This document shows positions 1-64,000 of a stretch of DNA of 64,000 nucleotides, piece after piece (position 1 is the first letter of the stretch; the number at the start of each line of letters is the position of its first letter). The translations under genes were made by a program, and so were the position numbers. The DNA is from Bacteroidia bacterium (GTDB taxonomy: Bacteria > Bacteroidota > Bacteroidia > AKYH767-A > OLB10): assembly GCA_037045145.1 (NCBI GenBank), contig JBAOIA010000012.1, positions 235,210 to 299,209 on the forward strand, in the 5' to 3' direction. The notes below the pieces were generated by a model that saw only the letters and a list, made by a program, of their open reading frames with translations, had not been told where the DNA came from and searched no databases.

Positions 1-67
1 TAACAACTTATTTCCCTTTAATATCATCAGATTAATAAGATTTTTATATTTTTATCGTTTAAATCTT

Positions 68-691
68 ATGACTTCAAAAAGAATTCTTTTGTTGACGGCC
101 GCACTTCTGAGTAGCATGGCATCATTTGCACAGTTTGCATTCAATCCTCAGGTAGGTTTGTCTGTTGCAAAACTTAGAAACCTGGAAAGCGATGAATCTA
201 CCAAAGCACGTGTGGGATGGCATGCCGGTGCCGATTTCAGAATTGGAAGACGGTTTTATGTTCAACCCGGAATCTATTATTGGCAAACCTCCACAGCCTT
301 CATCAATGATTCTTTAAATATTCAAACCGATCTTCAACGCAGTGATATTAAACTTAATGCTCGTCTTGGACTGAATCTTCTTGATGATGAAAATGCAAAA
401 ATCAGATTCAGTCTTGGGCCTTCTTATAATGTTTTAGTTTCAAAAAGTGCCAAGAGCGATGACCTGGACAAAGTATCTCTTGGAGAACTTGAAGACAATT
501 TCAATAATGGTGTTTTTAATTTTGATGCAGGTCTTGGAGTTGATTTCTGGATAATAACTTTTGATTTAGGTTATAGTATCGGACTTTCTGATGCACTTGA
601 TAACACCGCATATTACAAGTCTGAAGCACGATACGGTACATTTTATTTTAATGTTGGACTTGTTATCGGAAATGCTACTTCTAGTAAATAA
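68..691 (+). CDS. small outer-membrane beta-barrel protein (porin-family like)
   Basis: 207-aa ORF. It has a signal peptide ending SFAQ, alternating hydrophobic strand pattern and an aromatic-rich C-terminal strand (YGTFYFNVGLVIG). Confidence 0.55.
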   Translation: MTSKRILLLTAALLSSMASFAQFAFNPQVGLSVAKLRNLESDESTKARVGWHAGADFRIGRRFYVQPGIYYWQTSTAFINDSLNIQTDLQRSDIKLNARLGLNLLDDENAKIRFSLGPSYNVLVSKSAKSDDLDKVSLGELEDNFNNGVFNFDAGLGVDFWIITFDLGYSIGLSDALDNTAYYKSEARYGTFYFNVGLVIGNATSSK

Positions 692-767
692 CTTGCCGGT
701 ATTTAACTGAGCTAATTTCATAAAGATACTTTTCAAATTCTGTACAAATTATTGAGCCAAACAAAAC

Positions 768-2252
768 ATGCATAAAAACAACTTTTTCAGATTTTTTTTA
801 TTACAATTATTTGTTGTTCTTATTGCCTGCAGGAAAGATCAGTTGTTGACCGATGCTTCTGCCAAACTCAATTTTTCTGAAGACACGGTTTTATTCGATA
901 CCGTTTTTGCATCAATAGGAAGTACCACGCAATACCTTTTGGTTTACAACAATCATAATCGACCTATAAAAATTTCTTCCATCAGACTTGCAGGTGGCAC
1001 AAGCTCTCCATTTAGAATGAATGTTGATGGTGTAGCTGCCAACAGTCTTAACGACATTGAAATACGTGCCAAGGATAGTCTTTGGATTTTTATTGAAGTA
1101 ACTATTGATCCTACAAGTGACAAAACACCATTTATTGTTACAGACTCTATAATCTTTGAAACCAATGGAAATATACAGGATGTAGATTTGGTGGCTTATG
1201 GAAAAAATGCTCACTTCATCACACCAAAACATGCCATTACATTTTCTGATGGCAGCGGACTACCCTACTCCATCATTGGCGAAGGTTCGCCTTGTGGAAC
1301 TGTTATTGAATGGGACAGTTTATTACCCTATGTTGTTTATGGCTATGCTGTGGTTGATAGTTGTCTTACACTAAAGATTAATGCCGGAACAAAAGTTTAC
1401 TTCTACAACAATTCAGGTTTATGGGTTTACAGGTATGGCAATCTACAAGTTGATGGCACTTTGGAACATCCGGTGTTGTTTACCAGTTCGCGCCTGGAAA
1501 ATTCCTACAGCGAGGTCCCCAATCAGTGGGACAGAATCTGGATTAACGAAGGTGGTGTCAATACAATCAATCATGCCATCATTAAAAATGGTTTGTATGG
1601 TGTGCAAGCCGAAGATGTACAGTATGACGGCACCATCGGTGATGCACCTACACAATTGAACATCTACAACAGTGTTATTCGAAATATGACTGTGGGTTTG
1701 CTGGCACGAAGTTTTCAAATTACAGCCTATAACAACATTATCAGCGACTGTAAAAGTTACGGTGCTGTTTTTTCGCAAGGCGGTAATTATACCTTAAAAC
1801 AAAATACCATTGCCAATTATTGGCGCTACTCGCAGCGCAGCACGCCTGCATTTTTTATGAATGATTTTGTGAATGATGGCACTGCCAATGTTCACATTCC
1901 GCTAAGCATCACCGTTGACAATTGTATTATTTATGGCAATAACGACAATGAAATTGAAAAAGATTTGCTCGACAGTCTGGCAGATACTTACAGTTTCAGA
2001 AATTGCCTGATAAAGGTTGACGAAAAAGTGACTCCTGTGAGTGTAATACCTGCTTTTATCAATACATTTAAAAATCAGGATCCGCAGTTTGAAGATTATG
2101 CCAAGTATGATTTCAGATTAAAAGATACGTCTCCTGCCATTGATGCCGGTGATGGTGCCTTGCTGACAGTTCCTGAACTCAACACAGACATTGACGGAAA
2201 TATCAGACCGCAAGGTGCTGCCCCTGATATTGGTGCATTGGAAAAAAAATAG
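768..2252 (+). CDS. lipoprotein with right-handed parallel beta-helix repeats
   Basis: 494-aa ORF with a lipobox-like LIAC. It has repeated N/G-rich beta-helix turns, and the C-terminal motif DIDGNIRPQGAAPDIGALE is typical of beta-helix (PbH1) proteins. Confidence 0.5.
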   Translation: MHKNNFFRFFLLQLFVVLIACRKDQLLTDASAKLNFSEDTVLFDTVFASIGSTTQYLLVYNNHNRPIKISSIRLAGGTSSPFRMNVDGVAANSLNDIEIRAKDSLWIFIEVTIDPTSDKTPFIVTDSIIFETNGNIQDVDLVAYGKNAHFITPKHAITFSDGSGLPYSIIGEGSPCGTVIEWDSLLPYVVYGYAVVDSCLTLKINAGTKVYFYNNSGLWVYRYGNLQVDGTLEHPVLFTSSRLENSYSEVPNQWDRIWINEGGVNTINHAIIKNGLYGVQAEDVQYDGTIGDAPTQLNIYNSVIRNMTVGLLARSFQITAYNNIISDCKSYGAVFSQGGNYTLKQNTIANYWRYSQRSTPAFFMNDFVNDGTANVHIPLSITVDNCIIYGNNDNEIEKDLLDSLADTYSFRNCLIKVDEKVTPVSVIPAFINTFKNQDPQFEDYAKYDFRLKDTSPAIDAGDGALLTVPELNTDIDGNIRPQGAAPDIGALEKK

Positions 2253-2282
2253 GCCCTTGCTTTTTTCACTATATTACTCGTT

Positions 2283-2312
2283 TTTGTACCTTGTTACCAT
2301 TCATTATCTTTG
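2283..2312 (+). promoter_or_regulatory. putative Bacteroidota sigma-A promoter (TTTG-N18-TAtcTTTG)
   Basis: TTTG at 2283-2286 and TATCTTTG at 2305-2312 match the -33/-7 consensus TTTG/TAnnTTTG. The -7 box ends 6 nt before the ATG at 2318, which argues against the TTG start at 2291 in the ORF track. Confidence 0.4.
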
Positions 2313-2317
2313 CCCAC

Positions 2318-2740
2318 ATGGAGAATCATAAACATGCTCAAAAAGTTGTTAACCACATGATGGAACATGACCGTTTCAGTCAGTGGTTAGGCATTAAATG
2401 TTTGGTTATGGAAGCCGGAAAAAGTATCATTCAAATGCAGGTGCGTGAAGAAATGCTCAATGGCTTCGGCTTAATACATGGTGGCATTGCATTTTCTTTA
2501 GCCGACAGTGCCCTGGCTTTTGCTTCCAATGCCTATGGTAGGTTATCTGTGGCTTTAGAATGTTCTATTTCCTACCCTGCTCCGGTAAACAATGGCGACA
2601 CACTCACTGCAACAGCAGAAGAGCTTTCATTGACCAATCGCATTGGAGTCTATCAAATTACTATCAGCAATCAGCAAGGTGTCAAAGTAGCTTTTTTCAA
2701 AGGCACTGTTTATCGTACCAGCAAAGAATATTTTAAATAA
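2318..2740 (+). CDS. paaI: PaaI-type hotdog-fold acyl-CoA thioesterase
   Basis: Contains the motif LIHGGIAFSLADSA and has the PaaI-like length. It sits immediately upstream of a PaaJ/PcaF-like thiolase. The start is moved to the first ATG downstream of the promoter-like box. Confidence 0.7.
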   Translation: MENHKHAQKVVNHMMEHDRFSQWLGIKCLVMEAGKSIIQMQVREEMLNGFGLIHGGIAFSLADSALAFASNAYGRLSVALECSISYPAPVNNGDTLTATAEELSLTNRIGVYQITISNQQGVKVAFFKGTVYRTSKEYFK

Positions 2741-2742
2741 AA

Positions 2743-3948
2743 ATGAAACAAGCTTATATAGTTGATGGCATTCGTACACCAGTGGGTAACTATGGTGGCG
2801 CATTGTCTTCAGTACGTCCTGATGATATGGCATCACTGGTGATTAAAGAGCTAATGACAAGAAATGCCAGTTTGTCTCCAGAAAAAATTGAAGATGTAAT
2901 TTTAGGCTGTGCCAACCAAGCCGGAGAAGACAACCGTGATGTGGCTCGTATGGCTGTTTTACTTGCAGGGCTACCGGTGACGGTACCTGGCGAAACTGTG
3001 AATCGTTTATGTGCCTCTGGCATGTCGGCAGTAATTAGTGCTGCCCGTGCTATTCGCACAGACGACACCTCTTGTATGATTGCCGGTGGAGTTGAAAGTA
3101 TGAGCAGAGCACCGTTTGTCATGTCAAAATCTTCGGCAGCCTTTGCACGCGATGTACAACTTTTTGATACCAGTATCGGATGGCGTTTTGTGAATCCTCG
3201 CATGAAAGAAATGTTTGGCACCGACTCCATGGGAGAAACAGCAGAAAATGTAGCAGTGCAATATAACATCAACAGAAAAGATCAGGATCTTTTTGCCTTA
3301 CACTCTCAACAAAAAGCAACTAAGGCAAATAGCCAGGGAAGGTTTAATCAAGAAATAACACCTGTACTCATTCCCCGAAAAAAAGGTGATCCTTTACTCG
3401 TTTCAAATGATGAGTTTATTAAACCTGATACCACCATTGAAGTTCTTTCAAAGCTAAAAGCTGCTTTCAGAAAAGAGGGAAGTGTGACTGCTGGCAATGC
3501 ATCAGGTGTGAATGATGGGGCGTGTGCACTTTTGATTACCAACGAAGAAACACTTAAATCATCAGAACTTAAACCCATGGTGCGCATAGTGTCATCGGCA
3601 GTGGCCGGAGTTGAACCCCGTATTATGGGCATAGGCCCTGTTCCTGCTGCCAATGCTGCTCTGAAAAAAGCCGGACTTACCTGGAATCAAATTGATATAA
3701 TTGAATTAAACGAAGCTTTTGCAGCACAGTCGTTGGCCTGCATCCGTGAGTGGAAACTTGATGATAAGGATGAAAGAATAAATCCGAATGGAGGCGCCAT
3801 TGCTTTAGGTCATCCGTTAGGAATGTCGGGAGCGCGAATAATTCTAACAGCAGCCCATCAGCTAATACTAACGAAAAAGAAATATGCACTCTGCACCATG
3901 TGTATTGGTGTAGGACAGGGCTATGCAGTAATTATTGAAAGGTGTTAA
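2743..3948 (+). CDS. paaJ: acetyl-CoA C-acyltransferase / 3-oxoadipyl-CoA thiolase
   Basis: 401 aa. Thiolase signatures are present: NRLCASGM (active-site Cys), NPNGGAIALGHPLGMSGAR and CIGVGQG. The symbol is tentative and rests on adjacency to paaI. Confidence 0.85.
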   Translation: MKQAYIVDGIRTPVGNYGGALSSVRPDDMASLVIKELMTRNASLSPEKIEDVILGCANQAGEDNRDVARMAVLLAGLPVTVPGETVNRLCASGMSAVISAARAIRTDDTSCMIAGGVESMSRAPFVMSKSSAAFARDVQLFDTSIGWRFVNPRMKEMFGTDSMGETAENVAVQYNINRKDQDLFALHSQQKATKANSQGRFNQEITPVLIPRKKGDPLLVSNDEFIKPDTTIEVLSKLKAAFRKEGSVTAGNASGVNDGACALLITNEETLKSSELKPMVRIVSSAVAGVEPRIMGIGPVPAANAALKKAGLTWNQIDIIELNEAFAAQSLACIREWKLDDKDERINPNGGAIALGHPLGMSGARIILTAAHQLILTKKKYALCTMCIGVGQGYAVIIERC

Positions 3949-3953
3949 AATCT

Positions 3954-4589
3954 CTAGTGCTTTCGTCTGAAAAGGTAAACCCGGTTCTCTGTTCTTTTAA
4001 GAATACGCTCAATATTTTTTTGATGTGTAATTAACACCAGTATTGGAACTGCAATTGCAAAAACATTCATACTCGTTACTGTTTCATTTAGCCACCACAT
4101 AACAATAAATGGAAAAGAAACAGCAGCAGCCATAGAGCCTAATGAAACATAGCCTGTTGTTAAAAAGAAAAGTAAAAAAACGCCCATACATATTACTGCT
4201 GCAGGTGGATTGACACCCCATAGAATTCCGAGTAATGTAGCTACTCCTTTACCACCTCTGAATCCTGCAAAGACAGGAAAAATATGTCCTAATAAAGCTG
4301 CCGCACCAAGTGTAAGTTTAAAGTTAATAAACTGTTGTGTTGCAGGCATATATTCCCCAAAATAAGTAGCTAATTGTACTGCTATCCAGCCTTTGGCAAT
4401 ATCCATCAATAATACAGGCACTCCCGCTTTGGGGCCTAACACACGAAATGTATTTGTTGCACCGGCATTACCGCTTCCGTACTCGCGAACATCAGTATTG
4501 AAAAAAACCTTTCCTATCCAAACAGCAGATGGAATGGAGCCAAACATGTAGGCTGCTAATAAAAGAGTAATGTTTTCGGCATTAATCAT
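3954..4589 (-). CDS. plsY: glycerol-3-phosphate acyltransferase PlsY
   Basis: 211-aa polytopic membrane protein with the GSGNAGATN and FRGGKGVAT motifs. Confidence 0.9.
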   Translation of the reverse strand: MINAENITLLLAAYMFGSIPSAVWIGKVFFNTDVREYGSGNAGATNTFRVLGPKAGVPVLLMDIAKGWIAVQLATYFGEYMPATQQFINFKLTLGAAALLGHIFPVFAGFRGGKGVATLLGILWGVNPPAAVICMGVFLLFFLTTGYVSLGSMAAAVSFPFIVMWWLNETVTSMNVFAIAVPILVLITHQKNIERILKRTENRVYLFRRKH

Positions 4590-4665
4590 TCAACAAAAAT
4601 CACGCATAAAGATTTGACGCAAATATATTCTTTCTGAAAATAATGAACCTTTGATGTCATGTCTT

Positions 4666-5733
4666 TCATCCGTCACGATGTGACGATGATGTATAATTGC
4701 GCCATTTTTCCAACAAATTCAGAAAATTCTCCGGCAGATCTGCTTCAAAAAATTTTCTCTCTCCATTTACTGGATGCATAAAACCGAGTGACTGTGCATG
4801 TAGTGCCTGATAGGGCATCAGTTCAAAACAATTATGTATAAATGATTTATATTTATTTTCTGTTGTGCCTTTTAAAATCTTATCGCCACCATATTCAAAA
4901 TCACCAAACAAAGGATGACCAATATGTTGCATGTGTACTCGAATCTGATGTGTTCTCCCTGTTTCTAATTTAAGTTTTAACAAAGTAACATATCCAAACC
5001 GTTCTATAACCTCATAGTGCGTTTTTGCATACTTGCCATGACTGCCATCAGGAAATACATCCATAACTTTTCTGTTGATTTTATTCCTACCCACATGGCC
5101 TTCTATTTCGCCTTTATCTAGTTTTAAATCTCCCCATGCCAATGCAATATAGTTTCTGCTGATGGTGCGTTCATAAAACTGCAAAGCCAGATAATTAAGT
5201 GTATCCTCATCTTTTGCAACTACCAGCAACCCCGATGTGTTTTTATCAATACGGTGTGCCATGCCTGGTTTAAAAACATCTTTTGGCAAAGCCTGACCTT
5301 TTAATTCAGGATAAAAATGCCCGGCCATTGCATTGGACAAAGTTCCGGTATAATTACCATAAGCAGGATGAACAACCATGCCAGCCGGTTTATTTACTAC
5401 TACAATATATTTGTCTTCATACACAATATTCAAAGGAATATCTTCGCATAACAATTCAATTTCACGAACCGGATAAGGTAATACAACTCTGATTATATCT
5501 CCGGGTTTAACCTTATAATTTGCCTTTGTAGGTAGATTATTTACCAAAATACTTCCATTATCAATGGCTACCTGCAATCTGTTGCGTGTAACATTTGCCA
5601 TTCTAGAGGTAAGAAACTTATCTATTCTCACCTGCTCTTGCCCACTATCCACTATTATGCGGTGATGCTCAAAGAGTTCGTCCTGCTCCAGATGCTCTGA
5701 TGCATTTCCTTCTTGTTCTAATTCAGTTCTCAT
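4666..5733 (-). CDS. rluD: RluA-family 23S rRNA pseudouridine synthase (RluD-like)
   Basis: N-terminal S4 domain (RIDKFL...) plus the catalytic HRIDKNTSGLLVVAK motif. Confidence 0.85.
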   Translation of the reverse strand: MRTELEQEGNASEHLEQDELFEHHRIIVDSGQEQVRIDKFLTSRMANVTRNRLQVAIDNGSILVNNLPTKANYKVKPGDIIRVVLPYPVREIELLCEDIPLNIVYEDKYIVVVNKPAGMVVHPAYGNYTGTLSNAMAGHFYPELKGQALPKDVFKPGMAHRIDKNTSGLLVVAKDEDTLNYLALQFYERTISRNYIALAWGDLKLDKGEIEGHVGRNKINRKVMDVFPDGSHGKYAKTHYEVIERFGYVTLLKLKLETGRTHQIRVHMQHIGHPLFGDFEYGGDKILKGTTENKYKSFIHNCFELMPYQALHAQSLGFMHPVNGERKFFEADLPENFLNLLEKWRNYTSSSHRDG

Positions 5734-6026
5734 TCACTGCAAATTTAAAAAACATGTGCAAAAAGACTTTTTTTTCTTATTTCATTACATAATTTTTTCA
5801 TCAGAATTTTGTCATTACTTTTTTCCACAAAATCCTGTTTTTCAGAGGTATTGTCAAAGTTTTTGATTTAAAACAATTGCACTTATTCTTTTTACTTCTC
5901 ATTGTTTATGAAAGATTAATTGAAAATATACTGCTTTTCATACAAATACCTTTTCATAGTGCTGTAACTGTTGCAGTGCAGTTGCGTTTCACTATTCATA
6001 ATTATTTTCAGGAGAACAATTAAACT

Positions 6027-6890
6027 ATGCGTCAGTTAAAAATTACAAAACAAGTTACCAACCGCGAGACCTATTCTTTAGACAAATACCTGAGTGAGAT
6101 TGGTAAGTTGCCATTACTGACATCGGAAGAAGAAGTAAAGTATGCCAGAAAAATTAAAGAGGGCGACCAACATGCTTTAGAAATGTTGACAAAATCGAAC
6201 CTTCGTTTTGTGGTTTCTGTTGCCAAACAATATCAGAATCAGGGTATAACACTTGGTGATTTGATAAATGAAGGTAATCTTGGTCTAATAAAAGCTGCTT
6301 ATCGCTTTGATGAAACCCGTGGGTTTAAATTCATTTCGTATGCGGTTTGGTGGATTCGCCAAAGCATTTTACAAGCTATTTCCGAACAGGCACGTATTGT
6401 CAGGCTTCCTGTAAATAAATTAGGTTTTATCAATAAGATAAATAAAACATACGCACAGCTTGAGCAAGATTTCGAAAGAGAACCTTCAAACGAGGAAATT
6501 GCAAACGTACTTCATGCCAACATTGATGAAATAAACGATACCCTTCGTTCGGCAGGAAAACATATTTCTATGGATGCACCACTCTTGCAGGGAGAGGATG
6601 GCAATATGCTTGATTTAATTCCTACAGAAGATGGACAAAGCCCGGAAGTTTCATTGATGAGCGAATCACTTAAAAGAGAAATTGAACGTGCACTAACAAC
6701 CTTAACCCCCCGCGAAGCTGATGTCATCAGACTGTATTTTGGGCTAACACCCGAACCTGCAATGACTCTTGAAGAAATTGGAGAAAGATTTGAACTTACA
6801 CGCGAAAGAGTACGGCAAATAAAAGAGAAAGCTATTCGCAGATTGAAACATACCTCCAGAAGTAAAATTCTGAAGGCTTATTTAGGATGA
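6027..6890 (+). CDS. rpoD: primary RNA polymerase sigma factor (Bacteroidota sigma-A)
   Basis: 287 aa. Regions 2-4 are present ([43 protein letters not shown]...[14 protein letters not shown]). Confidence 0.9.
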
Positions 6891-6914
6891 TTTTTTCATT
6901 GTATATGGTTAATG

Positions 6915-6945
6915 ACGGTATTCTTTAATTAGGGTACCGTTTTTT
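6915..6945 (+). terminator. putative intrinsic terminator after rpoD
   Basis: ACGGTA (6915-6920) pairs with TACCGT (6935-6940) and is followed by TTTTT. Confidence 0.4.
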
Positions 6946-7005
6946 GTTTTATGATTTTATTTATTTTGGCTGCGAAAAAATTAATCAATCTAACACAAAG
7001 AAATT

Positions 7006-7722
7006 ATGGCCTACGAATTTTACGATGCAACAATTATTGATATAATTGATGAGAACGATGTAGTAAAACGCTATTTTATAAAAGTACCCGATGAGCGTCC
7101 ATTTAGTTTTAAAGCCGGACAGTTTGTGATGGTTGATTTACCTATTGACTCTAAATATACCAACAGAAGCTATTCAATAGCCTCTGCCCCTACTACCGAC
7201 AATATTTTTGAACTTTGTATAGTACTAAATCCAAAAGGTATGGGAACCCCCTATATGTGGGAGAATTACAAAGTAGGAACCACCATTAAACTTTCCAGAG
7301 TATTAGGTAAATTTCAGATTCCTGAACCTATTGATACAGATTTATGTTTTATATGTACAGGCACAGGAATTGCGCCATTACGTTCGCAGGTAATTGACAT
7401 CCTTAATCGTAAAATTCCACATAAAAACTTATACATGGTTTTTGGAAATCGCTGGACAAAAGACATACTCTACCGGCAGGAAATGGAACAGCTGGAAAAA
7501 GATTATCCTCAGTTTAAGTTCATCCCTGTTTTATCACGGGAAAACGAAGGATGGACCGGGCGCAAAGGATATGTGCATCAGATATATGAGGAAATTTTTG
7601 CTGATAAACGCCCTGCAAAGTTTTTTATCTGCGGCTGGGCCGATATGCTAAAAGAAGCTCGTCAGCGCTTGGAGGCCATGGGATATGATAAGAAAGCCAT
7701 TAAGTTTGAGTCGTACGACTAA
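7006..7722 (+). CDS. ferredoxin-NADP reductase-like FAD/NAD(P)-binding oxidoreductase
   Basis: RSYSIAS (FAD RxYS motif) and GTGIAP (NAD(P)-binding), with a length of 238 aa. Confidence 0.75.
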   Translation: MAYEFYDATIIDIIDENDVVKRYFIKVPDERPFSFKAGQFVMVDLPIDSKYTNRSYSIASAPTTDNIFELCIVLNPKGMGTPYMWENYKVGTTIKLSRVLGKFQIPEPIDTDLCFICTGTGIAPLRSQVIDILNRKIPHKNLYMVFGNRWTKDILYRQEMEQLEKDYPQFKFIPVLSRENEGWTGRKGYVHQIYEEIFADKRPAKFFICGWADMLKEARQRLEAMGYDKKAIKFESYD

Positions 7723-7832
7723 GTCACATTTTCTTCACTTTCATTTTTGATTCATAAGCGACCGTATATTTTAGCCCGAGTTAGCTGTTTAATCAATTTT
7801 TTTAAATTTGCACCTCCTTAAATTTCAAGACA

Positions 7833-9848
7833 ATGAAAAATTTTAATGCATTGGGAATTATTTTAATTTCCTGCTTGTTCACAAATGCCTATGCACAAAA
7901 GAAAACAAACAGTGCTGTGGCAAAACCAACAAAAGCTGTAATTGCCACAACAACGGCAGTAACCAACGATCCTGTTTTAGTTAATGTTGCCGGACAAAAC
8001 ATCACCCGCTCCGAATTCGAAAGGGTTTATTACAAAAACAACAATAAAGGTACAGCAAACGATGAAAAATCCATCAGAGATTATATGGAGCTTTTTATCA
8101 ACTATAAACTTAAAGTTAAAGAAGCCGAATCGCTGAAAATGGATACTTCGGCAGCTTTTAAAGATGAACTAACAGGCTATCGTAAACAATTGGCTCAACC
8201 CTATCTCACCGACAAGGATGTGAATGACAACTTAGTTAAAGAGGCATATAACCGACTGCAAAACGATGTTAGAGCAAGCCATATCCTGATAAAACTAAGC
8301 AGTGATGCCCTACCCAAAGATACTTTGGCTGCTTACAACAGAATCATGAAAATCAGAGAAAAAATTGTAAAAGGTGCAGACTTTGAAAAGATGGCTCGTG
8401 ATAGTTCTGAAGATCCATCGGCAAAAGAAAATGGTGGAGACCTTGGTTATTTTACTGGCTTGCAAATGGTTTATCCATTTGAAACTGCTGCCTACAATAC
8501 CAAGCCCGGTCAGGTATCAATGCCGGTAAGAACCCGTTTCGGTTATCATATCATTAAGGTAAGTGACATTCGTCCTGCAGTTGGCGAAATACACACTGCG
8601 CATATCATGATTAAAGTTAACAAAACTGATAATGACTCTTTACAAAAAGAAGCTAAACGTAAGATAGATGAAATATATGCCAAGTTCAAGGCAGGTGAAA
8701 AATTTGATGATTTGGCAAAACAATATTCTGATGACAAAGGCTCTGCCGTAAATGGCGGTGTACTACCTTGGTTCGGAACAGGTAAAATGGTACCGGAATA
8801 CGAAAAGGCATCTTTTGCATTGTTGAAAGACAATGATGTTTCGGCACCTGTAAAATCTGCTTATGGATGGCATATCATAAAACGTATAGAAAAACGTGGT
8901 ATAGCATCATTCGATGAAAAGAAAAATGAATTGAAGAATCAGATTATGCGCGACAGCCGTAACGAAATGGGCAGAGCTTCTTTAGTTGCTAAAATCAAGA
9001 AGGAAAACAACTTTAAAGAATTTGTTGCCAACAAAGAAGATTATATTAAATCGCTTGACACTACACTTGCCGATGGAACATATAACGACTCTTCAGCATT
9101 GAAAAAAACAAAACCTTTGTTTAACCTGGCAGGTAAAGAATATACGGAATTTGATTTTGCAGCATACCTTGCAAAGCATCAAACAAAAAGAAAAGACATC
9201 ACCTCTCAGGCAATAGCATATTCGCAGTATGAGAACTTTGTGACCGATGCTTGCATTGCACTTGAAGAATCGCAGTTAGATAGAAAATATCCAGACTTTA
9301 AAGCATTGATGGATGAATACAGAGATGGTATTTTATTATTCGACCTTACAGACAAAATGGTTTGGAGTAAAGCAGTGAAAGACACCACAGGATTAGAGCA
9401 GTTTTATGAGAAAAACAAAAACAATTACATGTGGGGTGAGCGTTTAGACGCTGTAATTTACACTTGTAAAGATGCTGCTGTTGCAAAAGAGGCAAGAAAA
9501 ATGATTAAAAAGAAAAAATCCGACAGTGAAATTGCAGCAACTTTAAACAAAGATTCATCTTTGAATATAAACATTAAAGACAGTAAATACGCTAAAGGTG
9601 ATAATGAAATTATTGACAAACTTGAATGGAAGACGGGGTTATCTGCTGATATGAATAATAACAATCAGGTGGTTTTTGTAGATGTAAAATCTATACTTGC
9701 AGCACAACCTAAAAAATTAGACGAAGCACGCGGATTGATTACTGCCGACTATCAGAATTTTCTTGAAAAATCATGGATCACTGAATTGCGTAAAAAATAC
9801 AGCTATTCAGTAAACGAAGATGTTTTAAAATCTATGTTTGCCAAGTAA
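7833..9848 (+). CDS. periplasmic parvulin-type peptidyl-prolyl isomerase (SurA/PpiD-like), two PPIase domains
   Basis: Signal peptide, and the parvulin signatures GGDLGYF...FGYHIIKV and GGVLPWFG...YGWHIIKR. Confidence 0.8.
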   Translation: MKNFNALGIILISCLFTNAYAQKKTNSAVAKPTKAVIATTTAVTNDPVLVNVAGQNITRSEFERVYYKNNNKGTANDEKSIRDYMELFINYKLKVKEAESLKMDTSAAFKDELTGYRKQLAQPYLTDKDVNDNLVKEAYNRLQNDVRASHILIKLSSDALPKDTLAAYNRIMKIREKIVKGADFEKMARDSSEDPSAKENGGDLGYFTGLQMVYPFETAAYNTKPGQVSMPVRTRFGYHIIKVSDIRPAVGEIHTAHIMIKVNKTDNDSLQKEAKRKIDEIYAKFKAGEKFDDLAKQYSDDKGSAVNGGVLPWFGTGKMVPEYEKASFALLKDNDVSAPVKSAYGWHIIKRIEKRGIASFDEKKNELKNQIMRDSRNEMGRASLVAKIKKENNFKEFVANKEDYIKSLDTTLADGTYNDSSALKKTKPLFNLAGKEYTEFDFAAYLAKHQTKRKDITSQAIAYSQYENFVTDACIALEESQLDRKYPDFKALMDEYRDGILLFDLTDKMVWSKAVKDTTGLEQFYEKNKNNYMWGERLDAVIYTCKDAAVAKEARKMIKKKKSDSEIAATLNKDSSLNINIKDSKYAKGDNEIIDKLEWKTGLSADMNNNNQVVFVDVKSILAAQPKKLDEARGLITADYQNFLEKSWITELRKKYSYSVNEDVLKSMFAK

Positions 9849-9859
9849 GAAAAAGTATA

Positions 9860-10747
9860 TTGAAAAAACAACACATAACATTTAATGGTTCCGGCTTGCT
9901 TTTAGCATTTGCCGGAACTGTTTTTTTAATGAGTTGTAACAATCTGCCGGTAAACTTCAAAAAGGATAAGAATAAAAATGCCATTGCCCGCGTTTATGAT
10001 AAGTATTTATATTCACACGATATTAAAGATCTTGTTCCTAAAGATGCCACGCCACAAGACAGTTCAATGATTGTAAAAAGTTTTATTGACGATTGGATAA
10101 AACAAAATATTGTATTGCATCAGGCAGAAAGTAATCTACTTGAAGAACACAAAAATGTAGAGCGGCAGTTGCAGGAATATCGTAATTCCTTAATCACTTT
10201 TGCCTACGAGCAAGAGTTGGTTCGTCAGCGACTTGACACAACAGTTACAGAACAGGAAATTGAACAATACTACAATGATAATAAGCAAAACTTTTTATTG
10301 AAAAGTAATATTGTAAAAGCCACATTTATAAAAGCAGCTAAAAAAACTCCAAAGATTGATAAACTTAAAACATGGTTTAACTCATCAAAAGAAAAAGACA
10401 GGCAACTTCTTGAAGAGTTTTGTTTTCAATATGCTATTGACTACTCTCTAAACGACAACGATTGGATGCAATTTGACGACTTATTAAAAAGAGTACCGAT
10501 TAAAACTTATGACAAAGAAGAGTTTTTACGTAACAACAGAAATATTGAAACTGCTGATTCAGTAAACATTTATCTTATAAAAATTACCGATTTTAAAACT
10601 AATGAAAGTGTTTCACCACTTGACTTTGTAAAAGACAATATAAAGAACCTGATTATAAACAAAAGAAAACTTGCTCTGATAGAGCAAATGCAGAAATCTG
10701 CATTTGATCAAGCACTTAAAAATAATGACTTTGAAATATATAAATAG
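9860..10747 (+). CDS. hypothetical lipoprotein (SurA N-terminal-like chaperone region)
   Basis: TTG start in the ORF track and lipobox LMSC. It is located between two PPIase genes and I recognised no catalytic motif. Confidence 0.4.
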   Translation: MKKQHITFNGSGLLLAFAGTVFLMSCNNLPVNFKKDKNKNAIARVYDKYLYSHDIKDLVPKDATPQDSSMIVKSFIDDWIKQNIVLHQAESNLLEEHKNVERQLQEYRNSLITFAYEQELVRQRLDTTVTEQEIEQYYNDNKQNFLLKSNIVKATFIKAAKKTPKIDKLKTWFNSSKEKDRQLLEEFCFQYAIDYSLNDNDWMQFDDLLKRVPIKTYDKEEFLRNNRNIETADSVNIYLIKITDFKTNESVSPLDFVKDNIKNLIINKRKLALIEQMQKSAFDQALKNNDFEIYK

Positions 10748-12083
10748 AACCGTTCTTCTCTTCATGGTATTCATTATACCCTCGCAGTTGTATTCTCAAA
10801 AATCCGATACTGTCATAGATCAGATAATCGGTATTGTTGGAAATAAAATCATTCTGCAATCCGACCTTGAGGCTCAATACCAACAGTATCTTGCGCAAGG
10901 ACATTACAAAGATGAGGCTGCAAAATGTGATGTACTCGATCAGTTGCTGCTTACCAAATTACTTATTCACTATGCAAATATTGACAGTGTTACAGTGAGT
11001 GATGCGCAGGTTGAAGGCGAAATTGAAAAGCGAATTGCCTATTTTACAGAACAATTTAACGGCTCAACAGAAAAACTGGAAGAGTACTATCAGAAGTCTG
11101 TTCCTGAAATTAAAGACGAATTTCGTCCTTTAGTAAAAGAACAATTGCTGGCTCAAACCATGCAACAAAAAATAATAGGAAAAGCATCTGCATCACCTGC
11201 TGATGTAAAAGCATACTTCAATTCCATACCCAAAGACAGCCTGCCTTACATTAACTCCGAATTGGAATACGGAGAAATTGCATTTAAGATTGCTGTCTCC
11301 GATGAAGAAAAAAGTAAAGTTAAAACAAGGCTTGAAGATATAAGAACCCGTTTGTTAAAAGGAGAGGATTTTGCAACACTTGCAATTCTTTATTCGCAGG
11401 ATGCAGGCTCTGCAAAGAATGGCGGAGAATTGGGTTATGTGCCCAGAGGGCAGTTTGTTCCGGAGTTTGAAGCTGTGGCCTATAAATTGAAAAAAGGTGA
11501 AATTTCACCAATCATTGAAACAAAATTTGGCTATCACGTGGTACAATTAATTGATCGCAGAGGAGAAACAATCAATGTACGTCACATATTACTGAAACCA
11601 GAAGTTAGTAATAGTGATTTGTTAGCTACAAAAGCTAAGGCAGATAGTATTGCTTTTGACATCAGAAGTGGTAAAATGAAATTTGAAGATGCAGCAATAC
11701 AATTCTCAGATGCAGAAGATTCAAAAAACAATGGCGGCAATGTGGTTAACCCGGCAACAGGTAATACCCGTTTTGAAGCCAATCAGGTAGATGCCATGGT
11801 GTTTTTTCAGCTTGACAAACTAAAAGAAGGCGAAGTAAGCAACCCTGCATTAATCACATCACGCGATGGAGCACAGTATTATAAAATATTTCTGCTTAAA
11901 AAACGCACACAACCACACGTTGCTAATCTTACAGACGACTATCAACGTATTCAGCAGGCTGCATTAAGCCATAAACAAGCTAAGTTGATGGATGACTGGA
12001 TAGTGAGAAAGCGGAAATCAACCTACGTAAGAATTGACCCTGAATTCAGTCATTGCGAAGAAATAAAAAAATGGTCTAACTAA
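10725..12083 (+). CDS. SurA-like peptidyl-prolyl isomerase
   Basis: Signal peptide MTLKYINRTVLLFMVFIIPSQLYSQ. The parvulin domain carries GGELGYV...FGYHVVQLIDRR. The ATG at 10725 is preferred over 10704. Confidence 0.75.
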   Translation: MTLKYINRTVLLFMVFIIPSQLYSQKSDTVIDQIIGIVGNKIILQSDLEAQYQQYLAQGHYKDEAAKCDVLDQLLLTKLLIHYANIDSVTVSDAQVEGEIEKRIAYFTEQFNGSTEKLEEYYQKSVPEIKDEFRPLVKEQLLAQTMQQKIIGKASASPADVKAYFNSIPKDSLPYINSELEYGEIAFKIAVSDEEKSKVKTRLEDIRTRLLKGEDFATLAILYSQDAGSAKNGGELGYVPRGQFVPEFEAVAYKLKKGEISPIIETKFGYHVVQLIDRRGETINVRHILLKPEVSNSDLLATKAKADSIAFDIRSGKMKFEDAAIQFSDAEDSKNNGGNVVNPATGNTRFEANQVDAMVFFQLDKLKEGEVSNPALITSRDGAQYYKIFLLKKRTQPHVANLTDDYQRIQQAALSHKQAKLMDDWIVRKRKSTYVRIDPEFSHCEEIKKWSN

Positions 12084-12101
12084 CACAAAAAATAATTCAA
12101 A

Positions 12102-13070
12102 ATGAATCAACACTATACTTCAGATGTTGAAGCAATAAAAGGTTTAGTCAACAGTTATCAGAAACTCCGAACAGAGATTGGAAAAGTAATTGTCGGTCAG
12201 GATGAGGTGGTACGCGATGTGCTTATTTCTATTTTCAGCAAAGGACATTGCCTTCTTGTTGGTGTTCCCGGACTAGCAAAAACGCTGTTAGTAAACACTA
12301 TATCACAGGCATTAGGCCTTTCATTCAGCCGCATTCAGTTTACACCCGACTTAATGCCAAGTGACATTACAGGTATAGAAATATTAGACGAAAACAGACA
12401 CTTTAAATTTATCAAAGGTCCTGTATTTGCCAATATAATTCTTGCCGATGAGATTAACCGTACCCCTCCAAAAACGCAGGCTGCACTTCTTGAGGCAATG
12501 CAGGAAAGGTCTGTAACCGTTTCCGGAAAACGTTATGAATTGCCTAATCCGTTTTTTGTATTGGCAACACAAAATCCCATCGAGCAGGAAGGCACCTATC
12601 CCCTTCCTGAAGCACAGCTCGACCGATTTATGTTTAATGTTTTTCTGGATTATCCTTCATTTGAAGAAGAAGTTCTGGTTGTAAAAAACACTACCGGTGA
12701 TAAAATTGGCAAAGTGGAAAAAGTACTGGAAGAAAATGAAATTATTTTTTTTCAGGAACTTATCCGCAAAATCCCTGTCCCCGACAATGTGTTGCATTAT
12801 GCAGTAGGTTTAACCGCCAAAACACGTCCGGGTTCGGAAAACAAATCTGCTATGATTAATGACTATGTTGCATGGGGAGCAGGTCCGCGTGCATCACAGT
12901 TTTTAGTAATAGGTGCTAAATGTCATGCAGCTATCAACGGTAAATTTTCTCCTGATATAGAAGATGTAAAAGCTGTTGCTGTTCCAATACTACGCCATCG
13001 TTTAGTTCGCAATTATAAGGCCGAAGCCGATGGTGTTTCTGTTGAGAAGATAATAGACAGTATCCTTTAG
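12102..13070 (+). CDS. moxR: MoxR-family AAA+ ATPase
   Basis: Walker A LLVGVPGLAKT, Walker B ILADEINR, ATQNPIEQEGTYPLPEAQLDRF. Confidence 0.9.
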   Translation: MNQHYTSDVEAIKGLVNSYQKLRTEIGKVIVGQDEVVRDVLISIFSKGHCLLVGVPGLAKTLLVNTISQALGLSFSRIQFTPDLMPSDITGIEILDENRHFKFIKGPVFANIILADEINRTPPKTQAALLEAMQERSVTVSGKRYELPNPFFVLATQNPIEQEGTYPLPEAQLDRFMFNVFLDYPSFEEEVLVVKNTTGDKIGKVEKVLEENEIIFFQELIRKIPVPDNVLHYAVGLTAKTRPGSENKSAMINDYVAWGAGPRASQFLVIGAKCHAAINGKFSPDIEDVKAVAVPILRHRLVRNYKAEADGVSVEKIIDSIL

Positions 13071-13218
13071 TTTTTATTTGTCAACCGCTTCTTCCGATTT
13101 TATTTTCTTCTGAAAGCATCAAATATTAAGGGCTAATTTATTTCAATTATCACCATGAATGGTGATAACTGATTGTTTCAAATATTATTAGTTTTACATG
13201 CTACTAAACTAATAAAAG

Positions 13219-14349
13219 ATGAGAACATTAAAATTGATAGGATACGGATTACTCATTACTATTTTTACATCTTGCGGCAGTGGTGAATCTTCCGTACAAG
13301 AAGCCGATGAAGGAAATGAATCAGGCACAACAACACATGCCTCAGGAAGAGGCTCCTCTGATAAAAATAACAATTGGGAAAAACTAATTGCATATGAGTT
13401 ACGCGATGCCAATGGAAATTTGCAATCTACCATACCAATGCCATCAACTTGGAAAATTAATAACTCAAGGCAAAATGGAGAACCCACCATTACAGGCCCC
13501 GGAGGAATTATGGTAAAGGACTATCCATTGCAGATGTTCAATTACCCATTTGATCAAAACACACAGTATATTTATAATCAAAGCGGGCAGCAGGTCAGAG
13601 ATTTTCCGGGAGTTGAACAATTCATTCAACAAGATTTAGTTCCGGTGTGCCGCAATCAGGGACTTACGTTTATAAAATATTATGAGTTGCCCGAAATAAC
13701 AAGAATTGATAAGTGGTATAGCGACCAATTATATCAGGCAATGCCAATGGATAAAAAAACTTTTGCAATTGGCACAGATTGGCAAACTTCTGATGGTAAC
13801 CCGTATTTTTTGTTGTTGCATTTCTCTATTAGCACTACAGAACAGCTTCGCATGTGGAGTTATTATGCTTCAGGGTTAGAAGCCGATAAAGACATTTTTG
13901 AAAAGGCCAAAAAACAGCTTTTATTTTCATTGGCCAATACCCGTTTCGAACTCGAACCCATTATGGCTTACAACAGATCGGAGGCAGAAAAAGCCGGTAG
14001 AAGTTGGGCACAGTTTAATGCAAGGATGGCACAAAATCAGGCAAATTTTGAAGCCTCACAGCGTGCACATATTAATAAAACCAATGCTATAAACGATGCC
14101 ATTATGAGTGGTTGGCGTGAAAGAAATGCTGCATCGGACAGAATGCAGGAACGAACCATTGATGGAATTTATGAAAGAACAAATGTCGTGGATGAAAGCG
14201 GACAGAAGTATAAAGTTGAAAGCGGTTACAATCAATATTGGATGAATAACGATGGCGAATATATCAGTACCGATAAAGTTGATTACAATCCTAACCTTGA
14301 CGACAACATGAATAATCAAAAATGGCAGGAGTTAAAAGAAATAAAATAG
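13219..14349 (+). CDS. hypothetical lipoprotein
   Basis: 376-aa ORF with lipobox FTSCGSG and no recognisable catalytic motif. Confidence 0.5.
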   Translation: MRTLKLIGYGLLITIFTSCGSGESSVQEADEGNESGTTTHASGRGSSDKNNNWEKLIAYELRDANGNLQSTIPMPSTWKINNSRQNGEPTITGPGGIMVKDYPLQMFNYPFDQNTQYIYNQSGQQVRDFPGVEQFIQQDLVPVCRNQGLTFIKYYELPEITRIDKWYSDQLYQAMPMDKKTFAIGTDWQTSDGNPYFLLLHFSISTTEQLRMWSYYASGLEADKDIFEKAKKQLLFSLANTRFELEPIMAYNRSEAEKAGRSWAQFNARMAQNQANFEASQRAHINKTNAINDAIMSGWRERNAASDRMQERTIDGIYERTNVVDESGQKYKVESGYNQYWMNNDGEYISTDKVDYNPNLDDNMNNQKWQELKEIK

Positions 14350-14810
14350 TCGCCTCCCTCCAATTCTTTTAAAATCTTTTTATCACTTTTTAACTAATCT
14401 ATGTGGCATCTGCATCACAAAGCCAAGTCTTCTTTACAATAAATACTAATCTTAAATTTGTGTGTACAACGTTTATAAAAAATCAGATACCGTATTTTAA
14501 CTTTAAGAGATAGAATTTTTGGCAATAGTTTTATTTTGAATAAGAATGCATCTTATTAAATATTATGTAGATTGAATGATTGAGAAATATATTGCAGTAA
14601 AATTGATGGCTGAAATGTTTTTTATTGCAAAAACAAATTTATCAGCATAGGAATAAAACACCATTCTCTTCTGGTTAAACATAACAACTAAAGTTGTACT
14701 GCAGTTGCTCTTTAGAAGTATAATAAAAACCTTATTACGATAAAAACCTGCAATATATTTTAGAACTTAAAAGCAAGATGATGAGGTATAATCACAATCA
14801 CAACCATTTG

Positions 14811-14841
14811 TTTGTAAAACTTAAACACTTATGTATATTTG
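14811..14841 (+). promoter_or_regulatory. putative sigma-A promoter (TTTG-N19-TAtaTTTG) for the DUF2130 gene
   Basis: TTTG at 14811-14814 and TATATTTG at 14834-14841, about 50 nt upstream of the ATG at 14894. Confidence 0.45.
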
Positions 14842-14893
14842 TGAGTTAGCACCCATTTTTAGAAAACACCAAAACAAATAAGCGTATAAAAAA

Positions 14894-16153
14894 ATGAACG
14901 AAATTATTTGCCCAAACTGTAAGAAGGCTTTCAAGGTAGATGAAGCAGGTTTTGCTGACATACTGAAACAAGTAAGAGACCATGAATTTGAAGAAGAGCT
15001 TCAAAAGCGACTAAACCTTGCTGAACAGGACAAAGAGAATGCAGTCAAACTTGCTGATGCAAAACATAAAAATGTGCTGCAAGAAAAACTTGCATTGAAA
15101 GATAAAGAACTGGAAAAGTTGAAAGCAGACAATGCTCTTGAACTTGCCAAAAAAGACACAGCAATTGCAGAACTGAAAACCAAGAGTAGTAATGCTGACA
15201 TCGAGAAAAAACTTAGTGTTGCTGAAGCAGTAAAAAAGATTGAAAAAGAAAGAGATGACTTAGCTAATAATTTAAAGAATAAAGACACTGAGAAGCAACT
15301 ACTGGAAAAGTCATTAAACGAAAAACATTCTGCTGAACTTAAAACAAAAGATGAAATCATTAAACTGAAAGATGAGGAAATTGCTCTTCGTAAAGATATG
15401 AAGCAAAAACTTTCAACTAAAATGGTTGGAGAAACACTTGAACAACATTGTGAAGTTGAGTTTAATAAACTTCGTGCGACAGCCTTTCAAAAATCCTATT
15501 TTGAAAAAGACAACGACTCAAGTTCAGGAACCAAAGGCGACTATATCTTTAGAGAAACTGATGAAGAAAATAATGAAGTGATTTCAATCATGTTTGAGAT
15601 GAAAAATGAGGGCGATGAAACTACCAATAAAAAGAGAAATGAAGATTTTTTTGACAAACTTGATAAAGACCGTTTAAAAAAGAATTGTGAGTATGCCGTT
15701 TTAGTAACACTATTAGAGGCAGACAACGAACTCTATAATTCAGGAATTGTTGACGTATCACACAAGTATCCTAAAATGTATGTTATACGACCACAGTTTT
15801 TCATACCAATTATCACCTTCCTCAGGAATGCAGCAATGAACTCTTTACACTATAAAGCTGAACTTAATAGAGTAAGAAATCAAAATTTAGACATTACGAA
15901 TTTTGAGGAAAAGTTAAACAAATTCAGAGACGGCTTTTCTAAGAATTATCTCTCAGCACAAAGTCATTTTCAAGAAGCAATAAAAAAAATTGATGCTTCA
16001 ATAGCTGCCATGAACAAAGTTAAAGAAGAACTTACAACAAGCGAAAACCAATTACGGTTGGCAAATGACAAAGCAGACGATTTGACTATTAAAAAGTTGA
16101 CGCATGGTAACCCTACAATGAAGGCAAAGTTTAACGAACTGAAATCTAAATGA
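14894..16153 (+). CDS. DUF2130-family protein (zinc-ribbon, long coiled coil, PD-(D/E)xK-like C-terminal region; RmuC-like architecture)
   Basis: The N-terminus is CPNCKKAF. An approximately 170-aa K/E-rich coiled coil follows, then GDYIF...IMFEMKNE, which resembles a D...ExK nuclease motif. Confidence 0.65.
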
Positions 16154-16212
16154 TGAAAGATTTAATACAAGTGGTAACATTATGTTCCTACTCAAATCAT
16201 TTAAATCCTGAT

Positions 16213-16447
16213 TCAGGCAGATTATGTCACTTTGAGCCCAAAAGCGTTTAGGGGGGAGTTATAAAACCAGAACAGGTTTGTCCCTGATGGAGTCATATAT
16301 TTATAGAACAAAACATTATCTACCAACCTGCGACCCCAAAGGGGTCCAACAAAGTGAAAATAAAAAATATGCAACTGCAACAAATCAAGCTGGTCAATAA
16401 AGGTTTCGATAATCCGTATTGCGATATCGTTGTCAACTTGTTACACT
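16213..16447 (-). pseudogene. possible N-terminal remnant of an IS5/IS1182-type (DUF772) transposase
   Basis: The minus-strand translation IRIIETFIDQLDLLQL...GPLWGRRLVDNVLFYKYM resembles the conserved (V/I)RxIxxFVDxLDL...GRPxYxPxxLFK N-terminus of these transposases. There is no start codon and the rest of the gene is absent. Confidence 0.3.
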
Positions 16448-16644
16448 AAAACACGCTACCACAATCTTATGCCAATCTGTTGGTACTATGTAATCCATAT
16501 TTCAAACTTAATCCAATTGACCTTTACTATTTTCTGTTTTTATCATTAGTTGAGATATTTGCGCCTTTTGTTAATATTGTATATTTTCACAGTCTATCGT
16601 TACTTACTATACAAATCAACCATCTGCCAAACAATAATGTCTGA

Positions 16645-17730
16645 ATGAGAAAAATCAGAAAACTTTATCAATGGACAACCTCAATCCCTGTGTTAGCTTG
16701 TCTATTGTATTTATCCGGACTTTTAGACAATAACCTTGTTTTTCAAACAATAGCCGGCATACTATTAATATTTTGTGTGATGTCAGCAGTACATCACTCT
16801 GAAATTATTGCGCACCGTGTAGGAGAGCCTTATGGAACTATAATTTTAGCTGTTTCAATTACAATTATTGAAGTAGCCATTATTGTTTCTTTAATGACAA
16901 CAGGAGGCAAAGATTATGCAGCATTTGCTAGAGACACCGTTTATGCCGCAGTGATGCTTATTCTAAATGGAATTGTTGGATTATGTTTGTTTATCGGAGG
17001 ACGAAAGTTTCATACACAAACTTTCTCTCCACATTCTGTGAAAATTGCTCTGATTTCTCTTGTATCTATCGTTGCATTTACTATGATACTTCCAACCTTT
17101 ACCAATAGTGAAGTTGGACCATACTACACTGAAACACAATTGCTTTTTGAAATTTTCGCATGTTTGGCAATTTATACAGCATTTATATCTGCACAGACAA
17201 TTAGACATAGGGAGTATTTTATTTCTGATGACACCGATATTAAAAATAATGAAAAGAAGGTAAATCTTATTTCAAACACATCTCTTGTTATTAGCTTAGT
17301 GTTCTTGCTTATCAGTTTAACCATAGTAGTTCTACTTGCAAAAATCTTATCAATACCTATTGAACAGTTAATAGTCAGTCAAGGGTTACCCAAAAGTTTA
17401 GTAGGAATAATTATCGCTGCAATAATTTTGTTGCCAGAAGGGATTGCCGCAGTGAGTGCCGCAAAAAACAACAAATTGCAAACCAGTCTTAATTTATCAT
17501 TAGGCTCTGCCTTAGCCAGCATTGGACTAACCATTCCTGCAGTTTCAGTGGCAAGTTATATCTATGATTTTCCTATTGTTTTAGGATTAGATATTTTATC
17601 CATCATACTCTTGGTAATATCAATATTTACTGTGATGCTCTCACTTATTGGCGGTAGAAGTAATGCAGTTTATGGTGTAGTTCTGTTGGTAAACCTTGTT
17701 GCATATATATTTTTGACAATCAATCCTTGA
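16645..17730 (+). CDS. calcium:proton antiporter (CaCA/ChaA family)
   Basis: 361 aa with about 11 TM segments. It has two alpha-repeat-like regions (GNxxE-like ...TIIEVAIIVS and LLPEGIAAVSAA). Confidence 0.65.
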   Translation: MRKIRKLYQWTTSIPVLACLLYLSGLLDNNLVFQTIAGILLIFCVMSAVHHSEIIAHRVGEPYGTIILAVSITIIEVAIIVSLMTTGGKDYAAFARDTVYAAVMLILNGIVGLCLFIGGRKFHTQTFSPHSVKIALISLVSIVAFTMILPTFTNSEVGPYYTETQLLFEIFACLAIYTAFISAQTIRHREYFISDDTDIKNNEKKVNLISNTSLVISLVFLLISLTIVVLLAKILSIPIEQLIVSQGLPKSLVGIIIAAIILLPEGIAAVSAAKNNKLQTSLNLSLGSALASIGLTIPAVSVASYIYDFPIVLGLDILSIILLVISIFTVMLSLIGGRSNAVYGVVLLVNLVAYIFLTINP

Positions 17731-17768
17731 AGTTAAGTATATTGTCTTACATTATTGGACATACAAAT

Positions 17769-18262
17769 ATGGCAGTAACCAATAATACAGATGACCGACA
17801 AAACAGTTTTTACATGATTGGTGTAAGTATTCTGACTTTGTTTTACCAACAATTGATTTTATTGGCGAGAACTTAATAACTGACACCACTCTTACATTTG
17901 ATTTATTCAGCAAATCGTTCATTTGCTCAGCAGCTGGGCTTCGCTTATTTTTAGCCGGTATAAAACAGGTAAAGAGACCTGAATTTACTGCAAAACAAAT
18001 TTCCCACCTCTACAGCCCCGATAGTTCTCCAATCCTTCGTGAATTAGGGTTTGCTAACATTTGTTTAGGACTTGTAGCTATAATTTCCTTTTTTAAACCA
18101 GAATGAAGAATTGTAAGTTCGTTTGCAAGTGGACTACATTATGGTATTGCAGAAGTTCATCACGGACTTAAAAAAACTTTAGGTATAAATGAAAAATTTG
18201 CCTTCTGGACTGACATAATAATTTTCGTTTTCCTTTTAGTCTTTTTCGAAAGAACTGTGTGA
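17769..18262 (+). pseudogene. disrupted small membrane-protein gene (frameshift plus in-frame TGA)
   Basis: No ORF of 60 aa or more lies here. Reading ...LGFANICLGLVAIISFFKPE*RIVSSFASGLHYGIAEVHH...IIIFVFLLVFFERTV shows an otherwise continuous hydrophobic protein interrupted by TGA at 18104-18106. The upstream part (MAVTNNTDD...) is in another frame. Confidence 0.45.
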
Positions 18263-18490
18263 ATAAAACAAAAATTGGTAAAACAAAGAATAGCAGTTCA
18301 ATTGGACAAAATGTAACAAATTACAAACAGAGAATCCATTTGAATAAAATGACATTTAATAAAACTATGCCGAATAGATAAAAGCCGTGAGGTAACAGAA
18401 CTTCAAATTAGAATCCTCGAAAAAGTGGACAAAAAACAATTGATTCATAAAGGAATTCCTGAAACAACTACTAGAGAATCTATAAAACAA

Positions 18491-19441
18491 CTATTTTGCA
18501 AAAAGTGAATCAACAAAACTGACTCTATCAAAAGCCTGAAGGTCTGTCATCTTCTCTCCCACTCCAATATATTTTACCGGAATTTTAAACTCATCAGAAA
18601 TACCAATCACTACACCACCTTTTGCAGTACCGTCTAATTTTGTTAATGCAAGTGCATTTACTTCTGTTGCTGCTGTAAACTGTCTAGCCTGTTCAATAGC
18701 ATTCTGACCGGTTGAAGCATCAAGCACCAACAATATTTCATGAGGTGCATCAGGCACAACTTTTTGCATAACACGTTTAATTTTAGTCAACTCATTCATG
18801 AGGTTAACTTTATTATGCAGGCGTCCAGCAGTATCAATAATTACTACATCGCTGTTCTGCGCAACACCTGACTTTACAGTATCGAATGCAACAGATGCAG
18901 GGTCGGCATTCATTCCCTGCGACACTATAGGCACCTGAACTCTGTCGGCCCAAATATTTAATTGATCTACTGCAGCGGCACGAAAAGTGTCCGCAGCACC
19001 CAACAACACATTTTTTCCTGACTGTTTAAACTGATAGGCTAATTTACCAATGGTAGTTGTCTTACCCACTCCATTCACACCAACCACCATAATAATATAT
19101 GGCTTTTTACTTTCGTCAATAAGATTTGCAACAGTAGCTGATTTATTTTCGGCAAGTAGTGCAGCTATTTCTTCCTTTAAAATGTTATTTAGCTGATCGG
19201 TTCCTACATATTTATCACGTGCTACCCTATCCTGAATACGTTTTACAATTTTCAAGGTTGTATCCACACCAACATCAGACGACACTAAAATTTCCTCCAC
19301 ATTATCGAGCACTTCATCGTCAACTGTTGACTTACCAATTACTGCTTTGGTAATTTTTGTAAAAAAATTTTCACGAGTTTTATTTAATCCGCTCTCAAGT
19401 GATTCTTTATCTTTTTTCGAAAACAGTCCGAAAAATCCCAT
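18491..19441 (-). CDS. ftsY: signal recognition particle receptor FtsY
   Basis: GVNGVGKTTTIGKLA, DTAGRL, LTKLDGTAKGG. Confidence 0.92.
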   Translation of the reverse strand: MGFFGLFSKKDKESLESGLNKTRENFFTKITKAVIGKSTVDDEVLDNVEEILVSSDVGVDTTLKIVKRIQDRVARDKYVGTDQLNNILKEEIAALLAENKSATVANLIDESKKPYIIMVVGVNGVGKTTTIGKLAYQFKQSGKNVLLGAADTFRAAAVDQLNIWADRVQVPIVSQGMNADPASVAFDTVKSGVAQNSDVVIIDTAGRLHNKVNLMNELTKIKRVMQKVVPDAPHEILLVLDASTGQNAIEQARQFTAATEVNALALTKLDGTAKGGVVIGISDEFKIPVKYIGVGEKMTDLQAFDRVSFVDSLFAK

Positions 19442-19469
19442 AGTCTGATTCTTTTTGTTATAGTATTAA

Positions 19470-19505
19470 AACAAAAACAGCCTTCTTCCTGAGGGAAGAA
19501 AGCTG
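19470..19505 (-). terminator. intrinsic terminator after rpmB-rpmG-DUF4295
   Basis: On the minus strand CAGCTTTCTTCCCTCAGGAAGAAGGCTG forms a stem with one mismatch and is followed by TTTTTGTTTT. Confidence 0.6.
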
Positions 19506-19524
19506 TCATTCGGTCTCATAAATA

Positions 19525-19677
19525 TTATTTCTCTTTCAAAAAATCTTTTACGTGATCGTTATGCACAATCTCTTCTTTGAATGAATAGGCTCCATTGGCA
19601 CCTTTCACCATTTTAATCACCTTGGAAAACTCTTTTCCTTTACCGGTTTTAAGTGTTGCAACTACTTTCTTAGCCAT
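19525..19677 (-). CDS. DUF4295-family small protein
   Basis: A 50-aa ORF below the ORF-track cutoff: MAKKVVATLKTGKGKEFSKVIKMVKGANGAYSFKEEIVHNDHVKDFLKEK. It occupies the conserved position between rpmG and ftsY in Bacteroidota. Confidence 0.7.
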   Translation of the reverse strand: MAKKVVATLKTGKGKEFSKVIKMVKGANGAYSFKEEIVHNDHVKDFLKEK

Positions 19678-19694
19678 TTTATTTAAGCTTTAAA

Positions 19695-19877
19695 TTATTT
19701 AATTTCTTTATGAAGAGTAACTTTTTTAAGAATGGGGTTGTATTTCTTCAACTCCAAACGCTCTGTAGTGTTCTTCTTGTTTTTTGTTGTGATATAACGT
19801 GATGTTCCTGGCATACCACTGTTCTTGTGCTCTGTGCACTCCATGATTACCTGAACTCTGTTTCCTTTTTTTGCCAT
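19695..19877 (-). CDS. rpmG: 50S ribosomal protein L33
   Basis: 60 aa, [18 protein letters not shown]... Confidence 0.92.
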
Positions 19878-19889
19878 GATGCTAAAAGA

Positions 19890-20123
19890 TTAAATGTGTC
19901 CTTTTTTTATCAGACTGTTTATACAGGCTGAAATTCCTTTTTTATTGATGGTGCGGATAGCAGAAGCTGAAACTTTTAAAGTTACCCACTCGCCCGTTTC
20001 CGGAATAAAAAACTTTTTAGTTTGCAAATTCGGATTAAATCTGCGCTTCGTTTTACGATTGGAAAAAGAAATATTGTTTCCTACAATACTTGTCTTTCCG
20101 GTCAAATCACATATACGGGACAT
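19890..20123 (-). CDS. rpmB: 50S ribosomal protein L28
   Basis: 77 aa, MSRICDLTGK...SNRKTKRRFNPNLQ. Confidence 0.92.
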   Translation of the reverse strand: MSRICDLTGKTSIVGNNISFSNRKTKRRFNPNLQTKKFFIPETGEWVTLKVSASAIRTINKKGISACINSLIKKGHI

Positions 20124-20149
20124 AACTACTCAATTTTATTAAGGGAGTG

Positions 20150-20180
20150 CAAAAGTAATTATTTTTTGTTTAATGCCAAA
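20150..20180 (-). promoter_or_regulatory. putative sigma-A promoter (TTTG-N19-TActTTTG) for the rpmB operon
   Basis: Plus-strand CAAAAGTA (20150-20157) and CAAA (20177-20180) reverse-complement to TACTTTTG and TTTG with a 19-nt spacer, 27 nt upstream of the ATG. Confidence 0.5.
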
Positions 20181-20271
20181 TGCTTTTCATATTTTTTTAC
20201 TGTAACGTCTATTTCACTGTCTTGCTTTACAACTAATTACAAATCAATATTTTGCAAAATAAAACAAAACG

Positions 20272-21483
20272 CTATTCCATTGGAACCAACGTATAATCTT
20301 TGATTTCAATAAGATTTATCCCTTGATTTTCTTTGATGCCATTGGCAGCATCTTTGACAAATTTAATCTTTAACGTAGGCAAATAATTAGATTTAAATGT
20401 GCCATGTGCAGCATTTGATTTCACATACTCCATCACGGCTTCGTAGCCCTGAAAAGCAGCTAATAAAGGCTCGGTTTTGTAATGATTAATAAAACTGTTT
20501 CTAAAACTCTTGGTTGAAGCGGCATGGTAATCTAAATATGTTGATGTAAAAAAAGTAATTCGCAAATTTTTAAGAATATTAAAATCTATACTCTCAAAAT
20601 TTTCCCAGGTAGGAAGGCCAAAGGCAAATGCAGGTTTTTCTATACATTCATTTACCTGATTGAGTATGGTATTGACATAGGCTTCGGCAGACGAGGCTAT
20701 AATCAAAACAGCGTTTTCTGATTTTAATATTTTACAAACAGAATCCGGATAAAAATTACTGGTTATAAAATGCTTCAGTTGCTTTGCGGGTAAATTCTCT
20801 TTAAAAATCTGTGCTATGTCTTTATCCGGTTTTACATCACGGGCAAGTAAAATAAATTTGGAATCGGGAAATCGAGCTGCAATTTCTTTAGCTGCCACCA
20901 TGCACTGTGTATGGGTTGAAGGCGAAAGCATATAAACATGCTCGTTAGATGTTTTAAAATTGGTGTTTGAAGCTTGTGTAAGAATCAAACTTTGTTTGTT
21001 GTTGAAACTCAGACGAGCAACTGCCGGAATATAAGACGATGGAACAGACGCTATTACAGCCTCGCACTTAACAAAATTGTTTTGCCGCCACAATCGCCAA
21101 AGAGCAAAACTATCTGCAGGGGTTTCTGCAATGTGTAAATTAACATTGATTCCTAAATATTTTAAACTGTCTGCTGCCAGCAATGCACCTTCTGCAAACT
21201 GCAGGGTGCTCAAATTATTATAATCCGGTGTGGCATTTCCTGATGTATCATCAAACATTTGTATTTGCTGTTGCAGATTTAATGGTAACATCAATCCAAT
21301 ATTGATATCTTTTTTCTCAGGTTTTTCATGTACTACTTCAGTTTTTTTAACCGGTTGCTCTACCTGCTTGGGTGTGGGTGCCGGTGGTGGCGGTTGTGTA
21401 GTTTTTCTACTGCTACTGCAGCCTGCCAGCAACATCACTGCCAGTGCACAACTCAAATACTTTTTGCTGCTTCTAAAATTCAT
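20272..21483 (-). CDS. lipoprotein with type-1 periplasmic-binding-protein-like fold (substrate-binding-like)
   Basis: The start is moved to MNFRSSKKYLSCALAVMLLAGCSS, 4 nt after the guaA stop. There is a P/Q-rich linker, and the overall pattern resembles LivK-like PBP1 proteins. The functional call is weak. Confidence 0.4.
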   Translation of the reverse strand: MNFRSSKKYLSCALAVMLLAGCSSSRKTTQPPPPAPTPKQVEQPVKKTEVVHEKPEKKDINIGLMLPLNLQQQIQMFDDTSGNATPDYNNLSTLQFAEGALLAADSLKYLGINVNLHIAETPADSFALWRLWRQNNFVKCEAVIASVPSSYIPAVARLSFNNKQSLILTQASNTNFKTSNEHVYMLSPSTHTQCMVAAKEIAARFPDSKFILLARDVKPDKDIAQIFKENLPAKQLKHFITSNFYPDSVCKILKSENAVLIIASSAEAYVNTILNQVNECIEKPAFAFGLPTWENFESIDFNILKNLRITFFTSTYLDYHAASTKSFRNSFINHYKTEPLLAAFQGYEAVMEYVKSNAAHGTFKSNYLPTLKIKFVKDAANGIKENQGINLIEIKDYTLVPME

Positions 21484-21487
21484 AACC

Positions 21488-23014
21488 CTACTCCCATTCA
21501 ATTGTTGCAGGTGGCTTTGAACTGATGTCATAAACAACCCTGTTTATTCCTTTTACCTTATTGATAATTTCGTTGGAAACAATACTTAAAAACTCGTATG
21601 GTAAATGAGCCCAGTCAGCAGTCATACCATCGGTACTGGTAACTGCTCTGATGCAGATAGCATTTTCATAAGTACGCTCATCGCCCATCACGCCAACAGA
21701 ATTAACCGGCAGAAAAATAGTCCCTGCCTGCCACACTTTTTGATAGAGATTGTGCTTTTGCAATAAGGAAATAAAAACATGATCGGCTTCCTGCAGCATC
21801 CTTACTTTCTCTGCACTAATTTCCCCCAATATTCTAATGCCTAATCCGGGACCGGGAAATGGATGACGGTTCAACAACTCTTCTTTTAATCCCATCTCCT
21901 TACCTACTTTTCTTACTTCATCTTTAAAAAGCGACCGTAATGGTTCCACAATTTGAAGATTCATTTTTTCCGGAAGCCCACCAACATTGTGATGCGACTT
22001 AATGGTTGCAGAAGGGCCTTTTACAGAAACCGACTCAATTACATCAGGATAAATAGTGCCTTGTGCAAGCCACCGAACATCAGATATAAGATGTGCTTCT
22101 TTATCAAAAACTTCAATAAATACCCTGCCAATGGTTTTTCTCTTCTGTTCAGGATCTGATATATTTTTTAATGCATCATAAAAAACAGAAGCTGCATCTA
22201 CACATTTAATATTCAACCCCAATGGCTTGAAAACTTCCATCACATGTTGTGCTTCGTTTTTACGAAGCAGACCATTATCAATAAAAATACAATAGAGGTT
22301 TTTTCCGATTGCTTTATGAAGAAGTAATGCAGCCACACTTGAATCAACACCGCCTGAAAGTCCAAGAATTACTTTATCGTTTTTTAACTTCATTTGTAAA
22401 TGAGCAACAGTTTCATCTACGAATGAGGATGGTGTCCAGTCACCCCTGCAGCCACAAATATTATAAACAAAGTTAGCCAACATTTTCTTGCCCTCTTTGC
22501 TATGATACACTTCCGGATGAAACTGAAAGCCATAAACAGCCAAATGCTTATGTCTGAAAGCAGCTACGGCAACATCGTCAGTTTGTGCTATAACTTCAAA
22601 ATCATTACCCGCATTACGAATGGTGTCGGCATGCGACATCCATACTTGACTGTTGTCATTTACATCATTAAAAATATCATCATCAAAATTAATTTTAAGA
22701 ATGGCACGTCCATATTCTCTGATTTTTGATGCCACCACCTCGCCTTGATTTTGATGGGCCAGCATTTGTGCTCCATAGCACAGACCTAACACAGGTGTTT
22801 TACCGAAAAAACTTTTTGTATCAAAAAATGGTGCCTGTGTGTCGCGCACAGAGAAAGGGCTCCCTGAAAAAATAACTCCTTTAATGGTATCACTTATTTC
22901 AGGCAGGTGGTTATAAGGATGTATCTCGCAATAAACATTTAGCTCACGAAGCCTTCTGGCAATAAGTTGTGTGTATTGTGAGCCAAAGTCAATGATTAGT
23001 ATAGTTTGGTGCAT
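21488..23014 (-). CDS. guaA: glutamine-hydrolysing GMP synthase
   Basis: GATase domain (CYGAQ), the SGGVDSSV P-loop and the C-terminal PPATIEWE. The ATG at 23014 ([13 protein letters not shown]) is preferred over the TTG at 23020. Confidence 0.93.
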
Positions 23015-23106
23015 GGGCAAATGTAAGGAGAAAAGCAGAAACCTAAGTCAATAGTTTTTTTTACCTGCATGTTTAGTTAATTATCTTTGCCGAAATTTTT
23101 TTAAGA

Positions 23107-25044
23107 ATGAAAATTACTTTTCCGGATAAAAACGTCAGAGAATATCCTGACGGAACCACTGCAATGGAAATAGCTAAGAGCATTAGCGAAGGGCTTGCAC
23201 GCAACGTACTTGCAGCAAAAATTAATGGTCAGGTATCAGACCTTTCCAGACCTATAAACAGTGATGCAGCATTGGAATTACTGACATGGGATAGTCAGGA
23301 TGGTAAAAATACTATGTGGCATTCATCGGCACATCTGATGGCCGAAGCTTTGGAGTTTTATTTTCCGGGAATCAAATTCTGGGTTGGACCTCCTGTAGAA
23401 AATGGTTTTTACTACGATGTGGACTTAGGTGGCAAACAAATTTCAAGTGATGACTTCAAGAAAATTGAAGATAAAATGATTGAGCTTGCCAGAAAAAATA
23501 ATGTCTTTATCAGAAAAGAGGTTCCCAAACAAGAAGCCATTGCATATTTCACAGATAAAAATGACGAATACAAATTAGACCTCTTACAAAACCTCGAAGA
23601 CGGAAACATTACGTTCTACACTCAGGGAGGTTTTACTGACTTATGTCGCGGGCCGCATATTCCACATACCGGTTATATTAAAGCCGTTAAGTTGATGAAC
23701 CTTGCCGGTGCCTACTGGAAAGGCGATGAAAAGAACAAACAGCTGACACGTATTTATGGCATTACTTTTCCAAAGCAGAAAGAGTTGGACGAATATTTAG
23801 CCATGCTGGAGGAAGCCAAAAAGCGCGACCACCGTAAGTTAGGCAAAGAGCTCGAAATATTTATGTTTGATGACGAGGTTGGCCCCGGTCTGCCGCTATG
23901 GCTGCCGAATGGAGGTGTTTTAATAGAGCAATTAGAAAATCTTGCAAAACGTACAGAAAATGAAGCCGGCTACAAGCGTGTCCGCACCCCTCATTTGGCT
24001 AAGGAAAGCATGTATCTGACTACAGGACACCTTCCATATTATGCAGAAAGCATGTTTCCGCCAATGGAAATGGATGGAGAAAAGTACTACCTGAAACCCA
24101 TGAACTGTCCACATCACCACAAAATTTTCGGGAATCTTAATGCCAGCTATCGCGATTTACCCATTAGACTGGCTGAATATGGAACTTGCTACCGCTACGA
24201 ACAATCGGGTGAGCTATTTGGACTGATGCGTGTACGCTGCCTTCAGATGAATGATGCTCACATTTATTGTACAGAAGAACAGTTTGCATCTGAGTTTAAG
24301 GCAGTTAACGACATGTACTTAAAGTATTTTAAAATCTTCGGAATCGAAAAATACATCATGCGTTTTTCTACCCACTCACCTGAAAAATTAGGAAAAAAAT
24401 ATGTAAACGAGCCTGAACTTTGGCTCAAAACCGAAGATATGGTAAGACGTGTATTAATTGAATCAAACATACCCTACGTTGAAGTACCTGACGAAAGTGC
24501 TTTTTATGGCCCTAAGATAGATGTACAGGTGTGGAGTGCCATTGGTCGTGAGTTTACATTAGCCACCAATCAGGTTGACTTTGCTGTACCTGCACGCTTT
24601 GGACTCACCTACCGCGATACCGACAATACCATGAAAACACCGCTTTGCATACACCGTGCGCCCTTAGGTACGCACGAGCGCTTTATCGGATTTTTGATTG
24701 AGCATTATGCAGGTAATTTCCCTTTGTGGCTTGCACCTATGCAAGTAGCCATACTGCCCATCAGTGAAAAGTTTAATGATTTTGCAAAATCTGTTTCACA
24801 GTTACTAAATAATTACGATATTCGCGCCCTCGTTGACGAAAGGGGGGAAAAAATTGGCAGAAAAATCAGGGATGCAGAGGTAAAAAAAGTGCCTTTTATG
24901 CTGATTGTGGGAGAGAAAGAAATGAATGAGCAGCAGGTTTCGGTACGTAAACACGGAGAAGGAGATAAAGGTAGCATGACACCTGAAGCATTTTGCCAAT
25001 TAGTGAAAAAGGAAATTGAAAATCAATTATTAATAAACCAGTAA
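23107..25044 (+). CDS. thrS: threonine-tRNA ligase
   Basis: 645 aa with a TGS domain, class II motifs (RVRCLQMNDAHIY, HRAPLGTHERFIGFLIEHY) and an anticodon-binding C-terminus. Confidence 0.93.
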   Translation: MKITFPDKNVREYPDGTTAMEIAKSISEGLARNVLAAKINGQVSDLSRPINSDAALELLTWDSQDGKNTMWHSSAHLMAEALEFYFPGIKFWVGPPVENGFYYDVDLGGKQISSDDFKKIEDKMIELARKNNVFIRKEVPKQEAIAYFTDKNDEYKLDLLQNLEDGNITFYTQGGFTDLCRGPHIPHTGYIKAVKLMNLAGAYWKGDEKNKQLTRIYGITFPKQKELDEYLAMLEEAKKRDHRKLGKELEIFMFDDEVGPGLPLWLPNGGVLIEQLENLAKRTENEAGYKRVRTPHLAKESMYLTTGHLPYYAESMFPPMEMDGEKYYLKPMNCPHHHKIFGNLNASYRDLPIRLAEYGTCYRYEQSGELFGLMRVRCLQMNDAHIYCTEEQFASEFKAVNDMYLKYFKIFGIEKYIMRFSTHSPEKLGKKYVNEPELWLKTEDMVRRVLIESNIPYVEVPDESAFYGPKIDVQVWSAIGREFTLATNQVDFAVPARFGLTYRDTDNTMKTPLCIHRAPLGTHERFIGFLIEHYAGNFPLWLAPMQVAILPISEKFNDFAKSVSQLLNNYDIRALVDERGEKIGRKIRDAEVKKVPFMLIVGEKEMNEQQVSVRKHGEGDKGSMTPEAFCQLVKKEIENQLLINQ

Positions 25045-25119
25045 AAAGGAGGCTATATAGCAACATTTAACAAACCAGGTTCACCCAAGCCGCCAGGCGG
25101 TCGTTTTCAAGACAGACGA

Positions 25120-25647
25120 TTGCCCCGGCCTAAAGTAGAGGAGCACCGTATTAACGGACGAATTCACGCACCACAAGTAAGATTAGTTGGTGATAATGTA
25201 GAACCCCAAATATATGACACCCAGACTGCGTTGAACATGGCACAGGATATGGGGCTTGATTTGGTAGAAATATCAAATACCAGCACACCACCGGTTTGTA
25301 AAATAGTTGACTATCAAAAATTTCTTTACGAAAGAAAGAAAAAAGACAAAGAGCAAAAAGCAAAAGCAGCGAAGTCTGTCGTAAAGGAAATACGCTTCGG
25401 GCCCAATACCGATGAACATGACTTTAATTTCAAATTAAAACATGCCATCAAATTCCTTGAAGAGGGAGCAAAAGTTAAAGCTTATGTTCACTTTAAAGGA
25501 CGAAGCATAGCTTATAAAGAAAAAGGAGAAATTATCCTCCTGAAGTTTGCGCAGGAGTTGGAGCAATATGCAAAGGTTGAAATGCTTCCGAAATTAGAAG
25601 GCAACCGCATGTTTCTGCACCTGGCACCACTTGCAAAGAAGAAGTAA
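25120..25647 (+). CDS. infC: translation initiation factor IF-3 (non-ATG start; frame open back to 25045, possible ATA start at 25057)
   Basis: [18 protein letters not shown]..., ...[32 protein letters not shown]. No in-frame ATG precedes the conserved core. Confidence 0.85.
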
Positions 25648-25681
25648 ATAAAATAATAAACAAATAAAAATTAGAAGCATC

Positions 25682-25879
25682 ATGCCGAAAATGAAAAGAA
25701 ACTCCAGTGCAAAGAAAAGATTCAGTGTTACTGGAACGGGTAAAATAAAAAGAAAACATGCTTTCAAAAGCCATATCCTTACCAAGAAGTCAACTAAGCG
25801 CAAGCGTGCATTAACCAATGCAGCCATCGTTCATAAGTCTGACGAGTTTAACGTAAAAAGAATGCTTTCAATAGCATAA
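25682..25879 (+). CDS. rpmI: 50S ribosomal protein L35
   Basis: 65 aa, [14 protein letters not shown]. Confidence 0.92.
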
Positions 25880-25962
25880 AAAATATTATTCAATTAAGTT
25901 TAACCAGGTAATTAGCATCAAGATTCCGCAAGGCGGAGCGCTAACACCAAAAATTAAAACAC

Positions 25963-26307
25963 ATGCCACGTTCGGTAAATTCAGTAGCATCAAGAGCAAG
26001 ACGTAAAAAACTGCTCAACCGCGCCAAAGGAAATTGGGGCGCAAGAGGTAACGTATTAACCGTTGCCAAACACACCGTAGAAAAAGGTTTGCAATATGCC
26101 TACCGCGACCGTAAAACAAAGAAACGCAACTTTCGCGGCTTATGGATTCAGCGTATTAATGCTGAGGTAAGAAACTATGATATGTCTTACAGCGAGTTTA
26201 TGGGTAAACTGCATAAAGCAGGAAACCAACTTAACCGCAAAGTTCTTGCCGACCTTGCACTTAACAATCCGGACGCTTTTAAAGCAATTGTTGAGTCGGT
26301 AAAGTAA
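25963..26307 (+). CDS. rplT: 50S ribosomal protein L20
   Basis: 114 aa, [16 protein letters not shown]...AYRDRK. Confidence 0.92.
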
Positions 26308-26330
26308 ACCTACTTTAAAATAATTAAAAG

Positions 26331-26370
26331 AGGCTGTTTCAAAACAATAAATTGAGGCAGCCTTTTTTTA
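26331..26370 (+). terminator. intrinsic terminator after rplT
   Basis: AGGCTG (26331-26336) pairs with CAGCCT (26358-26363) and is followed by TTTTTTT. Confidence 0.55.
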
Positions 26371-26478
26371 TACGCTGCTTTATAGAGGCAGATGATTAAA
26401 AAGAAATCGAGTTTTATTTTTATTTCTGAGGGACGTTATGGTGTATTAGGAGATGTTTTTAATGATTATGACATCCTT

Positions 26479-26515
26479 CCCCGTACCTGCGAAGCTGTGC
26501 TTCGTGGGGTTTGTG
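26479..26515. repeat. REP-like hairpin, left arm of RAYT unit 1
   Basis: CCCCGTACCTGCGAAGCTGTGCTTCGTGGGGTTTGTG. A second related hairpin, GGAAGC-TGC-GCTTCC, follows at 26518-26532. Confidence 0.7.
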
Positions 26516-26545
26516 CAGGGAAGCTGCGCTTCCGATAAAAAACAC

Positions 26546-27076
26546 TTACATACTTAACACCTTAATCGGGCTGTTTTCGTTTGCGATGCTTAACCTCCAT
26601 AAATGCGGTTCATCAACAAAACCTGCTTCAACAGGATTACGATGTATGTAATCAACCTTTTGGTCTATGATGCGGTTAGAGTATAATTCAAATGCGTGAT
26701 TATCGTGTTGCCAAAACTGTTTTTCCTGTTTATGTGATGATAGTCTGCCATAAAACTTAAATTCTTTCATCAACCATTCGCGCCTGCTTTCCAGCATATT
26801 TTCTTCTATAGACTGCATTATCGTTTTAGCGGTAAAAGATTTCATATCACGCATTAAATCATTTAAAGTTCCTTCTTCTCTTGATGCAATTATGTGAACA
26901 TGGCTTGGCATGATGCAGTAGCAATATAGTTGCAGCCCTTTGTTTTTTTGGCAGTAAATAATACTGTCTGTAACTATATCCTGATACAATCGCCTTGTGA
27001 AAATATCAACCCAGCCAATGGTTGTAATTGTTACAAAATATAAACCGCCCGGAAAAGTTTTATAAACTTCAGACAT
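26546..27076 (-). CDS. REP-associated tyrosine transposase (RAYT; IS200/IS605-like Y1 HUH transposase)
   Basis: HUH motif SHVHIIA and the catalytic-Tyr helix VDYIHRNPVEAGFV. The start is taken at MSEVYKTFPGGLYFVT. Confidence 0.8.
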   Translation of the reverse strand: MSEVYKTFPGGLYFVTITTIGWVDIFTRRLYQDIVTDSIIYCQKNKGLQLYCYCIMPSHVHIIASREEGTLNDLMRDMKSFTAKTIMQSIEENMLESRREWLMKEFKFYGRLSSHKQEKQFWQHDNHAFELYSNRIIDQKVDYIHRNPVEAGFVDEPHLWRLSIANENSPIKVLSM

Positions 27077-27144
27077 TTGTTGTTTGCATATATGCAAAAA
27101 TGATAATTTTTAGATCAGTATATGATTGAAGTAAAACTTCCAAA

Positions 27145-27181
27145 CACAAAACCCACGAAGCACAGCTTCGCGGGTACGGGG
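27145..27181. repeat. REP-like hairpin, right arm of RAYT unit 1
   Basis: CACAAAACCCACGAAGCACAGCTTCGCGGGTACGGGG, the inverted copy of 26479-26515. Confidence 0.7.
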
Positions 27182-27212
27182 ATGCTGCGCTTATGAATTT
27201 GAGTAATTTCAT
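27182..27212 (-). pseudogene. 31-nt stump of a sixth paralog (start codon plus about 10 codons, MKLLKFISAA..)
   Basis: The segment 27182-27240 parallels the junctions at 30238-30295 and 31795-31852. It has the same 12-nt spacer, the same upstream CTD end, and ATGCTGCGCTTAT identical to the ATG-proximal arm of the SP-2 palindrome. The gene stops abruptly at REP1-R. Confidence 0.7.
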
Positions 27213-27225
27213 TTTACAACAAAAG

Positions 27226-28809
27226 TTATTCAACTATAAATTTCTTTACCAATCTTTCTTTTTCTGTTTGCAACGAAACAATGTACATGCCTTTTGCAAG
27301 TGCGCTGCAATTAATATCCTGTGTAAAATAACCTCCTGCGCTACCCCCAACCCCTGAAGGGGAGAGCCTACGCGCAGTGTTATAAATTAGATTGCCTGTA
27401 ACATCGTATATGGTTAGCGTTATACTTTTTCCTTTTAAATGCTGCGCATTTACAAACAGCTTTTGCCATGAAGCTATGTAGGTAACAAACAACTCCGCTC
27501 CCTTTGCTGATGTTGCAAGAGGTGCTATACCTGTTAGTGTATCACACGCACTACCTGCTATTGCTCCAAGTTCATAATTCGGATTATTAGGCAAGCCCAA
27601 GTATGTTCTCTTACCGCCAAGATAAAAACTGTAAGGCTGAAAATCACATGCCGAACCTAAACTATCAGGCTGGTTTATTACTGACAAGTTCATATTGTAC
27701 ATATTATAGACAGTATCAGGGTATGGGTAAGGAAACATAATTCCATTGTTGTACCAACATGCCAAATAAATTTTGCCATCGGATGCAAGTTTTAAACCAC
27801 CCCCAGCATAATTTGGAAAAGTCAACGCCCACAACGTATCCTTAGTAAGCGAAATATTCGCTGCGTTTAAATCATATTGAAATAAGTAAGTAGTATTTGG
27901 AGATGCGGTTACATACAACTTACTTTCATCGGGTGAAAATTCACAACTCCATGTAAAAGGATAGGGTGGCATACCCGCATCAGGCTCTATAGTAACGGGA
28001 TTATTTAACAATCCTGTGCAACGGTCAAAATCATAAAGTTCTATTAAACCCAACCAATTGGTAAATACCAATTTTTCGCCATCAGGCGAAAAATTGGTAT
28101 GCGCTCCTCCTGTTCTGTTTTGCGAACCAACGGACTGAACGGATAAATTCTGAATTCCGTTAGGAGTTATTAAATAGCTGTACCAATCGTTATTTGAACT
28201 AAATGTGAGTGCATCTGATTTTCTGAATAATAACCACCAATCTCTTCCGTTGCCATGCTTAACAGCATTTAAGCAATCCACTTGTTCAAAGCTTTGCAGT
28301 TGAACATTTTTAACTGTTACAGCACCCAAGCCGTTATTCAATCGCATATCTATTACGCTATAAACAATACCAAATGTATCGGTAATACTTATTGAGAAAA
28401 GGTAATATGTGCTGTCATTTGCAGGATTTGGAATTATAACCAATTCCTGATACCACAACCTGCCTACAATAGAATCCCCATTAAGCATTATATCATGATT
28501 TCTATCAAAAACAAAAGTTGCCATCTCTGTATTAGAAGCATATGCACGCATAGTAGCCGCATAAAACAACAGTTGTCCATTACTATCCGCAATGCTTACA
28601 CAACTGCCTCTTCCGTCAACAGAAGAAGAAAAAGTTACAGGTATTCCGCTTGAAAAATCAATACCAGCACTATCACCAAAACACCATACCGAGTTCCTAT
28701 TTTGTGAAACGCAAAAAAAATGGCAGCAACAAAGTGTTGCTGCCATTATTAAACATTTTAAACTATTTAATAACCACAAACCGTTTTTTAAAATATTCGC
28801 CTGCTTCAT
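27226..28809 (-). CDS. paralog A: T9SS-sorted secreted beta-propeller-like protein (SP-1 signal, CTD variant alpha)
   Basis: Shares the family motifs SVWCFGDS, GRGSC.SI.D..G.LLFY, KHGNGRDWW, FSPDGEKL, YDFDRCTG and LKLA.DGKIYL. The C-terminal about 90 aa has a Por_Secre_tail-like pattern (ITLTIYD..G...INCSALAKGMYIVSLQTEKERLVKKFIVE). The start is uncertain: 28809 overlaps gene B, and the conserved ATG is at 28746. Confidence 0.75.
   Translation of the reverse strand: MKQANILKNGLWLLNSLKCLIMAATLCCCHFFCVSQNRNSVWCFGDSAGIDFSSGIPVTFSSSVDGRGSCVSIADSNGQLLFYAATMRAYASNTEMATFVFDRNHDIMLNGDSIVGRLWYQELVIIPNPANDSTYYLFSISITDTFGIVYSVIDMRLNNGLGAVTVKNVQLQSFEQVDCLNAVKHGNGRDWWLLFRKSDALTFSSNNDWYSYLITPNGIQNLSVQSVGSQNRTGGAHTNFSPDGEKLVFTNWLGLIELYDFDRCTGLLNNPVTIEPDAGMPPYPFTWSCEFSPDESKLYVTASPNTTYLFQYDLNAANISLTKDTLWALTFPNYAGGGLKLASDGKIYLACWYNNGIMFPYPYPDTVYNMYNMNLSVINQPDSLGSACDFQPYSFYLGGKRTYLGLPNNPNYELGAIAGSACDTLTGIAPLATSAKGAELFVTYIASWQKLFVNAQHLKGKSITLTIYDVTGNLIYNTARRLSPSGVGGSAGGYFTQDINCSALAKGMYIVSLQTEKERLVKKFIVE
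28720..28746. repeat. SP-1 perfect palindrome (12-bp arms, 3-nt loop) containing the start ATG of paralog A and followed by U8 on the mRNA
   Basis: ATGGCAGCAACA-AAG-TGTTGCTGCCAT on the plus strand, with A8 at 28713-20 whose last A (28720) is the first stem base, i.e. 7 A beyond the stem. Confidence 0.85.
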
Positions 28810-30268
28810 TCTTTATTCTAATATTATACACTCCGTCAGAAAGCGAAGATACATCAATGCTGCCATTTGTGCCATTAGTTTGTTTTTCTATTATCAGTCG
28901 CCCGTAAATGTCGTAAACAACCAGTTCATTTTTTGCATCGCTTAATCCTGATATAAACAAGATGTTGTTTACAGGGTTGGGGTAAATGTTTATTAAGTTC
29001 CCCTTTGGGGGATTTAGGGGGCTTATGCCTGTCAACGTATCACACGCACTTCCCGCTAACGCCCCCAACTCATAATCCGGATTATTAGGCAAACCTCCGT
29101 AAGTTCTTTTGCCACCAAGATAAAATGAGTAGGGTTGTAAATCACATGCTGAGCCTAAGCTGTTGGGAGAGTTAATGGTGCTTAAATACATATTGGTGTT
29201 ATTATACATAGTGTCGTTATAAGGATAATATTGATAATAACTTGTTGCTAAATAAATTTTACCGTCAGGAGCAAGCTTTAAATCGTCCATAGTTTCATTA
29301 AAATGAGTTTGTCGCAATGTATCAACACTTGCAGCAATATTGGTTGCCGTTAAATCAAACTGATACAGCCGCGATGTATCGGTTGATTGTATGGGTATGC
29401 CGGATATATAAAGTAAATTATCGTCAGGCGAAAAACATGCGCCCCAATAACAACCAAATGGAGCTTGCGTGGGTTCAGGATAAATGGTTTGCAAATTACT
29501 TAATTGCCCTGTGCATCTGTCAAAGTCATACAATTCCAATAAGCCAACCAAGGTATAATATACCATTTTATTGCCATTATTTGAAAATTGAATTCTGCCA
29601 AACCCATGATTAGTTGCAAACCCAATATTTTGCGGCATGGAATCGGAAACACCCGCTGGCGAAATCAAATATTTGTAAAAAGTGTTGTTAATATTATTCC
29701 ACCTCCGGTTAATAATCCACCAGTCTCTTCCGTTGCCATGTTTAATGGCTTTTAATCCGTCAGCGCTTTTGTAATTATGTAACTGCACATTTTTTTGAAT
29801 CACTTCGCCTAATCCGCCATTGGCGCTCATATCAACTATGGAATAATATAAACCTAACTGACTACTACCCGTTACGCCAATGGAAAAAACATAATATTGA
29901 TTGTTGTTAGATGGATTATCAATAATTAAAACTTCATGGTACCAGGCTTGCATAACAATAGAATCACCATTTTGCATGATTTGATGTTGTTTATTCCAAA
30001 TTTCACCATTTTGAAATGGCGGACCTCCGGCAGCCCATGTATCTGTATTATAACCTGCATAAAATAACAGGCTTCCGGCACTGTCGGCAATGCTTGCACA
30101 ACTGCCGCGCGATTTTACCATGCTGCTGCCTGTTATGATATTGGCAGTATCACTAAAATCAACCAGCGCACTGTCGCCAAAGCACCACACGCTGCCCTGC
30201 TTTTGCGCATTTGCAAAATAAGCGCAGCATATAAGAAATGCTGCGCTTATGTATCGGAGTGATTTCAT
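28763..30268 (-). CDS. paralog B: T9SS-sorted beta-propeller-like protein (SP-2 signal, CTD variant beta)
   Basis: 501 aa. The CTD reads IYPNPVNNILFISGL...VVYDIYGRL...IDVSSLSDGVYNIRIKNEAGEYFKKRFVVIK. Confidence 0.8.
   Translation of the reverse strand: MKSLRYISAAFLICCAYFANAQKQGSVWCFGDSALVDFSDTANIITGSSMVKSRGSCASIADSAGSLLFYAGYNTDTWAAGGPPFQNGEIWNKQHQIMQNGDSIVMQAWYHEVLIIDNPSNNNQYYVFSIGVTGSSQLGLYYSIVDMSANGGLGEVIQKNVQLHNYKSADGLKAIKHGNGRDWWIINRRWNNINNTFYKYLISPAGVSDSMPQNIGFATNHGFGRIQFSNNGNKMVYYTLVGLLELYDFDRCTGQLSNLQTIYPEPTQAPFGCYWGACFSPDDNLLYISGIPIQSTDTSRLYQFDLTATNIAASVDTLRQTHFNETMDDLKLAPDGKIYLATSYYQYYPYNDTMYNNTNMYLSTINSPNSLGSACDLQPYSFYLGGKRTYGGLPNNPDYELGALAGSACDTLTGISPLNPPKGNLINIYPNPVNNILFISGLSDAKNELVVYDIYGRLIIEKQTNGTNGSIDVSSLSDGVYNIRIKNEAGEYFKKRFVVIK
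30218..30250. repeat. SP-2 perfect palindrome (13-bp arms, 7-nt loop) inside the signal-peptide codons of paralog B
   Basis: ATAAGCGCAGCAT-ATAAGAA-ATGCTGCGCTTAT. It encodes ISAAFLICCAY on the minus strand. Confidence 0.85.
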
Positions 30269-30280
30269 TTAAAACAAAAG

Positions 30281-31825
30281 TTATTCAACAACAAATTTAT
30301 TTACCAATCTTTCTTTTTCTGTTTGCAACGAAACAATGTACATGCCTTTTGCAAGTGCGCTGCAATTAATATCCTGTGTAAAATAACCTCCTGCGCTACC
30401 CCCAACCCCTGAAGGGGAGAGCGCACGCGCAGTGTTGTAAAATAACTTGCCTGAAATATCGTATATGGTTAGTGTTATATTTTTTCCTTTTAAATGCTGT
30501 GCATTTACAAACAACCTTTGCCATGATGCCATGTAGGTAACAAACAACTCCGCTCTCTTTGCTGATGTTGCAAGAGGTGCTATGCCCGTTAATGTATCGC
30601 ATGGGCTGCCTGATATTGCAGGCAGTGTATAATCAGGATTATTAGGTAAACCTCCGTAAGTTCTTTTGCCACCAAGATAAAATGAGTAGGGTTGTAAATC
30701 ACATGCTGAGCCTAAGCTGTTGGGAGAGTTAATGGTGCTTAAATACATATTGGTATTATTATACATAGTGTCCTTATAAGGATAATATTGATAATAGCTT
30801 GTTGCTAAATAAATTTTACCGTCAGGAGCTAATTTAAGAAATCCCATAGATGCATTAAAATGAGTTTGCCATAATGTATCGGCACTGGCAGCTATATTGG
30901 TTGCCGTTAAATCAAGCTGATACAGCCGCGATGTGTCGGTTGATTGTATGGGTATGCCGGATATATAAAGTAAATTATCGTCAGGCGAAAAACATGCTCC
31001 CCAATACCAGCGTAAGGGAGCCTGTGTGAGTTCAGGGTAAATGGTTTGTAAATTACTTAATTGCCCTGTGCATCTGTCAAAGTCATACAATTCCAATAAG
31101 CCAACCAAGGTATAATATACCATTTTATTGCCATTATTTGAAAATTGAATTCTGCCAAACCCATGATTAGTTGCAAACCCAATATTTTGCGGCATGGAAT
31201 CGGAAACACCCGCTGGCGAAATCAAATATTTGTAAAAAGTGTTGTTAATATTATTCCACCTCCGGTTAATAATCCACCAGTCTCTTCCGTTGCCATGCTT
31301 AATGGCTGTTAATCCGTCAGCGCTTTTGTAATTATGCAACTGTACATTTTTTTGAATCACTTCGCCTAATCCGCCATTAGCGCTCATATCAACTATGGAA
31401 TAATATAAACCTAACTGACTACTACCCGTTACGCCAATGGAAAAAACATAATATTGATTGTTGTTAGATGGATTATCAATAATTAAAACTTCATGGTACC
31501 AGGCTTGCATAACAATAGAATCACCATTTTGCATGATTTGATGTTGTTTATTCCAAATTTCACCATTTTGAAATGGCGGACCTCCGGCAGCCCATGTATC
31601 TGTATTATAACCTGCATAAAATAACAGGCTTCCGGCACTGTCGGCAATGCTTGCACAACTGCCGCGCGATTTTACCATGCTGCTGCCTGTTATGATATTG
31701 GCAGTATCACTAAAATCAACCAGCGCACTGTCGCCAAAGCACCACACGCTGCCTTGCTTTTGTGCATTTGCAAAATAAGCGCAGCATAGTAAAAATGCTG
31801 CGCTTATGTATCGGAGTGATTTCAT
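30281..31825 (-). CDS. paralog C: chimera of a B-like body and a D-like tail (SP-2 signal, CTD variant alpha)
   Basis: 514 aa. It is near-identical to B over the N-terminal region at a 1557-nt offset. The C-terminal about 130 aa are near-identical to D. Confidence 0.8.
   Translation of the reverse strand: MKSLRYISAAFLLCCAYFANAQKQGSVWCFGDSALVDFSDTANIITGSSMVKSRGSCASIADSAGSLLFYAGYNTDTWAAGGPPFQNGEIWNKQHQIMQNGDSIVMQAWYHEVLIIDNPSNNNQYYVFSIGVTGSSQLGLYYSIVDMSANGGLGEVIQKNVQLHNYKSADGLTAIKHGNGRDWWIINRRWNNINNTFYKYLISPAGVSDSMPQNIGFATNHGFGRIQFSNNGNKMVYYTLVGLLELYDFDRCTGQLSNLQTIYPELTQAPLRWYWGACFSPDDNLLYISGIPIQSTDTSRLYQLDLTATNIAASADTLWQTHFNASMGFLKLAPDGKIYLATSYYQYYPYKDTMYNNTNMYLSTINSPNSLGSACDLQPYSFYLGGKRTYGGLPNNPDYTLPAISGSPCDTLTGIAPLATSAKRAELFVTYMASWQRLFVNAQHLKGKNITLTIYDISGKLFYNTARALSPSGVGGSAGGYFTQDINCSALAKGMYIVSLQTEKERLVNKFVVE
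31775..31807. repeat. SP-2 perfect palindrome in paralog C
   Basis: ATAAGCGCAGCAT-AGTAAAA-ATGCTGCGCTTAT. The arms are identical to the B copy and the loop differs at 3 of 7 positions. Confidence 0.85.
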
Positions 31826-31837
31826 TTAAAACAAAAG

Positions 31838-33409
31838 TTATTCAACAACAAATTTATTTACCAATCTTTCTTTTTCTGTTTGCAAAGAAACAATATACAT
31901 GCCTTTTGCAAGTGCGCTGCAATTAATATCCTGTGTAAAATAACCGCCTGCGCTACCCCCAACCCCTGAAGGGGAGAGCACTCGCGCAGTGTTATAAATT
32001 AGCTTGCCTGTAACATCATATAGGGTTAGTGTTATATTTTTCCCTTTTAAATGCTGCGCATTTACAAACAATTTTTGCCATGATGCCATGTAGGTAACAA
32101 ACAACTCCGCTCCCTTTGCTGATGTTGCAAGAGGTGCTATACCCGTTAATGTATCACAGGGACTGCCTGATATTGCAGGCAGTGTATAATCAGGATTATT
32201 GGGTAAACCAAGATATGTTCTTTTGCCTCCGAGATAAAAACTGTAAGGCTGAAAATCACATGCAATTCCTAAACTATCAGGTTGGTTTATTACTGACAAG
32301 TTCATATTGTACATATTATAAACAGTATCCTGATATGGATAAGGAAATTGAACTCCATTATAATATATGCTGGCTAAATAAATTTTATTGTCTGGAGCTA
32401 ATTTTAATCCGCCTCCAGTATAAAGAGGATAGTTGGTTGTCCAAAGTGTATTTTTACTTTGTGAGATATTTGACGCATTTAAGTCATATTGAAATAGGTA
32501 AGTAGTATCATCTGCTGTTGTTACATATAATTTGCTTGCATCGGGTGAGAATTCACAACTCCAAGTATATGGCACTGATGGCAATGCTTCCGGTTCAATG
32601 GTAACAGGATTGCTCAATAATCCTGAACAACGGTCAAAATCATATAGCTCAACCAACCCAATCAAATTGGTAAATACCAATTTTTCGCCTGATGGCGAAA
32701 AATTGGTATATCCTGAGTTGGTTTTGTTTAATGAACCTATTGACTGAATGGAAAAATTCTGAACGCTGACAGGTGTAATTAAATAAGAATACCAGTCATT
32801 GTTGCCATTTGATAAAGAACCTGCTTTTCTGAATAATACCCACCAGTCCCTTCCATTGCCATGCTTAACGGCATTTAAGCAATCAACCTGCTCAAAGCTT
32901 TGCAGTTGAACATTTTTAACCGTCACAGCCCCCAAGCCGTTATTCAGCCGCATATCAATTATGCTGTAATATAAGCCATATATGCTCGTTACTCCAATAG
33001 AAAATAAGTAATAGGTGCTGTCATTAGCCGGATTGGGTACTATTACCAATTCCTGATACCAACCTCTGCCAACAATATTATTTCCGTTTTGCATTACCTG
33101 ATGAGTTGTATCAAAAACTAATGTGGTGTTGCCACTTATTGTGGCTCTTGTTTCGGCATAGAAAAGAAGTTTACCATTTTCATTTGCAATTGATGCGCAT
33201 GAACCTCTGGTATCTAATCCACATGAGCCAACTATAATATTTGAAGTATCACTGAAGTCAATTAAAGCGCTGTCGCCAAAGCACCACACCGAATTACGGT
33301 TTTGCGCATAGGAAAAGAAATGGCAGCAACAGAGTGTTGCTGCCATTAATGAAAATTTTAAATTATTTAATAACCACAAACCGTTTTTTAAAATATTCGC
33401 CTGCTTCAT
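31838..33409 (-). CDS. paralog D: T9SS-sorted beta-propeller-like protein (SP-1 signal, CTD variant alpha)
   Basis: 523 aa with the same family motifs. The start is uncertain: 33409 overlaps E, and the conserved ATG is at 33346. Confidence 0.75.
   Translation of the reverse strand: MKQANILKNGLWLLNNLKFSLMAATLCCCHFFSYAQNRNSVWCFGDSALIDFSDTSNIIVGSCGLDTRGSCASIANENGKLLFYAETRATISGNTTLVFDTTHQVMQNGNNIVGRGWYQELVIVPNPANDSTYYLFSIGVTSIYGLYYSIIDMRLNNGLGAVTVKNVQLQSFEQVDCLNAVKHGNGRDWWVLFRKAGSLSNGNNDWYSYLITPVSVQNFSIQSIGSLNKTNSGYTNFSPSGEKLVFTNLIGLVELYDFDRCSGLLSNPVTIEPEALPSVPYTWSCEFSPDASKLYVTTADDTTYLFQYDLNASNISQSKNTLWTTNYPLYTGGGLKLAPDNKIYLASIYYNGVQFPYPYQDTVYNMYNMNLSVINQPDSLGIACDFQPYSFYLGGKRTYLGLPNNPDYTLPAISGSPCDTLTGIAPLATSAKGAELFVTYMASWQKLFVNAQHLKGKNITLTLYDVTGKLIYNTARVLSPSGVGGSAGGYFTQDINCSALAKGMYIVSLQTEKERLVNKFVVE
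33320..33346. repeat. SP-1 perfect palindrome containing the conserved ATG of paralog D
   Basis: ATGGCAGCAACA-GAG-TGTTGCTGCCAT. It is followed on the mRNA by UUCUUUUCC. Confidence 0.85.
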
Positions 33410-34865
33410 TCTTTATTCTAAGGTTATACACTCCGTCAGAAAGCGAAGATACATCAATGCTGCCCGCTGCAGAAGCATTCTTCTTTAATAATAATCTGCC
33501 GTAAATATCATACACCTCTATTTCATTTTTGCCTTCAGGCATTCCGCTAACATACAATGTGCTGTTGGCGGGGTTGGGAAATATCCTCACCCCACCCCTC
33601 TCCAAAGGAGAGGGAGCTATGCCTGTAAGTGTATCACACACACTACCCGCTACCGCCTCCAACTCATAATCAGGATTATTAGGTAAACCAAGATATGTTC
33701 TTTTGCCTCCGAGATAAAAACTGTACGGCTGAAAATCACATGCTGCGCCTAAGCTATCAGGTTGGTTAATTACTGATAAGTTCATATTGTACATGTTGTA
33801 AACACTATCCCTGTAAGGATAATAATTAGAGGCATTATAATACACATTACTCAAATAGATTTTGTTATCAGGAGCCAACTTTAATCCTCCTATTGCATAA
33901 GGAAATAAATTAAATGACCATAGAGTATCTTTGCTTCCGGGAATATTGGGTGCGTTTAAATCGTATTGAAATAAATATGAAGTAGTTTGATTGGTGGTAA
34001 CATATAACTTACTTTCATCAGGAGAAAACTCACAACTCCAAATAAATGGATAAGGAGGGTTACCTAAATCAGGTTCTATAGTAACGGGATTATTTAACAA
34101 TCCTGTGCAACGATCAAAATCATAAACTTCAATCAAACCCAACCAATTGGTAAATACCAATTTTTCGCCATCAGGCGAAAAATTGGTATGCGCTCCTCCT
34201 GTTCTGTTTTGCGAACCAACGGACTGAACGGATAAATTCTGAATTCCGTTAGGAGTTATTAAATAGCTGTACCAATCGTTATTTGAACTAAATGTGAGTG
34301 CATCTGATTTTCTGAATATTAGCCACCAATCTCTTCCGTTACCATGTTTAACGGCATTTAAGCAATCCACTTGTTCAAAGCTTTGCAGTTGTATATTCTT
34401 AGCAGTAACTGCTCCTAATCCACCATTCTGTTTCATATCTATGATGCTGTAAACAAGTCCGTTATTACCAGTGACATTTATTGAAAAAAGATAATATACA
34501 CTGTCGTTGGCAGGATTAGGAACAATTACCAATTCCTGATACCAACCTTCTCCAACAATAGAATCTCCATCTTGCATTACTGATCCTGTTGAATTAAAAA
34601 CAAAGGTTGAATTATCAATACTTATGGCATACTTGTACATTGTTGCTGCATAAAAAAGTAAATTCCCGTTATTGTCTGAAATGCTGACACAGCTTCCCCG
34701 ACTATCCATTCCTGATTGAAAAGTAACAGGTAATCCCGAACCAAAATCTATTCCCGCACTATCGCCAAAGCACCATACGCTATTTCTATTTTGCGCATAA
34801 GAAAAAAAATGGCAGCAACAAAATGTTGCTGCCATTAGTAAGCATTTTAAATTAAGTGATTTCAA
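33363..34865 (-). CDS. paralog E: T9SS-sorted beta-propeller-like protein (SP-1 signal, CTD variant beta)
   Basis: 500 aa. The ORF track uses a TTG start at 34865, and the conserved ATG is at 34835. Confidence 0.75.
   Translation of the reverse strand: MKSLNLKCLLMAATFCCCHFFSYAQNRNSVWCFGDSAGIDFGSGLPVTFQSGMDSRGSCVSISDNNGNLLFYAATMYKYAISIDNSTFVFNSTGSVMQDGDSIVGEGWYQELVIVPNPANDSVYYLFSINVTGNNGLVYSIIDMKQNGGLGAVTAKNIQLQSFEQVDCLNAVKHGNGRDWWLIFRKSDALTFSSNNDWYSYLITPNGIQNLSVQSVGSQNRTGGAHTNFSPDGEKLVFTNWLGLIEVYDFDRCTGLLNNPVTIEPDLGNPPYPFIWSCEFSPDESKLYVTTNQTTSYLFQYDLNAPNIPGSKDTLWSFNLFPYAIGGLKLAPDNKIYLSNVYYNASNYYPYRDSVYNMYNMNLSVINQPDSLGAACDFQPYSFYLGGKRTYLGLPNNPDYELEAVAGSVCDTLTGIAPSPLERGGVRIFPNPANSTLYVSGMPEGKNEIEVYDIYGRLLLKKNASAAGSIDVSSLSDGVYNLRIKNEAGEYFKKRFVVIK
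34809..34835. repeat. SP-1 perfect palindrome containing the conserved ATG of paralog E
   Basis: ATGGCAGCAACA-AAA-TGTTGCTGCCAT. It is followed on the mRNA by U7CUU (A8 at 34802-34809, whose last A is the first stem base). Confidence 0.85.
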
Positions 34866-34866
34866 A

Positions 34867-37800
34867 TTATTTAATTACAATAAATCTCGTTCTAAAATAC
34901 TCATCTGTCTCATTTCGTATCCTCAGATTATAAATACCTTCTGCCAGCGAAGATACGTCAATTACGCCACTGCTGCTGTTATTTTGCTTTGTAAATAATA
35001 ACCTGCCATAAAGGTCGTAAACCTGCATTTCATTTTTACCATCACTCATTCCTGTTACCAACAGCAAGCTGTTGGCTGGGTTAGGTTGTATGCGTACCTT
35101 ATCAGCCGGCAGTGTTTTTTCAGGCAATTCATTCTGAGTATGACTGCCACCCTGCCGCAATGCGGGCAATTCAGGAGAGTAATATTCCTTACCGAGCAAG
35201 GCTGCCGCACTGTAAACGCTCTTGCCCGCTATGAGCCAGTGCTGCGCCAGCAGGCTTTCCAACGCTGTGGTGTCTGTTGCATCAAGCGTATCACCTGCTG
35301 CCAGCTTGCCGATAATAAGGCTGTTGATGAGCTTATAGTTGGCTTCCATATCATTGCTTTCGGTAATGCTGCTGTTAATGGTTGCAGCAGCAGCAATGTC
35401 ATCGGCTTTAATAGCCTGCTTTACGGAGTCAAACTTGCCTATGTTGGCATTGAGCATGACATTGTAAAATGCGCGGAATGATGAGTCAGCCGCGCTGCCT
35501 GTGGTGAGCAGTGTGGTGTCAGCGCTGAGCCGTTTGAACAGGGTTTCTTTAGCAAGGTATTTAGCCTCATCTGCATAACTATCGTACACAGCAGAATCAC
35601 CCACTACGGGACCAAATTCTTTATCTCTGTCAATATCGACATTGGTAAATAACGCGGTTGCACAATCAGTATTTGAACTTGCTTCATTATCATCCGCTAA
35701 AATAACATTCCCATTATAAGGATCAGGAGTAAATAAATTATTTACGTCTGTTTCATCTCCTTGAAAATACCATTTAAAAGGTGATGCTACCTGCAAGTAT
35801 CCATCCACTTTCATTAAAGCATTGTTTGAAGTAATCCATTGATTATCCCATGCGTTATTTGCAGTTCCCTGAGGTGAAAATTGTGCGTTTTCATACCAAA
35901 TACCTTTGTTATAATCAGTCATCACATTATTTTTCAGCCGCGTGGTTTGGCAATCGCCCTCAAAGCGCAGGGCATAGCCGAGGCGTGTAATGCCGTTGCC
36001 GCATATATTCAGGTTTTGAGAATTGTCGGCAGCAATGCCGCGTATTTTATCAGCATTATAAGCAACAACGCTGTTGTTATAAATGTCGTTCGCTTTAATA
36101 ACAGCATCGTTGCAGTCCTGTATAAATATGCCTGAATACATTTGGCTTGTTTCTAATCCGTCATCAGCCTCCATAGCAATGGTGTTGGGCAAAAGGCTGC
36201 TGCCGTCCGTTCCAACGCTTATGCCCGGTGTGTTGTTGGCATATATTCCTATTCGCGCTCCGGTTATGGAGTTGTCTGTAATAGTTACTGCGCTGTTTGC
36301 GCCCTGCTCATATAATACCCTTATGCCATAATCGCCAGTTGCATAAATGTTATTATGGTCAACGGAAACGGCATTGCCTGTGGTGGCTGTGCTGTTTATA
36401 TAAACGGCAGAAGTAGGAACAGTTAAATCGGCAGGTGTTTTTACATGCAAATCGTTACCGGTAATCTGAATAGTGTTGCTGCCGCATTTTTCAACCAAAA
36501 TGTTGTTTTTGCTGTTGCTCATGGCATTCTGGTTGCATTTAACAAAGCTGCCTGCAAGCTTTCCGTTGCAGTTAAACATCCTGTACCCTGCTTCGGCACA
36601 GTTGTTTATTGTGTTTTGTTCCATCCTCAACTGCTCAGTTACATTGCCAATGCCATACCTCATGTTTTCAAATGTGTTGTGCAAAATAATTTTATCATCA
36701 TTGGCATTGGCGGCTTCGCCCAATATTAAAGCTCCGTAGCCGGTGGGCGAGGTTATAAGCGGATAAGCCAGTAACCGCGCCTGTGACACATCGGGTACAC
36801 GCCCCGGTGCATCTTTAAAATAATTGTACCGGATGTTATAGTCAACGGGGTTTACTAATCTTATACCATAGTCCATGTCAGAAAAAACATTTTGCTCATT
36901 TGCTGCGCCAATGGTTAAATCGGATGGCGCGAGGAGCAGAATATGGTTAAACGATTTGTCGCCATATTCATAAACCGCTCTTCCGCTGCACCTGAAAATG
37001 CAATTATGTATTTGCATATTGCTGTAATCCGTTACGCCCGCCCCTAATTCAACTATGCCGTAAAAATTATGGTCGAATAAGGTATTGGATAAATTAATAT
37101 TTGTAATGGATGAGGAATTGCCGTTAATTGCAATAGCTGCTTCGGCATCTTCCATATCGGAATTGGTTATTTCCAGCTCGGAAGTGCCGTCAGCAAGCAC
37201 AATGCCTTTCCATAACACATTACAACCGAAAAAACGGCTGTCTTGTACATCTAGCTTTTTGCCTGCATCAACATATATTCCCACTCCCTGGCTGCAAATT
37301 ACTGTTTTGTTGTTAAATAAATTAAAATCGGCATCTACCGTAAAATCATCCGTAAGATATACCACATCAGGAGTTATAACGCTGATTGCGCTTGCAATGT
37401 TATTTCCACTATTAATAGTAAATGTGCTGCTGACGCACAATGTTGAAGATAATGTGCCGCACACATCGGGCTGCGGCTGCAAAGCAAGGTTTTTGTCTTC
37501 GGCAATAACTATTTGGTCAACTAACACGTTTCCGTTAATGCTGTTAATGGATAATGTATATTCCTGATTATCGAGTTGGCTCAATAAAATAGGAGATAAA
37601 CTGTTTGGCAAAAACCGATACCAATTCCAGTCACTGCTGCTAATACAGCTTAACGTACAAACGGGAGTACCGTCCAATTTAATTTCAAGCTGGCTGCCTG
37701 AACCGGCATCTTTGGCTTTTATCCAAACATAATAATCGGTATCATCAACTCTGGGGTGAAATTTATATTCAACAGGGGCACTTCCTGCTGCAAAAGAAAT

Positions 37801-39540
37801 ATAAGTGGTAAAGTTTCTATAATCACCAGAAGATGTTCCACCCGGTACAGATGTAACACGGGTTACATTTGCAGGTGCAGAAACATTATCCCACACCTCG
37901 GCTTCAAACCAAAAATCTTTGCTCCAGCGGTCAGGGTGCTTATATTCATGCCATGCATCAAGCTGGTAGAATACAGGAGGATTAACAGAAGCATCGAAAA
38001 TGTAAGTGCTGCCCTGCCTGCGAACGTTAAACTGCAAGTCGTAAGTGGATGTGCTTCCGCCTGCATTATCAGCCAAATGTATTTTGGCTGCTTTTTCCAA
38101 AGGAGCATTGCCTTTTACATTGGAGTAAGGTTGAACGGTACCGGTGATGACGTATTTTTCTATAGCATTATCTTTTCTGGAAAGCACCAACACATCAGGT
38201 GAACTAGATTTAAAGGCGTACATCATATCGGGCGCAGCAGAATTACCCGGCTCTTGTAATCTGTCACCTTCAAGCAAATGTCCATCTATAATTAAATCAG
38301 CAAATCGGTCCGCTATTGCATGTGCGTAAGCAGGTGTTGCAGCTTGCCAAACATAACCTTTAGGTTCAACAACATCTGGAAGTGCAAAAACATGAAAGAA
38401 ATCAGATCCAAGAACAGAGACTGCCTTTAACAATCCAAGCCATTGCCCGGGTCTTAAATTATCTTCTTCATTATGAGCCCATCCGGGTGCAACAAATGGC
38501 GCATTTATATAATCCCCGTTATTTAATTCTTCTTTTTTGCTTCTGGTCAGCCATAAAAATCCGTGATCTGCAGAGCGAGATTCTCTAAGCCAGTCTTCTG
38601 GTCTTCTTGGATAAAAGTCAGGCGTAGCAAGCCTGACATTTACGGGCGTTGAACCGTATTGTACAACCGATTGGGTTTCTCTTAATTCATTATAGCGGTA
38701 TCTTGCTTGATCGTAATTGATTCCGTTATTAGTTACTAACTTCCAATGACCATCAACAGCATAATTTAGAAATATGGTTCCATCAGAAACAAGTTTTGAA
38801 ATATTCATAAAATTGTCCCTATAATCATTGTCAAGTTCTTTTCCCTTTGTTGCCATAAATTCTTCCCATTTTAATGGTGTATCAGCATTTCCAGATAAAA
38901 ATGTAATGTAAGCAGATGACAATGGAGTAGAAGATAATGTATTTCTTAAATTATAAATTGCTTTATGAGAAACCTCATTATTTTCAGAAATTACTTTGAC
39001 TTTTGCAGAAATTCCGTTTAAAATAGTTTGTAAATAATCATTCTGCAATAATCCATCTGTTGCATACACATCTCTTTTGTTTGAAAAAATATTTCCTGTT
39101 CCTGTTCCAAATGCCGGGCTGTAATTCCAAAAATGTGTACCACTGTTGTTTCCTTCAAAATTATAAAACATACTTGACTTATAAAGATAAAAATCCTCAT
39201 CACTAACGGTAACAGTACCAAAATTTGTAAAGCTTGTAGCGTTTTGTTCCCTGATCCAGGAGTTGGTAATTCCAGGAGGCACTTTATTAACAAGAGATGA
39301 TGGCAATGAATGTCCAAGATCACTTGTACTATAACTTAATTGAGCACGATTTGTTATAATTCCTATTTCATCAGTTGAATTAAAATTTGTTGCTGCATAA
39401 TTAATATATTGTTGATTTTCGGGATCAAGATATGTTCTCGTGTTTTCACAAATATTGAATAAATAATACCAATTTTTATACAGTTCGAGCTGTACATTTA
39501 AGGATCTTGTTCCATCATGTTCTCCAAGATAGTTACTCCC
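34867..39540 (-). pseudogene. C-terminal fragment (1,557 codons) of a giant T9SS-sorted protein split by RAYT unit 2
   Basis: The frame is open from 39540 down to the stop at 34867. The ORF track reports only 34867..39306 from an internal TTG. A TAG contributed by the inserted element (39541-43) lies immediately upstream. The fragment contains PbH1-type beta-helix repeats, a CBM-like segment and the CTD IQPNPANSLLLVTG...IDVSSLAEGIYNLRIRNETDEYFRTRFIVIK. Confidence 0.7.
39505..39540. repeat. 36-bp direct repeat, left copy (flanks RAYT unit 2)
   Basis: TCTTGTTCCATCATGTTCTCCAAGATAGTTACTCCC, identical to 40192-40227. Confidence 0.9.
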
Positions 39541-39569
39541 CTACTGGCGCAAGTCTTCAGACTTGTGCC
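39541..39569. repeat. REP-like hairpin, left arm of RAYT unit 2
   Basis: GGCGCAAGTC-TTCA-GACTTGTGCC (one G-T pair). Confidence 0.7.
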
Positions 39570-39601
39570 ATCCTGTCATTAAAAATTGCACATTTGCAAC
39601 C

Positions 39602-40153
39602 ATGAGTTCCAAGTATAAGTTTCACACTCCTGATGCCATATATTTTGTTACTTTTTCGGTTATAAACTGGATTGATGTTTTTACAAGAAACGGTTATAAA
39701 GATATTTTAATTGACAGTATAAAACATTGCCAAAAAGAAAAAGGCTTAGTGGTTCATGCTTGGGTTATTATGACCAATCATGTACACATGATTATTTCTA
39801 AAAACGGAACATGTGTGCTGCCTGATATAATGCGCGACCTTAAAAAATTTACAGCCTATAAAATTACAGGGGCAATTATGGAAAATTCTCAGGAAAGCAG
39901 GCGCGAATGGATGTTTAATCTTTTTAAACGGGCTGGTGAAAGAAATTCCAACAATACAAACTGGCAGTTTTGGCAACAGGATAATCATCCTGTTGAATTA
40001 ACTGATGCAAGAATGCAAGAACAAAAATTAAATTACATACATGAAAATCCTGTGCGGGCAGGATTTGTTTATAACCCTGAAGACTATGTGTACAGTAGCG
40101 CAACGGATTATTGCGGCAGCAAAGGGCTTATTGACTTAGTGCTGCTTGAATGA
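39602..40153 (+). CDS. REP-associated tyrosine transposase (RAYT) paralog
   Basis: MSSKYKFHTPDAIYFVT..., HUH motif NHVHMII, Tyr helix LNYIHENPVRAGFV. It is about half identical to the RAYT at 26546 by eye. The ATG at 39602 is preferred because the TTG at 39563 lies inside the hairpin. Confidence 0.8.
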   Translation: MSSKYKFHTPDAIYFVTFSVINWIDVFTRNGYKDILIDSIKHCQKEKGLVVHAWVIMTNHVHMIISKNGTCVLPDIMRDLKKFTAYKITGAIMENSQESRREWMFNLFKRAGERNSNNTNWQFWQQDNHPVELTDARMQEQKLNYIHENPVRAGFVYNPEDYVYSSATDYCGSKGLIDLVLLE

Positions 40154-40159
40154 TAGTAG

Positions 40160-40191
40160 GGCGCAAGTCTGAAGACTTGCGCCAGTGGGGG
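40160..40191. repeat. REP-like hairpin, right arm of RAYT unit 2
   Basis: GGCGCAAGTC-TGAA-GACTTGCGCC, a perfect 10-bp stem. Confidence 0.7.
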
Positions 40192-40227
40192 TCTTGTTCC
40201 ATCATGTTCTCCAAGATAGTTACTCCC
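40192..40227. repeat. 36-bp direct repeat, right copy
   Basis: Identical to 39505-39540. Confidence 0.9.
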
Positions 40228-42989
40228 TAACCAATTAAAATTTCTCCTTAATGTTCTATTAGATTTGTATCTTGGTAAAGGATATGCTTTCAGTTGTTCA
40301 ATAACATTTTTAACTTCACTGTAATTTCCTGTTCCGGGAGCGTATCCAAACGGATAATCGTTTTCATCATACTGTCCGGCATTTGTAAATGTAAGTGGAC
40401 TATAGGGCGAAGTGTTTTGGGTGAAAACATTTAAAGAAGTGGTATTTAATCCATGTTGTTCAATTGTTTTATCACACAATTCATTTTGTAAATAAATAGC
40501 CACCTGATCGAAATAACCACCCATGTTCGTATGCTCACTACTGGTTTTTAAATTTAAATCCATCCCGGTTCCATTTATAAAAAGGCCTGTTATTGATGCA
40601 TTAATAATATCTTTACTAAAACCTTCATTGAGTTTTCCATCAATCCATATTTGCTTTTGATAATGATGAGCAGCAATTTTTTTATGAACAAAACAGAAGT
40701 AATGCCATGAGTCGTTAGTATAATAACCAAAAGATTTTTCATTAATTCCATCGAAAGGAATAAAAAAACTTTCATAAGGTATTGCTGTCGATCCGGTTAT
40801 TCCTGAATAATCGGTACTAAAACTGATACCGGTTTGATCAATTGATGCGCTGTGTACGCCATTTTGTATTCTAAAAAATCCGGCAGAAGCTCTGTTTGCA
40901 AAATTTCCATCAAACCTCACATACATTTCAACTGCAAAATATTCAGATGTTTGATCAATTAACACATTGGGTACATATAAATCTGTTCCGTTATCGCTAA
41001 GTAATGAATAACCTGTATTTGGAATTCCGGAATTACTTACCAGTGTATTAGTTCCACTTGAAGACAGTGTCGTAGAAAATATGGCAGGGCTGGAACTAGC
41101 AAAGTTATTGGCATCAAAATTATAATAGTAATCAGGTGCAATTGCACCTGAAATACATGATGCAAACACAAATGCCGTGTATCCTAAAGTAAAGTTACCA
41201 AAGCTGTTTAGGTTGCTGGCATTTGTTGCCGAACCAACAGTTCTGTCTCCGGATAAGGCAACTGTTCCCAAATCACTCCATTGCGTACCGTTCCATCTTG
41301 CCAATTTAACTTTTGAGCTGTCAAAAACACTGCTGTATCTATTCCAAGATAAGGTAACTTTAACCTGTGAGCTGCCTGTATTCCGCGCTAAATTCCAATA
41401 GTTGCTTCCATTTATATAATCAATGCCTGATTGCCGTGCATTTGGGTCGTTTGGTAATGCTCCTGCAAAATACTCTCCCGTAAACGCATCGGTTGTGTTT
41501 GAAGGTGCAGAAATTCCAATTGCCCTGCAGCTGTTTCCCTTTCCTGTTGGAAACACAAATGCGCTGTTGCCGATTTTCTTAACAGGCCCGTCAATATAAC
41601 TGCTGTCGCTTGCTCCGCTCACAGTGCCACCGTTGTTTATGGTAAGCAAATTGCTGCTTGTGGTGGTGAGCGTGCCTTTTGCAAACGTTACCGTTCCGCT
41701 TACAGCCAATGCAGTTGCCAGTGTTGCACTGCCTCCACTTTTGTTCAGCATCAAGTTTTTCACAAGCGTGTTGCTGTGAAAGCTTAATAATTGTGTTCCG
41801 CTTCCTGCAAGGCACAAGGTGCCTGTGCCTGCATTAAAGGTGGTATTGTTTGCTGTGGTTATGTTTCCGTAAAACGAACTTACATCACCACCATAACACA
41901 CCCTCAGCTCGCGTGAGCCGCCAAAGGTGGCATCGGCATAGTAGGTATTGGAAGTATCGGCATCAAGCCGCAGGTTACCCGCGCTGGCATTGTTGGTAAA
42001 GGTGGCATTGCCATAAAACTTATTGCCGCCATACCAACTGCTGCTGCCGCTGCCTGTGGCGGTAAACGATGCCGTTCCGTTAAAATTACAGTTTTTAAAT
42101 AACAGCGAGTTGGATGTAATGCTGAAATCACCTCCGAATGTAGCTCCTGTTATGCTTGGCAATGCCGATCCTGTAAAGGTGAGGCTTATGGCAGTGCTGC
42201 CATCCTGATAAAAATTAGTGGCATTAAAATCACCTGCTGAAAAACCTCCGCTGCCTATGCTTATGGTATGCCCTGCTGTAAGCGTATCGTTACCCAGCAG
42301 AATTCCTCCTGCTCCGGTATTTATTAAAACCATATCGCCATTGAACACATTAATGCCCGCTCCTGCAAAGGTTATTTCTTTTGTTCCTTTGTTATGTATG
42401 GTTACCTTACCGTTAAAGCGGTGCCCTGTGCTGTTGTTCATTACCCACACTCCTGCACCTGTATAATTATGATAGAGGTAAACGCTGTCGTTAAACACCG
42501 CTCCACCGCTTCCTGTGCCGGGTACATCGGTAATGGTTTCAAAATAGCAATAATTATTAAACGTAGCGGCATTGAGATCAATACGGCTCACCACTGCATT
42601 AATCACCACATTAAACGTGGTGCTGCCAAATGTCATTTGCGTGCCTGTAAGCTCAAGCCTTCCATTGCTGATAGTGCCTCCACTAAATACGCTAGATCCG
42701 GAGTTCAATACCAATGTATCGCCATTGCAATTTAAGGTTCCGCTATGCATGGTCATTCCGCTAAGTGTTTTTTTGCCGGGCAGGGTGGGATTGAAAGTAG
42801 CACTATAAATATGCACATAATCTCCACTTCCCGGCACGCCTGCAGGCGACCAGTTGGATGTGGTGTTCCAGGCTGTGCTTGTGCCGCCTGTCCAGGTGTA
42901 GGTTGTTGCTAACGACAGCAGCCCGCTCAGTATAAGCGCTGCCGTTAAAATCAGTTGGATATATTTTTTCATGATAGATAGTTTAAGAA

Positions 42990-43403
42990 TTAATTTGAAA
43001 CAAATGAATAAACGCTGCTCCATACGCCCGATTCTTTAATGCGTACTTCTCCAAAATATGCACTCTGTTGGTCATAATCGCCAATGTCAACGGCAATAAT
43101 ATTTCCGCTGCGCGAATAGGAAAAACCCGGAGGAAGACTTGCCGGTGTATCGTAAACAAACGATTCATTTATCATGTCATATAAATTCCAGTCGGTTCCT
43201 AATTTAATTTCAATATTTGTTATGTTTACTGTGTCGGGAATTTCAATGTAGTAAGTTCCATGCATTATGCCTACTGTTGGAGTGGTTCTCATGCTCACAA
43301 AGGCATCGGATGGTTGTGCATTTGCTGCTGCCGCCATCAGCAGAAGCAGAGCAGTGAACAAGCTAACGCAAGCTGCACTGCATGTTTGTTTGAATGATTT
43401 CAT
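42990..43403 (-). CDS. small secreted hypothetical protein, first gene of the accessory block
   Basis: 137 aa with a signal peptide ending AANAQ. It ends 17 nt upstream of the giant-gene start. Confidence 0.5.
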   Translation of the reverse strand: MKSFKQTCSAACVSLFTALLLLMAAAANAQPSDAFVSMRTTPTVGIMHGTYYIEIPDTVNITNIEIKLGTDWNLYDMINESFVYDTPASLPPGFSYSRSGNIIAVDIGDYDQQSAYFGEVRIKESGVWSSVYSFVSN

Positions 43404-43429
43404 ATTTATTTGGTTTTAACAATTTTTTA

Positions 43430-43437
43430 CAAACCTA
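43430..43437 (-). promoter_or_regulatory. -7 box candidate (TAggTTTG on the minus strand) for the accessory block
   Basis: Plus-strand CAAACCTA lies 27 nt upstream of the ATG at 43403. No good -33 TTTG is present. Confidence 0.3.
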
Positions 43438-43665
43438 TAGCTGAAAAGGGGGAAAAGCGATTTATCATAGCCTCTATTTTTTTCCTATTGGAGATTATTT
43501 TTTTCCTCATAGGAAAATAACAGGAAAAAAAAGGAAACCGAATACATGTCCTATTTAAAATATAAAATCTTTTTGCTTATGGATCTTTATAATATTCTTC
43601 AAAAACTTGCTTTTTTTAAGAAAAAACATTTACTTAGTGATTCCAAACCACATTTATACAGCACA

Positions 43666-44097
43666 ATGAAAATCTATGAAAAAATAAAGGAGTTTATTAA
43701 AACAAGAAGTATTCAATTAAAAGAATTGGCTCCTGTGCTTGGTATTACCCAGGGACAGTTAAGTAAAATTATTAATGGGAAAACCCGTAATATCAAAAAC
43801 GAATACATTAAAAAGTTGGAAGCACATTTTGATACGAAATTTTCCAATCATAATGATCATGAAAGAATAGAATGGATTGAAAAACCTTCATGTGAAGAAG
43901 AAAAAGTAATTTTTTCTATTTACAAAGAACTTAAGAGCCAAAAAAGCCTTGCAGAAAAACAGATACGACTCAGCCATTCGTTCCGGAAAGCTTTAGCGCT
44001 AATTCAATATAATGCCAATAAAGAGAGGTTTATTAACACGGCTGAATTTAAAAGTTGGCTTAATGATAATAATGCTACAGATGAAAAAGATCAATAA
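43666..44097 (+). CDS. XRE-type helix-turn-helix transcriptional regulator
   Basis: MKIYEKIKEFIKTRSIQLKELAPVLGITQGQLSKIINGK is a canonical HTH_3 pattern. The start is moved from 43546 to the ATG at 43666. Confidence 0.6.
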   Translation: MKIYEKIKEFIKTRSIQLKELAPVLGITQGQLSKIINGKTRNIKNEYIKKLEAHFDTKFSNHNDHERIEWIEKPSCEEEKVIFSIYKELKSQKSLAEKQIRLSHSFRKALALIQYNANKERFINTAEFKSWLNDNNATDEKDQ

Positions 44098-44190
44098 TAA
44101 AATGCACCCTTTGGCGCTAATCTTTTTTGTATTTACCTTATGGAAAACCTTGAACTTATCGGGTGTATTGAAGTTATAAACTATTAAAAA

Positions 44191-44217
44191 AGCCATTCGC
44201 AACCGGATGGCTTTTTG
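44191..44217. terminator. putative bidirectional terminator between the HTH gene and the M13 peptidase gene
   Basis: AAAAA-AGCCAT...ATGGCT-TTTTT. Confidence 0.45.
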
Positions 44218-44317
44218 ACAATTCAATTGCAATTTTAAAAGCTAATACCTATCTTTCGTAATTCTACTTTACTTATCACAAAAGTAAGAATCAATTATAG
44301 GGTATCTAAAAACTTAA

Positions 44318-46372
44318 TCACCATATTTCCATTCTCTGTTCCGGAGCCAAATACAACTTGTTTTCTTTTGTAATCTTAAAGGCTTCGTAGAACTCCGGCA
44401 TATTTCGCACGGTGCCATTGGCGCGAAATTTACCCGGACTGTGCGGATCTGTTTTCAAACGTTTTTTTAACTCTTCGGGGCGTATGTTGTTGCGCCATAC
44501 CTGTGCAAAGTTGATGAAGAAACGTTGCTGTGGTGTAAAGCCGTCAAGCAAAGTTTTGGACTTGGCATTTTCTGTTTTTTGGAATGCTGCATAGGCAATA
44601 GTCAGTCCGCCTAAATCAGCAATGTTCTCTCCTAAAGTAAGCTGTCCGTTGATGGTGAGTGAATCAATTACTACGTAACTATTAAATTGTGCTACCAGTT
44701 TTTGAGCATTTTGATTGAAGAGTGTTTTGTCTTTATCTGTCCACCAGTTTTTCAGGTTACCATCGGCATCATACTGGCAACCCTGATCATCAAAACCGTG
44801 TGTGAGCTCATGACCAATCACTGCACCCATAGAGCCATAGTTAACAGCATCGTCAGCAAGCGGATCAAAAAATGGTGGCTGCATGATAGCTGCAGGAAAA
44901 ACAATTTCATTGAAGCCCGGATTGTAATAGGCATTGATTGTTTGTGGCGACATGCCCCACTCTGTTTTGTCAACCGGCTTTCCTAATTTTGAAAGGTTGT
45001 ACTGAAACCAAAACTCAGCTGCACGGTTCACATTATTGCAATAAGAATCTTTTTTAATAATCATCTTAGAATAATCGCGCCATTTGTCAGGATAAGCCAG
45101 CTTTCGGATAACCTTTTCTAATTTTGCCAATGCCGCAACTTTTGTCTGATCTTCGAGCCAGGTGCGTGATTTGATGCGTTGCTGATAGGCTGTAATAAGA
45201 TTATCTACCATTTTGTTGACACGATCTTTTGCCTCCGGACTAAAATACTTTTTCACATACAACTCTCCTATCAACTCACCCATAGTACCATTCATGGTTC
45301 CTAATACACGCTTCCAGCGTGGACGCATTTCTTTAGCACCACTCAATACGCCCTGATAAAATTCAAAATCTGTTTTAACAAAGTCTGAGCTTAATGTACT
45401 TGCACGGCTGTTAAGTATATCCCATTTAAGATAAAATTTTAAATCTTCCAATGGTAGTTTTTCCATTAACTCATTGAACCGTTTAAAAAATTCTGGTTGT
45501 CCAACAATGATTTCATTTTCTTTTACACCAAACGAGCCAAAGTATTTCTCCATAGAAAATGCAGACATTTCTTTATTAAAATCTTCGGTAACCATCTTAT
45601 TGTAATTACTTTCCGGATCGCGTAACGCAACTCGTGAGCGTGATATTCTTGCCAACTCTGTTTCGAGACTCATCAGATTTCCTACAGCATTTCCCTCCGG
45701 CTGAATGCTCATTAAATGAAACATGTTTTTGATATGCGATAAATATTTCGCTCTGATTTCTACTGACTCTTTATCATCTTTAAGATAATAATCTCTGTCA
45801 GGCAATCCCAGCCCACCCTGATAAAGCGTGATAATTATCTGATCACTTTTCTTATCATCTTGACCAACATAAAAATTAAAAAAACTGTTAATGCCTATAG
45901 TATGCAGATAAGCCACCAGTGCAGGTAGTTGATTTTTATCTGTTACCTTATCAACTTTTTCGAACAGCGGAACAATGGGTAAGAAACCTGATTCTTCTAT
46001 AAGTGCAGTATCCATAGCAGACAAATAGAAATCACGTATCTTCTGTGTGGAGCTACCTTCTGCAGCATCTTTATTTTTTGCTGTCTCTTCTAGTATAGTA
46101 AGTACTCTATGACGTGTAATATCATCCAGCACATTGAAAGAGCCCCATCGTGTTTCTGAGGCAGGCAGCGGGTTCTTTTTTAGCCAGTTGCCGTTTACAT
46201 ATTGGTAAAAATCATCTCCGGGATTTACACTCTTGTCGAAGTTGGACAAATCAATTGCTTTGGGCGCTTTAGCGGCTGTAAGTGATACAGTTTGCTGTGG
46301 ATCTTTTTTCTTAAATGCAAAAATTGCTGCAAGAGAAACTGCACAGCAGGCAAGAATAAATATTTGTTTCAT
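44318..46372 (-). CDS. M13-family zinc metalloendopeptidase (PepO/neprilysin-like)
   Basis: 684 aa with a signal peptide, VIGHELTHGFD (HExxH), GENIADLGG and the C-terminal ...EQRMEIW. Confidence 0.88.
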   Translation of the reverse strand: MKQIFILACCAVSLAAIFAFKKKDPQQTVSLTAAKAPKAIDLSNFDKSVNPGDDFYQYVNGNWLKKNPLPASETRWGSFNVLDDITRHRVLTILEETAKNKDAAEGSSTQKIRDFYLSAMDTALIEESGFLPIVPLFEKVDKVTDKNQLPALVAYLHTIGINSFFNFYVGQDDKKSDQIIITLYQGGLGLPDRDYYLKDDKESVEIRAKYLSHIKNMFHLMSIQPEGNAVGNLMSLETELARISRSRVALRDPESNYNKMVTEDFNKEMSAFSMEKYFGSFGVKENEIIVGQPEFFKRFNELMEKLPLEDLKFYLKWDILNSRASTLSSDFVKTDFEFYQGVLSGAKEMRPRWKRVLGTMNGTMGELIGELYVKKYFSPEAKDRVNKMVDNLITAYQQRIKSRTWLEDQTKVAALAKLEKVIRKLAYPDKWRDYSKMIIKKDSYCNNVNRAAEFWFQYNLSKLGKPVDKTEWGMSPQTINAYYNPGFNEIVFPAAIMQPPFFDPLADDAVNYGSMGAVIGHELTHGFDDQGCQYDADGNLKNWWTDKDKTLFNQNAQKLVAQFNSYVVIDSLTINGQLTLGENIADLGGLTIAYAAFQKTENAKSKTLLDGFTPQQRFFINFAQVWRNNIRPEELKKRLKTDPHSPGKFRANGTVRNMPEFYEAFKITKENKLYLAPEQRMEIW

Positions 46373-46440
46373 TAGTATAATAAATTAAGTAACGGATTTT
46401 AAAAATTTAACTTTGTTTGAAAAGGTAATTTTCTTTGGTG

Positions 46441-47829
46441 TTATTTTTTCAACGCTGTGAAATATTGAAAGAAGTAAGGTATTGTTTCTATGCCTTTATA
46501 GAAGTTAAACAAACCATACTTTTCATTGGGAGAGTGCAGGTTATCGCTGTCTAACCCAAAGCCAAACAACACCGTTTTCAGACCTAACTCCTTTTCAAAC
46601 AGTGCAACAATCGGAATACTTCCGCCACCTCTGGTGGCTATCGGTTTCTTACCAAAAGTTTTTTCCATTGCCATACTGGCTGCTTTAAATGGAACACTAT
46701 CTGTAGGAGTTAAAACAGGTTCGCCACCGTGATGGGCAGAAACTTTTACTTTGACAAAAGGTGGTGCAATGGATAGAAAATGCTTTTCGAAAAGCTTGGA
46801 AATATTGTCTGAGCTTTGATTCGGTACCAGACGCATGGAGATTTTTGCAAATGCTTTTGAGGGTAATACAGTTTTAGCACCTTCACCGGTGTAGCCTCCC
46901 CAAATACCATTTACCTCAAGTGTTGGTCTGATACTGGTTCGCTCAATGGAAGTATATCCTTTCTCGCCCCATACCTCATTAATGCCCAAATCTTTCATAT
47001 ATTCTTTTTCGTCAAAAGGTATTTTAGCCAAATCTCCTCTGTCAGCATCACTCACCGTCAACACATCATCGTAAAACCCTTTTACAGTGATATGATTATT
47101 TTCATCATGTAACGATGCAATCATCTGACAAAGTATTGTTGCAGGATTTGCAACAGCACCCCCATAAACACCACTGTGAAGGTCGCGGTTAGGTCCTGTA
47201 ACTTCAACTTCCATATAGGCCAGACCGCGCAATCCAACATCAATAGAGGGTGTGTCGTTGGCAATCATCGAAGTATCTGAAATCAATACTACATCTGCTT
47301 TAAGTCTTTCTTTATTGGCTTTAACAAAAATGCCAAGGTTTGATGAGCCTACTTCTTCTTCTCCTTCAATCATAAACTTTACATTACATGGCAGCGAAGA
47401 TGTTTTCATCATGCTTTCAAAGGCTTTTACGTGCATGAACATCTGTCCTTTGTCATCACATGAACCACGTGCAAAGATGGCTCCCTCGGGATGAAGGTCT
47501 GTCTTTTTAATTACCGGTTCAAACGGTGGTGAATGCCATAAATCCAATGGATCGGGCGGCTGTACATCGTAGTGCCCATACACCAAAACTGTTGGCAGCT
47601 TAGGATCAATTATTTTTTCTCCATAAACAATAGGATGTCCACCTGTTGGGCAAATTTCAACTTTGTCGGCACCGGCTTTTTCAAGGCTTAACTTAACAAA
47701 CTCTGCTGTACGAACCATATCAGCTTTATGTTTAGAGTCAGCGCTGACGGAGGGTATTTTCAGAAGTTCCAGCAATTCACTGAGGAAACGATCTTTATTT
47801 TGTTCTGAATATTGTGTTGCTTTTTCCAT
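46441..47829 (-). CDS. M20-family dipeptidase/metallohydrolase
   Basis: 462 aa with LVYGHYDVQP, ARGSCDDKGQ and EGEEEVGS, which are typical M20 metal-ligand motifs. Confidence 0.8.
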   Translation of the reverse strand: MEKATQYSEQNKDRFLSELLELLKIPSVSADSKHKADMVRTAEFVKLSLEKAGADKVEICPTGGHPIVYGEKIIDPKLPTVLVYGHYDVQPPDPLDLWHSPPFEPVIKKTDLHPEGAIFARGSCDDKGQMFMHVKAFESMMKTSSLPCNVKFMIEGEEEVGSSNLGIFVKANKERLKADVVLISDTSMIANDTPSIDVGLRGLAYMEVEVTGPNRDLHSGVYGGAVANPATILCQMIASLHDENNHITVKGFYDDVLTVSDADRGDLAKIPFDEKEYMKDLGINEVWGEKGYTSIERTSIRPTLEVNGIWGGYTGEGAKTVLPSKAFAKISMRLVPNQSSDNISKLFEKHFLSIAPPFVKVKVSAHHGGEPVLTPTDSVPFKAASMAMEKTFGKKPIATRGGGSIPIVALFEKELGLKTVLFGFGLDSDNLHSPNEKYGLFNFYKGIETIPYFFQYFTALKK

Positions 47830-47855
47830 TTATAATTATTATTAATGATTAAAAA

Positions 47856-48740
47856 TTATGCACTCATTACCTGTGCATCTTTATGAATTTTCTTTACAAG
47901 TCCTTGCAAAACTTTTCCGGGTCCGGCTTCGATAAAATCAGTAGCACCGTCATTCACCATTTTAATAACAGTTTGTGTCCACCGAACGGGTGCTGTAAGT
48001 TGTGAAATAAGATTTTGCTTGATTTGTTGTGGGTCGGATGAAGGCAATGCATTTACATTCTGATAGACAGGGCAAACCGGTATTGCAAAAGTTGTGTTAG
48101 CAATGGCATTGGCTAACCTCTCACGAGCAGGCTCCATCAGTGGTGAGTGAAATGCTCCTCCTACAGGAAGAAGCAAAGCACGTCTTGCACCGGCAGCAGT
48201 GAGTTGTTCGCATGCAGTTTTTACACCTTCAATAGTTCCGGAAATAACCAATTGACCGGGACAGTTATAATTGGCACAAACAACAACGTCATTAACTCCA
48301 GCACATATTGTCTCCACTTTTTCGTCTTCAAGACCAAGAATAGCTGCCATAGTTGAAGGCTTTAATTCACATGCAGCTTGCATGTCGAGTGCACGTTCCA
48401 TCACCAGCTTCAGCCCATCTTCAAAACTCAGACATCTATTAGCTACCAATGCTGAAAATTCGCCTAATGAATGACCTGCAACCATGTCGGGATGAAAATT
48501 TTCTCCAAGCGAAGCAATGACTGCACAGGAATGAATAAAAATTGCCGGTTGTGTAACCTTAGTTTGTTTCAGCTCTTCATCGGTACCACCAAACATAATC
48601 TCTGTAATAGCAAATCCTGTAATGCTGTTTGCTTTCTCAAAAATTCTTTTGGCGGCATCAGACTGTTCAAACAAATCTTTTCCCATTCCGGAAAATTGTG
48701 ATCCTTGACCGGGGAAAATATACGCTCGTTTTAAACTCAT
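47856..48740 (-). CDS. fabD: malonyl-CoA:ACP transacylase
   Basis: FPGQGSQ, GHSLGEFSA, length 294 aa. Confidence 0.92.
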   Translation of the reverse strand: MSLKRAYIFPGQGSQFSGMGKDLFEQSDAAKRIFEKANSITGFAITEIMFGGTDEELKQTKVTQPAIFIHSCAVIASLGENFHPDMVAGHSLGEFSALVANRCLSFEDGLKLVMERALDMQAACELKPSTMAAILGLEDEKVETICAGVNDVVVCANYNCPGQLVISGTIEGVKTACEQLTAAGARRALLLPVGGAFHSPLMEPARERLANAIANTTFAIPVCPVYQNVNALPSSDPQQIKQNLISQLTAPVRWTQTVIKMVNDGATDFIEAGPGKVLQGLVKKIHKDAQVMSA

Positions 48741-48827
48741 AAAATATTTAGTCAGTTATTTCAGTTGATTTTGATTAATGTGAAAATCTTTTGCCAAAGC
48801 TAAGTAAAACAAAATAAAACAGGTTGT

Positions 48828-49238
48828 CTAATTCTGAAAATATGGTGTAAACACTATGTTAAATTCATCAGTCGGGTTAACCGGCTTACCTGTTGCCTTA
48901 CTCACAAAGACAAGTGTTACCGATGCAGTATTGAGTAACTCTCCCTTTTCATTAAAGGTTTCATAGTCAAAAACAATTCGTACAGAAGGCTTTTTTCTGA
49001 TGGTAGTTTTTATCGTCAGTAAGTCATCATAAAATGCCGGTTTCTTATATTGAACAGAAAAATCAGATACCGGCAAAATAATTCCCTTATCTTCAAGTGA
49101 CTTGTAAGGTAAACCAAGACTGCGCAGCATTTCTACTCTTGCCACTTCAAAATAAACAGCATAGTTTCCATAATACACATATCCCATTCTGTCGGCTTCG
49201 GCATATCTAACTCTAACCTGATGTTCAAACTCAATCAT
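48828..49238 (-). CDS. YbgC/4HBT-family acyl-CoA thioesterase
   Basis: 136 aa, VRVRYAEADRMGYVYYGNY is typical of the hotdog 4HBT class. Confidence 0.8.
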   Translation of the reverse strand: MIEFEHQVRVRYAEADRMGYVYYGNYAVYFEVARVEMLRSLGLPYKSLEDKGIILPVSDFSVQYKKPAFYDDLLTIKTTIRKKPSVRIVFDYETFNEKGELLNTASVTLVFVSKATGKPVNPTDEFNIVFTPYFQN

Positions 49239-49361
49239 TAAATTTCGATAATATTAAATGCAAATAAAAAGAAAATGATGCTATGAAAATTTTAGTCATT
49301 ATTTCTAGGTTAAAAATTTCTATATTTGAAAGTTCAATTATGTCAGCATTAATTTTTATTT

Positions 49362-51752
49362 ATGAATTCATTTCTATATCATCTAAAATCAAAACAACTT
49401 CAATCATTTAATTTAAAACTACTATTCCTGTTGTTGGGTATATTTTCCTTTAACACCGGCTTGTCGGCTATGACTTCAATAGCAGACACTTTTCATATAG
49501 AAAAGTACATTATCAGTATTGATACTATTGACTTTACCGGCAAACAAATTAAAGCAAAAACACAAATACAAATTGTTGCCAATCAAAATAATCTAAGTGC
49601 CATTGAAATGGATTTGTTTCAGCTGACTGTTGATTCTGTTTATTATCCATTGGGAAACCTACCCTATTCCTATCAAAACGATAAACTAAATATTAGTCTT
49701 CCTGTTGTATTAAACACGAATGACACTATAAGTTTAACCGTAGCATATCAAGGTAGTCCGAAAAAAGATGCATCAGGATTTGGCGGATTTTATTTCTTTC
49801 CGAACATGGCCTTTAATCTCGGTGTAGGTTTTACTGCCGACCCTCACAACTTAGGTAAAGTTTGGTTTCCTTGTCTTGATGTTTTTGATGATAAAAGTAA
49901 ATATGAATTTTATATTACAACACCACTGACACAAAAAGCCTATTGCAATGGTTTTTTAAATGATTCACTCATTAATGCCAACAACACCATCACCTGGCAT
50001 TGGAAAATGAATGATTATATTCCAACTTATTTAGCTTGTATGGCAACCGGACCATACACTTCATGGTCGAGAACTTACAATGGTGTTCCTATTGAAATTG
50101 CAGCATTGCCTGCCGATACTGCGGCAGTGTCAGCCACGTTTGTTAACCTGCCGGCAGCAATAAATCTGTTCACACAGTATTATGGGAGTTACCCCTTCAA
50201 TAAAATAGGATATACATTGGTAAATTTTACCGGTGGTGCCATGGAACATGCCACTAACATTGCCATTGGCAAGGCTTTTATTAATGGCACACTTGGTTAT
50301 GAAACATTGTGGGCACATGAGTTATCGCACATGTGGTGGGGCGATAAGGTGACCTGTAAAACTGCTGAAGACATGTGGCTAAACGAAGGCTGGGCATCTT
50401 TCAATGAAGCGTTGTTTACAGAAGCAATTTATGGACCAACAGCGTATAAAGACTGGATTAGGACAAATCACAGAAAAGTATTGCAACTGGCACATATTAC
50501 CGATGGTGGATATCTTGCATTGAATAACGTTCCGACCTCGGTTACCTATGGAAATACAGCATATCAAAAAGGTGCCGATATTGTTCATACTTTAAGAAAT
50601 TATGCAGGCGATTCATTATTTAAAGTTGGAGCGCAACATTATTTAGACACTTTTGCTTATAGCAATGCATCGAGTATTGACATGGAACATGCATTTACTT
50701 CTTCCACAGGAACAGACTATTCACGTTTTTTTACAGATTGGGTTTACACTCCGGGATTTCCACATTTTTCTATTGACTCTGCAATATATGTTCCCGGAGG
50801 ATTGGATCATTACTTTGTTTACACCCGTCAGCGTAATAAAGGCAGCAATGGACACATTTATTCCATGCCCGTAGATATTACCTTTAGTGATGGCATTACT
50901 GACACTACTGTGAGCATACAAATTGACTCTGCCACACAAATGTTTCATATTCCATTGCTGATGGCAAATGCAACATGGATAGCATTAGACAGAGGTGAAA
51001 AAATCAGCGATGCAATATCGGATTACGAGAAAATAATTACAACTACGGGTTTACAGATTATGAAAGAAACAAATACAACATTAAATGTACAATCTGTTGG
51101 AGCATCACCATCAACAGTAAGAATAGAACATCATTGGGTACAGCCCGATGGATTTAAAGGCAGCAACCCCGGAATACGATTAAGTGATTATCATTATTGG
51201 CAAGCTGAAGGTATTTTCAATCCAGGATTTGTGAGTAAAATTTCGTTTCAGTATGATGGCTCAACCAATGGGCTAACCGGATATATTGACAACACTTTGA
51301 TTACCGGCCGTGAAGACAGTCTGGTATTATTGTATCGCGAAAACACTGCTGGCGACTGGCAAATCATTTCTGCTTCTCAAACTATGGGCTCACCATTGGA
51401 TAAAAGAGGTTCTTTTTCTGTTGACACTTTGAAGAAGGGAGAATATGTACTTGGTTACAGAGATTTTACTGTGAATAATGAACAGTTAAACAACATGCAG
51501 AATTTCAATTTAAACATAGTTCCCAATCCGGCCAAAAATCACATCACCTTAACACTAAATTTGGAACCGGGTGATAGCGGCATAGCCCAAATTATAGATA
51601 TCAAAGGAAGAGAAGTTGACCGCATAAAAGTACAATCAGGGCAAAGTGAATATGTGATCCAAACAAGCAAATGGAAAAACGGAGAATATTTCATTCACCT
51701 GAAAACCGATAAGTCGTTGATTGCTAATGGCAGATTTATTATTCAAAAATAG
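49362..51752 (+). CDS. M1-family aminopeptidase with a T9SS C-terminal sorting domain
   Basis: GGAMEHATN (GAMEN-like), HELSHMWWG...WLNEGWASF. The CTD reads IVPNPAKNHITLTL...IIDIKGREV...WKNGEYFIHLKT. Confidence 0.85.
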   Translation: MNSFLYHLKSKQLQSFNLKLLFLLLGIFSFNTGLSAMTSIADTFHIEKYIISIDTIDFTGKQIKAKTQIQIVANQNNLSAIEMDLFQLTVDSVYYPLGNLPYSYQNDKLNISLPVVLNTNDTISLTVAYQGSPKKDASGFGGFYFFPNMAFNLGVGFTADPHNLGKVWFPCLDVFDDKSKYEFYITTPLTQKAYCNGFLNDSLINANNTITWHWKMNDYIPTYLACMATGPYTSWSRTYNGVPIEIAALPADTAAVSATFVNLPAAINLFTQYYGSYPFNKIGYTLVNFTGGAMEHATNIAIGKAFINGTLGYETLWAHELSHMWWGDKVTCKTAEDMWLNEGWASFNEALFTEAIYGPTAYKDWIRTNHRKVLQLAHITDGGYLALNNVPTSVTYGNTAYQKGADIVHTLRNYAGDSLFKVGAQHYLDTFAYSNASSIDMEHAFTSSTGTDYSRFFTDWVYTPGFPHFSIDSAIYVPGGLDHYFVYTRQRNKGSNGHIYSMPVDITFSDGITDTTVSIQIDSATQMFHIPLLMANATWIALDRGEKISDAISDYEKIITTTGLQIMKETNTTLNVQSVGASPSTVRIEHHWVQPDGFKGSNPGIRLSDYHYWQAEGIFNPGFVSKISFQYDGSTNGLTGYIDNTLITGREDSLVLLYRENTAGDWQIISASQTMGSPLDKRGSFSVDTLKKGEYVLGYRDFTVNNEQLNNMQNFNLNIVPNPAKNHITLTLNLEPGDSGIAQIIDIKGREVDRIKVQSGQSEYVIQTSKWKNGEYFIHLKTDKSLIANGRFIIQK

Positions 51753-51827
51753 CTTTCGTGGCTCAATTTTATGTTAAAGTTAATTACATTTGCAACAAAT
51801 TAAAATTCAAATTAAAATCAAATTATC

Positions 51828-54122
51828 ATGAGAAAAACATTACTCACATTAATTGCTGCTGTAGGCTCGTTATTTACGCAAGCACAGTGGATTAGTCAAA
51901 ATGTACCCATGACGTATGACGGCTACATGTTCGATATGGAAACTGTAGATGCCAATACGTGCTGGGGCGCATTGTGGAATGGTGTAGCTACCAGCCAATA
52001 TACTTCAGATTTTGCCAAAACAATAGATGGTGGAAACACATGGACCACAGGAACTATTCCTGTAGCCTCCGGATGGGTTATCTCTAACATTTGGCCTTTA
52101 AATGCTGACACTTGTTTTGTAATGATGTGCAACATCAATGCAGGCGGTGGAATGATTTACAAAACGGTTGATGGTGGAACAACATGGACACAAAATTCAA
52201 CAGCAGGGATGTATTCACAAGGCACTTCTTTTGGAAATGTGATTTACTTTTCTGATTCTCAAAATGGATTTACCATGGGTGATCCTGTTGGTGCCGGTGC
52301 TAACAAACGTTATGAGCTTTATACTACCAACGATGGTGGTGCAAACTGGACAGCAGTGCCTGTTGCCAACATTCCTGCTTTAACCAATGCAGGCGAATAT
52401 GGTATCACCAACTTGTTTTCTGCTGTTGGCAGCAACATTTGGTTTGCTACTACTTATGGTGATGTATTACATTCAAGTGATAATGGACTAACCTGGACAA
52501 AATCTGCATCAGGACTTCCTGCTTATACAGCAAACGGAAATCGTCAGGATATTTCTGACATTGCATTCAGTGATGCCAACAATGGAATAATTACTCAGGT
52601 TAATGCTACTACCTATATTGTTAAACAAACAACTGATGGTGGTGCTACCTGGAATACGATTACGCCTACTGGTAATTTCTATCCAACAGAAATTGAAGCC
52701 GTAGGTGGTTCAAACATTTATGTTAGTGGTGGATCGAACGCTACTTATGGTTTTGGTTCTTCATACAGTACCGATTTAGGTTTAACCTGGACTGCACTTG
52801 ACACCAACTTCTCTCATACTACTTTTGATTTCCTTAACTCTTCAACCGGCTATGGTGCAGAATATATTGCTGCCGGTAGCCCGGGTGGAGCTTGGAAGTT
52901 TTCAGGAACTCTTAGCAATAATCCTTTAAATGATGATTGTGCCGGTGCTATAAACATCAATACACAATTCGGTCAGGCGCCAGGAACATTAACTTCATCA
53001 GGCCCATACGATAATACTAATGCAACTACAGGGCCACAAGACCCTACAACAGGCTTTGCATGTTTTGGCGAACCTGATGGTAATGGAGGCGCACCTTCTT
53101 TAGATAACACTCTGTGGTTTACTTTCACCGGTGATGGTAACACTTATTTTATTGAAGCACCCAATACCTGTGCAGGTGTCACCGATCCTATTGATGATGG
53201 TGATACTCAAATAGCCATTTATACAGGTACTTGTGGTAACCTTACTCCTGTTGCCTGTAATGAAGATGGCCCTAATGCAACTACTACATATTATCCTGCA
53301 GGCTTAAACTTTACTACCACTCCAGGTACCGTTTATTATATGATTGTAGATGGATTTAGCTTACAAGGAACTGTTTCTACTGGTCAGTTCTGTGTTCAGG
53401 TAACTAACCAATCAGTAATTGCCTGTGGAGACACTGCAATTAATTCAGGTTTAACTGTTTTAAATAAACCTGTTATTTGCTACGACAGTACTTTAACAAT
53501 TACTGTTTCCGGAATTAAAGCTCCTACAGTTGGTACAACAAAAGGGTTCAGCATAATGGTTTCAAATGCAGACATCAGTGGTAATAATGACCCAATGTCA
53601 ACAGGTGCTGTTGTTGGTGGTACTGGAACAATCTCTGTTGGAAGCAATGGAATATTCCAAACAAATTTAACTAACAATGCTACAAATCCTTTCGGTGCAG
53701 GTGTGTTTTATATTACACCGGTAGTTTATGGTAATGCAACAGGAACCGGAAACATTACGGCACTAACACTTGATCCAAACTGTACTTACACAGGTGCTTC
53801 TGTAATGGTTGAGTTCTTGGCTCAGGGTGTAATTTGCCCAACCGGAATAAAAGAACTTAATGGTGCTTCATTTGCAGTTACAGGAGTTTATCCTGTGCCT
53901 GTAAAAAACACATTGAACATAGCTGTTGAGTCTGCAAAAACTTCAACCATGACCATTACCATCAGTGATGTTCTTGGAAGAAATATTGTTTCAAGCACAC
54001 AGTCTGTTAACAATGGCAGCAACACACTGACTTTAGATACTCAAAATCTTTCTTCAGGAGTTTATACACTTACTGTTAATAATGAAAAACAACAATCTAC
54101 AGTTAAGTTTGTAAAACAATAA
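51828..54122 (+). CDS. BNR/Asp-box beta-propeller protein with a T9SS C-terminal sorting domain
   Basis: Repeated (T/S)xDGGxTW boxes (DGGNTW, DGGTTW, DGGANW, DNGLTW, DGGATW). The CTD reads VYPVPVKNTLNIAV...ISDVLGRNI...LSSGVYTLTVNN. Confidence 0.75.
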   Translation: MRKTLLTLIAAVGSLFTQAQWISQNVPMTYDGYMFDMETVDANTCWGALWNGVATSQYTSDFAKTIDGGNTWTTGTIPVASGWVISNIWPLNADTCFVMMCNINAGGGMIYKTVDGGTTWTQNSTAGMYSQGTSFGNVIYFSDSQNGFTMGDPVGAGANKRYELYTTNDGGANWTAVPVANIPALTNAGEYGITNLFSAVGSNIWFATTYGDVLHSSDNGLTWTKSASGLPAYTANGNRQDISDIAFSDANNGIITQVNATTYIVKQTTDGGATWNTITPTGNFYPTEIEAVGGSNIYVSGGSNATYGFGSSYSTDLGLTWTALDTNFSHTTFDFLNSSTGYGAEYIAAGSPGGAWKFSGTLSNNPLNDDCAGAININTQFGQAPGTLTSSGPYDNTNATTGPQDPTTGFACFGEPDGNGGAPSLDNTLWFTFTGDGNTYFIEAPNTCAGVTDPIDDGDTQIAIYTGTCGNLTPVACNEDGPNATTTYYPAGLNFTTTPGTVYYMIVDGFSLQGTVSTGQFCVQVTNQSVIACGDTAINSGLTVLNKPVICYDSTLTITVSGIKAPTVGTTKGFSIMVSNADISGNNDPMSTGAVVGGTGTISVGSNGIFQTNLTNNATNPFGAGVFYITPVVYGNATGTGNITALTLDPNCTYTGASVMVEFLAQGVICPTGIKELNGASFAVTGVYPVPVKNTLNIAVESAKTSTMTITISDVLGRNIVSSTQSVNNGSNTLTLDTQNLSSGVYTLTVNNEKQQSTVKFVKQ

Positions 54123-54145
54123 TTCATATTGTTAAACAATAAAAA

Positions 54146-54172
54146 AGCTGCCTCAAAAGGGCAGCTTTTTTT
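54146..54172. terminator. bidirectional intrinsic terminator between convergent genes
   Basis: AAAAA-AGCTGCC-TCAAAA-GGCAGCT-TTTTTTT. Confidence 0.7.
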
Positions 54173-54266
54173 GTTAGCTATCATGCACTACTAATTTAGA
54201 TTTTCAAAAATCAAATTGTTTCAATCAATGACTATCACAAAAAACGATTTTCTTTTTTAAAAACAT

Positions 54267-54548
54267 TCATACTTTTTCAAGCGACCAAGCGCTGGCACGT
54301 TGATGCAGCATTTTCTTAGCATTTGGCCAAACATCAGTAAAAAACGATGAATCTAAATAGGCCTGTAAATGACTTTCACTTTGCCAAAGGCTGTAAGTAA
54401 AATAATCCGAAGAGGCTACATCTTTATGCAACTCAACTAAATTGCATCCATCAAAGGAGGCAATTTTTTCTTTTATTGAAGTAAAAAGTTTTTCAAAAGC
54501 TTTTCCCTCATCAGGTCTAACAGGCAATCGCACAATACGTGTTATCAT
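54267..54548 (-). CDS. antibiotic-biosynthesis-monooxygenase (ABM/dimeric alpha-beta barrel) family protein
   Basis: 93 aa with an ABM-like pattern (...FDGCNLVELHKD...YSLWQSESHLQAY). Confidence 0.6.
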   Translation of the reverse strand: MITRIVRLPVRPDEGKAFEKLFTSIKEKIASFDGCNLVELHKDVASSDYFTYSLWQSESHLQAYLDSSFFTDVWPNAKKMLHQRASAWSLEKV

Positions 54549-55330
54549 TTTAGAAAAATTCTGATTTGATTACCATACTCAAATCCATACAACAAAGAAA
54601 TGTCACCCTGATTAATTGCAATTTCAAGATAGCCCGATGAATTAAACAAAGCCACCATCTTACCTGGTTCTACATCGTCATAACGATTATTAATTTGAGT
54701 AATAAATTCACGATGTCGAGGCAAATCAATTTCAAATCGCTTTTCTCCTACAACATTTTCAAAATACTCTTTCTCAATATTGGTAATAACATTTCCAAAG
54801 GTATCAACATAAATAACCGTTCCCTGAATAGTATTAACATCATGCGATGGTTGAAACATTGACGACTGATAAAAAGATTGTACAGGAAGTCCTATTTCTA
54901 CCAAAGGTTTATTGTTTACCAAATCATGTAACAATGTGACTAAAAAACTTTTCTCATGTGCCACACTCACATCTTCCGAACCTTTAATGTAAACTGCCTT
55001 TAGGGGTTCCTGCTTACTCACCAAAGTAAAAATACCATTATTACGACAAACGATTGTGCATTCTCCATATTGAATAACCATCCAACCTCTATTGGTGTCT
55101 TCTCTTGTATTCGGCTGTTTATCCACACAGATTAAATGAATTGTCTGAGGAGGGAAAAAATAAAATGCATTTTTAAAAACAAAGGCAGCCTTAACACAAT
55201 CGTAAACAGGAATCTGATGGCTGATGTCAACTATATTAACCCCCGGCAGCATGCTGAACAATTCGCCCTTTAGCGCTGCTACGTAGTGATCGGTTTGTCC
55301 CCAATCTGTTGTGAGTGTAATTAATGACAT
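54545..55330 (-). CDS. SAM hydroxide adenosyltransferase family protein (DUF62)
   Basis: MSLITLTTDWGQTDHYVAALKG...VDISHQIP...YVDTFGN. The ATG at 55330 is preferred, and a CAAAATTA (-7 box on the minus strand) sits at 55354-55361. Confidence 0.75.
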   Translation of the reverse strand: MSLITLTTDWGQTDHYVAALKGELFSMLPGVNIVDISHQIPVYDCVKAAFVFKNAFYFFPPQTIHLICVDKQPNTREDTNRGWMVIQYGECTIVCRNNGIFTLVSKQEPLKAVYIKGSEDVSVAHEKSFLVTLLHDLVNNKPLVEIGLPVQSFYQSSMFQPSHDVNTIQGTVIYVDTFGNVITNIEKEYFENVVGEKRFEIDLPRHREFITQINNRYDDVEPGKMVALFNSSGYLEIAINQGDISLLYGFEYGNQIRIFLK

Positions 55331-55502
55331 GAATGCTGCCGGAATTAATTTCACAAAATTATCGGTAGCGTTGTCATTGCTGATAACTATATTGATAAAT
55401 TATAAACTTTCTGATGTTAGTGAAGATTGTCGGAATTTTAAGAAAAATTGCTTCTGATTAGTCTAAAAAAATTAGGTTTGCATACATTAAACCTTTGTAA
55501 AA

Positions 55503-56456
55503 TTGAGTGAGTTAACCATACCTGTTGATTTAGAGAATCCTGTAGCGTTTTTTGGTATCAACGATAGTAATTTAGATTTATTAAGAGAAAAATTTCCTGC
55601 TTTTAAGTTGATTGTCAGAGGTAATGAGCTTAAAATTTTAGGTGATGAAAAGCAAATACATTGGGTGGCAAAAAAAATCACAGGTATCATTGAGTATTTT
55701 CATCACTACGGAAAATTTGATAACAATGTATTGGAAAAGCTGATTACTAACGAACAAAATGCTGAAACTTTAGTAAATCCACCAACAGGAAACGGCAGTG
55801 ATGTTTTGGTCTTTGGCCCCAATGGCGTTGTTGTAAAAGCACGAACTGCCAATCAGCAAAAAATGGTTGACAGCTGTAATAAAAACGACATTGTGTTTGC
55901 AATTGGTCCTGCAGGTACAGGAAAGACCTATACTGCCGTGGCACTGGCTGTACGTGCATTAAAGAATAAAGAAATCAAAAGGATTGTTCTAACACGTCCC
56001 GCTGTTGAAGCAGGTGAAAATCTTGGATTTTTACCCGGTGACCTAAAAGAAAAAATTGATCCTTATTTGCGTCCGCTTTATGATGCATTGTTTGATATGA
56101 TTCCCGGAGAGAAGCTAAAGACCTTTATTGATAACGGAGTTATTGAAGTAGCGCCTTTGGCATTTATGCGTGGTCGTACATTAGACCATGCTTTTGTTAT
56201 TCTTGATGAGGCACAAAACACAACAGAGAGTCAGCTAAAAATGTTTCTTACCAGAATGGGGCCTGCTGCAAAGTTTATTGTCACAGGTGATGTAACACAA
56301 ATTGACTTGCCTAACAAACAACCATCTGGATTGATTCAGGCAATGAAAATTTTGAAAAATATTCATGGTATTGATTTTATTACCCTTGATGCAAGTGATG
56401 TTGTGCGTCATCGTTTAGTTAAAGAGATTATTCTGGCCTATGGCAAAAATCAGTAA
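55503..56456 (+). CDS. phoH: PhoH-family ATPase
   Basis: GPAGTGKTY, ILDEAQNT, GDVTQIDLP. Confidence 0.9.
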   Translation: MSELTIPVDLENPVAFFGINDSNLDLLREKFPAFKLIVRGNELKILGDEKQIHWVAKKITGIIEYFHHYGKFDNNVLEKLITNEQNAETLVNPPTGNGSDVLVFGPNGVVVKARTANQQKMVDSCNKNDIVFAIGPAGTGKTYTAVALAVRALKNKEIKRIVLTRPAVEAGENLGFLPGDLKEKIDPYLRPLYDALFDMIPGEKLKTFIDNGVIEVAPLAFMRGRTLDHAFVILDEAQNTTESQLKMFLTRMGPAAKFIVTGDVTQIDLPNKQPSGLIQAMKILKNIHGIDFITLDASDVVRHRLVKEIILAYGKNQ

Positions 56457-57180
56457 TTGGATTTATATCCTTATGATGTTTGTCTTTTGCTCTTGTCAGA
56501 AAGACCACATGTTAGATTGCTTTAAGGGAACGGGAAATGACAAATCAGAAATAAGAAATATTACAGGATTCAACCGTATTAAAGCAAGTAATAATGTAAA
56601 TGTAAAAATCTATCCTGGTTATGATTTTAAAGTTGAAGTAAAGGCAGGTTCAAAATTAATTGAAGGCATAACCACAGAAGTAAAAGACAGCATGCTTTAC
56701 ATCAGAAACGAAAATGTATGCAACTGGGTTCGCAGCTTTAAAAATAAATTTACAGTTACAGTATGGATGCCTGATATTGAAGAGCTAACTTTAAATGGCT
56801 CAGGTAATATTGACCTAATGGACACTATTCGACATAATGAGTTTATATTCAACAATTGGGGCGCATCAGGCAAGGTAACTTTTTTATTTAACGCAGAAGC
56901 AGTGCGGACAAACATACATACCGGACCCGCTGATTTTGTATTTCATGGCTATGTTGGAGTGCATTATTTATACAATAACGGCAACGGCATTACTGATGCA
57001 AGCAACTTGAATACAGATGTTACCTTTACAGAAAACAAAGGTGCTAACAAAGAATATGTCAGAGCTAAACAATGGCTCACAGCTAAAATTTCTTATGTAG
57101 GCGACATATATTACTTCGGTAATCCCGACAGTGTTGTACATGAAGGCACAGGCAACGGAAAATTAATTAAAGCAGATTAA
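56440..57180 (+). CDS. DUF2807/head-GIN-domain lipoprotein
   Basis: Lipobox FCSC, repeated beta-strand pattern with NGSGNIDL. It overlaps the phoH end by 17 nt. Confidence 0.55.
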   Translation: MAKISNWIYILMMFVFCSCQKDHMLDCFKGTGNDKSEIRNITGFNRIKASNNVNVKIYPGYDFKVEVKAGSKLIEGITTEVKDSMLYIRNENVCNWVRSFKNKFTVTVWMPDIEELTLNGSGNIDLMDTIRHNEFIFNNWGASGKVTFLFNAEAVRTNIHTGPADFVFHGYVGVHYLYNNGNGITDASNLNTDVTFTENKGANKEYVRAKQWLTAKISYVGDIYYFGNPDSVVHEGTGNGKLIKAD

Positions 57181-57181
57181 C

Positions 57182-59017
57182 ATGCGTTTGATTACAAATT
57201 TTCTAAAGCTGACCATTTACTGGCTGTTGTTCTTCAGTATTTTCAGAATCATCTTTTTCCTGTTTCTGCAGTTTAACTCAGCAAATATTCAACTGAATGA
57301 ATTGCCATTAACATTACTTTATGGCATAAGGTTAGATATTTCCGCAACTGCATATATTTCTGCCCTGTCGTTAATTTTATTGCTATTGTATGTTGTGACA
57401 GGTAATAATTTTATTAAAAAATTATTTTTTACTTACAATGGAATCATATTGTTTATCTTAATTCTATTGCATGTCAGCAATCTTTTTCTATATCGTTCAT
57501 GGGGTGTGCTTATCAACTACCGTGCTCTGACATTTCTTGCAGACTGGCGGCAGATGTTTTTGTCGATAAATAACTTTGAATTGTTTGGAGGCATCATATT
57601 CATTACACTTCTATTTCTGCTTGCCTGGTATATATTCAGAAAAATCACAAAACACTTTTTTGATATTAAACTTTCAATTATTCAATCTTTATTTCAATTT
57701 ACTGTCACAGGAATACTGTTGGTAATCATGTTTCGTGGTGGCTTGCAGATGCTGCCAGTAAATGAGAGTGCAGCTGCTTTCAGTGAAAATATCACACTCA
57801 ATCACATTGCCACAAATCCGGCTTGGCACTTGGGACACAATCTCAATCAAACTAAAAGTGAAAATGCTGCATTTTACAAATTTTATAGTAATGAGTTTGC
57901 TGAAGAGAATGTAAAAAAGCTATTTCAAACACCTGTTGATATAATGTCGGTGCTGAACAATAAAAGACCAAATATTGTAATCATTATGCTGGAGAGCTTT
58001 TCAGCTGATGTTGTTGGTGCTATGGGTGGTGAAGCCGGTGTTTCGCCCACAATAGACTCATTGATTCACAATGGATTATCTTTTAGAAATATTTACAGCA
58101 GTGGTGCACGTACAGATCAGGCATTTGTGGCAGTTCTTAGTGGATTTCCGGCTCAGCCTAATCAATCCATAATGCGCTTTCCGGATAAGACTGCTAAACT
58201 CCCCTCCTTACCTGCTGAACTTAGGAAGCAAGGCTACAGCACTTCTTTTTATTATGGTGGCGATCTTGACTTTTCAAACCTGAACACTTATTTAGTCAAC
58301 TTGGGGTTTGAACAAATAACCGGTAAAAAGAAATTTAAACAAAAGCAATTGAGTGCCAAATGGGGAGCACACGATGAATTTGTTTTTGAAAAAAATCTGA
58401 ACGATTTAAATCAGACTAAAGAGCCTTTCTTTTCTGTTGTGATGACATTAAGCTCGCATGAGCCTTACGATATTCCAATGAAATCACCTTTTGGAAATGA
58501 AAACCCGAATGAATTGTTTAAAGGGTCTGCATGGTATGCAGACCATAGTTTAAGGAATTATTTGACAATGGCAAAAAGAGAACCTTGGTTTAAAAATACT
58601 TTATTTGTTGTAGTCGCAGATCATGGCAATAAAATTCCTCGCGACAGGTCGTACTACAGTCATTACATAAGGCACATTCCAATGGTAATGGCTGGCAATG
58701 TTGTAAAAAATATTTATAAAAATAAAAATGTTTACAGCACCGGTTCACATCACGATATCCCGGCTACTCTAATGCATCAATTAGGTTTAAATGCAGGTAT
58801 GTTTAACTGGAGCAACGATTTACTTAACCGCAAGCGACACGGCTTTGCTTATTTGTGTATGGATGATGCCGAAGGATGGATAACAGACAGTTGTACATTT
58901 GTGTATGATTTGAGTAATAAAAAATTCATTTATAAAAGACCATATTATGCAATTGCAGACACGATATCTGCAAAAAGTTATTTACAGAAGTTATATAGTA
59001 CATTTAGTAATCTTTAA
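57182..59017 (+). CDS. LTA-synthase/sulfatase-family membrane protein (alkaline-phosphatase superfamily)
   Basis: Five N-terminal TM segments followed by the sulfatase-type domain NIVIIMLESF...ARTDQAF...SSHEPY...VVADHG. Confidence 0.8.
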   Translation: MRLITNFLKLTIYWLLFFSIFRIIFFLFLQFNSANIQLNELPLTLLYGIRLDISATAYISALSLILLLLYVVTGNNFIKKLFFTYNGIILFILILLHVSNLFLYRSWGVLINYRALTFLADWRQMFLSINNFELFGGIIFITLLFLLAWYIFRKITKHFFDIKLSIIQSLFQFTVTGILLVIMFRGGLQMLPVNESAAAFSENITLNHIATNPAWHLGHNLNQTKSENAAFYKFYSNEFAEENVKKLFQTPVDIMSVLNNKRPNIVIIMLESFSADVVGAMGGEAGVSPTIDSLIHNGLSFRNIYSSGARTDQAFVAVLSGFPAQPNQSIMRFPDKTAKLPSLPAELRKQGYSTSFYYGGDLDFSNLNTYLVNLGFEQITGKKKFKQKQLSAKWGAHDEFVFEKNLNDLNQTKEPFFSVVMTLSSHEPYDIPMKSPFGNENPNELFKGSAWYADHSLRNYLTMAKREPWFKNTLFVVVADHGNKIPRDRSYYSHYIRHIPMVMAGNVVKNIYKNKNVYSTGSHHDIPATLMHQLGLNAGMFNWSNDLLNRKRHGFAYLCMDDAEGWITDSCTFVYDLSNKKFIYKRPYYAIADTISAKSYLQKLYSTFSNL

Positions 59018-59035
59018 GGCATTTGCAATAAAAAA

Positions 59036-59065
59036 GGCCGGGCAACAAATGTTCCCGGCCTTTTT
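59036..59065. terminator. bidirectional intrinsic terminator between convergent genes
   Basis: AAAAA-GGCCGGG-11 nt-CCCGGCC-TTTTT. Confidence 0.7.
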
Positions 59066-59079
59066 AAATAATTAATTTC

Positions 59080-60042
59080 TTAATGTTTACTATTGATATA
59101 ATTATTCAAATCATCTATTGACGACTCGAAGGTAAACATATCGTTAACTTTAAAATAATTTCCTATATCATAAGTAAAATCATAGGCATACTTTGCAAAA
59201 TCCAATTTAGATTCTTCAAATGTAAAGAGACCCATAAGTTCCTTTACCTGAGAGGTGAAAAGACAATTGCTCCTAAGCACTTGTTTTGCAATGGTCATTT
59301 TACTGTCTTCAAATGACTTTGAAGAAATTGATTGTTTAAGGTCAGAAAAATCCTGTGGTGCCATCGGGACAGGACAACCATAAGGACCATTATAACCCGG
59401 CAGATAAACAACGGGTGCAGGTGGTGCAGGTGCTACCGGAGGCGGCTCTGATGTAGTGGTATGTGTAACTGTAGTAGTTGTAGTATGGGTAGTAGTTTGC
59501 ATAGTACCACCGGAAACATTCATATTGATACCACCACCCGTTTCATTCATATTTAAACCAATGTTTACATTCACATTATCACCAGGTATGGGTGTTCCAT
59601 CTGTTGTTGTGGTTGTTGTTGTATGAGTCACCGTTGATGCAGCAGGTGGCGGGGCTGGTATTTCACTGTAAACAACAACAGTTTGGTTAGCTGCCGGAGG
59701 AAGCGCTTGTGCCAAAGGCACTTCACTTAAAGGGCGCAGGCTATAGCTGTTCTTTTTAGCTATAAACTTAATGCTAAATGTAGTTTCCATGCCGGGGTTA
59801 AATGCAAGATTAAAATCCTTCTCACCCAACTTAGTATCTTCAAAAATCACTTTTAATTTGTAGAAATTTGCATTAAGCCCTGTTACTTTCACATTTGTTT
59901 CAGGATTTGCATTCTGTCTGACACCATTTAGAATTGCATAAAATTTCTCACCGTTTTCAGTGAATAATATAACATTAGATGATTGTGCTTTGACAAAAAA
60001 AGCACAAAGAACAAATGCCATTGTAAAGAATGTGTTTTTCAT
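59080..60042 (-). CDS. DUF4476-domain secreted protein with a Thr/Pro-rich linker
   Basis: The C-terminus FSDLKQSISSKSFEDSKMTIAKQVL...FTFEESKLDFAKYAY is typical of DUF4476. The central region has a low-complexity HTTTTTT / PPPVAPAPPAP linker. Confidence 0.7.
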   Translation of the reverse strand: MKNTFFTMAFVLCAFFVKAQSSNVILFTENGEKFYAILNGVRQNANPETNVKVTGLNANFYKLKVIFEDTKLGEKDFNLAFNPGMETTFSIKFIAKKNSYSLRPLSEVPLAQALPPAANQTVVVYSEIPAPPPAASTVTHTTTTTTTDGTPIPGDNVNVNIGLNMNETGGGINMNVSGGTMQTTTHTTTTTVTHTTTSEPPPVAPAPPAPVVYLPGYNGPYGCPVPMAPQDFSDLKQSISSKSFEDSKMTIAKQVLRSNCLFTSQVKELMGLFTFEESKLDFAKYAYDFTYDIGNYFKVNDMFTFESSIDDLNNYINSKH

Positions 60043-60186
60043 TTGAATATGTTTTTATATTTTATTTTGACATTAACTATAATAGTACCAAAACGCAGCT
60101 AAAATATGAAAAAATCATAAAGTACTGTGTGTTTCGGTCTTGAAGGAATGTTAAAACAGCATTTTCAATAAGGTGAATACTTACAT

Positions 60187-60663
60187 TCATCCGGTTTCAA
60201 GAGTTATAATAGGACTATGATAAATTTTAAAATTTACAGAGTTTGCAATAAAACACAACTCATTGGCTTTTTTATGCAATGAAATTGCAAAATCCATTTT
60301 AGAAGCATCTGTTATTATTACAAGCGGATTAAGTGTTACTGATTCAAATTGTCCGGCACCGGTTGAAGTTTCATTCATAATACCGGTAGCATTATCTGAA
60401 TAACTTTTGACAACAACACCAGCATCGGAGCATAGATGCAGATACCACAACATGTGGCATGATGACAATGAAGCCAACAACAATTCTTCCGGATTGTATT
60501 TAGTCTTATCACCCCGAAATGCCGGATCAGAAGAACAATGCAAGTCAGACTTATTCTCAATTTTTACAAGATAACTTCTATCATAGCTTAAATAATCTTT
60601 GGTACCGTATCCTGTGTTTCCTGTCCAAACAATATTTGCCTTATAATGATGTTCTCGTTGCAT
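60187..60663 (-). CDS. OsmC-family peroxiredoxin-like protein
   Basis: 158 aa with an OsmC pattern (...EELLLASLSSCHMLWYL...CFIANSV). Confidence 0.75.
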   Translation of the reverse strand: MQREHHYKANIVWTGNTGYGTKDYLSYDRSYLVKIENKSDLHCSSDPAFRGDKTKYNPEELLLASLSSCHMLWYLHLCSDAGVVVKSYSDNATGIMNETSTGAGQFESVTLNPLVIITDASKMDFAISLHKKANELCFIANSVNFKIYHSPIITLETG

Positions 60664-60739
60664 CCAATAATTTTTACTTATTAGACTTTAAATAATTTAA
60701 AGATTCAAAATAAATACATAAAATTTATTAATTCCAATC

Positions 60740-63700
60740 TTACAAGTCAGCATCTTTAATTCTCTTCAAGAACTCATTCTTCTTTCTTTCTGTGGCAAGC
60801 ATAAACTGATAGGGTTCAAGTCCGCCTTTTTCTGATGCTACTCGTTTTTCAGGTTTCATTTCATCAATTGGCTTATTGAACTTTTCATCAGAAGAAATTG
60901 TTTGTAAAACACCACGCTGATAATTAAAATAGTACCACATATCAGGTAATGCTTCCAGATAAATGTTCAATACATCACCACTACGTCTTCGCATTATCTC
61001 AACTTTTCCTTTTACCATTCTGCCTACATAAGTCTTACCAATAACTCCAAGACCAATATTTCCAACAGAGATATAAGAGGCACGCTCCTTATTATAATAA
61101 AACTTAAGCTCACTAAGCACCAAAGTATGCTGCAACTCGGAAGGAACTTTTCGTGCAGAACCATATAATCCTGTTTCATTCAACAACTTTTCTGCTTTGT
61201 TTTTTCCAATCATATTAGTTAAAGCATTTCTATAAACAGGTCTGTCATCCATAAATGGCTGCAATGCAGGAATAGAGTTAAACATTTCGGCCATTTGTTT
61301 TAGTGCATCATCATTAAACATAAAGTCTGCTGCCATAACTGCATCAAACCCTATAGAGTCATTAATCGTTGAATAGTTAACCATACCAAAATTCGTAATC
61401 GAAAGCTGACCAAAATCCTGAGTGAGATTTATGCGGCCCTCCCCAATTAACTGACATCGCTTATCATCAAGAATAACAGTGTTAGTAATAACACTTGCCG
61501 ATTTGGTTGAATCTGTTCCAGGTATGGTACCAGATATTTTATATTGTTGAGAATTATTATCAAAGGTCAGATAACCCTCAGCAGAAATAACTTCTGCATC
61601 TGAACTATGCTTCTTCATTGATAAAAATGCAGGATACATCATGGTGCTGTCGCTGCCGAAATAAATTCCTGAATAAAGTTTCTGCAAACTTTCGTTAGCT
61701 GGGCTTTGAATCGGAATGTTCACTCCTTTAGGGTCAATGTCACCCGCAAAGCCAAACCAATTGTGTTCAAAAGTATTGCAGTGATGATTAACAATTGCAA
61801 ATCCATTGAAGTAGAGATTTTCTTTTGGCGCATTAATTCTTAACTTACCTTTATATTGAATTGTCGGGCTAATAAAAAACCGAGATGAATCTGGGATTTC
61901 GCCAATGGCAAATGTTTGTTTTGACGTGTCCACTCCAATCTGTGTAAGCTTAATTTTATGTTTCACCTTTGTCTGATCCATATATTCGTAATTACCATCA
62001 CCCGAATAATTCATTCTGCTTTGAATGGTAATATTTGTATTAAGCATAGTGTGATAGCGTGAAGTAGTATTGGCTATTACCTTGCTATTAACTAATGGCC
62101 GCATGACAGCATTGCGCTCTACGACAACATTTCCCAAGTCAGGAATTACTGAGGCGTCCGCTACCAAAATTTCCTTCACCTTAAACCCTTTAAGTAAGTA
62201 TGACTTTAGATTGTAGGTTGCCAATGGTGCATCCCAACGCAAGGAATCCTGTTGTTTGTTTACAGAAACAAACTCATTTGCCTTGTCAGCACTTGCATCT
62301 GAACCACCAAATTCAAGTTCTGATTTATCTATAAACCATTTGAAATCTCTTATGAAAGAAATGTATTCATTGACAGGAAATTCAACTTTAGCTTTATCAC
62401 CTTTACTGCTGAAATCCCCAATACGTTTATCAAGATCAATATTAGCCTTGACATTTTGTGTATGCAATGCCATCAAATCACCGGCATCTGTATTGAGTTT
62501 AAATTCTGCAGAATCTGACCCATAGCTGTGTTCGTGAATAAAATGATTATTGCTGATTAATTGAGACTGTTGATAGCGGATAATGCCATTGGCATTAATT
62601 CCTGAAGGCATCAACACTAAGTTTCCATCGAGGATTGCTTCACCATTAAACAACACAAAATCTTTGCTTCTTTTAAACACATACATCTTATCATTTTTAG
62701 GTCGCCAGTTAACAAACACATCTTCATTCTTAACGTCAGGAAAACGTGTAGCACCAACCTGTTCCTTTCTTACCGCAAAACTTTGAGTAACGGCATGCAT
62801 GCTGTCAGGAAAGAAAATAATGTTGTTTGATTTTGAAGTGCTGCTCAAATAATCCACCTCCCCTTTTCCAAGGAATCCTTCGTGACTTAAACTGATTTGC
62901 TGACGATATTTCCCTTTGCCACTATAGGCTGCAAATCCGGCATCGGGCGTGTTGGTAACAAATCCCAGAGAGTAATCTCGCTGCACCGTAAGTTGCTGGC
63001 GCCATTCAGGAAAAATATCTGCGGATACCATACTTCCTTCAAACACCAGTCCCTCTTTGGTAAGTGTGTTGAGACTGTCAATGCTGAATGGATCGAGATG
63101 ATAATAAAACTTATCGCGTTTATATACACCACCAAATATTTCAGGATAATCATAGTAAATGAAAGACTTGTTGGTACAAACAAAAATGGGGTATTCTTCA
63201 TTTGGAACAAACCCTGACTTATTGGTTGGATTATCAATAGAAAGTTTTCCGTTCAACTGTTGCAAAATACTTTTAATAGGAATGAGTCTTTTCCTTCCTC
63301 TTTCATCAACAGTGTCTGACGGAACTTTAAATCGCAGTGAATCCACATTTTTTAAGTCAATATTAAAATCGGCATAGTTAAAAGTAAACTCTTTACCGTA
63401 AAAATCAAGTCTTCCTGCATGGACACGCCCATTGAAAACAATGTCACGATTTTTTTTAAGTGTCATTTCCTGATCCAAAGGCTGAATATAAACTTCCTGC
63501 GAATCACTGATTAATACATGACTTACACCACGCATATTTATATCAAAATTCAATAAGTTGATGGTTGCATTAGACAATCCTGAAATCATGGATTCAATTT
63601 TCAACTCATCATAATCAACCTTACCGGTGCGCGCATTGAGGTAGTACATCACCTTGTCTTTGACAATAAACTTATCCGCATCGGCATCATAAGAAATAAA

Positions 63701-64000
63701 TCCTAATGATGATAATTGAAGAATTTGATTGCGTACTGTATTTTCAGTAAGTTTCATATATTCAGAAAACTCCGGCACACTGATAACTTTTACATTATGC
63801 TCCTCTGCATATTGCTTAATTTTAAAAAGCGGATGTACTTCAGAGAGTCCTTGTATTTTATCAAAACGCTGTCGTGAAAAGAAATTTACTGACTCAAATT
63901 TCAACTTACTTTCGCCACCACCGGAAATCATCTTAAGATCCATCAATGGGTCTGAAATTTTCCATATCAACTGATCAAAATCAAGATCCATTTTATGATA
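60740..64000 (-). CDS. large conserved hypothetical protein, 5' end possibly outside the window
   Basis: A 1083-aa ORF from the ATG at 63991, and the frame stays open to the window edge. I recognised no motif. Confidence 0.5.
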   Translation of the reverse strand, partial: YHKMDLDFDQLIWKISDPLMDLKMISGGGESKLKFESVNFFSRQRFDKIQGLSEVHPLFKIKQYAEEHNVKVISVPEFSEYMKLTENTVRNQILQLSSLGFISYDADADKFIVKDKVMYYLNARTGKVDYDELKIESMISGLSNATINLLNFDINMRGVSHVLISDSQEVYIQPLDQEMTLKKNRDIVFNGRVHAGRLDFYGKEFTFNYADFNIDLKNVDSLRFKVPSDTVDERGRKRLIPIKSILQQLNGKLSIDNPTNKSGFVPNEEYPIFVCTNKSFIYYDYPEIFGGVYKRDKFYYHLDPFSIDSLNTLTKEGLVFEGSMVSADIFPEWRQQLTVQRDYSLGFVTNTPDAGFAAYSGKGKYRQQISLSHEGFLGKGEVDYLSSTSKSNNIIFFPDSMHAVTQSFAVRKEQVGATRFPDVKNEDVFVNWRPKNDKMYVFKRSKDFVLFNGEAILDGNLVLMPSGINANGIIRYQQSQLISNNHFIHEHSYGSDSAEFKLNTDAGDLMALHTQNVKANIDLDKRIGDFSSKGDKAKVEFPVNEYISFIRDFKWFIDKSELEFGGSDASADKANEFVSVNKQQDSLRWDAPLATYNLKSYLLKGFKVKEILVADASVIPDLGNVVVERNAVMRPLVNSKVIANTTSRYHTMLNTNITIQSRMNYSGDGNYEYMDQTKVKHKIKLTQIGVDTSKQTFAIGEIPDSSRFFISPTIQYKGKLRINAPKENLYFNGFAIVNHHCNTFEHNWFGFAGDIDPKGVNIPIQSPANESLQKLYSGIYFGSDSTMMYPAFLSMKKHSSDAEVISAEGYLTFDNNSQQYKISGTIPGTDSTKSASVITNTVILDDKRCQLIGEGRINLTQDFGQLSITNFGMVNYSTINDSIGFDAVMAADFMFNDDALKQMAEMFNSIPALQPFMDDRPVYRNALTNMIGKNKAEKLLNETGLYGSARKVPSELQHTLVLSELKFYYNKERASYISVGNIGLGVIGKTYVGRMVKGKVEIMRRRSGDVLNIYLEALPDMWYYFNYQRGVLQTISSDEKFNKPIDEMKPEKRVASEKGGLEPYQFMLATERKKNEFLKRIKDADL

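Follow-up and report, generated by a model that had tools for sequence, protein, structure and literature searches.

The gene array at positions 26479-43403 of the 64-kb stretch of DNA analysed here (the window) belongs to an uncultured Bacteroidia bacterium of wastewater and sludge and encodes T9SS-secreted beta-propeller paralogues. Comparison with related loci indicates that it is probably a hypervariable array shaped by recombination, palindrome slippage, insertion-sequence-like REPtrons and a REP-type palindrome of the linker, with the hairpins in its signal-peptide (SP) codons constituting a separate phenomenon. This picture departs from the sequence-only reading of the same DNA, in which the cassette palindromes would be folded single-strand sites that RAYT enzymes cut and rejoin to shuffle, excise or switch the cassettes in integron-like fashion.

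Five paralogues of about 500 aa form a head-to-tail series on the minus strand, downstream of a large lead gene and next to rplT-infC-thrS: A (27226-28809), B (28763-30268), C (30281-31825), D (31838-33409) and E (33363-34865). All carry a Por_Secre_tail C-terminal sorting domain (CTD). Beyond A is the truncated start of a sixth cassette (27182-27212, minus strand; MKLLKFISAA). The lead gene, which encodes T9SS cargo, is interrupted and is found as a C-terminal part (34867-39540) and an N-terminal part (40228-43023), both on the minus strand, while the head of the array has a 137-aa minus-strand ORF (42990-43403) with a predicted signal peptide, for which a family profile search gave no match. 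Perfect hairpins are more frequent than chance would give: the window contains 9 of at least 11 bp and 8 of at least 13 bp, against 0.1 and 0.02 expected from dinucleotide shuffles, and 8 of the 9 fall within 26479-43403.

Exchange of modules, which the sequence-only reading had proposed, is evident within the array, where the body of B is approximately 100% identical to that of C, their CTDs are unlike, and the CTD of C is of the type found in A and D. Among ten contigs encoding exactly protein E, which served as our strain comparison, both the number and the content of cassettes vary. Exchange points between strains lie after WCFGDSA, in GLPNNPDY ahead of the linker, and at either end of a palindrome in the body. 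This strain-to-strain comparison placed none at an SP hairpin, and the CTD type of each gene was co-inherited with the SP type of the following gene in 6 of 6 cases, both of which argue against cutting and rejoining at those hairpins. The crossovers fall in the most conserved coding stretches; from these positions, we infer ordinary homologous recombination and gene conversion among the paralogues.

A second process is palindrome-stimulated replication slippage and template switching, acting on a 36-bp palindrome with a 16-bp stem in the mid-body of A (28065-28100), D (32674-32709) and E (34154-34189), near residue 230, where there is no module boundary. It is shown by precise gains and losses of this palindrome, each bounded by 9-bp direct repeats with TACCAATTT on each side of the indel, and by a loop that is inverted between copies (TGAT in some, ATCA in others, D being inverted relative to A and E). 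Loop inversion and exact deletion of the 36 bp are both typical signs of hairpins forming during replication. The slippage deletion also suggests that the palindromes fold as hairpins in vivo, a point in favour of folded sites.

A third process appears to be invasion by two REPtrons, each consisting of a RAYT gene with its own inverted REPs. Both RAYT genes are intact, as had been claimed: scored with the NCBIfam model REP_Tyr_transpos (NF047646; cut-off 80 bits), RAYT-1 (26546-27076, minus strand; 176 aa from ATG; HVH and YIHRNP) reaches 100 bits and RAYT-2 (39602-40153, plus strand; 183 aa, 49% identical to RAYT-1) 107 bits, and the HVH and YIH(R/E)NP motifs are present. RAYT-1 is flanked by an outer REP1 copy on the rplT side (26479-26509; CCCCGTACCTGCGAAGCTGTGCTTCGTGGGG) and an inverted copy on the array side (27152-27181), and RAYT-2 by a left REP2 copy (39538-39569; CCCCTACTGGCGCAAGTCTTCAGACTTGTGCC) and an inverted right copy (40160-40191). 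Each REP type occurs in the window only at its own RAYT.

RAYT-1 is fixed at the end of the array. Across the ten contigs compared, it was only ever found beside rplT. It occupies the same spot beside rplT in L001-L004 and L007, and the rplT-side junction of REP1 is identical in all strains; its array-side outer junction exists in three variants between strains. In the window, this array-side copy directly abuts the sixth cassette, which stops after the complete left arm (27182-27194) of its SP hairpin, so the earlier remark that a RAYT element ends at a cassette palindrome is accurate. A break falling at random in a 1.5-kb cassette would be unlikely to land at the exact boundary of arm and loop, and a REP1 end abutting half a palindrome speaks for folded sites, as does the presence within the array of RAYTs with strain-variable junctions.

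RAYT-2 behaves like an insertion sequence of 644 bp that resides mostly in or beside T9SS cargo genes and disrupts them. Its window copy interrupts the lead gene between direct repeats of 37-39 bp (39502-39540 and 40189-40227); removing 39541-40227 gives a single ORF of 2493 aa, in agreement with the earlier suggestion that the repeat would permit excision. Complete units or ends were found in at least eight different flanks, almost all with Por_Secre_tail genes as neighbours, and the window copy alone has the 37-bp repeat, none being present at the other complete copies examined. REP2 was also found within the RAYT-1 gene in L010, L092, L099 and L101 and within a RAYT-2 copy in L001. Sequences beside RAYT-2 differ by 2.8 kb between the window and L001/L004, and by 24 nt between L092 and L101; in the part of L009 examined, no RAYT gene was called. 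Polymorphic insertions, variable junctions at REP feet and deletions adjoining element ends all support a physical involvement of HUH/RAYT-type elements in the structural variation of the array, and breakage triggered by RAYTs or hairpins may have occurred beside the REP feet of both elements, where the DNA varies or is deleted. Each RAYT element disrupts or truncates genes, with no clean exchange, and none of about 12 distinct RAYT-2 junctions contains an SP hairpin; both observations weigh against folded sites. The RAYTs resemble gene-breaking and gene-deleting invaders more than a programmed shuffler of cassettes.

The fourth process concerns the linker between body and CTD. GC-rich hairpins had been reported at this boundary, which is correct for B (a small hairpin at 29000-29021) and E, but nothing stronger than a weak bulged stem is present in A, C and D. 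The hairpin of E (33585-33614, minus strand) is a REP-type palindrome inserted in frame, encoding SPLERGGVR and reading CCCTCTCC-TTT-GGAGAGGG followed by GTGGGGTGAGG on the coding strand, and it is a mobile element, occurring between genes elsewhere and also, in both orientations, at the corresponding linker position of homologues from other genomes. Judged from this distribution, a separate dispersed REP-type palindrome has colonised the flexible linker in frame, and neither RAYT-1 nor RAYT-2 is its cognate transposase.

The remaining interesting question of the array is the signal-peptide hairpin. Each of A-E has a perfect palindrome with a 13-bp stem near its 5' end, either SP-1 (AATGGCAGCAACA-n3-TGTTGCTGCCATT; A, 28719-28747; D, 33319-33347; E, 34808-34836) or SP-2 (ATAAGCGCAGCAT-n7-ATGCTGCGCTTAT; B, 30218-30250; C, 31775-31807), the latter being the type truncated at REP1. 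The statement that a palindrome opens every cassette is therefore correct for A-E, but the palindromes lie inside signal-peptide codons (MAATxCCCH; ISAAFLxCCAY) and not between cassettes, and they are missing from the two large lead ORFs and from one sister-strain cassette. Hairpins of class I have the core GCAGCA-N9-TGCTGC within the hydrophobic region, and those of class II pair (L)PLFC codons with codons of the mature N-terminus, Q(K/N)RG.

Homologues in other genomes (for example L013, L034, L053, L085, L104-L107, L109, L110 and L112-L114) also have SP hairpins; within the family, only about 10-25% of members carry one. In 110 family genes of other species, the length of the best perfect stem follows a bimodal distribution (3-8 bp in 99, 9-18 bp in 11), and proteins chosen solely by the motif PLFCxxQ(K/N)RG had stems of 12-20 bp in 4 of 4 cases. 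No dispersed SP cores were found, the cores occurring only at the SP position of this gene family. Across 1.33 Mb of loci plus the window, coding hairpins of at least 11 bp cluster in the first 120 nt of genes, and nearly all of those in that stretch belong to this family; within the same 1.33 Mb, one other signal peptide has such a hairpin (L051 7269). Comparison of 234 stem positions revealed no differences, whereas loops differ by 29-44% and flanks by 20-42%. Six of the 14 class I pairs and 11 of the 20 class II pairs show double compensatory changes, and in each class the covariation score was matched by 0 of 500 shuffles, for sets partly selected for having hairpins. In L013 the right arm is translated in a different frame, which shows that protein sequence is not what is conserved, and the 13-nt arms are identical between B and L104, whose proteins are only about 53-55% identical. 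Most of the other-genome loci with SP hairpins lack a RAYT-like ORF in the locus sequence examined. As far as sequence comparison can tell, the SP palindromes are a family-specific hairpin in signal-peptide codons, neither REPs nor RAYT substrates, that is kept at the nucleotide level independently of RAYTs.

Our leading guess, held tentatively and with less than even confidence, is that the SP hairpin is a selected cis-acting mRNA stem of the early coding region. Resembling an attenuator or terminator at +18 to +70, or else tuning stability or early elongation, it would affect attenuation, stability or translation, with recombination not involved. Consistent with this are the family-specific enrichment at a single position, the existence of two structurally different solutions in one place, the identity of stems between B and L104 while loops and flanks diverge, the compensatory changes, and conservation through a frame change. 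The hairpin never begins earlier than 18 nt past the start codon, so that the initiation region stays open, and a stand-alone gene (L104) has it as well. On the coding strand, SP-1 hairpins rank first among terminator-like sites, and they match, below threshold, the terminator-bearing DapZ model. Bacteroidota are Shine-Dalgarno-less. In Flavobacterium, secondary structure tunes initiation (PMC6847099), which also favours an mRNA stem. Against such a role, only a minority of family members have the hairpin, it shows no association with a tight tandem context (7/11 vs 48/99, p=0.53), and class I hairpins are followed by a T-run whereas those of class II are not. The stems also consist almost entirely of Watson-Crick pairs, G-T having been seen only once or twice, which sets them apart from most selected RNA helices; an origin at the DNA level fits at least as well as selection at the RNA level.

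The main alternative, possible but doubtful in our estimation, is that the palindromes arose non-adaptively through template-switch (quasipalindrome) mutagenesis, perfecting themselves and surviving only where the protein tolerates them: in the signal peptide, the linker and one blade motif. Seeds would arise where Phe/Leu/Cys codons of the signal peptide are complementary to nearby Lys/Asn/Gln/Ala codons, and template switching during replication would perfect them and keep both arms matched. Stems that are perfect and Watson-Crick would be expected from such a process, and the 36-bp body palindrome, with its inverted loop and its precise loss in some strains, fits it well; that palindrome overlies the naturally complementary F..K codons of the FSPDGEKLVF blade motif, and the class II left arm is merely the reverse complement of conserved QKRG/QNRG codons. 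However, arm-to-arm correction maintains complementarity and not sequence, yet 13-nt arms are identical at about 53-55% protein identity; other signal peptides in the 1.33 Mb almost never have such hairpins, and stem lengths are bimodal.

Shuffling or switching of cassettes by RAYTs acting on these palindromes, the core of the sequence-only reading, is by contrast very improbable, since the SP hairpins lack REP features, exchange points and RAYT junctions. SP-1 and SP-2 stems are unlike REP1 and REP2, with no C-run and no (G/C/T)AC foot, whereas the TnpAREP enzymes studied recognise their own REPs by the palindrome and a 5' foot motif in combination (PMC8266576), and SP hairpins occur in many loci without a RAYT-like ORF in the sequence examined. 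A RAYT-like ORF lies within 10 kb in only 3 of 78 species-level loci of the family. In favour of folded sites, a same-family array of another species also holds a RAYT, a 2537-bp unit of RAYT plus cassette being repeated in L044. Of 87 species-level loci, 5 (L011, L033, L044, L051 and L111) have RAYT-like genes beside T9SS genes, a frequency that may exceed that implied by the 1-2 copies per genome reported for subclasses 2.6 and 2.4 (PMC6006769), so some real affinity of RAYT/REP elements for hairpin-rich arrays may exist.

The array resembles known systems in part. Its likeness to integron cassettes with attC sites is one of logic only, in tandem units and palindromes that can fold in single-stranded DNA; unlike integrons, it has no integrase, its palindromes are perfect, lie in 5' coding sequence and not at the cassette 3' end, and are not exchange points, and every unit is a paralogue of one gene. 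Template switching at quasipalindromes and palindrome-stimulated deletion between short direct repeats are classical forms of replication-slippage mutagenesis. The exact loss of the 36-bp palindrome between 9-bp repeats, the inversion of its loop between copies and arms that stay perfectly complementary all conform to it, although slippage alone would leave identical arms in distant genes and the enrichment in one family unexplained.

RAYT-2 resembles IS200/IS605 elements in being minimal, encoding only a Y1 HUH transposase with a hairpin at each end, and in that its insertions disrupt genes, without target duplication at the other complete copies examined. It differs in that its ends are mutually inverted repeats instead of distinct left and right hairpins on one strand, its protein scores as a RAYT and falls below the IS200 model cut-off, and one copy has the 37-bp direct repeat, which is not expected from single-strand HUH transposition. 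Both elements also resemble REPtrons, RAYT/TnpAREP genes flanked by cognate REPs, of which subclasses 2.6 and 2.4 are found in Bacteroidetes (Quentin et al. 2018, PMC6006769). They share with these proteins of about 180 aa with (S/N)HVH, WQ and YIH(R/E)NP motifs, a RAYT gene between two inverted hairpins with a conserved 5' foot, and REP copies within RAYT genes, as described for subclass 2.4 (PMC6006769). Transposition as a unit is said not to occur in REPtrons, yet RAYT-2 is found as an entire 644-bp unit in eight or more contexts, like an insertion sequence; the feet combine a C-run with (G/C/T)AC instead of being GTAG, and no dispersed REP population was found in the 64-kb window.

The linker element is best compared with intragenic REPs and Rickettsia palindromic elements, which are inserted in frame into genes (reviewed in PMC3733652). 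Like them, it (CCTCACCCC-N3-CCCCTCTCC-N4-GGAGAGGGG) is dispersed between genes and enters a permissive protein segment in frame and in either orientation. Its host site, the body/CTD linker of T9SS cargo, sets it apart, and we know of no description of a palindromic element inserted there. As in those elements, a second palindrome can nest within it.

The array is encoded on the minus strand. At its head lies a secreted 137-aa ORF (42990-43403), followed by the lead gene, a large T9SS cargo gene that is split into two parts (40228-43023 and 34867-39540), and by five paralogous cargo genes of about 500 aa each, the cassettes E (33363-34865), D (31838-33409), C (30281-31825), B (28763-30268) and A (27226-28809). 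A sixth cassette is represented by its first 31 nt alone (27182-27212, minus strand), next to an HUH transposase-like element, RAYT-1 (26479-27181), beyond which are rplT, infC and thrS. The lead gene and every cassette terminate in a Por_Secre_tail C-terminal sorting domain (CTD), and searches of Pfam and NCBIfam reported nothing but this sorting domain in the cassette proteins. The cassette protein family has more than 1800 matches, all from uncultured Bacteroidia or Bacteroidota. An AlphaFold model of cassette B (pLDDT 77) consists of a generic beta-propeller plus the CTD, and no specific structural neighbour of this model was found.

At the array head, the 137-aa ORF and the start of the lead ORF overlap in different frames (42990-43023), and the lead ORF has a signal peptide of its own from Met18 (MKKYIQLIL...); the two may be separate genes or a single frameshifted gene. 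Upstream of the head and divergent from it is a gene for an XRE/Cro-type HTH regulator (43546-44097, plus strand), which might control the array. A longer member of the beta-propeller family (764 aa; 51828-54122, plus strand) is encoded 8 kb from the array.

Nine hairpins in the window have perfect stems of 11 bp or longer, where shuffled sequences predict 0.1, and eight of these lie within the array interval. Five are palindromes with 13-bp stems near the cassette 5' ends, and the other three are palindromes with 16-bp stems located centrally in A, D and E. The cassette palindromes occur in two forms: SP-1, AATGGCAGCAACA-n3-TGTTGCTGCCATT, in A, D and E, and SP-2, ATAAGCGCAGCAT-n7-ATGCTGCGCTTAT, in B and C. 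A sequence-only reading of this locus had described each cassette as beginning with a long palindrome. Perfect palindromes are indeed present in A to E, but none of them is intergenic: their codons specify MAATxCCCH and ISAAFLxCCAY, within the hydrophobic core of the signal peptide. On the minus strand upstream of B and C, at about 30290-30310 and 31847-31867, we also observed the Bacteroidetes -7 promoter motif TAnnTTTG (TAAATTTG). This motif recurs in four comparison loci (L011, L012, L104 and L109), is placed either in the final CTD codons (NKFVVE) of the preceding gene or just 5' of stand-alone SP-2-hairpin genes, and was not seen at SP-1 cassettes.

Comparison with other genomes indicates strong conservation of these stems. 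In class I hairpins a core, GCAGCA-N9-TGCTGC, lies inside the hydrophobic core and is invariant, and the outer pairs co-vary, with double changes in 6 of 14 pairs and a covariation score reached by none of 500 shuffles. At one locus (L013) the nucleotides of the right arm are kept even though a 4-nt loop shifts the frame, so that LLPLF is encoded instead of CCCHF. In class II hairpins the (L)PLFC codons, at the end of the signal peptide, pair with those that encode Q(K/N)RGxx at the mature N-terminus. All four proteins picked for this peptide motif alone had stems of 12-20 bp, and 11 of 20 pairs carry double changes. The SP-1 and SP-2 stems show no differences over 234 compared positions, against 29-44% in the loops and 20-42% in the flanks, and SP-2 is identical between genes whose proteins share about 53-55% identity. 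Among 110 family genes of other species, the longest perfect stem measures 3-8 bp in 99 and 9-18 bp in 11. Across 1.33 Mb of locus sequence together with the window, perfect coding-sequence hairpins of at least 11 bp cluster in the first 120 nt, nearly all of them in this family, and across 115 loci plus the window the class I and II cores are essentially confined to the signal-peptide position of family genes. The possibility that the SP hairpins are dispersed REPs was rejected, with essentially no copies of the cores at non-homologous sites in the same 115 loci and window. As a separate observation, an unrelated 456-aa T9SS cargo gene (L051, 7269-7298) has an 11-bp perfect stem of class II design, joining signal-peptide codons (LLTPPSQ) to codons of the mature N-terminus (QHWEGV).

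The earlier reading had proposed that the hairpins bound cargo cassettes which the resident RAYT enzymes shuffle or switch; if true, such a switch would define a new class among diversification systems. The exchange of modules on which it built is real: B and C are the same in the body but differ in their CTDs, the C CTD matches those of A and D, and A and E are the same over about 180 nt. The expected variability among populations was also observed. Ten metagenome contigs that encode exactly protein E (L001-L010) contain the same rplT-adjoining locus, in which the arrays differ greatly, from E with a single other cassette (L007) to E with a further run of cassette genes and fragments. However, the exchange points between these strains lie just past the conserved WCFGDSA motif, within GLPNNPDY or at either end of the body palindrome, and none is at a signal-peptide hairpin. 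In addition, gene n's CTD type and gene n+1's SP type always go together (6/6), and the hairpin is therefore enclosed in a co-inherited block rather than bordering it. GC-rich hairpins said to mark the body/CTD boundary are found in B and E, but only in those two.

The proposed enzymes fare no better in this role. The TnpAREP enzymes that have been studied recognise features of their own REPs, namely a 5' foot motif and the palindrome (PMC8266576), and SP-1 and SP-2 share no stem or foot with REP1 or REP2, the hairpins that flank the two RAYT genes. A RAYT-like ORF lies within 10 kb at only 3 of 78 species-level family loci, and long perfect signal-peptide hairpins recur in loci without a RAYT-like ORF in the locus DNA examined. 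There is thus no support for the cassette palindromes as RAYT substrates. The locus is a composite of three unrelated hairpin classes and two invading REPtrons (a RAYT gene with its own inverted REPs), not one cassette-exchange system.

The second hairpin class is a 36-bp perfect body palindrome that spans the FSPDGEKLVF blade motif of A (28065-28100), D (32674-32709) and E (34154-34189), with a 4-nt loop that is inverted among paralogues (TGAT or ATCA). In three strain alleles (L002, L004 and L010) it is exactly absent between two 9-bp TACCAATTT direct repeats. This loss is classical hairpin-stimulated slippage and requires no transposase.

The third class lies in the linker before the CTD. 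The E linker hairpin belongs to a dispersed element, CCTCACCCC-N3-CCCCTCTCC-N4-GGAGAGGGG, with intergenic copies in L028, L037, L038 (three) and L056 and copies in both orientations, in frame, in this linker of homologues from other genomes (L025, L038, L055, L113 and L114) as well as of the window. Being dispersed, tagged and found in either orientation, it is a REP-type mobile palindrome. In a cassette of two loci (L002, 4020-4080; L103, 7110-7170) a second palindrome, TCCCGATAGCTATCGGGA, is nested in this linker REP, yielding the peptide SPLE-NPDSYRE-GV, which is also present in protein P0095. REPs within genes and in frame are already known (PMC3733652); here, it is the linker before the T9SS sorting domain that has been colonised in frame by REP-type palindromes. 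The B linker hairpin (CCCCC-AAA-GGGG) had no further copies in the loci examined.

The claim that the locus contains two intact RAYTs was confirmed. RAYT-1 and RAYT-2 score 100.2 and 107.4 bits with the curated RAYT model NF047646 (cut-off 80), their HVH and YIH(R/E)NP motifs align, the HUH and Tyr motifs are kept, and the two proteins are 49% identical. Each gene is bracketed by its own inverted hairpin pair with a conserved 5' foot, and no further copies of REP1 or REP2 were found in the 64-kb window. REP1, CCCCGTACC(C/T)GCGAAGCTGTGCTTCG(T/C)GGG, is located at 26479-26509 and 27152-27181, and it directly adjoins a truncated SP-2 palindrome of which the left arm is complete; the earlier reading had placed the end of one RAYT at the foot of a cassette palindrome. 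Across strains RAYT-1 is always at the rplT end, with a constant rplT-side junction and three forms of the array-side junction (...GCAGCAT|CCCCGTACCC, ...GGTTAACT|CCCGTACCC and ...GCCTCTT|GTACCC). Occupying the same site in all strains, RAYT-1 fits a single-copy, immobile ("domesticated") gene. In one strain (L010) it is interrupted by a REP2; REP insertions within RAYT genes are known for Bacteroidetes and cyanobacterial subclass 2.4 (PMC6006769).

RAYT-2 behaves differently. Its hairpins, REP2 (CCCC(C/T)ACTGGCGCAAGTCTTCAGACTTG(C/T)GCC; 39538-39569 and 40160-40191), lie between direct repeats of 37-39 bp (39502-39540 and 40189-40227), and deletion of 39541-40227 restores one ORF of 2493 aa, as anticipated for an insertion that interrupts the lead gene; the expected empty site reads TTAATTGGTTAGGGAGTAAC...GGAACAAGATCCTTAAATG. 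In six of the E-encoding contigs (L001-L004, L006 and L008) the unit is at another place, where its right end meets the lead gene 2.8 kb further in and its left end adjoins either a partial copy of RAYT-2 or a cassette body that is truncated, with REP2 units in tandem. When metagenome contigs were scanned without bias for the REP2 core, 15 additional stretches emerged. Overall, the 644-bp REP2-RAYT-2-REP2 unit, either complete or represented by its precise ends, occurs with at least 8 different flanks, nearly all of them T9SS CTD genes that the unit is inside or adjoins (L092, L096, L097, L098, L101 and others). A 24-nt deletion beside the element end distinguishes L092 from L101, and a few solo REP2-like hairpins are present in L089, L090 and L093. 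In L096, two RAYT-2 units alternate with three CTD genes. With so many contexts and variable flanks, RAYT-2 is a REPtron that is IS-like and currently mobile, and its interpretation as a single-copy, immobile ("domesticated") gene was rejected. Single-strand HUH transposition is not expected to duplicate its target, which makes the 37-39-bp repeat at the window copy puzzling. The 37-bp repeat was discarded as a general insertion feature, being absent at the other complete copies examined, and about 12 flanks revealed no shared target motif.

RAYT-like genes also adjoin T9SS genes at L011, L033, L044, L051 and L111. In L044, from another species, a RAYT gene is broken by the palindrome TCCCGATAGCTATCGGGA and joined in frame to the remnant of a T9SS CTD (9366-12381), and RAYT and cassette together form a 2537-bp unit that recurs in tandem. 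The REP foot at this locus (CCCCCCACTG) is similar to that of REP2, and at least 8 tandem 20-nt repeats (TTTCAAAGAAGATAAGAGNA) lie directly upstream of the RAYT (9150-9369). These five loci, together with the contexts of RAYT-2, suggest that REPtrons accumulate in T9SS cargo arrays among the loci examined, which could be the result of target preference, insertion tolerance or co-duplication.

For the signal-peptide stems, we give about the same weight to selection as a cis-element and to an origin as a DNA quasipalindrome that perfects itself. A fuller proposal is that the stems are a conserved, selected and family-specific control device of the early coding region, acting on attenuation, stability or translation and new in kind, and that hairpin-rich arrays may also be preferred landing pads for REPtrons; this we hold only tentatively, judging it rather less probable than its converse. 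Initiation in Bacteroidota is not guided by Shine-Dalgarno sequences, and the translation initiation rules of the phylum are unusual. Judged from its sequence, SP-1 looks like an intrinsic terminator, with a GC-containing stem and a T-run directly after it on the transcribed strand, and the three SP-1 hairpins rank just below REP1 among minus-strand terminator-like sites; SP-2 and class II hairpins are without a clear T-run, and class II does not share this resemblance. A role as terminators of the upstream cistron in tight tandems was rejected, as no association was seen (7/11 versus 48/99, p=0.53). Rfam returned only sub-threshold matches to known RNA families at the hairpins; those to DapZ (30-33 bits, gathering score 56) span SP-1 hairpins (28714-28792 and 33314-33392, minus strand) and are probably owed to their terminator-like shape. 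A literature search for hairpins in T9SS signal-peptide codons found nothing relevant.

Taken together, the features of this locus are real and statistically striking, and the evidence points to familiar forces, namely recombination between paralogues, slippage at palindromes and invasion by transposons, in an array that evolves fast, is dispensable and encodes surface or secreted proteins. The most interesting item is the conserved stem within signal-peptide codons: perfect stems of 12-20 bp are kept there across distantly related genomes and, if functional, would represent a testable case of control by coding-region structure.

Among known systems, an integron-like cassette array does not fit. 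An integron combines an adjacent tyrosine-recombinase integrase with attC exchange sites at the 3' end of every cassette; here the palindromes are in the 5' coding region and exchange occurs elsewhere, and no integrase family match was obtained for any minus-strand array ORF, either RAYT gene or the HTH gene. The two RAYT proteins score 18.5 and 27.1 bits with the IS200 transposase model NF033573 (cut-off 55) and barely exceed the cut-off of Pfam Y1_Tnp. IS200/IS605 elements have distinct left and right hairpins on one strand and no terminal inverted repeats, whereas the RAYT ends are mutual inverted repeats of about 32 bp. Insertion of such elements duplicates no target sequence and takes place 3' of a fixed tetra- or pentanucleotide; among the complete RAYT-2 copies examined, the window copy has a direct repeat of 37 bp and the others have none. 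RAYT-1 and RAYT-2 resemble REPtrons in that each combines a RAYT-model match, the HUH motif and catalytic Tyr, and inverted cognate REPs. REPtrons have been described as apparently not moving as units (PMC6006769). Unlike those in the literature, RAYT-2 moves as a whole, and a complete REPtron with IS-like behaviour, concentrated in T9SS cargo genes, bears on the debated question of whether RAYTs have been domesticated or are still selfish.

What the first reader, a model, noticed from the sequence alone, without database searches (positions are those of the whole stretch)
27182..34865. Five-gene tandem array is a patchwork: bodies, heads and sorting domains have been exchanged between copies
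All observations here are by eye. (1) B and C are near-identical from about 29080/30637 to their starts, at a constant 1557-nt offset, and essentially identical over the last roughly 770 nt. Their 3' ends nevertheless encode different sorting domains (beta versus alpha). (2) The tail of C (from ...PNNPDY|TLPAISGSPCDTLTGIAPLATSAK... to the end) is near-identical to the tail of D. C is therefore a B-body/D-tail chimera with the crossover near 30620-30650. (3) A and E share a 181-nt block with no mismatch (28049-28229 versus 34138-34318, offset 6089) inside otherwise diverged genes, and A has the alpha CTD while E has beta. (4) The junction made of the CTD-beta end plus the next gene start is repeated at 28741-28870 and 33341-33470. 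(5) A and D share identical stretches (IDMRLNNGLGAVTVKNVQLQSFEQVDCLNAVKHGNGRDWW). This pattern indicates ongoing gene conversion or unequal crossing-over that reshuffles three modules: signal peptide, propeller body and CTD. It could be a variation mechanism for secreted or surface proteins.
Basis: seen in the sequence. Interest (0 to 1): 0.62.

Follow-up and report, generated by a model that had tools for sequence, protein, structure and literature searches.

The report
Mosaic tandem array of secreted propeller genes
Five neighbouring genes for secreted beta-propeller proteins in an uncultured wastewater Bacteroidia bacterium have repeatedly swapped pieces with each other, and related strains carry different numbers and combinations; this is a clear but ordinary case of recombination within a gene family.

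Summary
Window 27226-34865 (minus strand) holds five tandem paralogs, in the order E-D-C-B-A. Each encodes a Sec signal peptide, a seven-bladed beta-propeller and a T9SS type A C-terminal domain (CTD).

The genes are mosaics.
- A and E share a 184-nt exact block inside otherwise saturated synonymous divergence (pS 0.00 against about 0.6-0.7).
- B and C are 96% identical over their 5' 1.2 kb but carry different CTDs.
- The tree topology switches at C ~30652, right after the invariant GGKRTYxGLPNNPDY motif.
- My PHI and triplet permutation tests reject clonal divergence.

Independent public assemblies confirm B(3' half)-A-RAYT-L20 and E-D. Two contigs nearly identical to the window in E and D, one also 100% identical over 7 kb of flank, carry only E-D. 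Other contigs join the D, C and B bodies to other CTDs or heads.

The best explanation is recurrent non-allelic homologous recombination (gene conversion and unequal crossing-over), plus exchange between lineages.

Two caveats apply. Signal peptide and CTD are predicted to be cleaved off, so only body exchanges would change the mature protein. Each CTD also travels with the next gene's head as one block.

An adaptive or programmed role is untested. The D-C and C-B joins rest on the window's own assembly. This is a new member of a known kind, of moderate interest.

The parts
33363..34865 (-). Gene E (500 aa from TTG; 490 aa from the ATG at 34835 used by gene callers). It encodes a signal peptide, a propeller and a beta-type T9SS type A CTD.
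   Evidence: ORF. PF18962 57 bits and TIGR04183 52 bits. The 490-aa product is found unchanged on 19 public contigs.
31838..33409 (-). Gene D (523 aa). Its start overlaps the end of E by 47 nt. It carries an alpha-type CTD.
   Evidence: AF2 model of D: pLDDT 83.5, all-beta propeller body plus a 7-strand CTD. 99.1-99.7% identical in L009 and L011.
30281..31825 (-). Gene C (514 aa). It has a B/C-type head and body and an alpha-type CTD.
   Evidence: The protein is in the public collection, on the same 1.13-Mb NCBI contig.
28763..30268 (-). Gene B (501 aa). It has a B/C-type head and body and a beta-type CTD.
   Evidence: Its 3' 857 nt are confirmed colinear with A in the independent contig L093.
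27226..28809 (-). Gene A (527 aa; 506 aa from the internal ATG). Its start overlaps the end of B by 47 nt. It carries an alpha-type CTD.
   Evidence: L093 matches window 29619-26298 at 99.8%.
27195..27225 (-). Orphan 31-nt B/C-type gene head (ATGAAATTACTCAAATTCATAAGCGCAGCAT) after the 12-nt spacer that follows A. It is cut off by the REP end of the RAYT1 element.
   Evidence: Alignment with the D/C and C/B junctions. The same junction is present in L009, L011, L001 and L092.
28046..28229 (-). A copy of the 184-nt block that is identical between A and E (a recent conversion tract).
   Evidence: pS 0.00 in the alignment segment holding it, against 0.61-0.74 in the flanks. Unitigs in three runs end 31 nt before its low-coordinate edge.
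34135..34318 (-). E copy of the same 184-nt block.
29080..30280 (-). B part of the B/C near-identical segment (head, 5' 1.2 kb of the body and the upstream spacer). Two short hyper-divergent patches lie at 29273-29336 and 29441-29492.
30637..31837 (-). C part of the B/C near-identical segment (offset 1557).
30640..30665 (-). Main recombination breakpoint in C (body to alpha tail), immediately 3' of the invariant GGKRTYxGLPNNPDY motif.
   Evidence: Parsimony segmentation, triplet test and invariant columns of the family alignment.
30238..30652 (-). Alpha block in C: alpha CTD, 12-nt spacer and the B head. Homologous blocks lie at 31795-32209 (D tail and C head) and 27182-27597 (A tail and orphan head).
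   Evidence: Repeat families D2 and D11, alignment A1 and pairwise identities of 90-94%.
28741..28870 (-). Beta junction block: end of B's beta CTD plus the overlapping A head. It is repeated at 33341-33470 (end of E plus the D head). A diverged third copy with 15 extra nt lies at ~34800-34950 (end of the big gene plus the E head).
34867..39306 (-). Upstream 1479-aa T9SS cargo gene with a beta-like CTD. Its stop codon lies 1 nt from the start of E, so it probably heads the same transcription unit.
   Evidence: It is shorter or truncated in other assemblies.
26480..27194 (-). RAYT1 element, which bounds the array. It holds an IS200-like Y1 transposase gene (26546-27097) between inverted REP-like ends.

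Best explanation
The region is a tandem array of five complete paralogous genes, lying on the chromosome next to thrS-infC-rpmI-rplT. It belongs to an uncultured activated-sludge Bacteroidia bacterium (an NCBI MAG, contig of 1.13 Mb).

Each gene encodes a Sec signal peptide, a seven-bladed beta-propeller of unknown function and a T9SS type A C-terminal sorting domain.

The copies evolve by non-allelic homologous recombination:
- Short and long gene-conversion tracts copy sequence between paralogs. Donors include paralogs elsewhere in the genome.
- Unequal crossing-over between copies adds or deletes whole genes.
- Homologous recombination with co-occurring relatives imports alleles.

Crossovers concentrate where the family is most conserved. 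These places are the signal-peptide/mature boundary (AQNRNSVWCFGDS) and the propeller/CTD linker (YSFYLGGKRTYxGLPNNPDY...CDTLTG). As a result heads, bodies and CTDs appear as exchangeable modules. Each CTD nevertheless stays linked to the head of the next gene.

What is shown: the mosaic structure, the zero-dS tracts, the breakpoint positions, and the differences in copy number and module combination between independent assemblies.

What is inferred: that RecA-type homologous recombination is the mechanism; that the two-gene forms arose by deletion; and that head and CTD swaps are neutral by-products, because both are predicted to be cleaved off. Only exchanges within the propeller body would alter the mature secreted or surface protein.
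For: Architecture:
- PF18962 and TIGR04183 are above their cutoffs in all five proteins.
- The AF2 model of D (pLDDT 83.5) shows an all-beta body plus a 7-strand C-terminal sandwich.
- The best compact Foldseek hits are seven-bladed Bacteroides lactonase-like propellers 3fgb, 3scy and 4qrj, at TM about 0.6 normalised by the target.
- All heads end in A|Q or S|Q, as the Q-rule predicts (PMC5837995).

Mosaicism:
- The sliding identity profile shows nearest-paralog switches.
- PHI-type test: z = -52.7.
- pS by segment is 0.00 for A/E over alignment positions 601-780, and for B/C over 121-480 and 601-780. The background is 0.6-0.8.
- The topology switches at alignment position 1245.
- Triplet tests give p < 5e-5.
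- C equals B over protein-alignment columns 201-280 but equals paralog P0041 (MEI2759648, same contig) over columns 281-400.

Linkage of junction blocks.

Independent assemblies:
- L093 matches window 29619-26298 at 99.8%.
- L011 has 100% flank identity over 7 kb, E at 100% and D at 99.7%, but goes from D directly to the orphan head and RAYT1. Its tail allele carries SNP combinations less than 10 nt apart that no path through window-type k-mers could produce.
- L009 has the same short form with a more upstream crossover.
- L005-L008, L012, L013 and L014 have an identical E and D head followed by other bodies or CTDs.
- Protein-level body x CTD combinations are tabulated.

Read-level support: unitig ends and depth in independent runs fit the shared blocks.

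Exchange between lineages: there are 100% identical tracts at 35238-33138 and 27150-25600 in a background of about 88% identity.

Precedent in T9SS cargo genes: PMC5266723 and PMC9328147.
Against: - The D-to-C and C-to-B joins, and the phasing of B against C across their 374-nt and 248-nt exact runs, are seen only in the window's own assembly. Logan unitigs there are 50-100 nt long. No long-read run could be listed.
- Exact products of A, B and C were not found on other contigs of the gene-position index.
- Most comparison contigs come from short-read metagenome assemblies of mixed strains. Some of their chimeric genes could be assembly paths rather than real alleles.
- Rates were not measured. 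'Ongoing' rests on differences between near-identical strains, not on observed events.
- With pS near saturation, the ages of the older exchanges cannot be ordered.
Confidence: 0.85

Rival explanations
1. Assembly or polishing artefact. The five-gene arrangement, or the exact-identity blocks, were produced by mis-joining or by short-read polishing of repeats in a mixed-strain metagenome.
For: - The D-C and C-B joins are unsupported outside the window assembly.
- The de Bruijn graph is heavily branched here, with several alternative joints and loose ends.
- Depth ratios of A-specific against D/E-specific unitigs differ between runs, so several array variants co-exist.
Against: - L093 independently reproduces B(3' half)-A-RAYT1-L20 at 99.8%.
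- L009 and L011 reproduce E-D, and L014 reproduces E plus most of D.
- Unitigs in several unrelated runs end exactly 31 nt before the low-coordinate edge of the A/E block on both the A and the E side.
- The 374-nt B/C run is a single unitig at raised depth in X1.
- The window lies on a 1.13-Mb contig, which suggests long-read scaffolding.
- Mosaicism is also seen in dozens of unrelated assemblies of the family.
Confidence: 0.07
2. There has been no exchange. The copies simply diverged after duplication, and the identical stretches are kept by purifying selection on the protein.
For: The A/D shared 40-aa peptide behaves this way (pN 0.01, pS 0.49). The family has many invariant residues.
Against: - Synonymous divergence is zero in the A/E and B/C tracts while neighbouring segments are near saturation.
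- The tree topology changes along the genes.
- CTD type is incongruent with body type.
Confidence: 0.02
3. The mosaic is mainly imported. Alleles come from co-occurring related lineages by homologous recombination (allelic replacement), not from exchange between copies on the same chromosome.
For: - E and the D head (about 2.1 kb) and the RAYT1-rplT-rpmI tract are 100% identical to genomes whose thrS region is only about 88% identical.
- P. gingivalis surface genes show such allelic exchange (PMC5266723).
Against: - Import cannot by itself create identical blocks between two different copies of one chromosome (A/E, B/C), or the repeated junction blocks.
- The two-gene and five-gene forms differ by a crossover between paralogous tails.
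- Both processes probably act together.
Confidence: 0.25
4. This is a selected, possibly programmed diversification locus. Shuffling of propeller bodies varies a surface or secreted protein under phage, predator or substrate pressure, perhaps aided by the flanking RAYT/REP elements.
For: - The family is greatly expanded, with more than 3700 homologs and many copies per genome.
- Body segments are exchanged and combined widely.
- Arrays are bounded by RAYT elements in the window, and in non-syntenic loci of other species.
- The genes are transcribed at a low level in situ.
Against: - All five copies are complete genes, not silent cassettes.
- No reverse transcriptase, invertase or site-specific recombinase other than the two Y1 transposases was found among the 31 window ORFs scanned against Pfam. 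About 11 other ORFs of 150 aa or more were not scanned.
- All copies have the same orientation.
- Two of the three 'modules' are predicted to be cleaved off.
- To my knowledge Y1/HUH transposases have not been reported to promote gene conversion.
- No test of selection was possible at saturated dS.
Confidence: 0.1

Closest known systems
Domain rearrangement and homologous recombination among the Porphyromonas gingivalis T9SS cargo genes kgp, rgpA and hagA (PMC5266723; PMC9328147)
   Same: - The genes are paralogous T9SS-secreted surface proteins of a Bacteroidota bacterium.
- They share near-identical segments.
- Strains differ by mosaic domain variants unrelated to the core phylogeny.
- Deletions arise by recombination between repeats.
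   Different: - The gingipain and hagA genes are dispersed or paired, not a five-gene head-to-tail array.
- The exchanged units there are adhesin domains of the mature protein.
- Here the body is an uncharacterised seven-bladed propeller, the CTD and signal peptide are among the exchanged parts, and the organism is an uncultured environmental bacterium.
Concerted evolution of bacterial multigene families by gene conversion and unequal crossing-over (general phenomenon; named from my own knowledge, e.g. duplicated tuf genes, Neisseria opa genes)
   Same: - There are tracts of zero divergence in diverged paralogs.
- Phylogeny is incongruent along the gene.
- Copy number changes through crossovers between direct repeats.
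   Different: Here the evidence comes from metagenome assemblies and not from isolates. Exchange also involves diverged co-occurring lineages.
Cassette-based antigenic variation (Neisseria pilE/pilS, Borrelia vlsE; named from my own knowledge)
   Same: Segmental gene conversion among tandem, related sequences that encode a surface protein.
   Different: Those systems have one expression site plus promoterless partial cassettes and unidirectional transfer. Here all five copies are full genes with a start codon, signal peptide and CTD. No expression-site asymmetry was seen.
T9SS type A CTD cargo proteins (TIGR04183 / PF18962)
   Same: All five proteins, and the upstream 1479-aa protein, match both models above their cutoffs and have an N-terminal signal peptide. 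The model of D shows the 7-strand sandwich.
   Different: The alpha CTD scores only 24.6-30.4 bits against a cutoff of 23. It carries an extra Gly/Ser-rich loop (SPSGVGGSAGGYF) that is modelled with low confidence.

Membership tests
T9SS type A cargo protein | C-terminal domain matching TIGR04183 / PF18962 above the curated cutoff | tested here: met
   A 30.4, B 50.3, C 26.2, D 24.6 and E 52.3 bits against a cutoff of 23. PF18962 scores are 29-58 bits against a cutoff of 27.
T9SS type A cargo protein | N-terminal Sec (SPI) signal peptide; in Bacteroidota it is typically cleaved before Gln | tested here: met
   By inspection only, with no predictor run. There are hydrophobic heads ending ...SYA|Q...CVS|Q and ...ANA|Q. 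The AF2 model has an N-terminal helix at residues 2-32. The Q-rule is described in PMC5837995.
T9SS type A cargo protein | CTD folds as a compact seven-strand beta-sandwich | tested here: met
   The model of D has seven strands between residues 435 and 522. pLDDT is mostly 80-92, apart from the inserted loop at 481-487.
T9SS type A cargo protein | The genome encodes the T9SS machinery (SprA/Sov, PorU, PorV, GldKLMN) | not tested
   Only the 64-kb window is available. It holds further CTD cargo genes (49362-54122) but no machinery genes among the ORFs scanned.
T9SS type A cargo protein | Secretion and CTD cleavage shown experimentally | not testable with these tools
   This needs proteomics or genetics in a cultured host.
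Multigene family under gene conversion / unequal crossing-over | Phylogenetic incongruence along the aligned paralogs beyond chance | tested here: met
   PHI-type test z = -52.7, with 0 of 2000 permutations as low. Topology switch at alignment position 1245. Triplet tests p < 5e-5.
Multigene family under gene conversion / unequal crossing-over | Exchanged tracts lack synonymous differences while the flanks are diverged | tested here: met
   A/E pS is 0.00 in alignment positions 601-780, against 0.61-0.74 in the flanks. B/C pS is 0.00 in 121-480 and 601-780.
Multigene family under gene conversion / unequal crossing-over | Copy-number variants between close relatives, with breakpoints in paralogous sequence | tested here: met
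   L011 (flank 100% identical over 7 kb) and L009 carry E-D only. Their crossovers lie at different points of the alpha tail and junction.
Multigene family under gene conversion / unequal crossing-over | The arrangement is not an assembly artefact | tested here: inconclusive
   B(3')-A-RAYT1 is confirmed by L093. E-D is confirmed by L009 and L011, and partly by L014. The D-C and C-B joins are not confirmed, because unitigs are too short and no long-read runs could be listed.
Cassette-type antigenic variation locus | One expressed gene plus silent, incomplete donor cassettes | tested here: not met
   All five copies are intact ORFs with a start codon, signal peptide, body and CTD. The only fragment is the 31-nt orphan head.
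Diversity-generating retroelement / invertase shufflon | An adjacent reverse transcriptase, or a site-specific invertase with inverted repeats | tested here: not met
   No such Pfam domain was found in the 31 window ORFs scanned. These cover the array, its immediate neighbours and 20 other large ORFs, but not about 11 others, for example those between 12102 and 21537. All copies are direct repeats on one strand.

The most novel reading that the evidence does not exclude
These arrays could be population-level combinatorial diversification loci for an abundant, uncharacterised class of T9SS-exported propellers. The invariant motifs at the module boundaries would serve as crossover guides, and RAYT/REP elements would travel with the arrays. 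New propeller mosaics would be generated and exchanged, even between lineages about 12% diverged, under selection from phages, predators or changing substrates in activated sludge.
Probability: 0.12. Interest if true: 0.7.

Novelty: new member of a known kind. Interest (0 to 1): 0.38.

Why it matters
This is a well-documented example of fast, recombination-driven turnover (2 to 5 or more genes, many module combinations) in a large, unnamed family of T9SS cargo proteins. The family has more than 3700 homologs, and no Pfam family meets its cutoff for the propeller body. It is expanded in uncultured wastewater Bacteroidia.

Three practical and scientific points follow.
- Such arrays are places where metagenome assemblies and gene-based strain typing are unreliable.
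- CTD type is not a stable property of a cargo lineage.
- The locus is a tractable place to measure recombination within and between lineages in a natural community using long reads.

It does not reveal a new mechanism.

Tried and rejected
- I searched for long-read runs holding the locus, using the library words NANOPORE and PACBIO. None could be listed.
- Exact-product look-ups for A, B, C and P0041 in the gene-position index found nothing on record.
- Logan contigs of eight runs were laid on the locus. They are unitig-sized in the repeats and cannot phase D-C-B. They did support the block edges and depth.
- A sequence-profile search of PDB gave no significant relative. Fold search gave only generic seven-bladed propellers, so no function could be assigned.
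- The weak Pfam SGL (SMP-30/gluconolactonase) hit of A is below its cutoff and was not used as a family assignment.
- I considered the N-terminal WCFGDS motif as a GDSL-lipase block. I rejected this because the model puts it in the first beta strands of the all-beta body, not in an alpha/beta hydrolase fold.
- Full-text search for T9SS plus gene conversion plus paralogs found nothing.
- I did not run the sigma-70 promoter scan, because Bacteroidota promoters differ from that consensus.
- I did not attempt dN/dS tests for positive selection, because pS is near saturation.

Full report
**What is there**

Window 27226-34865 carries five head-to-tail ORFs on the minus strand. In transcription order they are:
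- E, 33363-34865
- D, 31838-33409
- C, 30281-31825
- B, 28763-30268
- A, 27226-28809

A 1479-aa ORF (34867-39306) lies directly upstream, with its stop codon 1 nt from the start of E.

All six proteins end in a T9SS type A sorting domain (PF18962, TIGR04183), above the curated cutoffs. The 'alpha' CTD (A, C, D) scores 25-39 bits and has an extra Gly/Ser-rich loop. Both are the same domain family.

An AlphaFold2 model of D, built on a 40-sequence alignment, has mean pLDDT 83.5. It shows an N-terminal helix (the signal peptide), an all-beta body and a seven-strand C-terminal sandwich.

Foldseek against PDB returns only beta-propellers. The best compact matches are seven-bladed lactonase-like proteins of Bacteroides (3fgb, 3scy, 4qrj; TM about 0.6 normalised by the target, 10-12% identity). 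A sequence-profile search of PDB finds nothing significant. The function of the body is therefore unknown.

The heads end in ...A|Q or ...S|Q, as expected for Bacteroidota SPI substrates (Q-rule, PMC5837995).

**Check of the observation**

Every sub-observation is in the sequence.

- B against C at offset 1557: there are 45 mismatches in 29080-30268 and 10 in the last 770 nt. Exact runs are 374 and 248 nt. The mismatches cluster in two short patches (29273-29336 and 29441-29492).
- A/E block: it is 184 nt long (28046-28229 = 34135-34318).
- C tail: it is alpha-type and 94% identical to the D tail (350/372). Its last ~120 nt are nearest to A.
- Beta-CTD-end/next-head junction: it is repeated at 28741-28870 and 33341-33470 (120/130 identical). 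A third, diverged copy lies at the big-gene/E junction.
- The A/D shared 40-residue peptide is real. It has pS 0.49 and pN 0.01, so it is selectively conserved and not recently converted.

**More than chance, and not purifying selection**

- On a codon alignment, a PHI-type test of my own gives z = -52.7, with 0 of 2000 permutations as low.
- Nei-Gojobori pS is 0.00 for A/E in alignment positions 601-780, against 0.61-0.74 on either side. It is 0.00 for B/C in 121-480 and 601-780, while unrelated pairs sit at 0.7-0.9.
- A parsimony segmentation over the 15 five-taxon topologies finds one dominant switch, from (AE)(BC)D to (BE)(CD)A, at alignment position 1245.
- Triplet maximum-excursion tests give p < 5e-5 for A(D,E), C(B,D) and B(C,E). 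The A test includes a run of 53 consecutive E-type sites in A.
- The switch lies directly after the invariant motif GGKRTYxGLPNNPDY. The head/body boundary lies at the invariant WCFGDS motif.

The CTD and the next gene's head behave as one block.
- Every alpha CTD is followed by a 12-nt spacer and a B/C-type head. This holds for D to C and for C to B. After A there is a 31-nt orphan head (27195-27225) that is cut off by the REP-like end of an IS200-like (RAYT) element.
- Every beta CTD is followed by an A/D/E-type head.
- In B to A and E to D, a 15-nt deletion relative to the big-gene/E junction removes the original start. The longest ORF then begins 47 nt inside the preceding gene. Gene callers use the internal ATG (MAAT...) instead.

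One crossover inside a body therefore swaps the rest of the body, the CTD and the next head together. The three 'modules' are not independent.

Two of them, the signal peptide and the type A CTD, are predicted to be removed during export (PMC4804311 abstract; PMC5837995). Only body exchanges would change the mature protein.

**Is the arrangement real?**

The window-encoded proteins sit on an NCBI MAG contig of 1,133,659 bp, labelled Bacteroidia bacterium with locus tags V9G42_.

Independent support:
- Contig L093 matches window 29619-26298 colinearly at 99.8%. This confirms the 3' half of B, the B/A junction, A, the orphan head, RAYT1 and the end of rplT.
- L009 and L011 confirm E-D. L014 confirms E and most of D.
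- In Logan assemblies of unrelated activated-sludge, biogas and bioreactor runs, unitigs end 31 nt before the low-coordinate edge of the A/E block. This is seen on the A side in X1, X5 and X7, and on the E side in X4, X5 and X7.
- The 374-nt B/C exact run is a single unitig in X1 at about 2-3 times the depth of neighbouring single-copy pieces. X5 holds most of it at about 1.6-3.4 times.

The D-to-C and C-to-B joins could not be confirmed. Unitigs there are 50-100 nt long, and no long-read run could be listed.

The exact 490-aa E product occurs on 19 public contigs. What lies downstream of it differs.
- L011 is 100% identical to the window over 7 kb of flank (20.3-27.2 kb), with E at 100% and D at 99.7%. 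It runs from the D tail straight into the orphan head and RAYT1, so C-B-A is absent.
- Its tail and junction carry a fine-scale mix of D-type and A-type variants less than 10 nt apart. This is a real allele and not a graph shortcut.
- L009 has the same two-gene form, with the crossover further upstream: a D body at 100% and an A-type CTD at 96%.
- L005/L007/L012, L006/L008 and L014 keep E and the D head unchanged. They continue with a partly diverged D body carrying other CTDs.
- L013 joins the D head to a C-like body.

In the protein collection, the combinations are as follows:
- The D body occurs with alpha (window), beta (P0004) and a third CTD (P0007).
- The C body occurs with E's beta CTD (P0121).
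- The B body occurs with an alpha-like CTD (P0213).
- D-like bodies occur with an unrelated signal peptide (P0001).

Further B/C-type paralogs lie on the same contig as an adjacent pair (MEI2759647 and MEI2759648). They share the first ~200 residues with B and C. One of them (P0041) matches the 3' body of C where C differs from B.

Most of the closest B/C-type relatives examined carry alpha-type CTDs, although beta-bearing ones (P0121, P0122, P0124) also exist. B, rather than C, may therefore be the recombinant.

**Exchange between lineages**

The L005-type genomes are syntenic with the window but only about 88% identical through thrS. Even so, they are 100% identical to the window over 35238-33138 (big-gene CTD, E and the D head) and 97-100% identical over 27150-25600 (RAYT1, rplT, rpmI and part of infC). 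This locus also recombines between diverged co-occurring lineages.

**Context**

The window is ordinary chromosome. It holds sigma-70, thiolase, PPIases, GMP synthase, thrS-infC-rpmI-rplT, peptidases and two more CTD cargo genes.

Among the 31 window ORFs scanned against Pfam, none is a reverse transcriptase, an invertase or a recombinase other than the two Y1 transposases that flank the array and the big gene. About 11 other ORFs of 150 aa or more were not scanned.

The family has more than 3700 detectable homologs. Nearly all come from uncultured Bacteroidia/Bacteroidota MAGs, with several to many loci per genome.

Metatranscriptome contigs cover parts of A-E at low depth.

**Conclusion**

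The best explanation is recurrent non-allelic homologous recombination in a tandem family of T9SS cargo genes. It involves gene conversion and unequal crossing-over, together with allelic exchange between lineages (confidence 0.85).

The closest documented analogue in T9SS cargo is the recombination and domain rearrangement among P. gingivalis kgp, rgpA and hagA (PMC5266723, PMC9328147).

An adaptive or programmed diversification role is possible but untested, and no dedicated machinery was found among the ORFs scanned.

The finding is a new member of a known kind. Its interest is moderate and comes mainly from the clear population-level picture and the uncharacterised, highly expanded protein family.

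Noticed in passing
window 26480-27225: A RAYT/IS200-like element lies here (Y1_Tnp gene 26546-27097, with inverted REP-like ends whose 20-nt cores sit at 26489-26508 and 27152-27171). It abuts a 31-nt orphan B/C-type gene head. The block 'alpha-CTD end + 12-nt spacer + orphan head + REP + RAYT1 5' end' is near-identical in L001 and L092. Those are non-syntenic loci of other species, so the array end and this element seem to travel together.
   Followed up: partly
window 39539-40192; also L001, L092, L005-L008, L012, L014: A second RAYT-type element lies here (gene 39563-40153, 49% aa identity to RAYT1). It has hairpin ends GGCGCAAGTCTTCAGACTTGYGCC and is flanked by a 35-nt direct repeat (TCTTGTTCCATCATGTTCTCCAAGATAGTTACTCC). 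In other assemblies and unitigs it sits elsewhere: inside the RAYT1 gene, next to window 26831/26999 and 31808, and next to 36738 inside the big gene. It looks recently mobile. It also has the highest metatranscriptome depth in the region in three of the four RNA runs.
   Followed up: partly
window 33138-35238 and 25600-27150, against L005/L006/L007: Tracts of 100% (or 97-100%) DNA identity to genomes whose thrS region is only about 88% identical. This suggests recent homologous exchange between diverged co-occurring lineages, or less likely a consistent assembly chimera.
   Followed up: partly
window 34867-39306: The upstream 1479-aa T9SS cargo gene has a beta-like CTD, and its shorter homologs show faint beta-helix/NosD hits. 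It varies strongly between assemblies (597/598 and 993 aa). In L005-type genomes it starts right after the RAYT2-type element at the position equivalent to window 36738.
   Followed up: partly
window 32664-32699 and 34145-34180: The same in-frame 36-nt (12-codon) deletion polymorphism appears at homologous positions of D and of E. In E it falls inside the A/E identical block. It is seen in run X4 contigs, and for D also in L006, L008 and L014.
   Followed up: partly
window 28763-28809 and 33363-33409; compare 34850-34870: A and D appear to overlap the preceding gene by 47 nt. A 15-nt deletion relative to the big-gene/E junction removed the TTG-AAA-TCA-CT start region. Gene callers instead start A, D and E at an internal ATG (MAAT...), which leaves a very short n-region. 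The true start codons are uncertain.
   Followed up: partly
window 29273-29336 and 29441-29492 (B), against 30830-30893 and 30998-31049 (C): Two short hyper-divergent patches (20 and 11 mismatches) lie inside the otherwise near-identical B/C bodies. C's versions recur in paralog P0041 and in P0121. B's versions recur in P0122 and P0213. This suggests short-tract conversion from other family members.
   Followed up: partly
same 1.13-Mb contig, outside the window (proteins P0049 and P0041 = MEI2759647 and MEI2759648; P0021): At least two or three further family paralogs lie on the same contig. Two of them have consecutive accessions, so they are probably adjacent. They share 98-100% identical N-terminal ~200 residues with B and C. 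The exchange network is therefore larger than the five-gene array.
   Followed up: partly
window 27226-34865 (protein family): No Pfam family meets its cutoff for the ~380-residue propeller body. The body has strongly conserved motifs (WCFGDS, HGNGRDWW, ELYDFDRC, GGKRTYxGLPNNPDY). Homologs number more than 3700, almost all from uncultured Bacteroidia of wastewater or sludge, with many loci per genome (for example six loci in MAG Fred_18-Q3-R57-64_BATAC.274).
   Followed up: partly
window 49362-51752 and 51828-54122: Two further T9SS type A cargo genes lie here: an M1 peptidase, and a protein with only a sub-threshold BNR-repeat-like (PSII_BNR) hit. They are unrelated to the array.
   Followed up: no
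window 27000-35000, runs X1 and X5: Depth ratios of copy-specific unitigs differ between samples. In X1, A is about 31x against about 49x for D and E. In X5, A is about 56-66x against about 20-34x for D and E. Several array variants therefore co-exist at different proportions.
   Followed up: partly

Follow-up and report, generated by a model that had tools for sequence, protein, structure and literature searches.

The window, by which is meant the whole 64,000-nucleotide stretch of DNA that was analysed, holds a tandem array of genes for cargo proteins of the type IX secretion system (T9SS), with a hairpin at every junction. All six genes encode a C-terminal Por_Secre_tail/TIGR04183 sorting domain (CTD) that scores above the curated cut-offs (PF18962, 29-58 bits against 27; TIGR04183, 25-52 bits against 23). 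The intergenic spacers of the array are only 1-16 nt long, and the paralogs are conversion mosaics whose boundaries show no clean match with the positions of the hairpins. From upstream to downstream, the genes are as follows.

34867-39306, minus strand: giant T9SS cargo ORF, CTD-beta, upstream of E
33363-34865, minus strand: paralog E, T9SS type-A cargo protein, CTD-beta
31838-33409, minus strand: paralog D, CTD-alpha, start at 33409 or 33346
30281-31825, minus strand: paralog C, CTD-alpha, normal start MKSLRY
28763-30268, minus strand: paralog B, CTD-beta, normal start MKSLRY
27226-28809, minus strand: paralog A, CTD-alpha, start at 28809 or 28746

Paralogs A, D and E carry the class-1 hairpins. 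Their palindrome, ATGGCAGCAACANNNTGTTGCTGCCAT, has exactly three matches (28720-28746, 33320-33346 and 34809-34835), a number that is unchanged when three mismatches are allowed, and its chance expectation from 100 dinucleotide shuffles is 0. The first-pass annotation had described this three-copy palindrome, and its positions, its loops CTT, CTC and TTT and the in-frame reading M-A-A-T-x-C-C-C-H were all confirmed, as were the tails that follow the stem (U8 in A, UUCUUUUCC in D and U8CUU in E) and the distances from the upstream stop to the palindrome: 16 nt in A (after B), 16 nt in D (after E) and 31 nt in E (after the giant gene). The arms are indeed identical, as had been claimed, but the stems are 13 bp long rather than 12: each is perfect, AATGGCAGCAACA/TGTTGCTGCCATT, with six G-C pairs, a 3-nt loop and a dG of -19.3 kcal/mol.

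34808-34836, minus strand: class-1 hairpin of E, loop TTT, encoding MAATFCCCH
34802-34809, minus strand: U8 directly after the E stem, codons CAT TTT TTT TCT
33319-33347, minus strand: class-1 hairpin of D, loop CTC
33311-33320, minus strand: interrupted U-tract after the D stem, TTTCTTTTCC
28719-28747, minus strand: class-1 hairpin of A, loop CTT
28713-28720, minus strand: U8 directly after the A stem

The hairpins of B and C, which had been missed earlier, form class 2. Both have the form ATAAGCGCAGCAT-7 nt-ATGCTGCGCTTAT; the stem has 13 pairs with no mismatch and a dG of -19.8 kcal/mol, begins about 28 nt after the upstream stop and is centred on the same signal-peptide codon position as class 1. 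A hairpin is present at all five array junctions, with a truncated one at the start of a sixth gene, and the two classes are sequence classes of one element across the junctions. The perfect stems of B and C contradict the claim that no hairpin follows a CTD-alpha gene, and the proposed tie of the hairpin to CTD-beta is unsupported, since these two genes also carry one.

31775-31807, minus strand: class-2 hairpin of C, loop tttttac
30218-30250, minus strand: class-2 hairpin of B, loop ttcttat, followed by TTTGCAAATG; encodes ISAAFLICCAY
27182-27212, minus strand: sixth-paralog remnant, ATG AAA TTA CTC AAA TTC ATA AGC GCA GCA T

Two further features of the array deserve a record of their own. 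Two RAYT (REP-associated tyrosine transposase) genes bracket it, each with its own REP hairpins, and in the DNA analysed REP-1 (GGCGCAAGTC...) and REP-2 (CCCGCGAAGC...) were seen only beside their own RAYT genes. The homology of the sixth-paralog remnant to B and C runs through the class-2 5' arm to its final base and gives way there to the REP of RAYT-2, and the 9-nt microhomology AAGCGCAGC at this truncation also lies inside the RAYT-2 element. In mid-gene, A, D and E contain a second perfect coding palindrome of 36 nt, whose 4-nt loop reads, on the plus strand, atca in A and E and tgat in D. Two identities were considered for the signal-peptide hairpins and rejected. They are not REP/REPIN elements, being intragenic, lineage-specific and without a match to the local REPs, and they are not integron attC sites, defined here as imperfect palindromes of 57-141 nt with R and L boxes, extrahelical bases and an adjoining integron integrase, for they are perfect stems of 29 nt with no GTTRRRY core. 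No integrase was found among the neighbouring ORFs scanned, a part of those in the window.

The ATG of the hairpin is the sole in-frame ATG common to A, D and E, but it is not a conserved start codon, and the description of the palindrome as one is unsupported as a general property: L087 has ATA at this position, and class 2 has AGC. Other starts are available in all three paralogs.

34863-34865, minus strand: in-frame TTG, probable start of E (M-KSLNLKCLL-MAAT...), 1 nt after the TAA of the giant gene
33407-33409, minus strand: alternative in-frame ATG of D, overlapping the upstream gene
28807-28809, minus strand: alternative in-frame ATG of A (MKQANILKNGLWLLNSLKCLI-MAAT...), overlapping the final 47 nt of gene B

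Read from the probable TTG start at 34865, E gives MKSLNLKCLLMAAT..., which is homologous to the MKSLRYISAAF... of B and C, and both E and its ortholog L083 retain an in-frame TTG-KS(L/F)NLK start. A Sec signal peptide of the Bacteroidota has a positive n-region, a hydrophobic h-region and small residues at -3 and -1, and is cut by signal peptidase I with Gln at +1 (the "Q-rule"); an h-region with Cys-Cys-Cys-His departs from the usual type. By inspection, E from the TTG divides into MKSLNLK / CLLMAATFCCCHFF / SYA|Q, whereas from the hairpin ATG the charged n-region is absent and the peptide has 15 residues only. In E, B and C the start codon is found 16-29 nt ahead of the stem, as it is in the relatives L005 and L087, which have a normal n-region, and the ancestral upstream start was lost in A and D only, by way of a 15-nt deletion.

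Alignment of the homologs separates the hairpin from the peptide that it encodes. The first-pass annotation had called for a search for compensatory substitutions in the arms and for frozen synonymous sites, and both were found. Among 15 homologs, 7 of the 16 stem pairs have changed on both sides, with 24 such cells, and the covariation score was reached by none of 500 shuffles, while slid controls stayed near zero. In close relatives none of the 26 arm sites varies, compared with 2/3 in the loop and 7/20, 16/32 and 33/60 in the flanks; of the third codon positions, 0/9 vary in the arms against 42/51 downstream. A relative that kept MAATxCCCH with non-complementary codons would have spoken for the peptide, but the opposite was found, with pairing retained through MAATLCCCH, IIAATYCCCYY, IMTAMLCCCH, IMAVIFLLLPL and ISAAFLICCAY. 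In L015 and L011, the 3' arm is even translated in a different frame, and comparison of the homologs indicates that the length of the T-run has changed in evolution so as to restore the reading frame. The hairpin holds the same position across classes whose proteins are only 49-60% identical. On this comparative evidence, with pairing retained through changes of the peptide, the conserved entity is a nucleic-acid structure, not MAATxCCCH.

The wider family shows where such hairpins occur and on which strand they are read. Hairpins of -15 kcal/mol or stronger are present in 39 of 162 gene 5' regions as against 8 of 767 gene-body windows, about 70-75% of family members being without one, and their placement is of two kinds, 3-18 nt ahead of the ATG or 16-47 nt past it. 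No fewer than nine unrelated hairpin sequences occupy the same 80-nt stretch of homologous genes; they are wholly different between gene lineages and co-evolve with their genes. Across 39 distinct hairpins the stems are nearly all Watson-Crick (541 pairs, 19 others). In the 5' hairpins, G.U pairs number 15 and A.C mismatches 5, compared with 40 and 36 in chance gene-body hairpins, a bias that points to RNA of the sense strand. It is also the sense strand alone that carries the U-tract, which reaches beyond the palindrome; the antisense side has 1-2 T in 8, and a T-run of at least five occurs at the U-tract position in 2% of 91 hairpin-less family members. Spacing from the upstream gene recurs as well, in counts that rest largely on the one gene lineage of classes 1 and 2 and are not phylogenetically independent: of 14 class-1 and class-2 homologs, 12 have their hairpin 12-31 nt past the stop of a co-directional upstream gene, a gap of 41-120 nt is filled by a hairpin in 14 of 22 relatives that have one, and 13 of 19 hairpins in upstream gaps start -3 to 17 nt after the upstream stop. 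In a third set (L007, L025, L035, L065, L100 and others), the signal-peptide codons have their pairing partner in the mature N-terminus. Members of this set have no U-tract, and several have no nearby upstream gene, so a terminator role cannot cover all the 5' hairpins of the family. The family pattern offers a test bed for telling selection on RNA pairing from the upkeep of palindromes by template switching.

Shape and position suggest that the element serves the upstream cistron as an intrinsic terminator or attenuator, its hairpin being embedded in the signal-peptide codons of the next gene; this is the likeliest reading, and we give it about an even chance. Both classes have a stable, G+C-rich stem with a short loop, the immediate U-rich tract of A, D and E has its counterpart in B and C (UUAUUUUG), a co-directional stop lies close upstream throughout, and the class-1 hairpins are among the top hits of a terminator scan. 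The earlier claim is supported in so far as it describes a real, selected hairpin that doubles as the core of the signal peptide and, just past the stop of the upstream gene, has the geometry of an intrinsic terminator. The hairpin would fall inside the signal-peptide codons because the spacers are so short, and the overlap would be tolerable because the h-region accepts nearly any hydrophobic sequence. The A-rich 5' flank would then be read as Asn, Lys or Ile, the GC-rich stem as Ala-Ala and Cys-Cys and the U-tract as Phe, Leu or Ile, with selection acting on base pairing, the peptide MAATxCCCH its passenger and the perfect arms perhaps kept perfect by template switching. Downstream paralogs would be transcribed by read-through only, giving graded or insulated expression along the array, and translation would modulate the termination or attenuation; in A and D, the ribosome that terminates upstream may also need to open the stem for access to the AUG.

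An attenuator of the leader-peptide type, mediated by the ribosome, was rejected. It would need a mutually exclusive antiterminator, in which upstream sequence pairs with the 5' arm of the terminator, and the folds of the five junctions have no conserved alternative pairing of that arm; the only alternative fold joins the class-2 3' arm to a downstream GGCAGCGTGTG, which is transcribed too late to prevent termination. A search of Rfam 15 gave no match at the gathering score, the best being DapZ with 32.6 and 30.4 bits against a threshold of 56 for the A and D hairpins, which we read as matches to a generic terminator-like stem-loop. Among the points against the terminator reading are the many family members that lack a strong hairpin, the third set with no U-tract, and the capacity of template switching to produce such arms without selection. 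Another is that any promoter of the downstream gene has to be placed ahead of the hairpin, so that the element would also throttle its own gene. Boxes that might serve occur before B and C, and none of this type was found before A, D or E.

31849-31856, minus strand: TAAATTTG box before C, identical to that before B
30292-30299, minus strand: TAAATTTG, matching the Bacteroidetes -7 promoter consensus TAnnTTTG, in the last CTD-alpha codons, 23 nt before the ATG of B

A broader version of the terminator reading is tentative and, in our judgement, rather doubtful. It holds that the dual-coded 5' hairpins across the family are translation-sensitive terminators or attenuators that gate read-through along arrays. 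Transcription of a paralog would require ribosomes to be engaged on its signal-peptide codons, yielding graded or switchable expression of surface-protein variants; pairing would be maintained while the peptide drifts, and the adjoining T-run would be an evolutionary, possibly phase-variable, frame-reset site. Should the element terminate or attenuate, it would be a natural overlapping code, with a regulatory RNA and a signal peptide on the same 29-45 nt and the RNA constraint dominant. It would show that punctuation is possible in gene arrays with almost no intergenic DNA, would explain some odd Bacteroidota signal peptides such as those with Cys-Cys-Cys-His, and would mean that gene callers and signal-peptide predictors can be misled at such junctions, for example by choosing the ATG of the stem as the start. 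Even a functionless element would document perfect coding palindromes that persist in bacterial genes.

Other readings place the action elsewhere. The stem could gate translation of the downstream gene rather than terminate transcription, by holding the AUG and the early codons of A and D in the stem or, in a variant, by preventing base pairing between the U-rich signal-peptide codons and the A-rich initiation region, which has no Shine-Dalgarno sequence; to our knowledge, initiation in Bacteroidota is not led by one. Such a gate, opened by the ribosome that finishes the upstream gene (translational coupling), could coexist with a terminator role. In A and D the upstream stop is within reach of a terminating ribosome, the placement of strong family hairpins around the ATG is also in its favour, and the U-tract-less hairpins, even those with no upstream gene, fit a role in the gene's own 5' region. 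We nevertheless hold this to be unlikely, as the start is not sequestered in the five genes where it lies upstream of the stem, and the U-tract, unusual at this signal-peptide position, is left unexplained. Similarly unlikely is a DNA palindrome that maintains itself and has no function as RNA, created and re-perfected by template switching in replication, spread among paralogs by gene conversion and persisting in signal-peptide codons only since that segment tolerates nearly any hydrophobic sequence. The near-exclusive Watson-Crick pairing, the mosaic paralogs, the absence of the hairpin from most family members and the mid-gene palindrome, with its loop inverted between D and A/E, are all in keeping with it. 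The G.U bias, which control hairpins lack, argues instead for sense-strand RNA, as does a sense-only U-tract that continues past the palindrome; position is constant across diverged classes, spacing from the upstream stop is consistent, and none of the signal-peptide hairpins shows a loop inversion.

A DNA-level cruciform or recombination site, be it attC-like, a REP-like RAYT target or a hotspot at which paralogs are shuffled, seems very improbable. The bracketing RAYT genes, the sixth paralog that ends at the 5' arm of its hairpin just where a REP begins, and the mosaic paralogs all invite the idea, but the hairpins are lineage-specific and not dispersed near-identical copies, have no sequence in common with either REP type, and form short, perfect stems without attC boxes; the mosaic boundaries do not fall cleanly at them, and the truncation is explicable by the shared microhomology. 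Scarcely credible, and already contradicted, is the view that the palindrome is incidental, with selection for MAATxCCCH that happens to be palindromic in its codons. Complementary codon pairs (GCA/TGC, ACA/TGT, ATG/CAT) do make some peptides palindrome-prone, and the mid-gene FSPxGEK behaves likewise. Relatives, however, retain the pairing through changes of the peptide and, for the 3' arm, of the reading frame itself, nine of nine third-codon positions in the arms are frozen, and the Cys-Cys-Cys-His core is not what an h-region would call for.

Several known systems share features with the array hairpins. Translational-coupling hairpins keep a downstream start hidden for as long as the upstream cistron is untranslated, as in the coat-replicase junction of RNA phage MS2 and several E. 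coli operons; A and D resemble them, with the AUG in the 5' arm 16 nt past the upstream stop, whereas in E, B, C and relatives the start is upstream, outside the stem. REP/REPIN elements are short palindromes near gene 3' ends that can serve as terminators or mRNA stabilisers. The array hairpins are like them in size and place, and two RAYT genes with flanking REPs adjoin the array, but they are not dispersed repeats, are inherited with their genes and share no sequence with the local REPs. In Nematomorpha, mitochondrial genes contain coding palindromes of up to 284 bp (PMC6649704), likewise perfect inverted repeats with both arms translated; these are much longer, belong to animal mitochondria and have no tie to gene starts or terminator geometry. 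Template switching can yield perfect Watson-Crick arms and double-sided changes without selection (PMC8794818), and spacer inversion with arm homogenisation is its stated signature (PMC8604942, PMC8794818). That signature, perfect arms with an inverted loop between copies, is seen in the mid-gene palindrome, and the array hairpins share the perfect arms and multi-base double-sided changes of such quasi-palindrome products while adding a G.U bias, a U-tract and a fixed place relative to gene boundaries, so that template switching would explain their origin and upkeep, not their location. Like intrinsic terminators and intercistronic attenuators, they combine a G+C-rich perfect stem, a short loop and an immediate sense U-tract 16-31 nt past a stop, and they are about as strong as the intergenic hairpins that other genomes have between family genes. 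Unlike known intrinsic terminators, they leave no room for a promoter before the downstream start, and they lie wholly within the next ORF, where they encode the core of its signal peptide.

On the minus strand, the array runs from the giant ORF (34867-39306) through the tandem paralogs E, D, C, B and A. Each of the six encodes a T9SS type-A C-terminal sorting domain (CTD). The first-pass annotation had described a 27-nt palindrome in A, D and E, and its three copies were borne out: the pattern ATGGCAGCAACA-NNN-TGTTGCTGCCAT has exactly three matches in the window, even with three mismatches permitted, none being expected in shuffled sequence, and the loops, tails and spacing from the upstream stops were the same on re-examination. 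Each of these class-1 stems gains one extra pair, giving 13 bp with a dG of -19.3 kcal/mol, and is the dominant structure where the region is folded. That set was incomplete: B and C each have a hairpin of 13 perfect pairs (class 2, -19.8 kcal/mol) of the form ATAAGCGCAGCAT-7 nt-ATGCTGCGCTTAT, and after it TTTGCAAATG. A hairpin is thereby found at all array junctions, 16-31 nt past the upstream stop.

Signal-peptide hairpins of the array
28720-28746, minus strand: class-1 palindrome, gene A
30218-30250, minus strand: class-2 hairpin, gene B, 13 perfect bp
31775-31807, minus strand: class-2 hairpin, gene C, 13 perfect bp
33320-33346, minus strand: class-1 palindrome, gene D
34809-34835, minus strand: class-1 palindrome, gene E

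When 15 homologs are aligned with few gaps (A2), the paired columns are identical for both classes, which argues that a single element, centred at the same signal-peptide codons, exists in two sequence versions. Loci from reference genomes (79) and metagenomes (80) were compared; relatives come from activated-sludge MAGs, and one contig, Ga0209573_1000756, matches at 100%. The comparative tests favour a selected hairpin, in which the structure is conserved and not the peptide. Compensatory arm substitutions, which the first-pass annotation had proposed to look for, are present: double-sided changes affect 7 of the 16 stem pairs (24 cells in A2), the observed covariation score was reached in none of 500 shuffles, and the signal was lost when partner columns were slid. 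For example, ATG/CAT is replaced by AGC/GCT in class 2 and by ATA/TAT in L087 (L-numbers denote homologous loci in other genomes), GGC/GCC becomes GAC/GTC in L005, and GCAACA/TGTTGC becomes GTAATA/TATTAC in L015. The peptide varies along with the stem (MAATLCCCH, IIAATYCCCYY, IMTAMLCCCH, ISAAFLICCAY), and L015 and L011 read the 3' arm in a frame shifted by one, with LLLPLF in place of CCCH and an indel at the hairpin top that is offset by the length of the T-run after the stem. Five copies (A, D, E, L001 and L083) share the same arms; across them, variable sites number 0/26 in the arms, 2/3 in the loop, and 7/20, 16/32 and 33/60 in the flanks. The synonymous sites of the arms, also suggested earlier as a check, are frozen in these copies, with 0/9 third codon positions variable versus 42/51 downstream. 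A palindrome driven by the peptide is rejected on the covariation, the frame difference and these frozen sites.

The most likely reading of these sequences is that the element is the intrinsic terminator or attenuator of the upstream gene, embedded in the following gene's signal-peptide codons, which are permissive, and expression of the downstream paralog would then need read-through of the hairpin. This reading draws on terminator geometry, U-tract, stop spacing, hairpins in intergenic gaps and G.U bias. Classes 1 and 2 show the full, directional geometry, only their sense strand carrying a U-tract 3' of the stem; this tract is unusual at that signal-peptide position, where a run of at least five Ts is found in 2% of 91 hairpin-less homologs. 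Of 14 class-1 and class-2 hairpins, 12 start 12-31 nt past a co-directional stop, a positional statistic dominated by one gene lineage and not independent. Relatives with an intergenic gap of 41-120 nt hold a comparable hairpin inside the gap (14/22), and where the gap does not exceed 40 nt, none has the hairpin upstream and 19/61 have it within the signal-peptide codons, a cross-tabulation that is suggestive and phylogenetically non-independent. Upstream hairpins of this sort number 19; the distance from stop to hairpin start is -3 to 17 nt in 13 of them, and 17 leave 3-18 nt between their end and the following ATG. Internal G.U pairs outnumber A.C mismatches by 15 to 5 in 5' hairpins, versus 40 to 36 in chance hairpins of gene bodies, an excess that points to sense RNA.

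A classical attenuator with an antiterminator was sought and none was found. The class-2 3' arm of B can alternatively pair with the downstream GGCAGCGTGTG (Gly-Ser-Val-Trp codons; about 30168-30215, minus strand) at -23.2 kcal/mol, and this alternative is weaker in C and L017. B and C are each preceded by a TAAATTTG box, a perfect copy of the Bacteroidetes -7 consensus TAnnTTTG, which falls within the final codons of the upstream CTD-alpha (one of two CTD variants); no such box precedes A, D or E. Since TAnnTTTG is not enriched across the window (72 found versus 95 expected), these boxes are only leads; a sigma-70 promoter scan is uninformative for Bacteroidota.

TAAATTTG boxes
30292-30299, minus strand: 23 nt before the ATG of B
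31849-31856, minus strand: 23 nt before the ATG of C

The ATG of the palindrome had been taken as the conserved start codon, which did not hold, as L005, L087, B and C start upstream of the stem. L005 (MQTRYLIMTAM...) and L087 (MSFKIKFLIIAAT...) do so with a normal charged n-region, and B and C begin with MKSLRY. E and its ortholog L083 retain an in-frame TTG-AAA-TCA-YTT where B and C have ATG-AAA-TCA-CTC, and a TTG start there (34865 in E, the other candidate being the stem ATG at 34835) yields MKSLNLKCLLMAAT.... The junctions before A and D and their L001 counterpart match that of E except for the absence of 15 nt flanked by two TAATTT direct repeats; this deletion removed the upstream start, which leaves A and D with two options, the stem ATG (28746 and 33346, respectively) or an in-frame ATG (28809 and 33409) overlapping the upstream gene. 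For A and D, translational gating by the hairpin is plausible, possibly alongside termination. A, E, L001 and L083, unlike D, have an out-of-frame ATG 10 nt upstream of the one in the hairpin (28754-28756 in A and 34843-34845 in E, minus strand). It opens a 19-codon ORF, MFNNGSNTLLLPFFLRFTK*, which traverses the stem; loss of one T from the T8 run, leaving T7, would put this ORF in frame with the main one, whose signal peptide would then be of the LLLPFF type, like those of L015, L011 and L035. No T8 length variants were seen in the assemblies.

Template switching can make and re-perfect stems, imitating compensatory change (PMC8794818), and is the likely mechanism that keeps the arms of the signal-peptide hairpin perfect. 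Its hallmarks, arm homogenisation and spacer inversion (PMC8604942), are both visible in a second perfect palindrome of A, D and E, which looks like a template-switch signature: ATACCAATTTTTCGCC-4 nt-GGCGAAAAATTGGTAT, with a 16-bp stem at -23.1 kcal/mol.

Mid-gene 36-nt palindrome
28065-28100: gene A
32674-32709: gene D
34154-34189: gene E

It encodes TNFSP(D/S)GEKLVF, and the 4-nt loop of D is the reverse complement of the A/E loop, changing Asp to Ser. The FSPxGEK motif is intrinsically quasi-palindromic; the perfect palindrome is seen in this genome only. The paralogs are recombination (conversion) mosaics across 27226-34865, with E identical to A over about 230 nt mid-gene (100%), C nearly identical to B up to the C-terminal domain, and the two C-terminal domain variants exchanged among otherwise different paralogs. 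Mosaic breakpoints at the palindromes are not clean.

A sequence-specific protein operator or recombinase site is rejected, as homologous genes bear unrelated palindromes at the same place. Sequence diversity and architecture also speak against reading the signal-peptide hairpins as REPs (short hairpins beside genes for REP-associated tyrosine transposases, RAYTs) or, on sequence inspection, as attC sites. Rfam returned no match to a known RNA family, with DapZ and L20-leader scores below threshold.

Two RAYT genes, 49% identical to each other, flank the array, each with its own inverted pair of REP-like hairpins.

RAYT genes (NF047646, cut-off 80 bits) and REP-like hairpins
26546-27097, minus strand: RAYT-2, 100 bits
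26486-26508 and 27152-27174: its REP-like hairpins
39563-40153, plus strand: RAYT-1, 107 bits
39546-39569 and 40160-40183: its REP-like hairpins

The hairpin at 27175-27151 was rejected as the terminal terminator of the array, being the REP of RAYT-2. A start remnant of a sixth paralog (MKLLKFISAA; 27182-27212, minus strand) lies 13 nt past the gene A stop and retains the class-2 5' arm, with homology stopping exactly at the last base of the arm, where the RAYT-2 REP follows. The 9-mer AAGCGCAGC at the remnant recurs within the RAYT-2 element (26523-26531), which makes a microhomology-mediated rearrangement a possible explanation of the truncation. The giant ORF (1479 aa) has an N-terminus without a signal peptide, and a 971-aa ORF without a Pfam match (40108-43023, minus strand) ends within the RAYT-1 element just upstream; each may be half of a single very large T9SS cargo gene interrupted by the RAYT-1 insertion.

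Hairpins of -15 kcal/mol or stronger occur in 39 of 162 5' regions of the family versus 8 of 767 gene-body windows, and the majority of members are without one. In a third group (L007, L025, L035, L065, L100, L105, L061 and L074, with L097 and L044 likewise), the signal-peptide codons pair with those of the conserved mature N-terminus QNR(N/G)xIW. The stems are unrelated between genes, with 11-18 perfect pairs, or 24 in L074 and L044 with G.U allowed (and a bulge in L074), and their arms change together with the RNAI/RGNI difference in the protein.

Third-group stems
L007, 5148-5191
L007, 6663-6702
L025, 3037-3076
L035, 2993-3031
L100, ending at ~239

A U-tract is missing from these stems, and for several there is no upstream gene nearby, from which it follows that some 5' hairpins of the family must do something other than terminate, or nothing. 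The intergenic hairpins of L022, L130, L010 and L055 have GCAGCAA-like or AATGGCA cores in common with the signal-peptide hairpin. A covariance model built from A2 retrieves class-1 and class-2 signal-peptide hairpins only (L081 and L127 being new), with the L010 hairpin marginal (E about 0.2) and L022, L130 and L055 not retrieved; common descent is therefore unsupported.

In full-text literature searches, no terminator or conserved terminator-like hairpin was found described within Bacteroidota signal-peptide codons, and the value of the finding hinges on an experimental demonstration of termination or attenuation. Its ingredients are individually known, namely intrinsic terminators, coupling hairpins, template-switch palindromes and coding palindromes (the last in PMC6649704).

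Follow-up and report, generated by a model that had tools for sequence, protein, structure and literature searches.

A perfect palindrome in the signal-peptide codons of tandem T9SS-cargo paralogs as one of a set of candidate sense-strand RNA hairpins at gene junctions

In E. coli, a terminator located 30 bp after the start codon, within the first 100 bp of the ORF, is efficient, and its efficiency also varies with its distance from the upstream stop codon (PMC4824070). Inverted repeats in the same species are concentrated directly past stop codons and in the zone 25-60 bp beyond start codons (PMC6060812). The hairpins described here lie in and around an array of T9SS-cargo paralogs in a 64,000-nt stretch of DNA from a Bacteroidia bacterium, referred to as the window. 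They share with intrinsic terminators a GC-rich stem of 9-13 bp, a loop of 3-7 nt, a 3' tail that is U-rich to a varying degree, a tolerance of G·U pairs and a position on the coding strand shortly (7-36 nt) past a stop codon. Moreover, long perfect palindromes between A and T runs appear to be the usual terminators between genes in these genomes. In contrast to intrinsic terminators, both arms and the U-tract are translated here as the hydrophobic core of a signal peptide. Since the arms are translated, the encoded amino acids covary (Met-His, Ile-Tyr, Ser-Ala, Ala-Cys and Thr-Cys). In addition, the tail of the second signal-peptide type, SP-2, is only moderately U-rich, and the stems at the junctions are longer and more perfect than those of the terminators after terminal family genes.

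Intercistronic REPs can stabilise upstream mRNA. Like REP/BIME elements, the family hairpins are short palindromes just past genes in co-directional clusters, with RAYT genes beside the array, and a REP hairpin has replaced half of one SP-2 hairpin, in the same place after paralog A. However, the family hairpins are coding, and their arms match perfectly where those of REPs do not; they have no conserved tetranucleotide on the 5' side, are not scattered over intergenic DNA and share no consensus with the RAYT-flanking REPs. The two REP types, REP1 and REP2, were unlike the SP-1 and SP-2 arms, and identity with a REP element was rejected. Quasi-palindromes are template-switch hotspots, and the perfect arms, together with an internal palindrome that has a flipped loop in one copy and has been deleted between direct repeats in another, are reminiscent of them, but a mutational process alone does not predict junction dependence, strand-specific G·U pairs or a conserved U-rich tail.

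The 13-7-13 geometry of SP-2 also recalls the loxP/FRT/dif-type cores, which have 11-13-bp inverted arms and a 6-8-bp spacer. As at tyrosine-recombinase and attC sites, the hairpins are found at the edges of co-oriented gene units, with diverse sequences and conserved symmetry. Nevertheless, related hairpins have loops of anywhere between 3 and 8 nt and their arms diverge through compensatory and G·U substitutions, and the combination of conserved arms, fixed spacer and cognate recombinase was not found. There was no recombinase gene among the scanned ORFs of the window; the neighbouring ORFs that were scanned gave Y1 RAYTs only, with no integrase or recombinase domain, and the family hairpins had no attC core motifs. 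The recombination-site reading was rejected, as the identity between paralogs B and C continues through the junction.

The SP-2 palindrome and its setting

The genes of paralogs B and C are on the minus strand (Table 1). As the first-pass annotation had reported, both carry a perfect palindrome, ATAAGCGCAGCAT-7 nt-ATGCTGCGCTTAT, with 13-nt arms, in the codons for ISAAFL(I/L)CCAY; the plus-strand loops are ATAAGAA in B and AGTAAAA in C. The U-rich run UAUUUUG that it placed after the right arm is present if the last three bases of the stem are counted with UUUGCAAA. If the tail is measured from the 9-bp GC core of the stem, it reads UUAUUUUG, and six of its eight positions are U. The predicted energy of the RNA hairpin was -20.4 kcal/mol for SP-2 (13-bp stem, 7-nt loop) and -19.8 kcal/mol for SP-1 (13-bp stem, 3-nt loop).

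Table 1. Coordinates of the hairpins, genes and mobile-element features in the window
Feature	Position	Strand	Description
SP-2 hairpin of paralog B	30218..30250	-	13-bp perfect arms (30218-30230/30238-30250), 7-nt loop, mRNA-sense loop UUCUUAU; codes ISAAFLICCAY
SP-2 hairpin of paralog C	31775..31807	-	arms (31775-31787/31795-31807) as in B, mRNA-sense loop UUUUACU; codes ISAAFLLCCAY
U-rich tail 3' of B hairpin	30210..30217	-	mRNA UUUGCAAA
U-rich tail 3' of C hairpin	31767..31774	-	identical to B tail
Stop codon of paralog C	30281..30283	-	B hairpin begins 30 nt downstream; B start codon 12 nt downstream
Stop codon of paralog D	31838..31840	-	C hairpin begins 30 nt downstream
Paralog B, 501 aa	28763..30268	-	SP-2 signal peptide, probable beta-propeller body, T9SS type A C-terminal sorting domain, end ..FVVIK
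Paralog C, 514 aa	30281..31825	-	SP-2 signal peptide, T9SS sorting domain, end ..FVVE
SP-1 hairpin of paralog A	28719..28747	-	13/3/13, AATGGCAGCAACA..TGTTGCTGCCATT then UUUUUUU; begins 15 nt past B stop; terminator-like in consensus scan
SP-1 hairpin of paralog D	33319..33347	-	begins 15 nt past E stop; terminator-like in consensus scan
SP-1 hairpin of paralog E	34808..34836	-	begins 30 nt past stop of 1479-aa upstream gene; terminator-like in consensus scan
Internal perfect palindrome of paralog A	28065..28100	-	16/4/16; codes TNFSPDGEKLV
Same internal palindrome, paralog D	32674..32709	-	loop exact reverse complement of A/E loop, PDG to PSG
Same internal palindrome, paralog E	34154..34189	-	
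Remnant of sixth SP-2 5' end	27182..27213	-	ATG 27213-27211, peptide MKLLKFISAA, first hairpin arm only (27182-27194)
REP1 copy	27152..27181	-	CCCCGTACCCGCGAAGCTGTGCTTCGTGGG.., adjoins SP-2 remnant; its hairpin (27175-27151) terminator-like, now after paralog A
RAYT1, REP-associated tyrosine (Y1/HUH) transposase	26546..27097	-	NF047646, 100.2 bits (cut-off 80)
Second REP1 copy, inverted	26479-26512		beside RAYT1
RAYT2	39563..40153	+	49% identical to RAYT1; own REP2 copies at 39538-39569 and 40160-40191

When B and C were compared at an offset of 1557 over positions 29500-30268 (769 nt), exactly 10 differences were found (29741, 29751, 29780, 29786, 29822, 30197, 30206, 30232, 30233 and 30235), in line with the earlier count by eye of about ten; three are in the SP-2 loop and none in the 26 arm positions. 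The divergence is concentrated in the loop to that extent (binomial P about 9e-5, if the changes are independent). However, the absence of arm substitutions is uninformative because only 0.34 were expected there. Both loop versions also occur at other loci, the B type in L017 and L081 and the C type in L085, and B and C therefore hold two pre-existing alleles. Fresh mutation in situ was ruled out on the same grounds, and the C loop was tested as an inversion of the B loop and is not one. The hairpin is kept in L017 but this is uninformative, as the whole region is ~90% identical. The earlier statement that the two signal-peptide types are unrelated was too strong, since the GCAGCA/TGCTGC core is common to both and paralog E joins an SP-2-like n-region (TTG AAA TCA CTT) to an SP-1 hairpin.

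Within the window, the SP-2 arm is present only in B, in C and in what is left of a sixth SP-2 5' end. This remnant is interrupted exactly at the boundary between arm and loop by REP1 and RAYT1, and the same junction is present in L001. RAYT1 and RAYT2 bracket the array. L001 has lost the internal 16-bp palindrome through a deletion between direct repeats of 8 nt. Searches for the protein family gave only weak beta-propeller hints. When metagenomes were searched with residues 1-290 of B, the only two loci recovered were L080 and L081, and a protein search with the N-terminal 122 residues gave only 18 short fragments, three of which (L082, L083 and L085) yielded useful DNA. No Rfam family reached its gathering score; the best match was DapZ, on the SP-1 hairpins, at 32.6 bits against a threshold of 56.

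Abundance, location and conservation of the hairpins

The SP-2 palindrome is non-random, far beyond chance. In the window, 8 hairpins have arms of 13 nt or more and 10 have arms of 11 nt or more; in 30 dinucleotide-preserving shuffles of the window the counts were 0.0 and 0.17, respectively. When synonymous codons were resampled with the codon usage of the window, the SP-2 peptide gave an arm of at least 13 nt with P = 1.3e-4, and the corresponding value for SP-1 was 1.9e-3. A scan over 910 kb of DNA of related uncultured Bacteroidota gave 44 perfect hairpins whose arms were 12 nt or longer, of which 19 fell within the 17.4 kb of 5' zones of the T9SS-cargo family. The density was thus 1.09 per kb in these zones and 0.028 per kb elsewhere, a 39-fold difference. 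Most of the remaining hairpins were intergenic perfect palindromes between A and T runs that look like bidirectional terminators. The first-pass annotation had asked whether such palindromes are common in unrelated genes; none was seen in the 5' region of any unrelated ORF in roughly 890 kb of flanking DNA.

The presence of a hairpin depended on the gene upstream. Arms longer than 10 nt were found in 22 of the 86 family genes with a same-strand ORF ending no more than 150 nt upstream, and in 1 of the 24 genes without one; a local-structure z below -2 was found in 37/86 and 2/24, respectively. In the window, the distance from the upstream stop codon to the start of the hairpin is 15 or 30 nt, and in the relatives it is 1-36 nt; the position relative to the start codon runs from -51 to +62. 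The location follows the stop codon of the upstream gene and not the start codon of the next. At three loci, homologues of the SP-1 hairpin are found between genes and are not translated: L010 and L055 have AATGGCAACCACA/TGTGGTTGCCATT in the spacer, ahead of the ATG, and the L022 hairpin is likewise in the spacer. There is also a second class of hairpin, in which the end of the signal peptide is paired with the conserved QNRNxIW codons (L007, L025, L035, L044 and L061); it is located 40-55 nt from the upstream stop and has no U-tract. In family genes that are not followed by another member, the arms within 110 nt of the stop codon were at most 7 nt long in 88 of 91 cases. The energy z-score of the 3' end did not differ significantly between junction and terminal genes (4/16 vs 13/82).

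The covariation check proposed earlier gave a positive result, clearly in one series and weakly in the other. In the SP-1 series (alignment A2), compensatory changes were present at 7 of 13 core pairs, a value that none of 500 shuffles reached, and 128 of the 130 core cells were paired. In the SP-2 series (alignment A3) there were two pairs with a compensatory change, one of them a U-A to A-U flip in L082. The non-Watson-Crick stem positions comprised about 11 G·U on the sense strand and one A·C. The pairs are thus kept by compensatory and G·U substitutions, as in a generic conserved structured RNA, and throughout the SP-1 series the U-rich tail is preserved, in coding and non-coding copies alike.

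The earlier proposal of selection on nucleic-acid structure at the 5' end of every cassette was borne out in one respect: codon tuning, the 39-fold enrichment, the compensatory changes and deviations toward G·U indicate selection for pairing. The further step of tying the structure to the signal peptide, or to the cassette 5' end as such, was not supported, given the 1/24 against 22/86, the anchoring to the stop codon and the intergenic homologues. In sum, the hairpins are 1) non-random, 2) codon-tuned, 3) specific to junctions, 4) anchored to the stop codon, 5) conserved with compensatory and G·U changes and 6) intergenic in some relatives.

The terminator or attenuator reading and its rivals

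In the reading that we favour, and that we consider somewhat more probable than not, the SP-2 palindrome belongs to a group of RNA hairpins that form on the sense strand at the junctions of co-directional T9SS-cargo genes and resemble an intrinsic terminator or attenuator; that the hairpins terminate or attenuate transcription is inferred from their sequence. Each hairpin consists of a GC-rich core (GCAGCA/UGCUGC) with A-U closing pairs and a U-rich stretch after it, an anatomy that suits an intrinsic (Rho-independent) terminator or attenuator or, equally, a hairpin that would stabilise the 3' end of the upstream message. The spacers in the array are only about 12 nt, or negative, and the hairpin consequently lies inside the signal-peptide codons of the next gene. 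The hydrophobic core is written in mutually reverse-complementary codon pairs (Ala GCA/Cys UGC, Ile AUA/Tyr UAU, Ser AGC/Ala GCU, Met AUG/His CAU and Thr ACA/Cys UGU), with the U-tract read as Phe codons.

Both SP-1 and SP-2 form a stem-loop shortly past a co-directional stop codon. In a consensus terminator scan, the three SP-1 hairpins, whose tails have 5-7 U in 8, were the top terminator-like matches on the coding strand. The scan did not call SP-2, and its tail qualifies only when the outer A-U pairs are included in the tract. A Bacteroidetes -7 motif (TAnnTTTG) lies 31 nt ahead of the start codons of B and C and was not found at the SP-1 junctions; a sigma-70 promoter scan is not applicable to Bacteroidota. 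Because the hairpin is within the first 70 nt of the downstream coding region, a terminator would attenuate that gene too and would cut its expression, so that read-through or antitermination would be needed. The QNRNxIW class without a U-tract, the short arms after terminal genes, the non-significant energy comparison of 3' ends and the internal palindrome also count against a terminator. The internal 16-bp palindrome of A, D and E is outside what the terminator model explains.

Three other explanations were weighed. One is amino-acid composition and codon bias: the Ala codon GCA, the most frequent one for Ala in the window (47%), is the reverse complement of the Cys codon UGC, so that Ala- and Cys-rich hydrophobic cores might pair by chance. 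For practical purposes this is refuted by the shuffled windows, none of which had 13-nt arms, by the resampling given the exact peptide (P = 1.3e-4), by the 39-fold enrichment, by the non-coding homologues and by the compensatory changes, and its probability is close to nil. Another, which we regard as rather improbable, is that early coding mRNA structure serves the downstream gene by tuning translation initiation or elongation of the secreted protein, for example through a pause for membrane targeting, an open start region or translational coupling to the upstream gene; this corresponds to the view of the first-pass annotation, in which the element belongs to the 5' end of every cassette. 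The hairpins are indeed in or beside family signal-peptide codons in many genomes, the start codon and first 18 nt of B and C are predicted to be unpaired with the SP-2 stem beginning at +19, one class pairs signal-peptide with mature N-terminal codons and lacks a U-tract, and the E. coli inverted repeats 25-60 bp after start codons (PMC6060812) are in a comparable position. However, first genes, which have no same-strand ORF end upstream, are nearly devoid of the hairpin (1/24 and 2/24), and unrelated ORFs in the flanking sequence (about 890 kb) did not show it at their 5' ends. The distance from the start codon also varies widely and the homologues in L010, L055 and L022 are wholly ahead of the ATG, making a fixed role in initiation or signal-peptide pausing unlikely.

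The remaining explanation, to which we assign a low but appreciable probability, operates on DNA: template switching between the arms (quasi-palindrome correction) would make the palindromes and keep them perfect, tolerated in a permissive hydrophobic core. The palindromes might also be hairpin or cruciform hotspots or targets of rearrangement, including by RAYT (HUH), and any selected function would be in the DNA. Template switching could mimic compensatory change and the arms are perfectly Watson-Crick across 13-18 nt. The sixth SP-2 5' end was split at the arm-loop boundary by REP and RAYT, at a junction conserved in L001, and the internal palindrome has its loop flipped to the exact reverse complement in D and was itself deleted in L001. 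RAYT genes are at both edges of the array, with homologues no more than 6 kb from family genes in L001, L005, L011, L020, L040 and L053, and the homology of L085 to B and C begins about 4 nt before the left arm. Homology endpoints fell at hairpins in 40 of 255 cases, against 6.7% expected, a figure confounded by the transition from variable to conserved coding sequence. A strand-symmetric DNA process nevertheless predicts equal numbers of G·U and A·C on the sense strand, while about 11 and one were observed, and it leaves aside both the need for an upstream same-strand gene end and the U-rich tail conserved on one strand. Moreover, the hairpin sequences vary between lineages, so that no site for a sequence-specific protein is conserved, the REP sequences of the RAYTs themselves differ from the family hairpins, and gene-conversion tracts cross the hairpins, the B-C tract being identical over the junction.

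Under the terminator or attenuator reading, a possible though more tentative step is that a terminator hairpin between genes was co-opted as the signal peptide's hydrophobic core, so that a single 29-33-nt sequence is both an RNA hairpin and an export signal and the peptide evolves by the rules of RNA pairing. The relatives L010, L055 and L022 have the homologous hairpin untranslated between stop and start, whereas in the lineage of the window the reading frame starts upstream of or inside the hairpin, with the AUG of MAAT in the left arm. It is also possible that each paralog is expressed only to the extent that its 5'-proximal terminator is read through, giving a graded or switchable array.

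Implications for T9SS-cargo arrays

Palindromes of this kind are fragile sites in DNA, as the REP/RAYT insertion, the loop flip and the deletion observed here illustrate. If the proposed reading is correct, the array would be a clear natural case of dual coding, in which one RNA stem and its U-tract are also translated as a functional signal peptide, and amino acids (Met/His, Ile/Tyr, Ser/Ala and Ala/Cys) would covary because their codons pair, without a reason at the protein level. Terminators could then hide in the first 70 nt of downstream genes, and unusual Cys-rich signal peptides may reflect constraints on the RNA. The extreme packing of genes in Bacteroidota T9SS-cargo arrays would push regulatory RNA structure into coding sequence, and this would offer a plausible route by which a new signal peptide arises from a terminator.

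Hairpins in the array and the family

The SP-2 palindrome, ATAAGCGCAGCAT-7 nt-ATGCTGCGCTTAT, was present in the signal-peptide codons of paralogs B (30218-30250) and C (31775-31807), two of the five tandem T9SS-cargo genes A-E, where it encoded ISAAFL(I/L)CCAY. Given the exact peptide and the codon usage of the window, the probability of 13-nt arms was 1.3 × 10^-4. The only codons able to pair were Ile ATA/Tyr TAT, Ser AGC/Ala GCT and Ala GCA/Cys TGC, indicating that codon choice in SP-2 is tuned. Paralogs B and C differed at exactly ten positions over 29500-30268 (offset 1557), three in the loop and none in the arms, much as the first-pass annotation had counted by eye. The unchanged arms, however, are uninformative, as 0.34 substitutions were expected. 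Nor was the loop divergence a local event. The B-type loop also occurred in L017 and L081, and the C-type in L085, all loci from other samples, the last with a different upstream gene and n-region; the difference is thus allelic and not the result of local hypermutation. The two signal-peptide hairpin types were not unrelated, as had been supposed, but had a GCAGCA/TGCTGC core in common, and in paralog E an SP-2-like n-region was joined to an SP-1 hairpin.

The window contained eight perfect hairpins whose arms reached at least 13 nt, and its dinucleotide shuffles gave none. The eight long perfect hairpins of the array fell into three classes, with two copies of SP-2, three of SP-1 (AATGGCAGCAACA-3 nt-TGTTGCTGCCATT) and three of an internal 16/4/16 palindrome; the remaining three in the 64-kb window were two A-run/T-run terminators and one REP. 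All five paralogs and the adjacent 1479-aa gene carried a T9SS type A C-terminal sorting domain; the bodies of A-E gave weak hints of a beta-propeller. The array was surrounded by housekeeping genes (among them FtsY, GuaA, ThrRS and peptidases), so the DNA is chromosomal.

The nearest relatives were uncultured Bacteroidota MAGs, many from activated sludge, in which the family is much enlarged (at least 579 matches, often multiple copies per contig). Among 128 members, taken from 79 related loci and the window, 29 had a perfect hairpin in the 120 nt that precede the conserved SVWCFGD motif, with arms of 11 to 18 nt and many different sequences. In 910 kb, hairpins whose arms reached at least 12 nt occurred at 1.09 per kb in these family 5' zones versus 0.028 per kb elsewhere. 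Most of those outside the 5' zones were perfect palindromes between genes, bordered by runs of A and T, and appear to serve these genomes as their usual terminators; no similar palindromes were seen at the 5' ends of unrelated ORFs in about 890 kb of flanking sequence.

Coordinates of the array genes, palindromes and REP/RAYT elements (window positions unless a related locus is named)
Feature	Position	Strand	Remark
Paralog A	27226-28809	minus	
Paralog B	28763-30268	minus	
Paralog C	30281-31825	minus	
Paralog D	31838-33409	minus	
Paralog E	33363-34865	minus	
1479-aa gene	34867-39306		upstream of the array
Internal palindrome, A	28065-28100		perfect 16/4/16
Internal palindrome, D	32674-32709		perfect 16/4/16
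Internal palindrome, E	34154-34189		perfect 16/4/16
RAYT1 unit and SP-2 remnant	26479-27213		unit bounded by inverted REP1 copies (CCCCGTACC...GGTACGGGG)
RAYT2 inverted REP2 copies	39538-39569, 40160-40191		
36-nt perfect direct repeat	39505-39540, 40192-40227		TCTTGTTCCATCATGTTCTCCAAGATAGTTACTCCC; flanks the RAYT2 unit
Second hairpin class	L007 7108, 8621; L025 6073; L035 6028; L044 1660; L061 4412, 6022; L037 347		

Position relative to the gene junction

The hairpin goes with the gene junction rather than with the signal peptide. Within the window, it started either 15 or 30 nt past the stop codon of the preceding gene in every case. Arms longer than 10 nt were found in 22 of the 86 members with an ORF on the same strand that ended no more than 150 nt upstream versus 1 of the 24 lacking one, and the lone exception had a sorting-domain remnant upstream. 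The folding-energy z-scores gave the same contrast (37/86 versus 2/24). Across the family, the hairpin began 1-36 nt from the upstream stop and anywhere from -51 to +62 relative to the start codon. It lay within the spacer when this was 40-55 nt long and within the signal-peptide codons when the spacer was 15 nt or less or the genes overlapped. The proposal of structural selection at the 5' end of every cassette held as regards selection, but not as regards an element specific to the signal peptide or the cassette 5' end.

The type of sorting domain foretold the hairpin of the next gene, ..VVIK* preceding SP-1 and ..VVE* preceding SP-2, including the remnant after A; the repeat unit of the array is thus out of register with the genes and consists of a 3' end, a junction and a 5' end. 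A tract of about 240 nt was common to A and E (95-100% identity) and one of about 1.2 kb to B and C. An SP-2 module was joined to an E-like body in L081 (728-910) and, in L085 (303-515), was accompanied by another upstream gene end and the n-region MKAIKY, indicating that the module recombines between paralogs and genomes. The sequence TAAATTTG (30299-30306 and 31856-31863, minus strand), located 31 nt upstream of the B and C start codons within the last codons of the preceding gene (VNKFVV), fits the Bacteroidetes -7 promoter consensus TAnnTTTG; the SP-1 junctions lacked the match, and in the remnant junction it was mutated.

Covariation and the sense strand

Untranslated homologues of SP-1 were found in L010 (AATGGCAACCACA aatt TGTGGTTGCCATT) and L055 (AACGGCAACCACA aatt TGTGGTTGCCGTT), 7 nt past the stop codon and about 14 nt ahead of the next ATG, and a similar untranslated hairpin occurred in L022. 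Translated variants were present in L001, L005, L011, L015 and L033. An alignment of ten hairpins, both translated and untranslated, had 128 of 130 core cells paired, and 7 of the 13 pairs had changed on both sides, a number reached in none of 500 shuffles (slid controls, 0-3 pairs). RNAalifold independently predicted the same 13 pairs. The covariation analysis in relatives that had been proposed thus revealed compensatory changes in the SP-1 hairpin, and the U-rich tail was retained in coding and non-coding copies. For SP-2 alone, the support was modest, the sample being six sequences of which four were near-identical: in L082, 11 of 13 positions still paired, the pair that closes the loop having switched from U-A to A-U; in L083, a single pair was compensated, another had become U·G and the outer part of the stem had decayed. 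Over all hairpins, the coding strand had about 11 G·U and one A·C among its non-Watson-Crick stem positions, besides a few mismatches of other kinds (binomial P ~0.003 against the equal numbers expected of a process that treats both DNA strands alike), which points to a sense-strand RNA.

A terminator-like hairpin and DNA-level events

On the coding strand, the junction hairpins combined a GC core and A-U closing pairs with a U-rich tail and a position just past a stop codon. An intrinsic terminator or attenuator is built in this way, and so is a hairpin by which the upstream message is stabilised at its 3' end. In a consensus scan, the three SP-1 hairpins were the top terminator-like sites on the coding strand; SP-2 conformed to the U-tract rule only with the tail (UUAUUUUG) taken to begin at the end of the GC core. 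In E. coli, the efficiency of a terminator varies with its distance from the upstream stop codon, and one placed 30 bp past a start codon lost only ~10% of its efficiency (PMC4824070); inverted repeats are enriched just past stops and 25-60 bp past starts (PMC6060812). The best explanation, to which we give somewhat better than even odds as a full mechanism, is a terminator-like hairpin at the junction whose sequence doubles as codons of the signal peptide. The signal-peptide core would be held to reverse-complementary codon pairs and the U-tract translated as Phe-Phe, which would give rise to unusual cores rich in Cys, among them MAATLCCCHFF and ISAAFLICCAYF. That the hairpin would terminate or attenuate transcription, and how the downstream gene would then be expressed, is an inference. 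That gene junctions carry a sense-strand RNA hairpin under selection can be put forward with greater confidence than the full mechanism.

Several observations do not fit a terminator. In a second class of hairpins, with perfect arms of 11-18 nt, the codons at the end of the signal peptide paired with those of the conserved mature N-terminus QNRNxIW (LLHSCF/QNRNAI, LLPLFC/QNRGNI, and HCCG/QNRN with Arg CGC). These hairpins lay 40-55 nt from the upstream stop without a U-tract, and the signal-peptide residues varied jointly with the Arg codon (AGG, AGA or CGC). Long hairpins were rare within 110 nt past the stop of terminal family genes, and an energy-based comparison involving these 3' ends was not significant. 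The internal palindrome, which encodes TNFSPxGEKLV on both strands and was missing from about 120 other family members, was neither at a junction nor U-tailed.

As DNA, the palindromes are fragile, as events at the internal palindrome and the remnant demonstrate. The loop in D was the exact reverse complement of that in A and E (PDG to PSG), and L001 (~7250) had lost the palindrome by a precise 36-nt deletion between 8-nt ACCAATTT direct repeats. Directly past paralog A, a sixth SP-2 start (MKLLKFISAA) retained only the first arm. A REP broke it precisely where arm and loop meet, and next to this REP came RAYT1, the gene for a REP-associated tyrosine transposase (score against NF047646, 100.2 bits; cut-off 80). 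An identical junction was found in L001. There (8130-8360), a REP2-like sequence cut off the same RAYT after 33 codons; REP/RAYT units have thus inserted into each other. At the opposite end of the array, RAYT2 with its own REPs divided a giant T9SS-cargo frame into 40108-43023 and 34867-39306, and its flanking repeat gives the unit the look of an insertion whose target duplication is unusually long. RAYT homologues were unusually frequent near family genes, occurring in six other loci that include L005, L011, L020 (two), L040 and L053. The REP/RAYT break, the loop flip and the deletion keep alive the alternative that the palindromes are DNA-level objects, but such events leave the dependence on the junction, the strand-specific G·U pattern and the conserved tail unexplained.

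The junction hairpin would represent a clean case of dual coding and a possible route from a terminator to a signal peptide.
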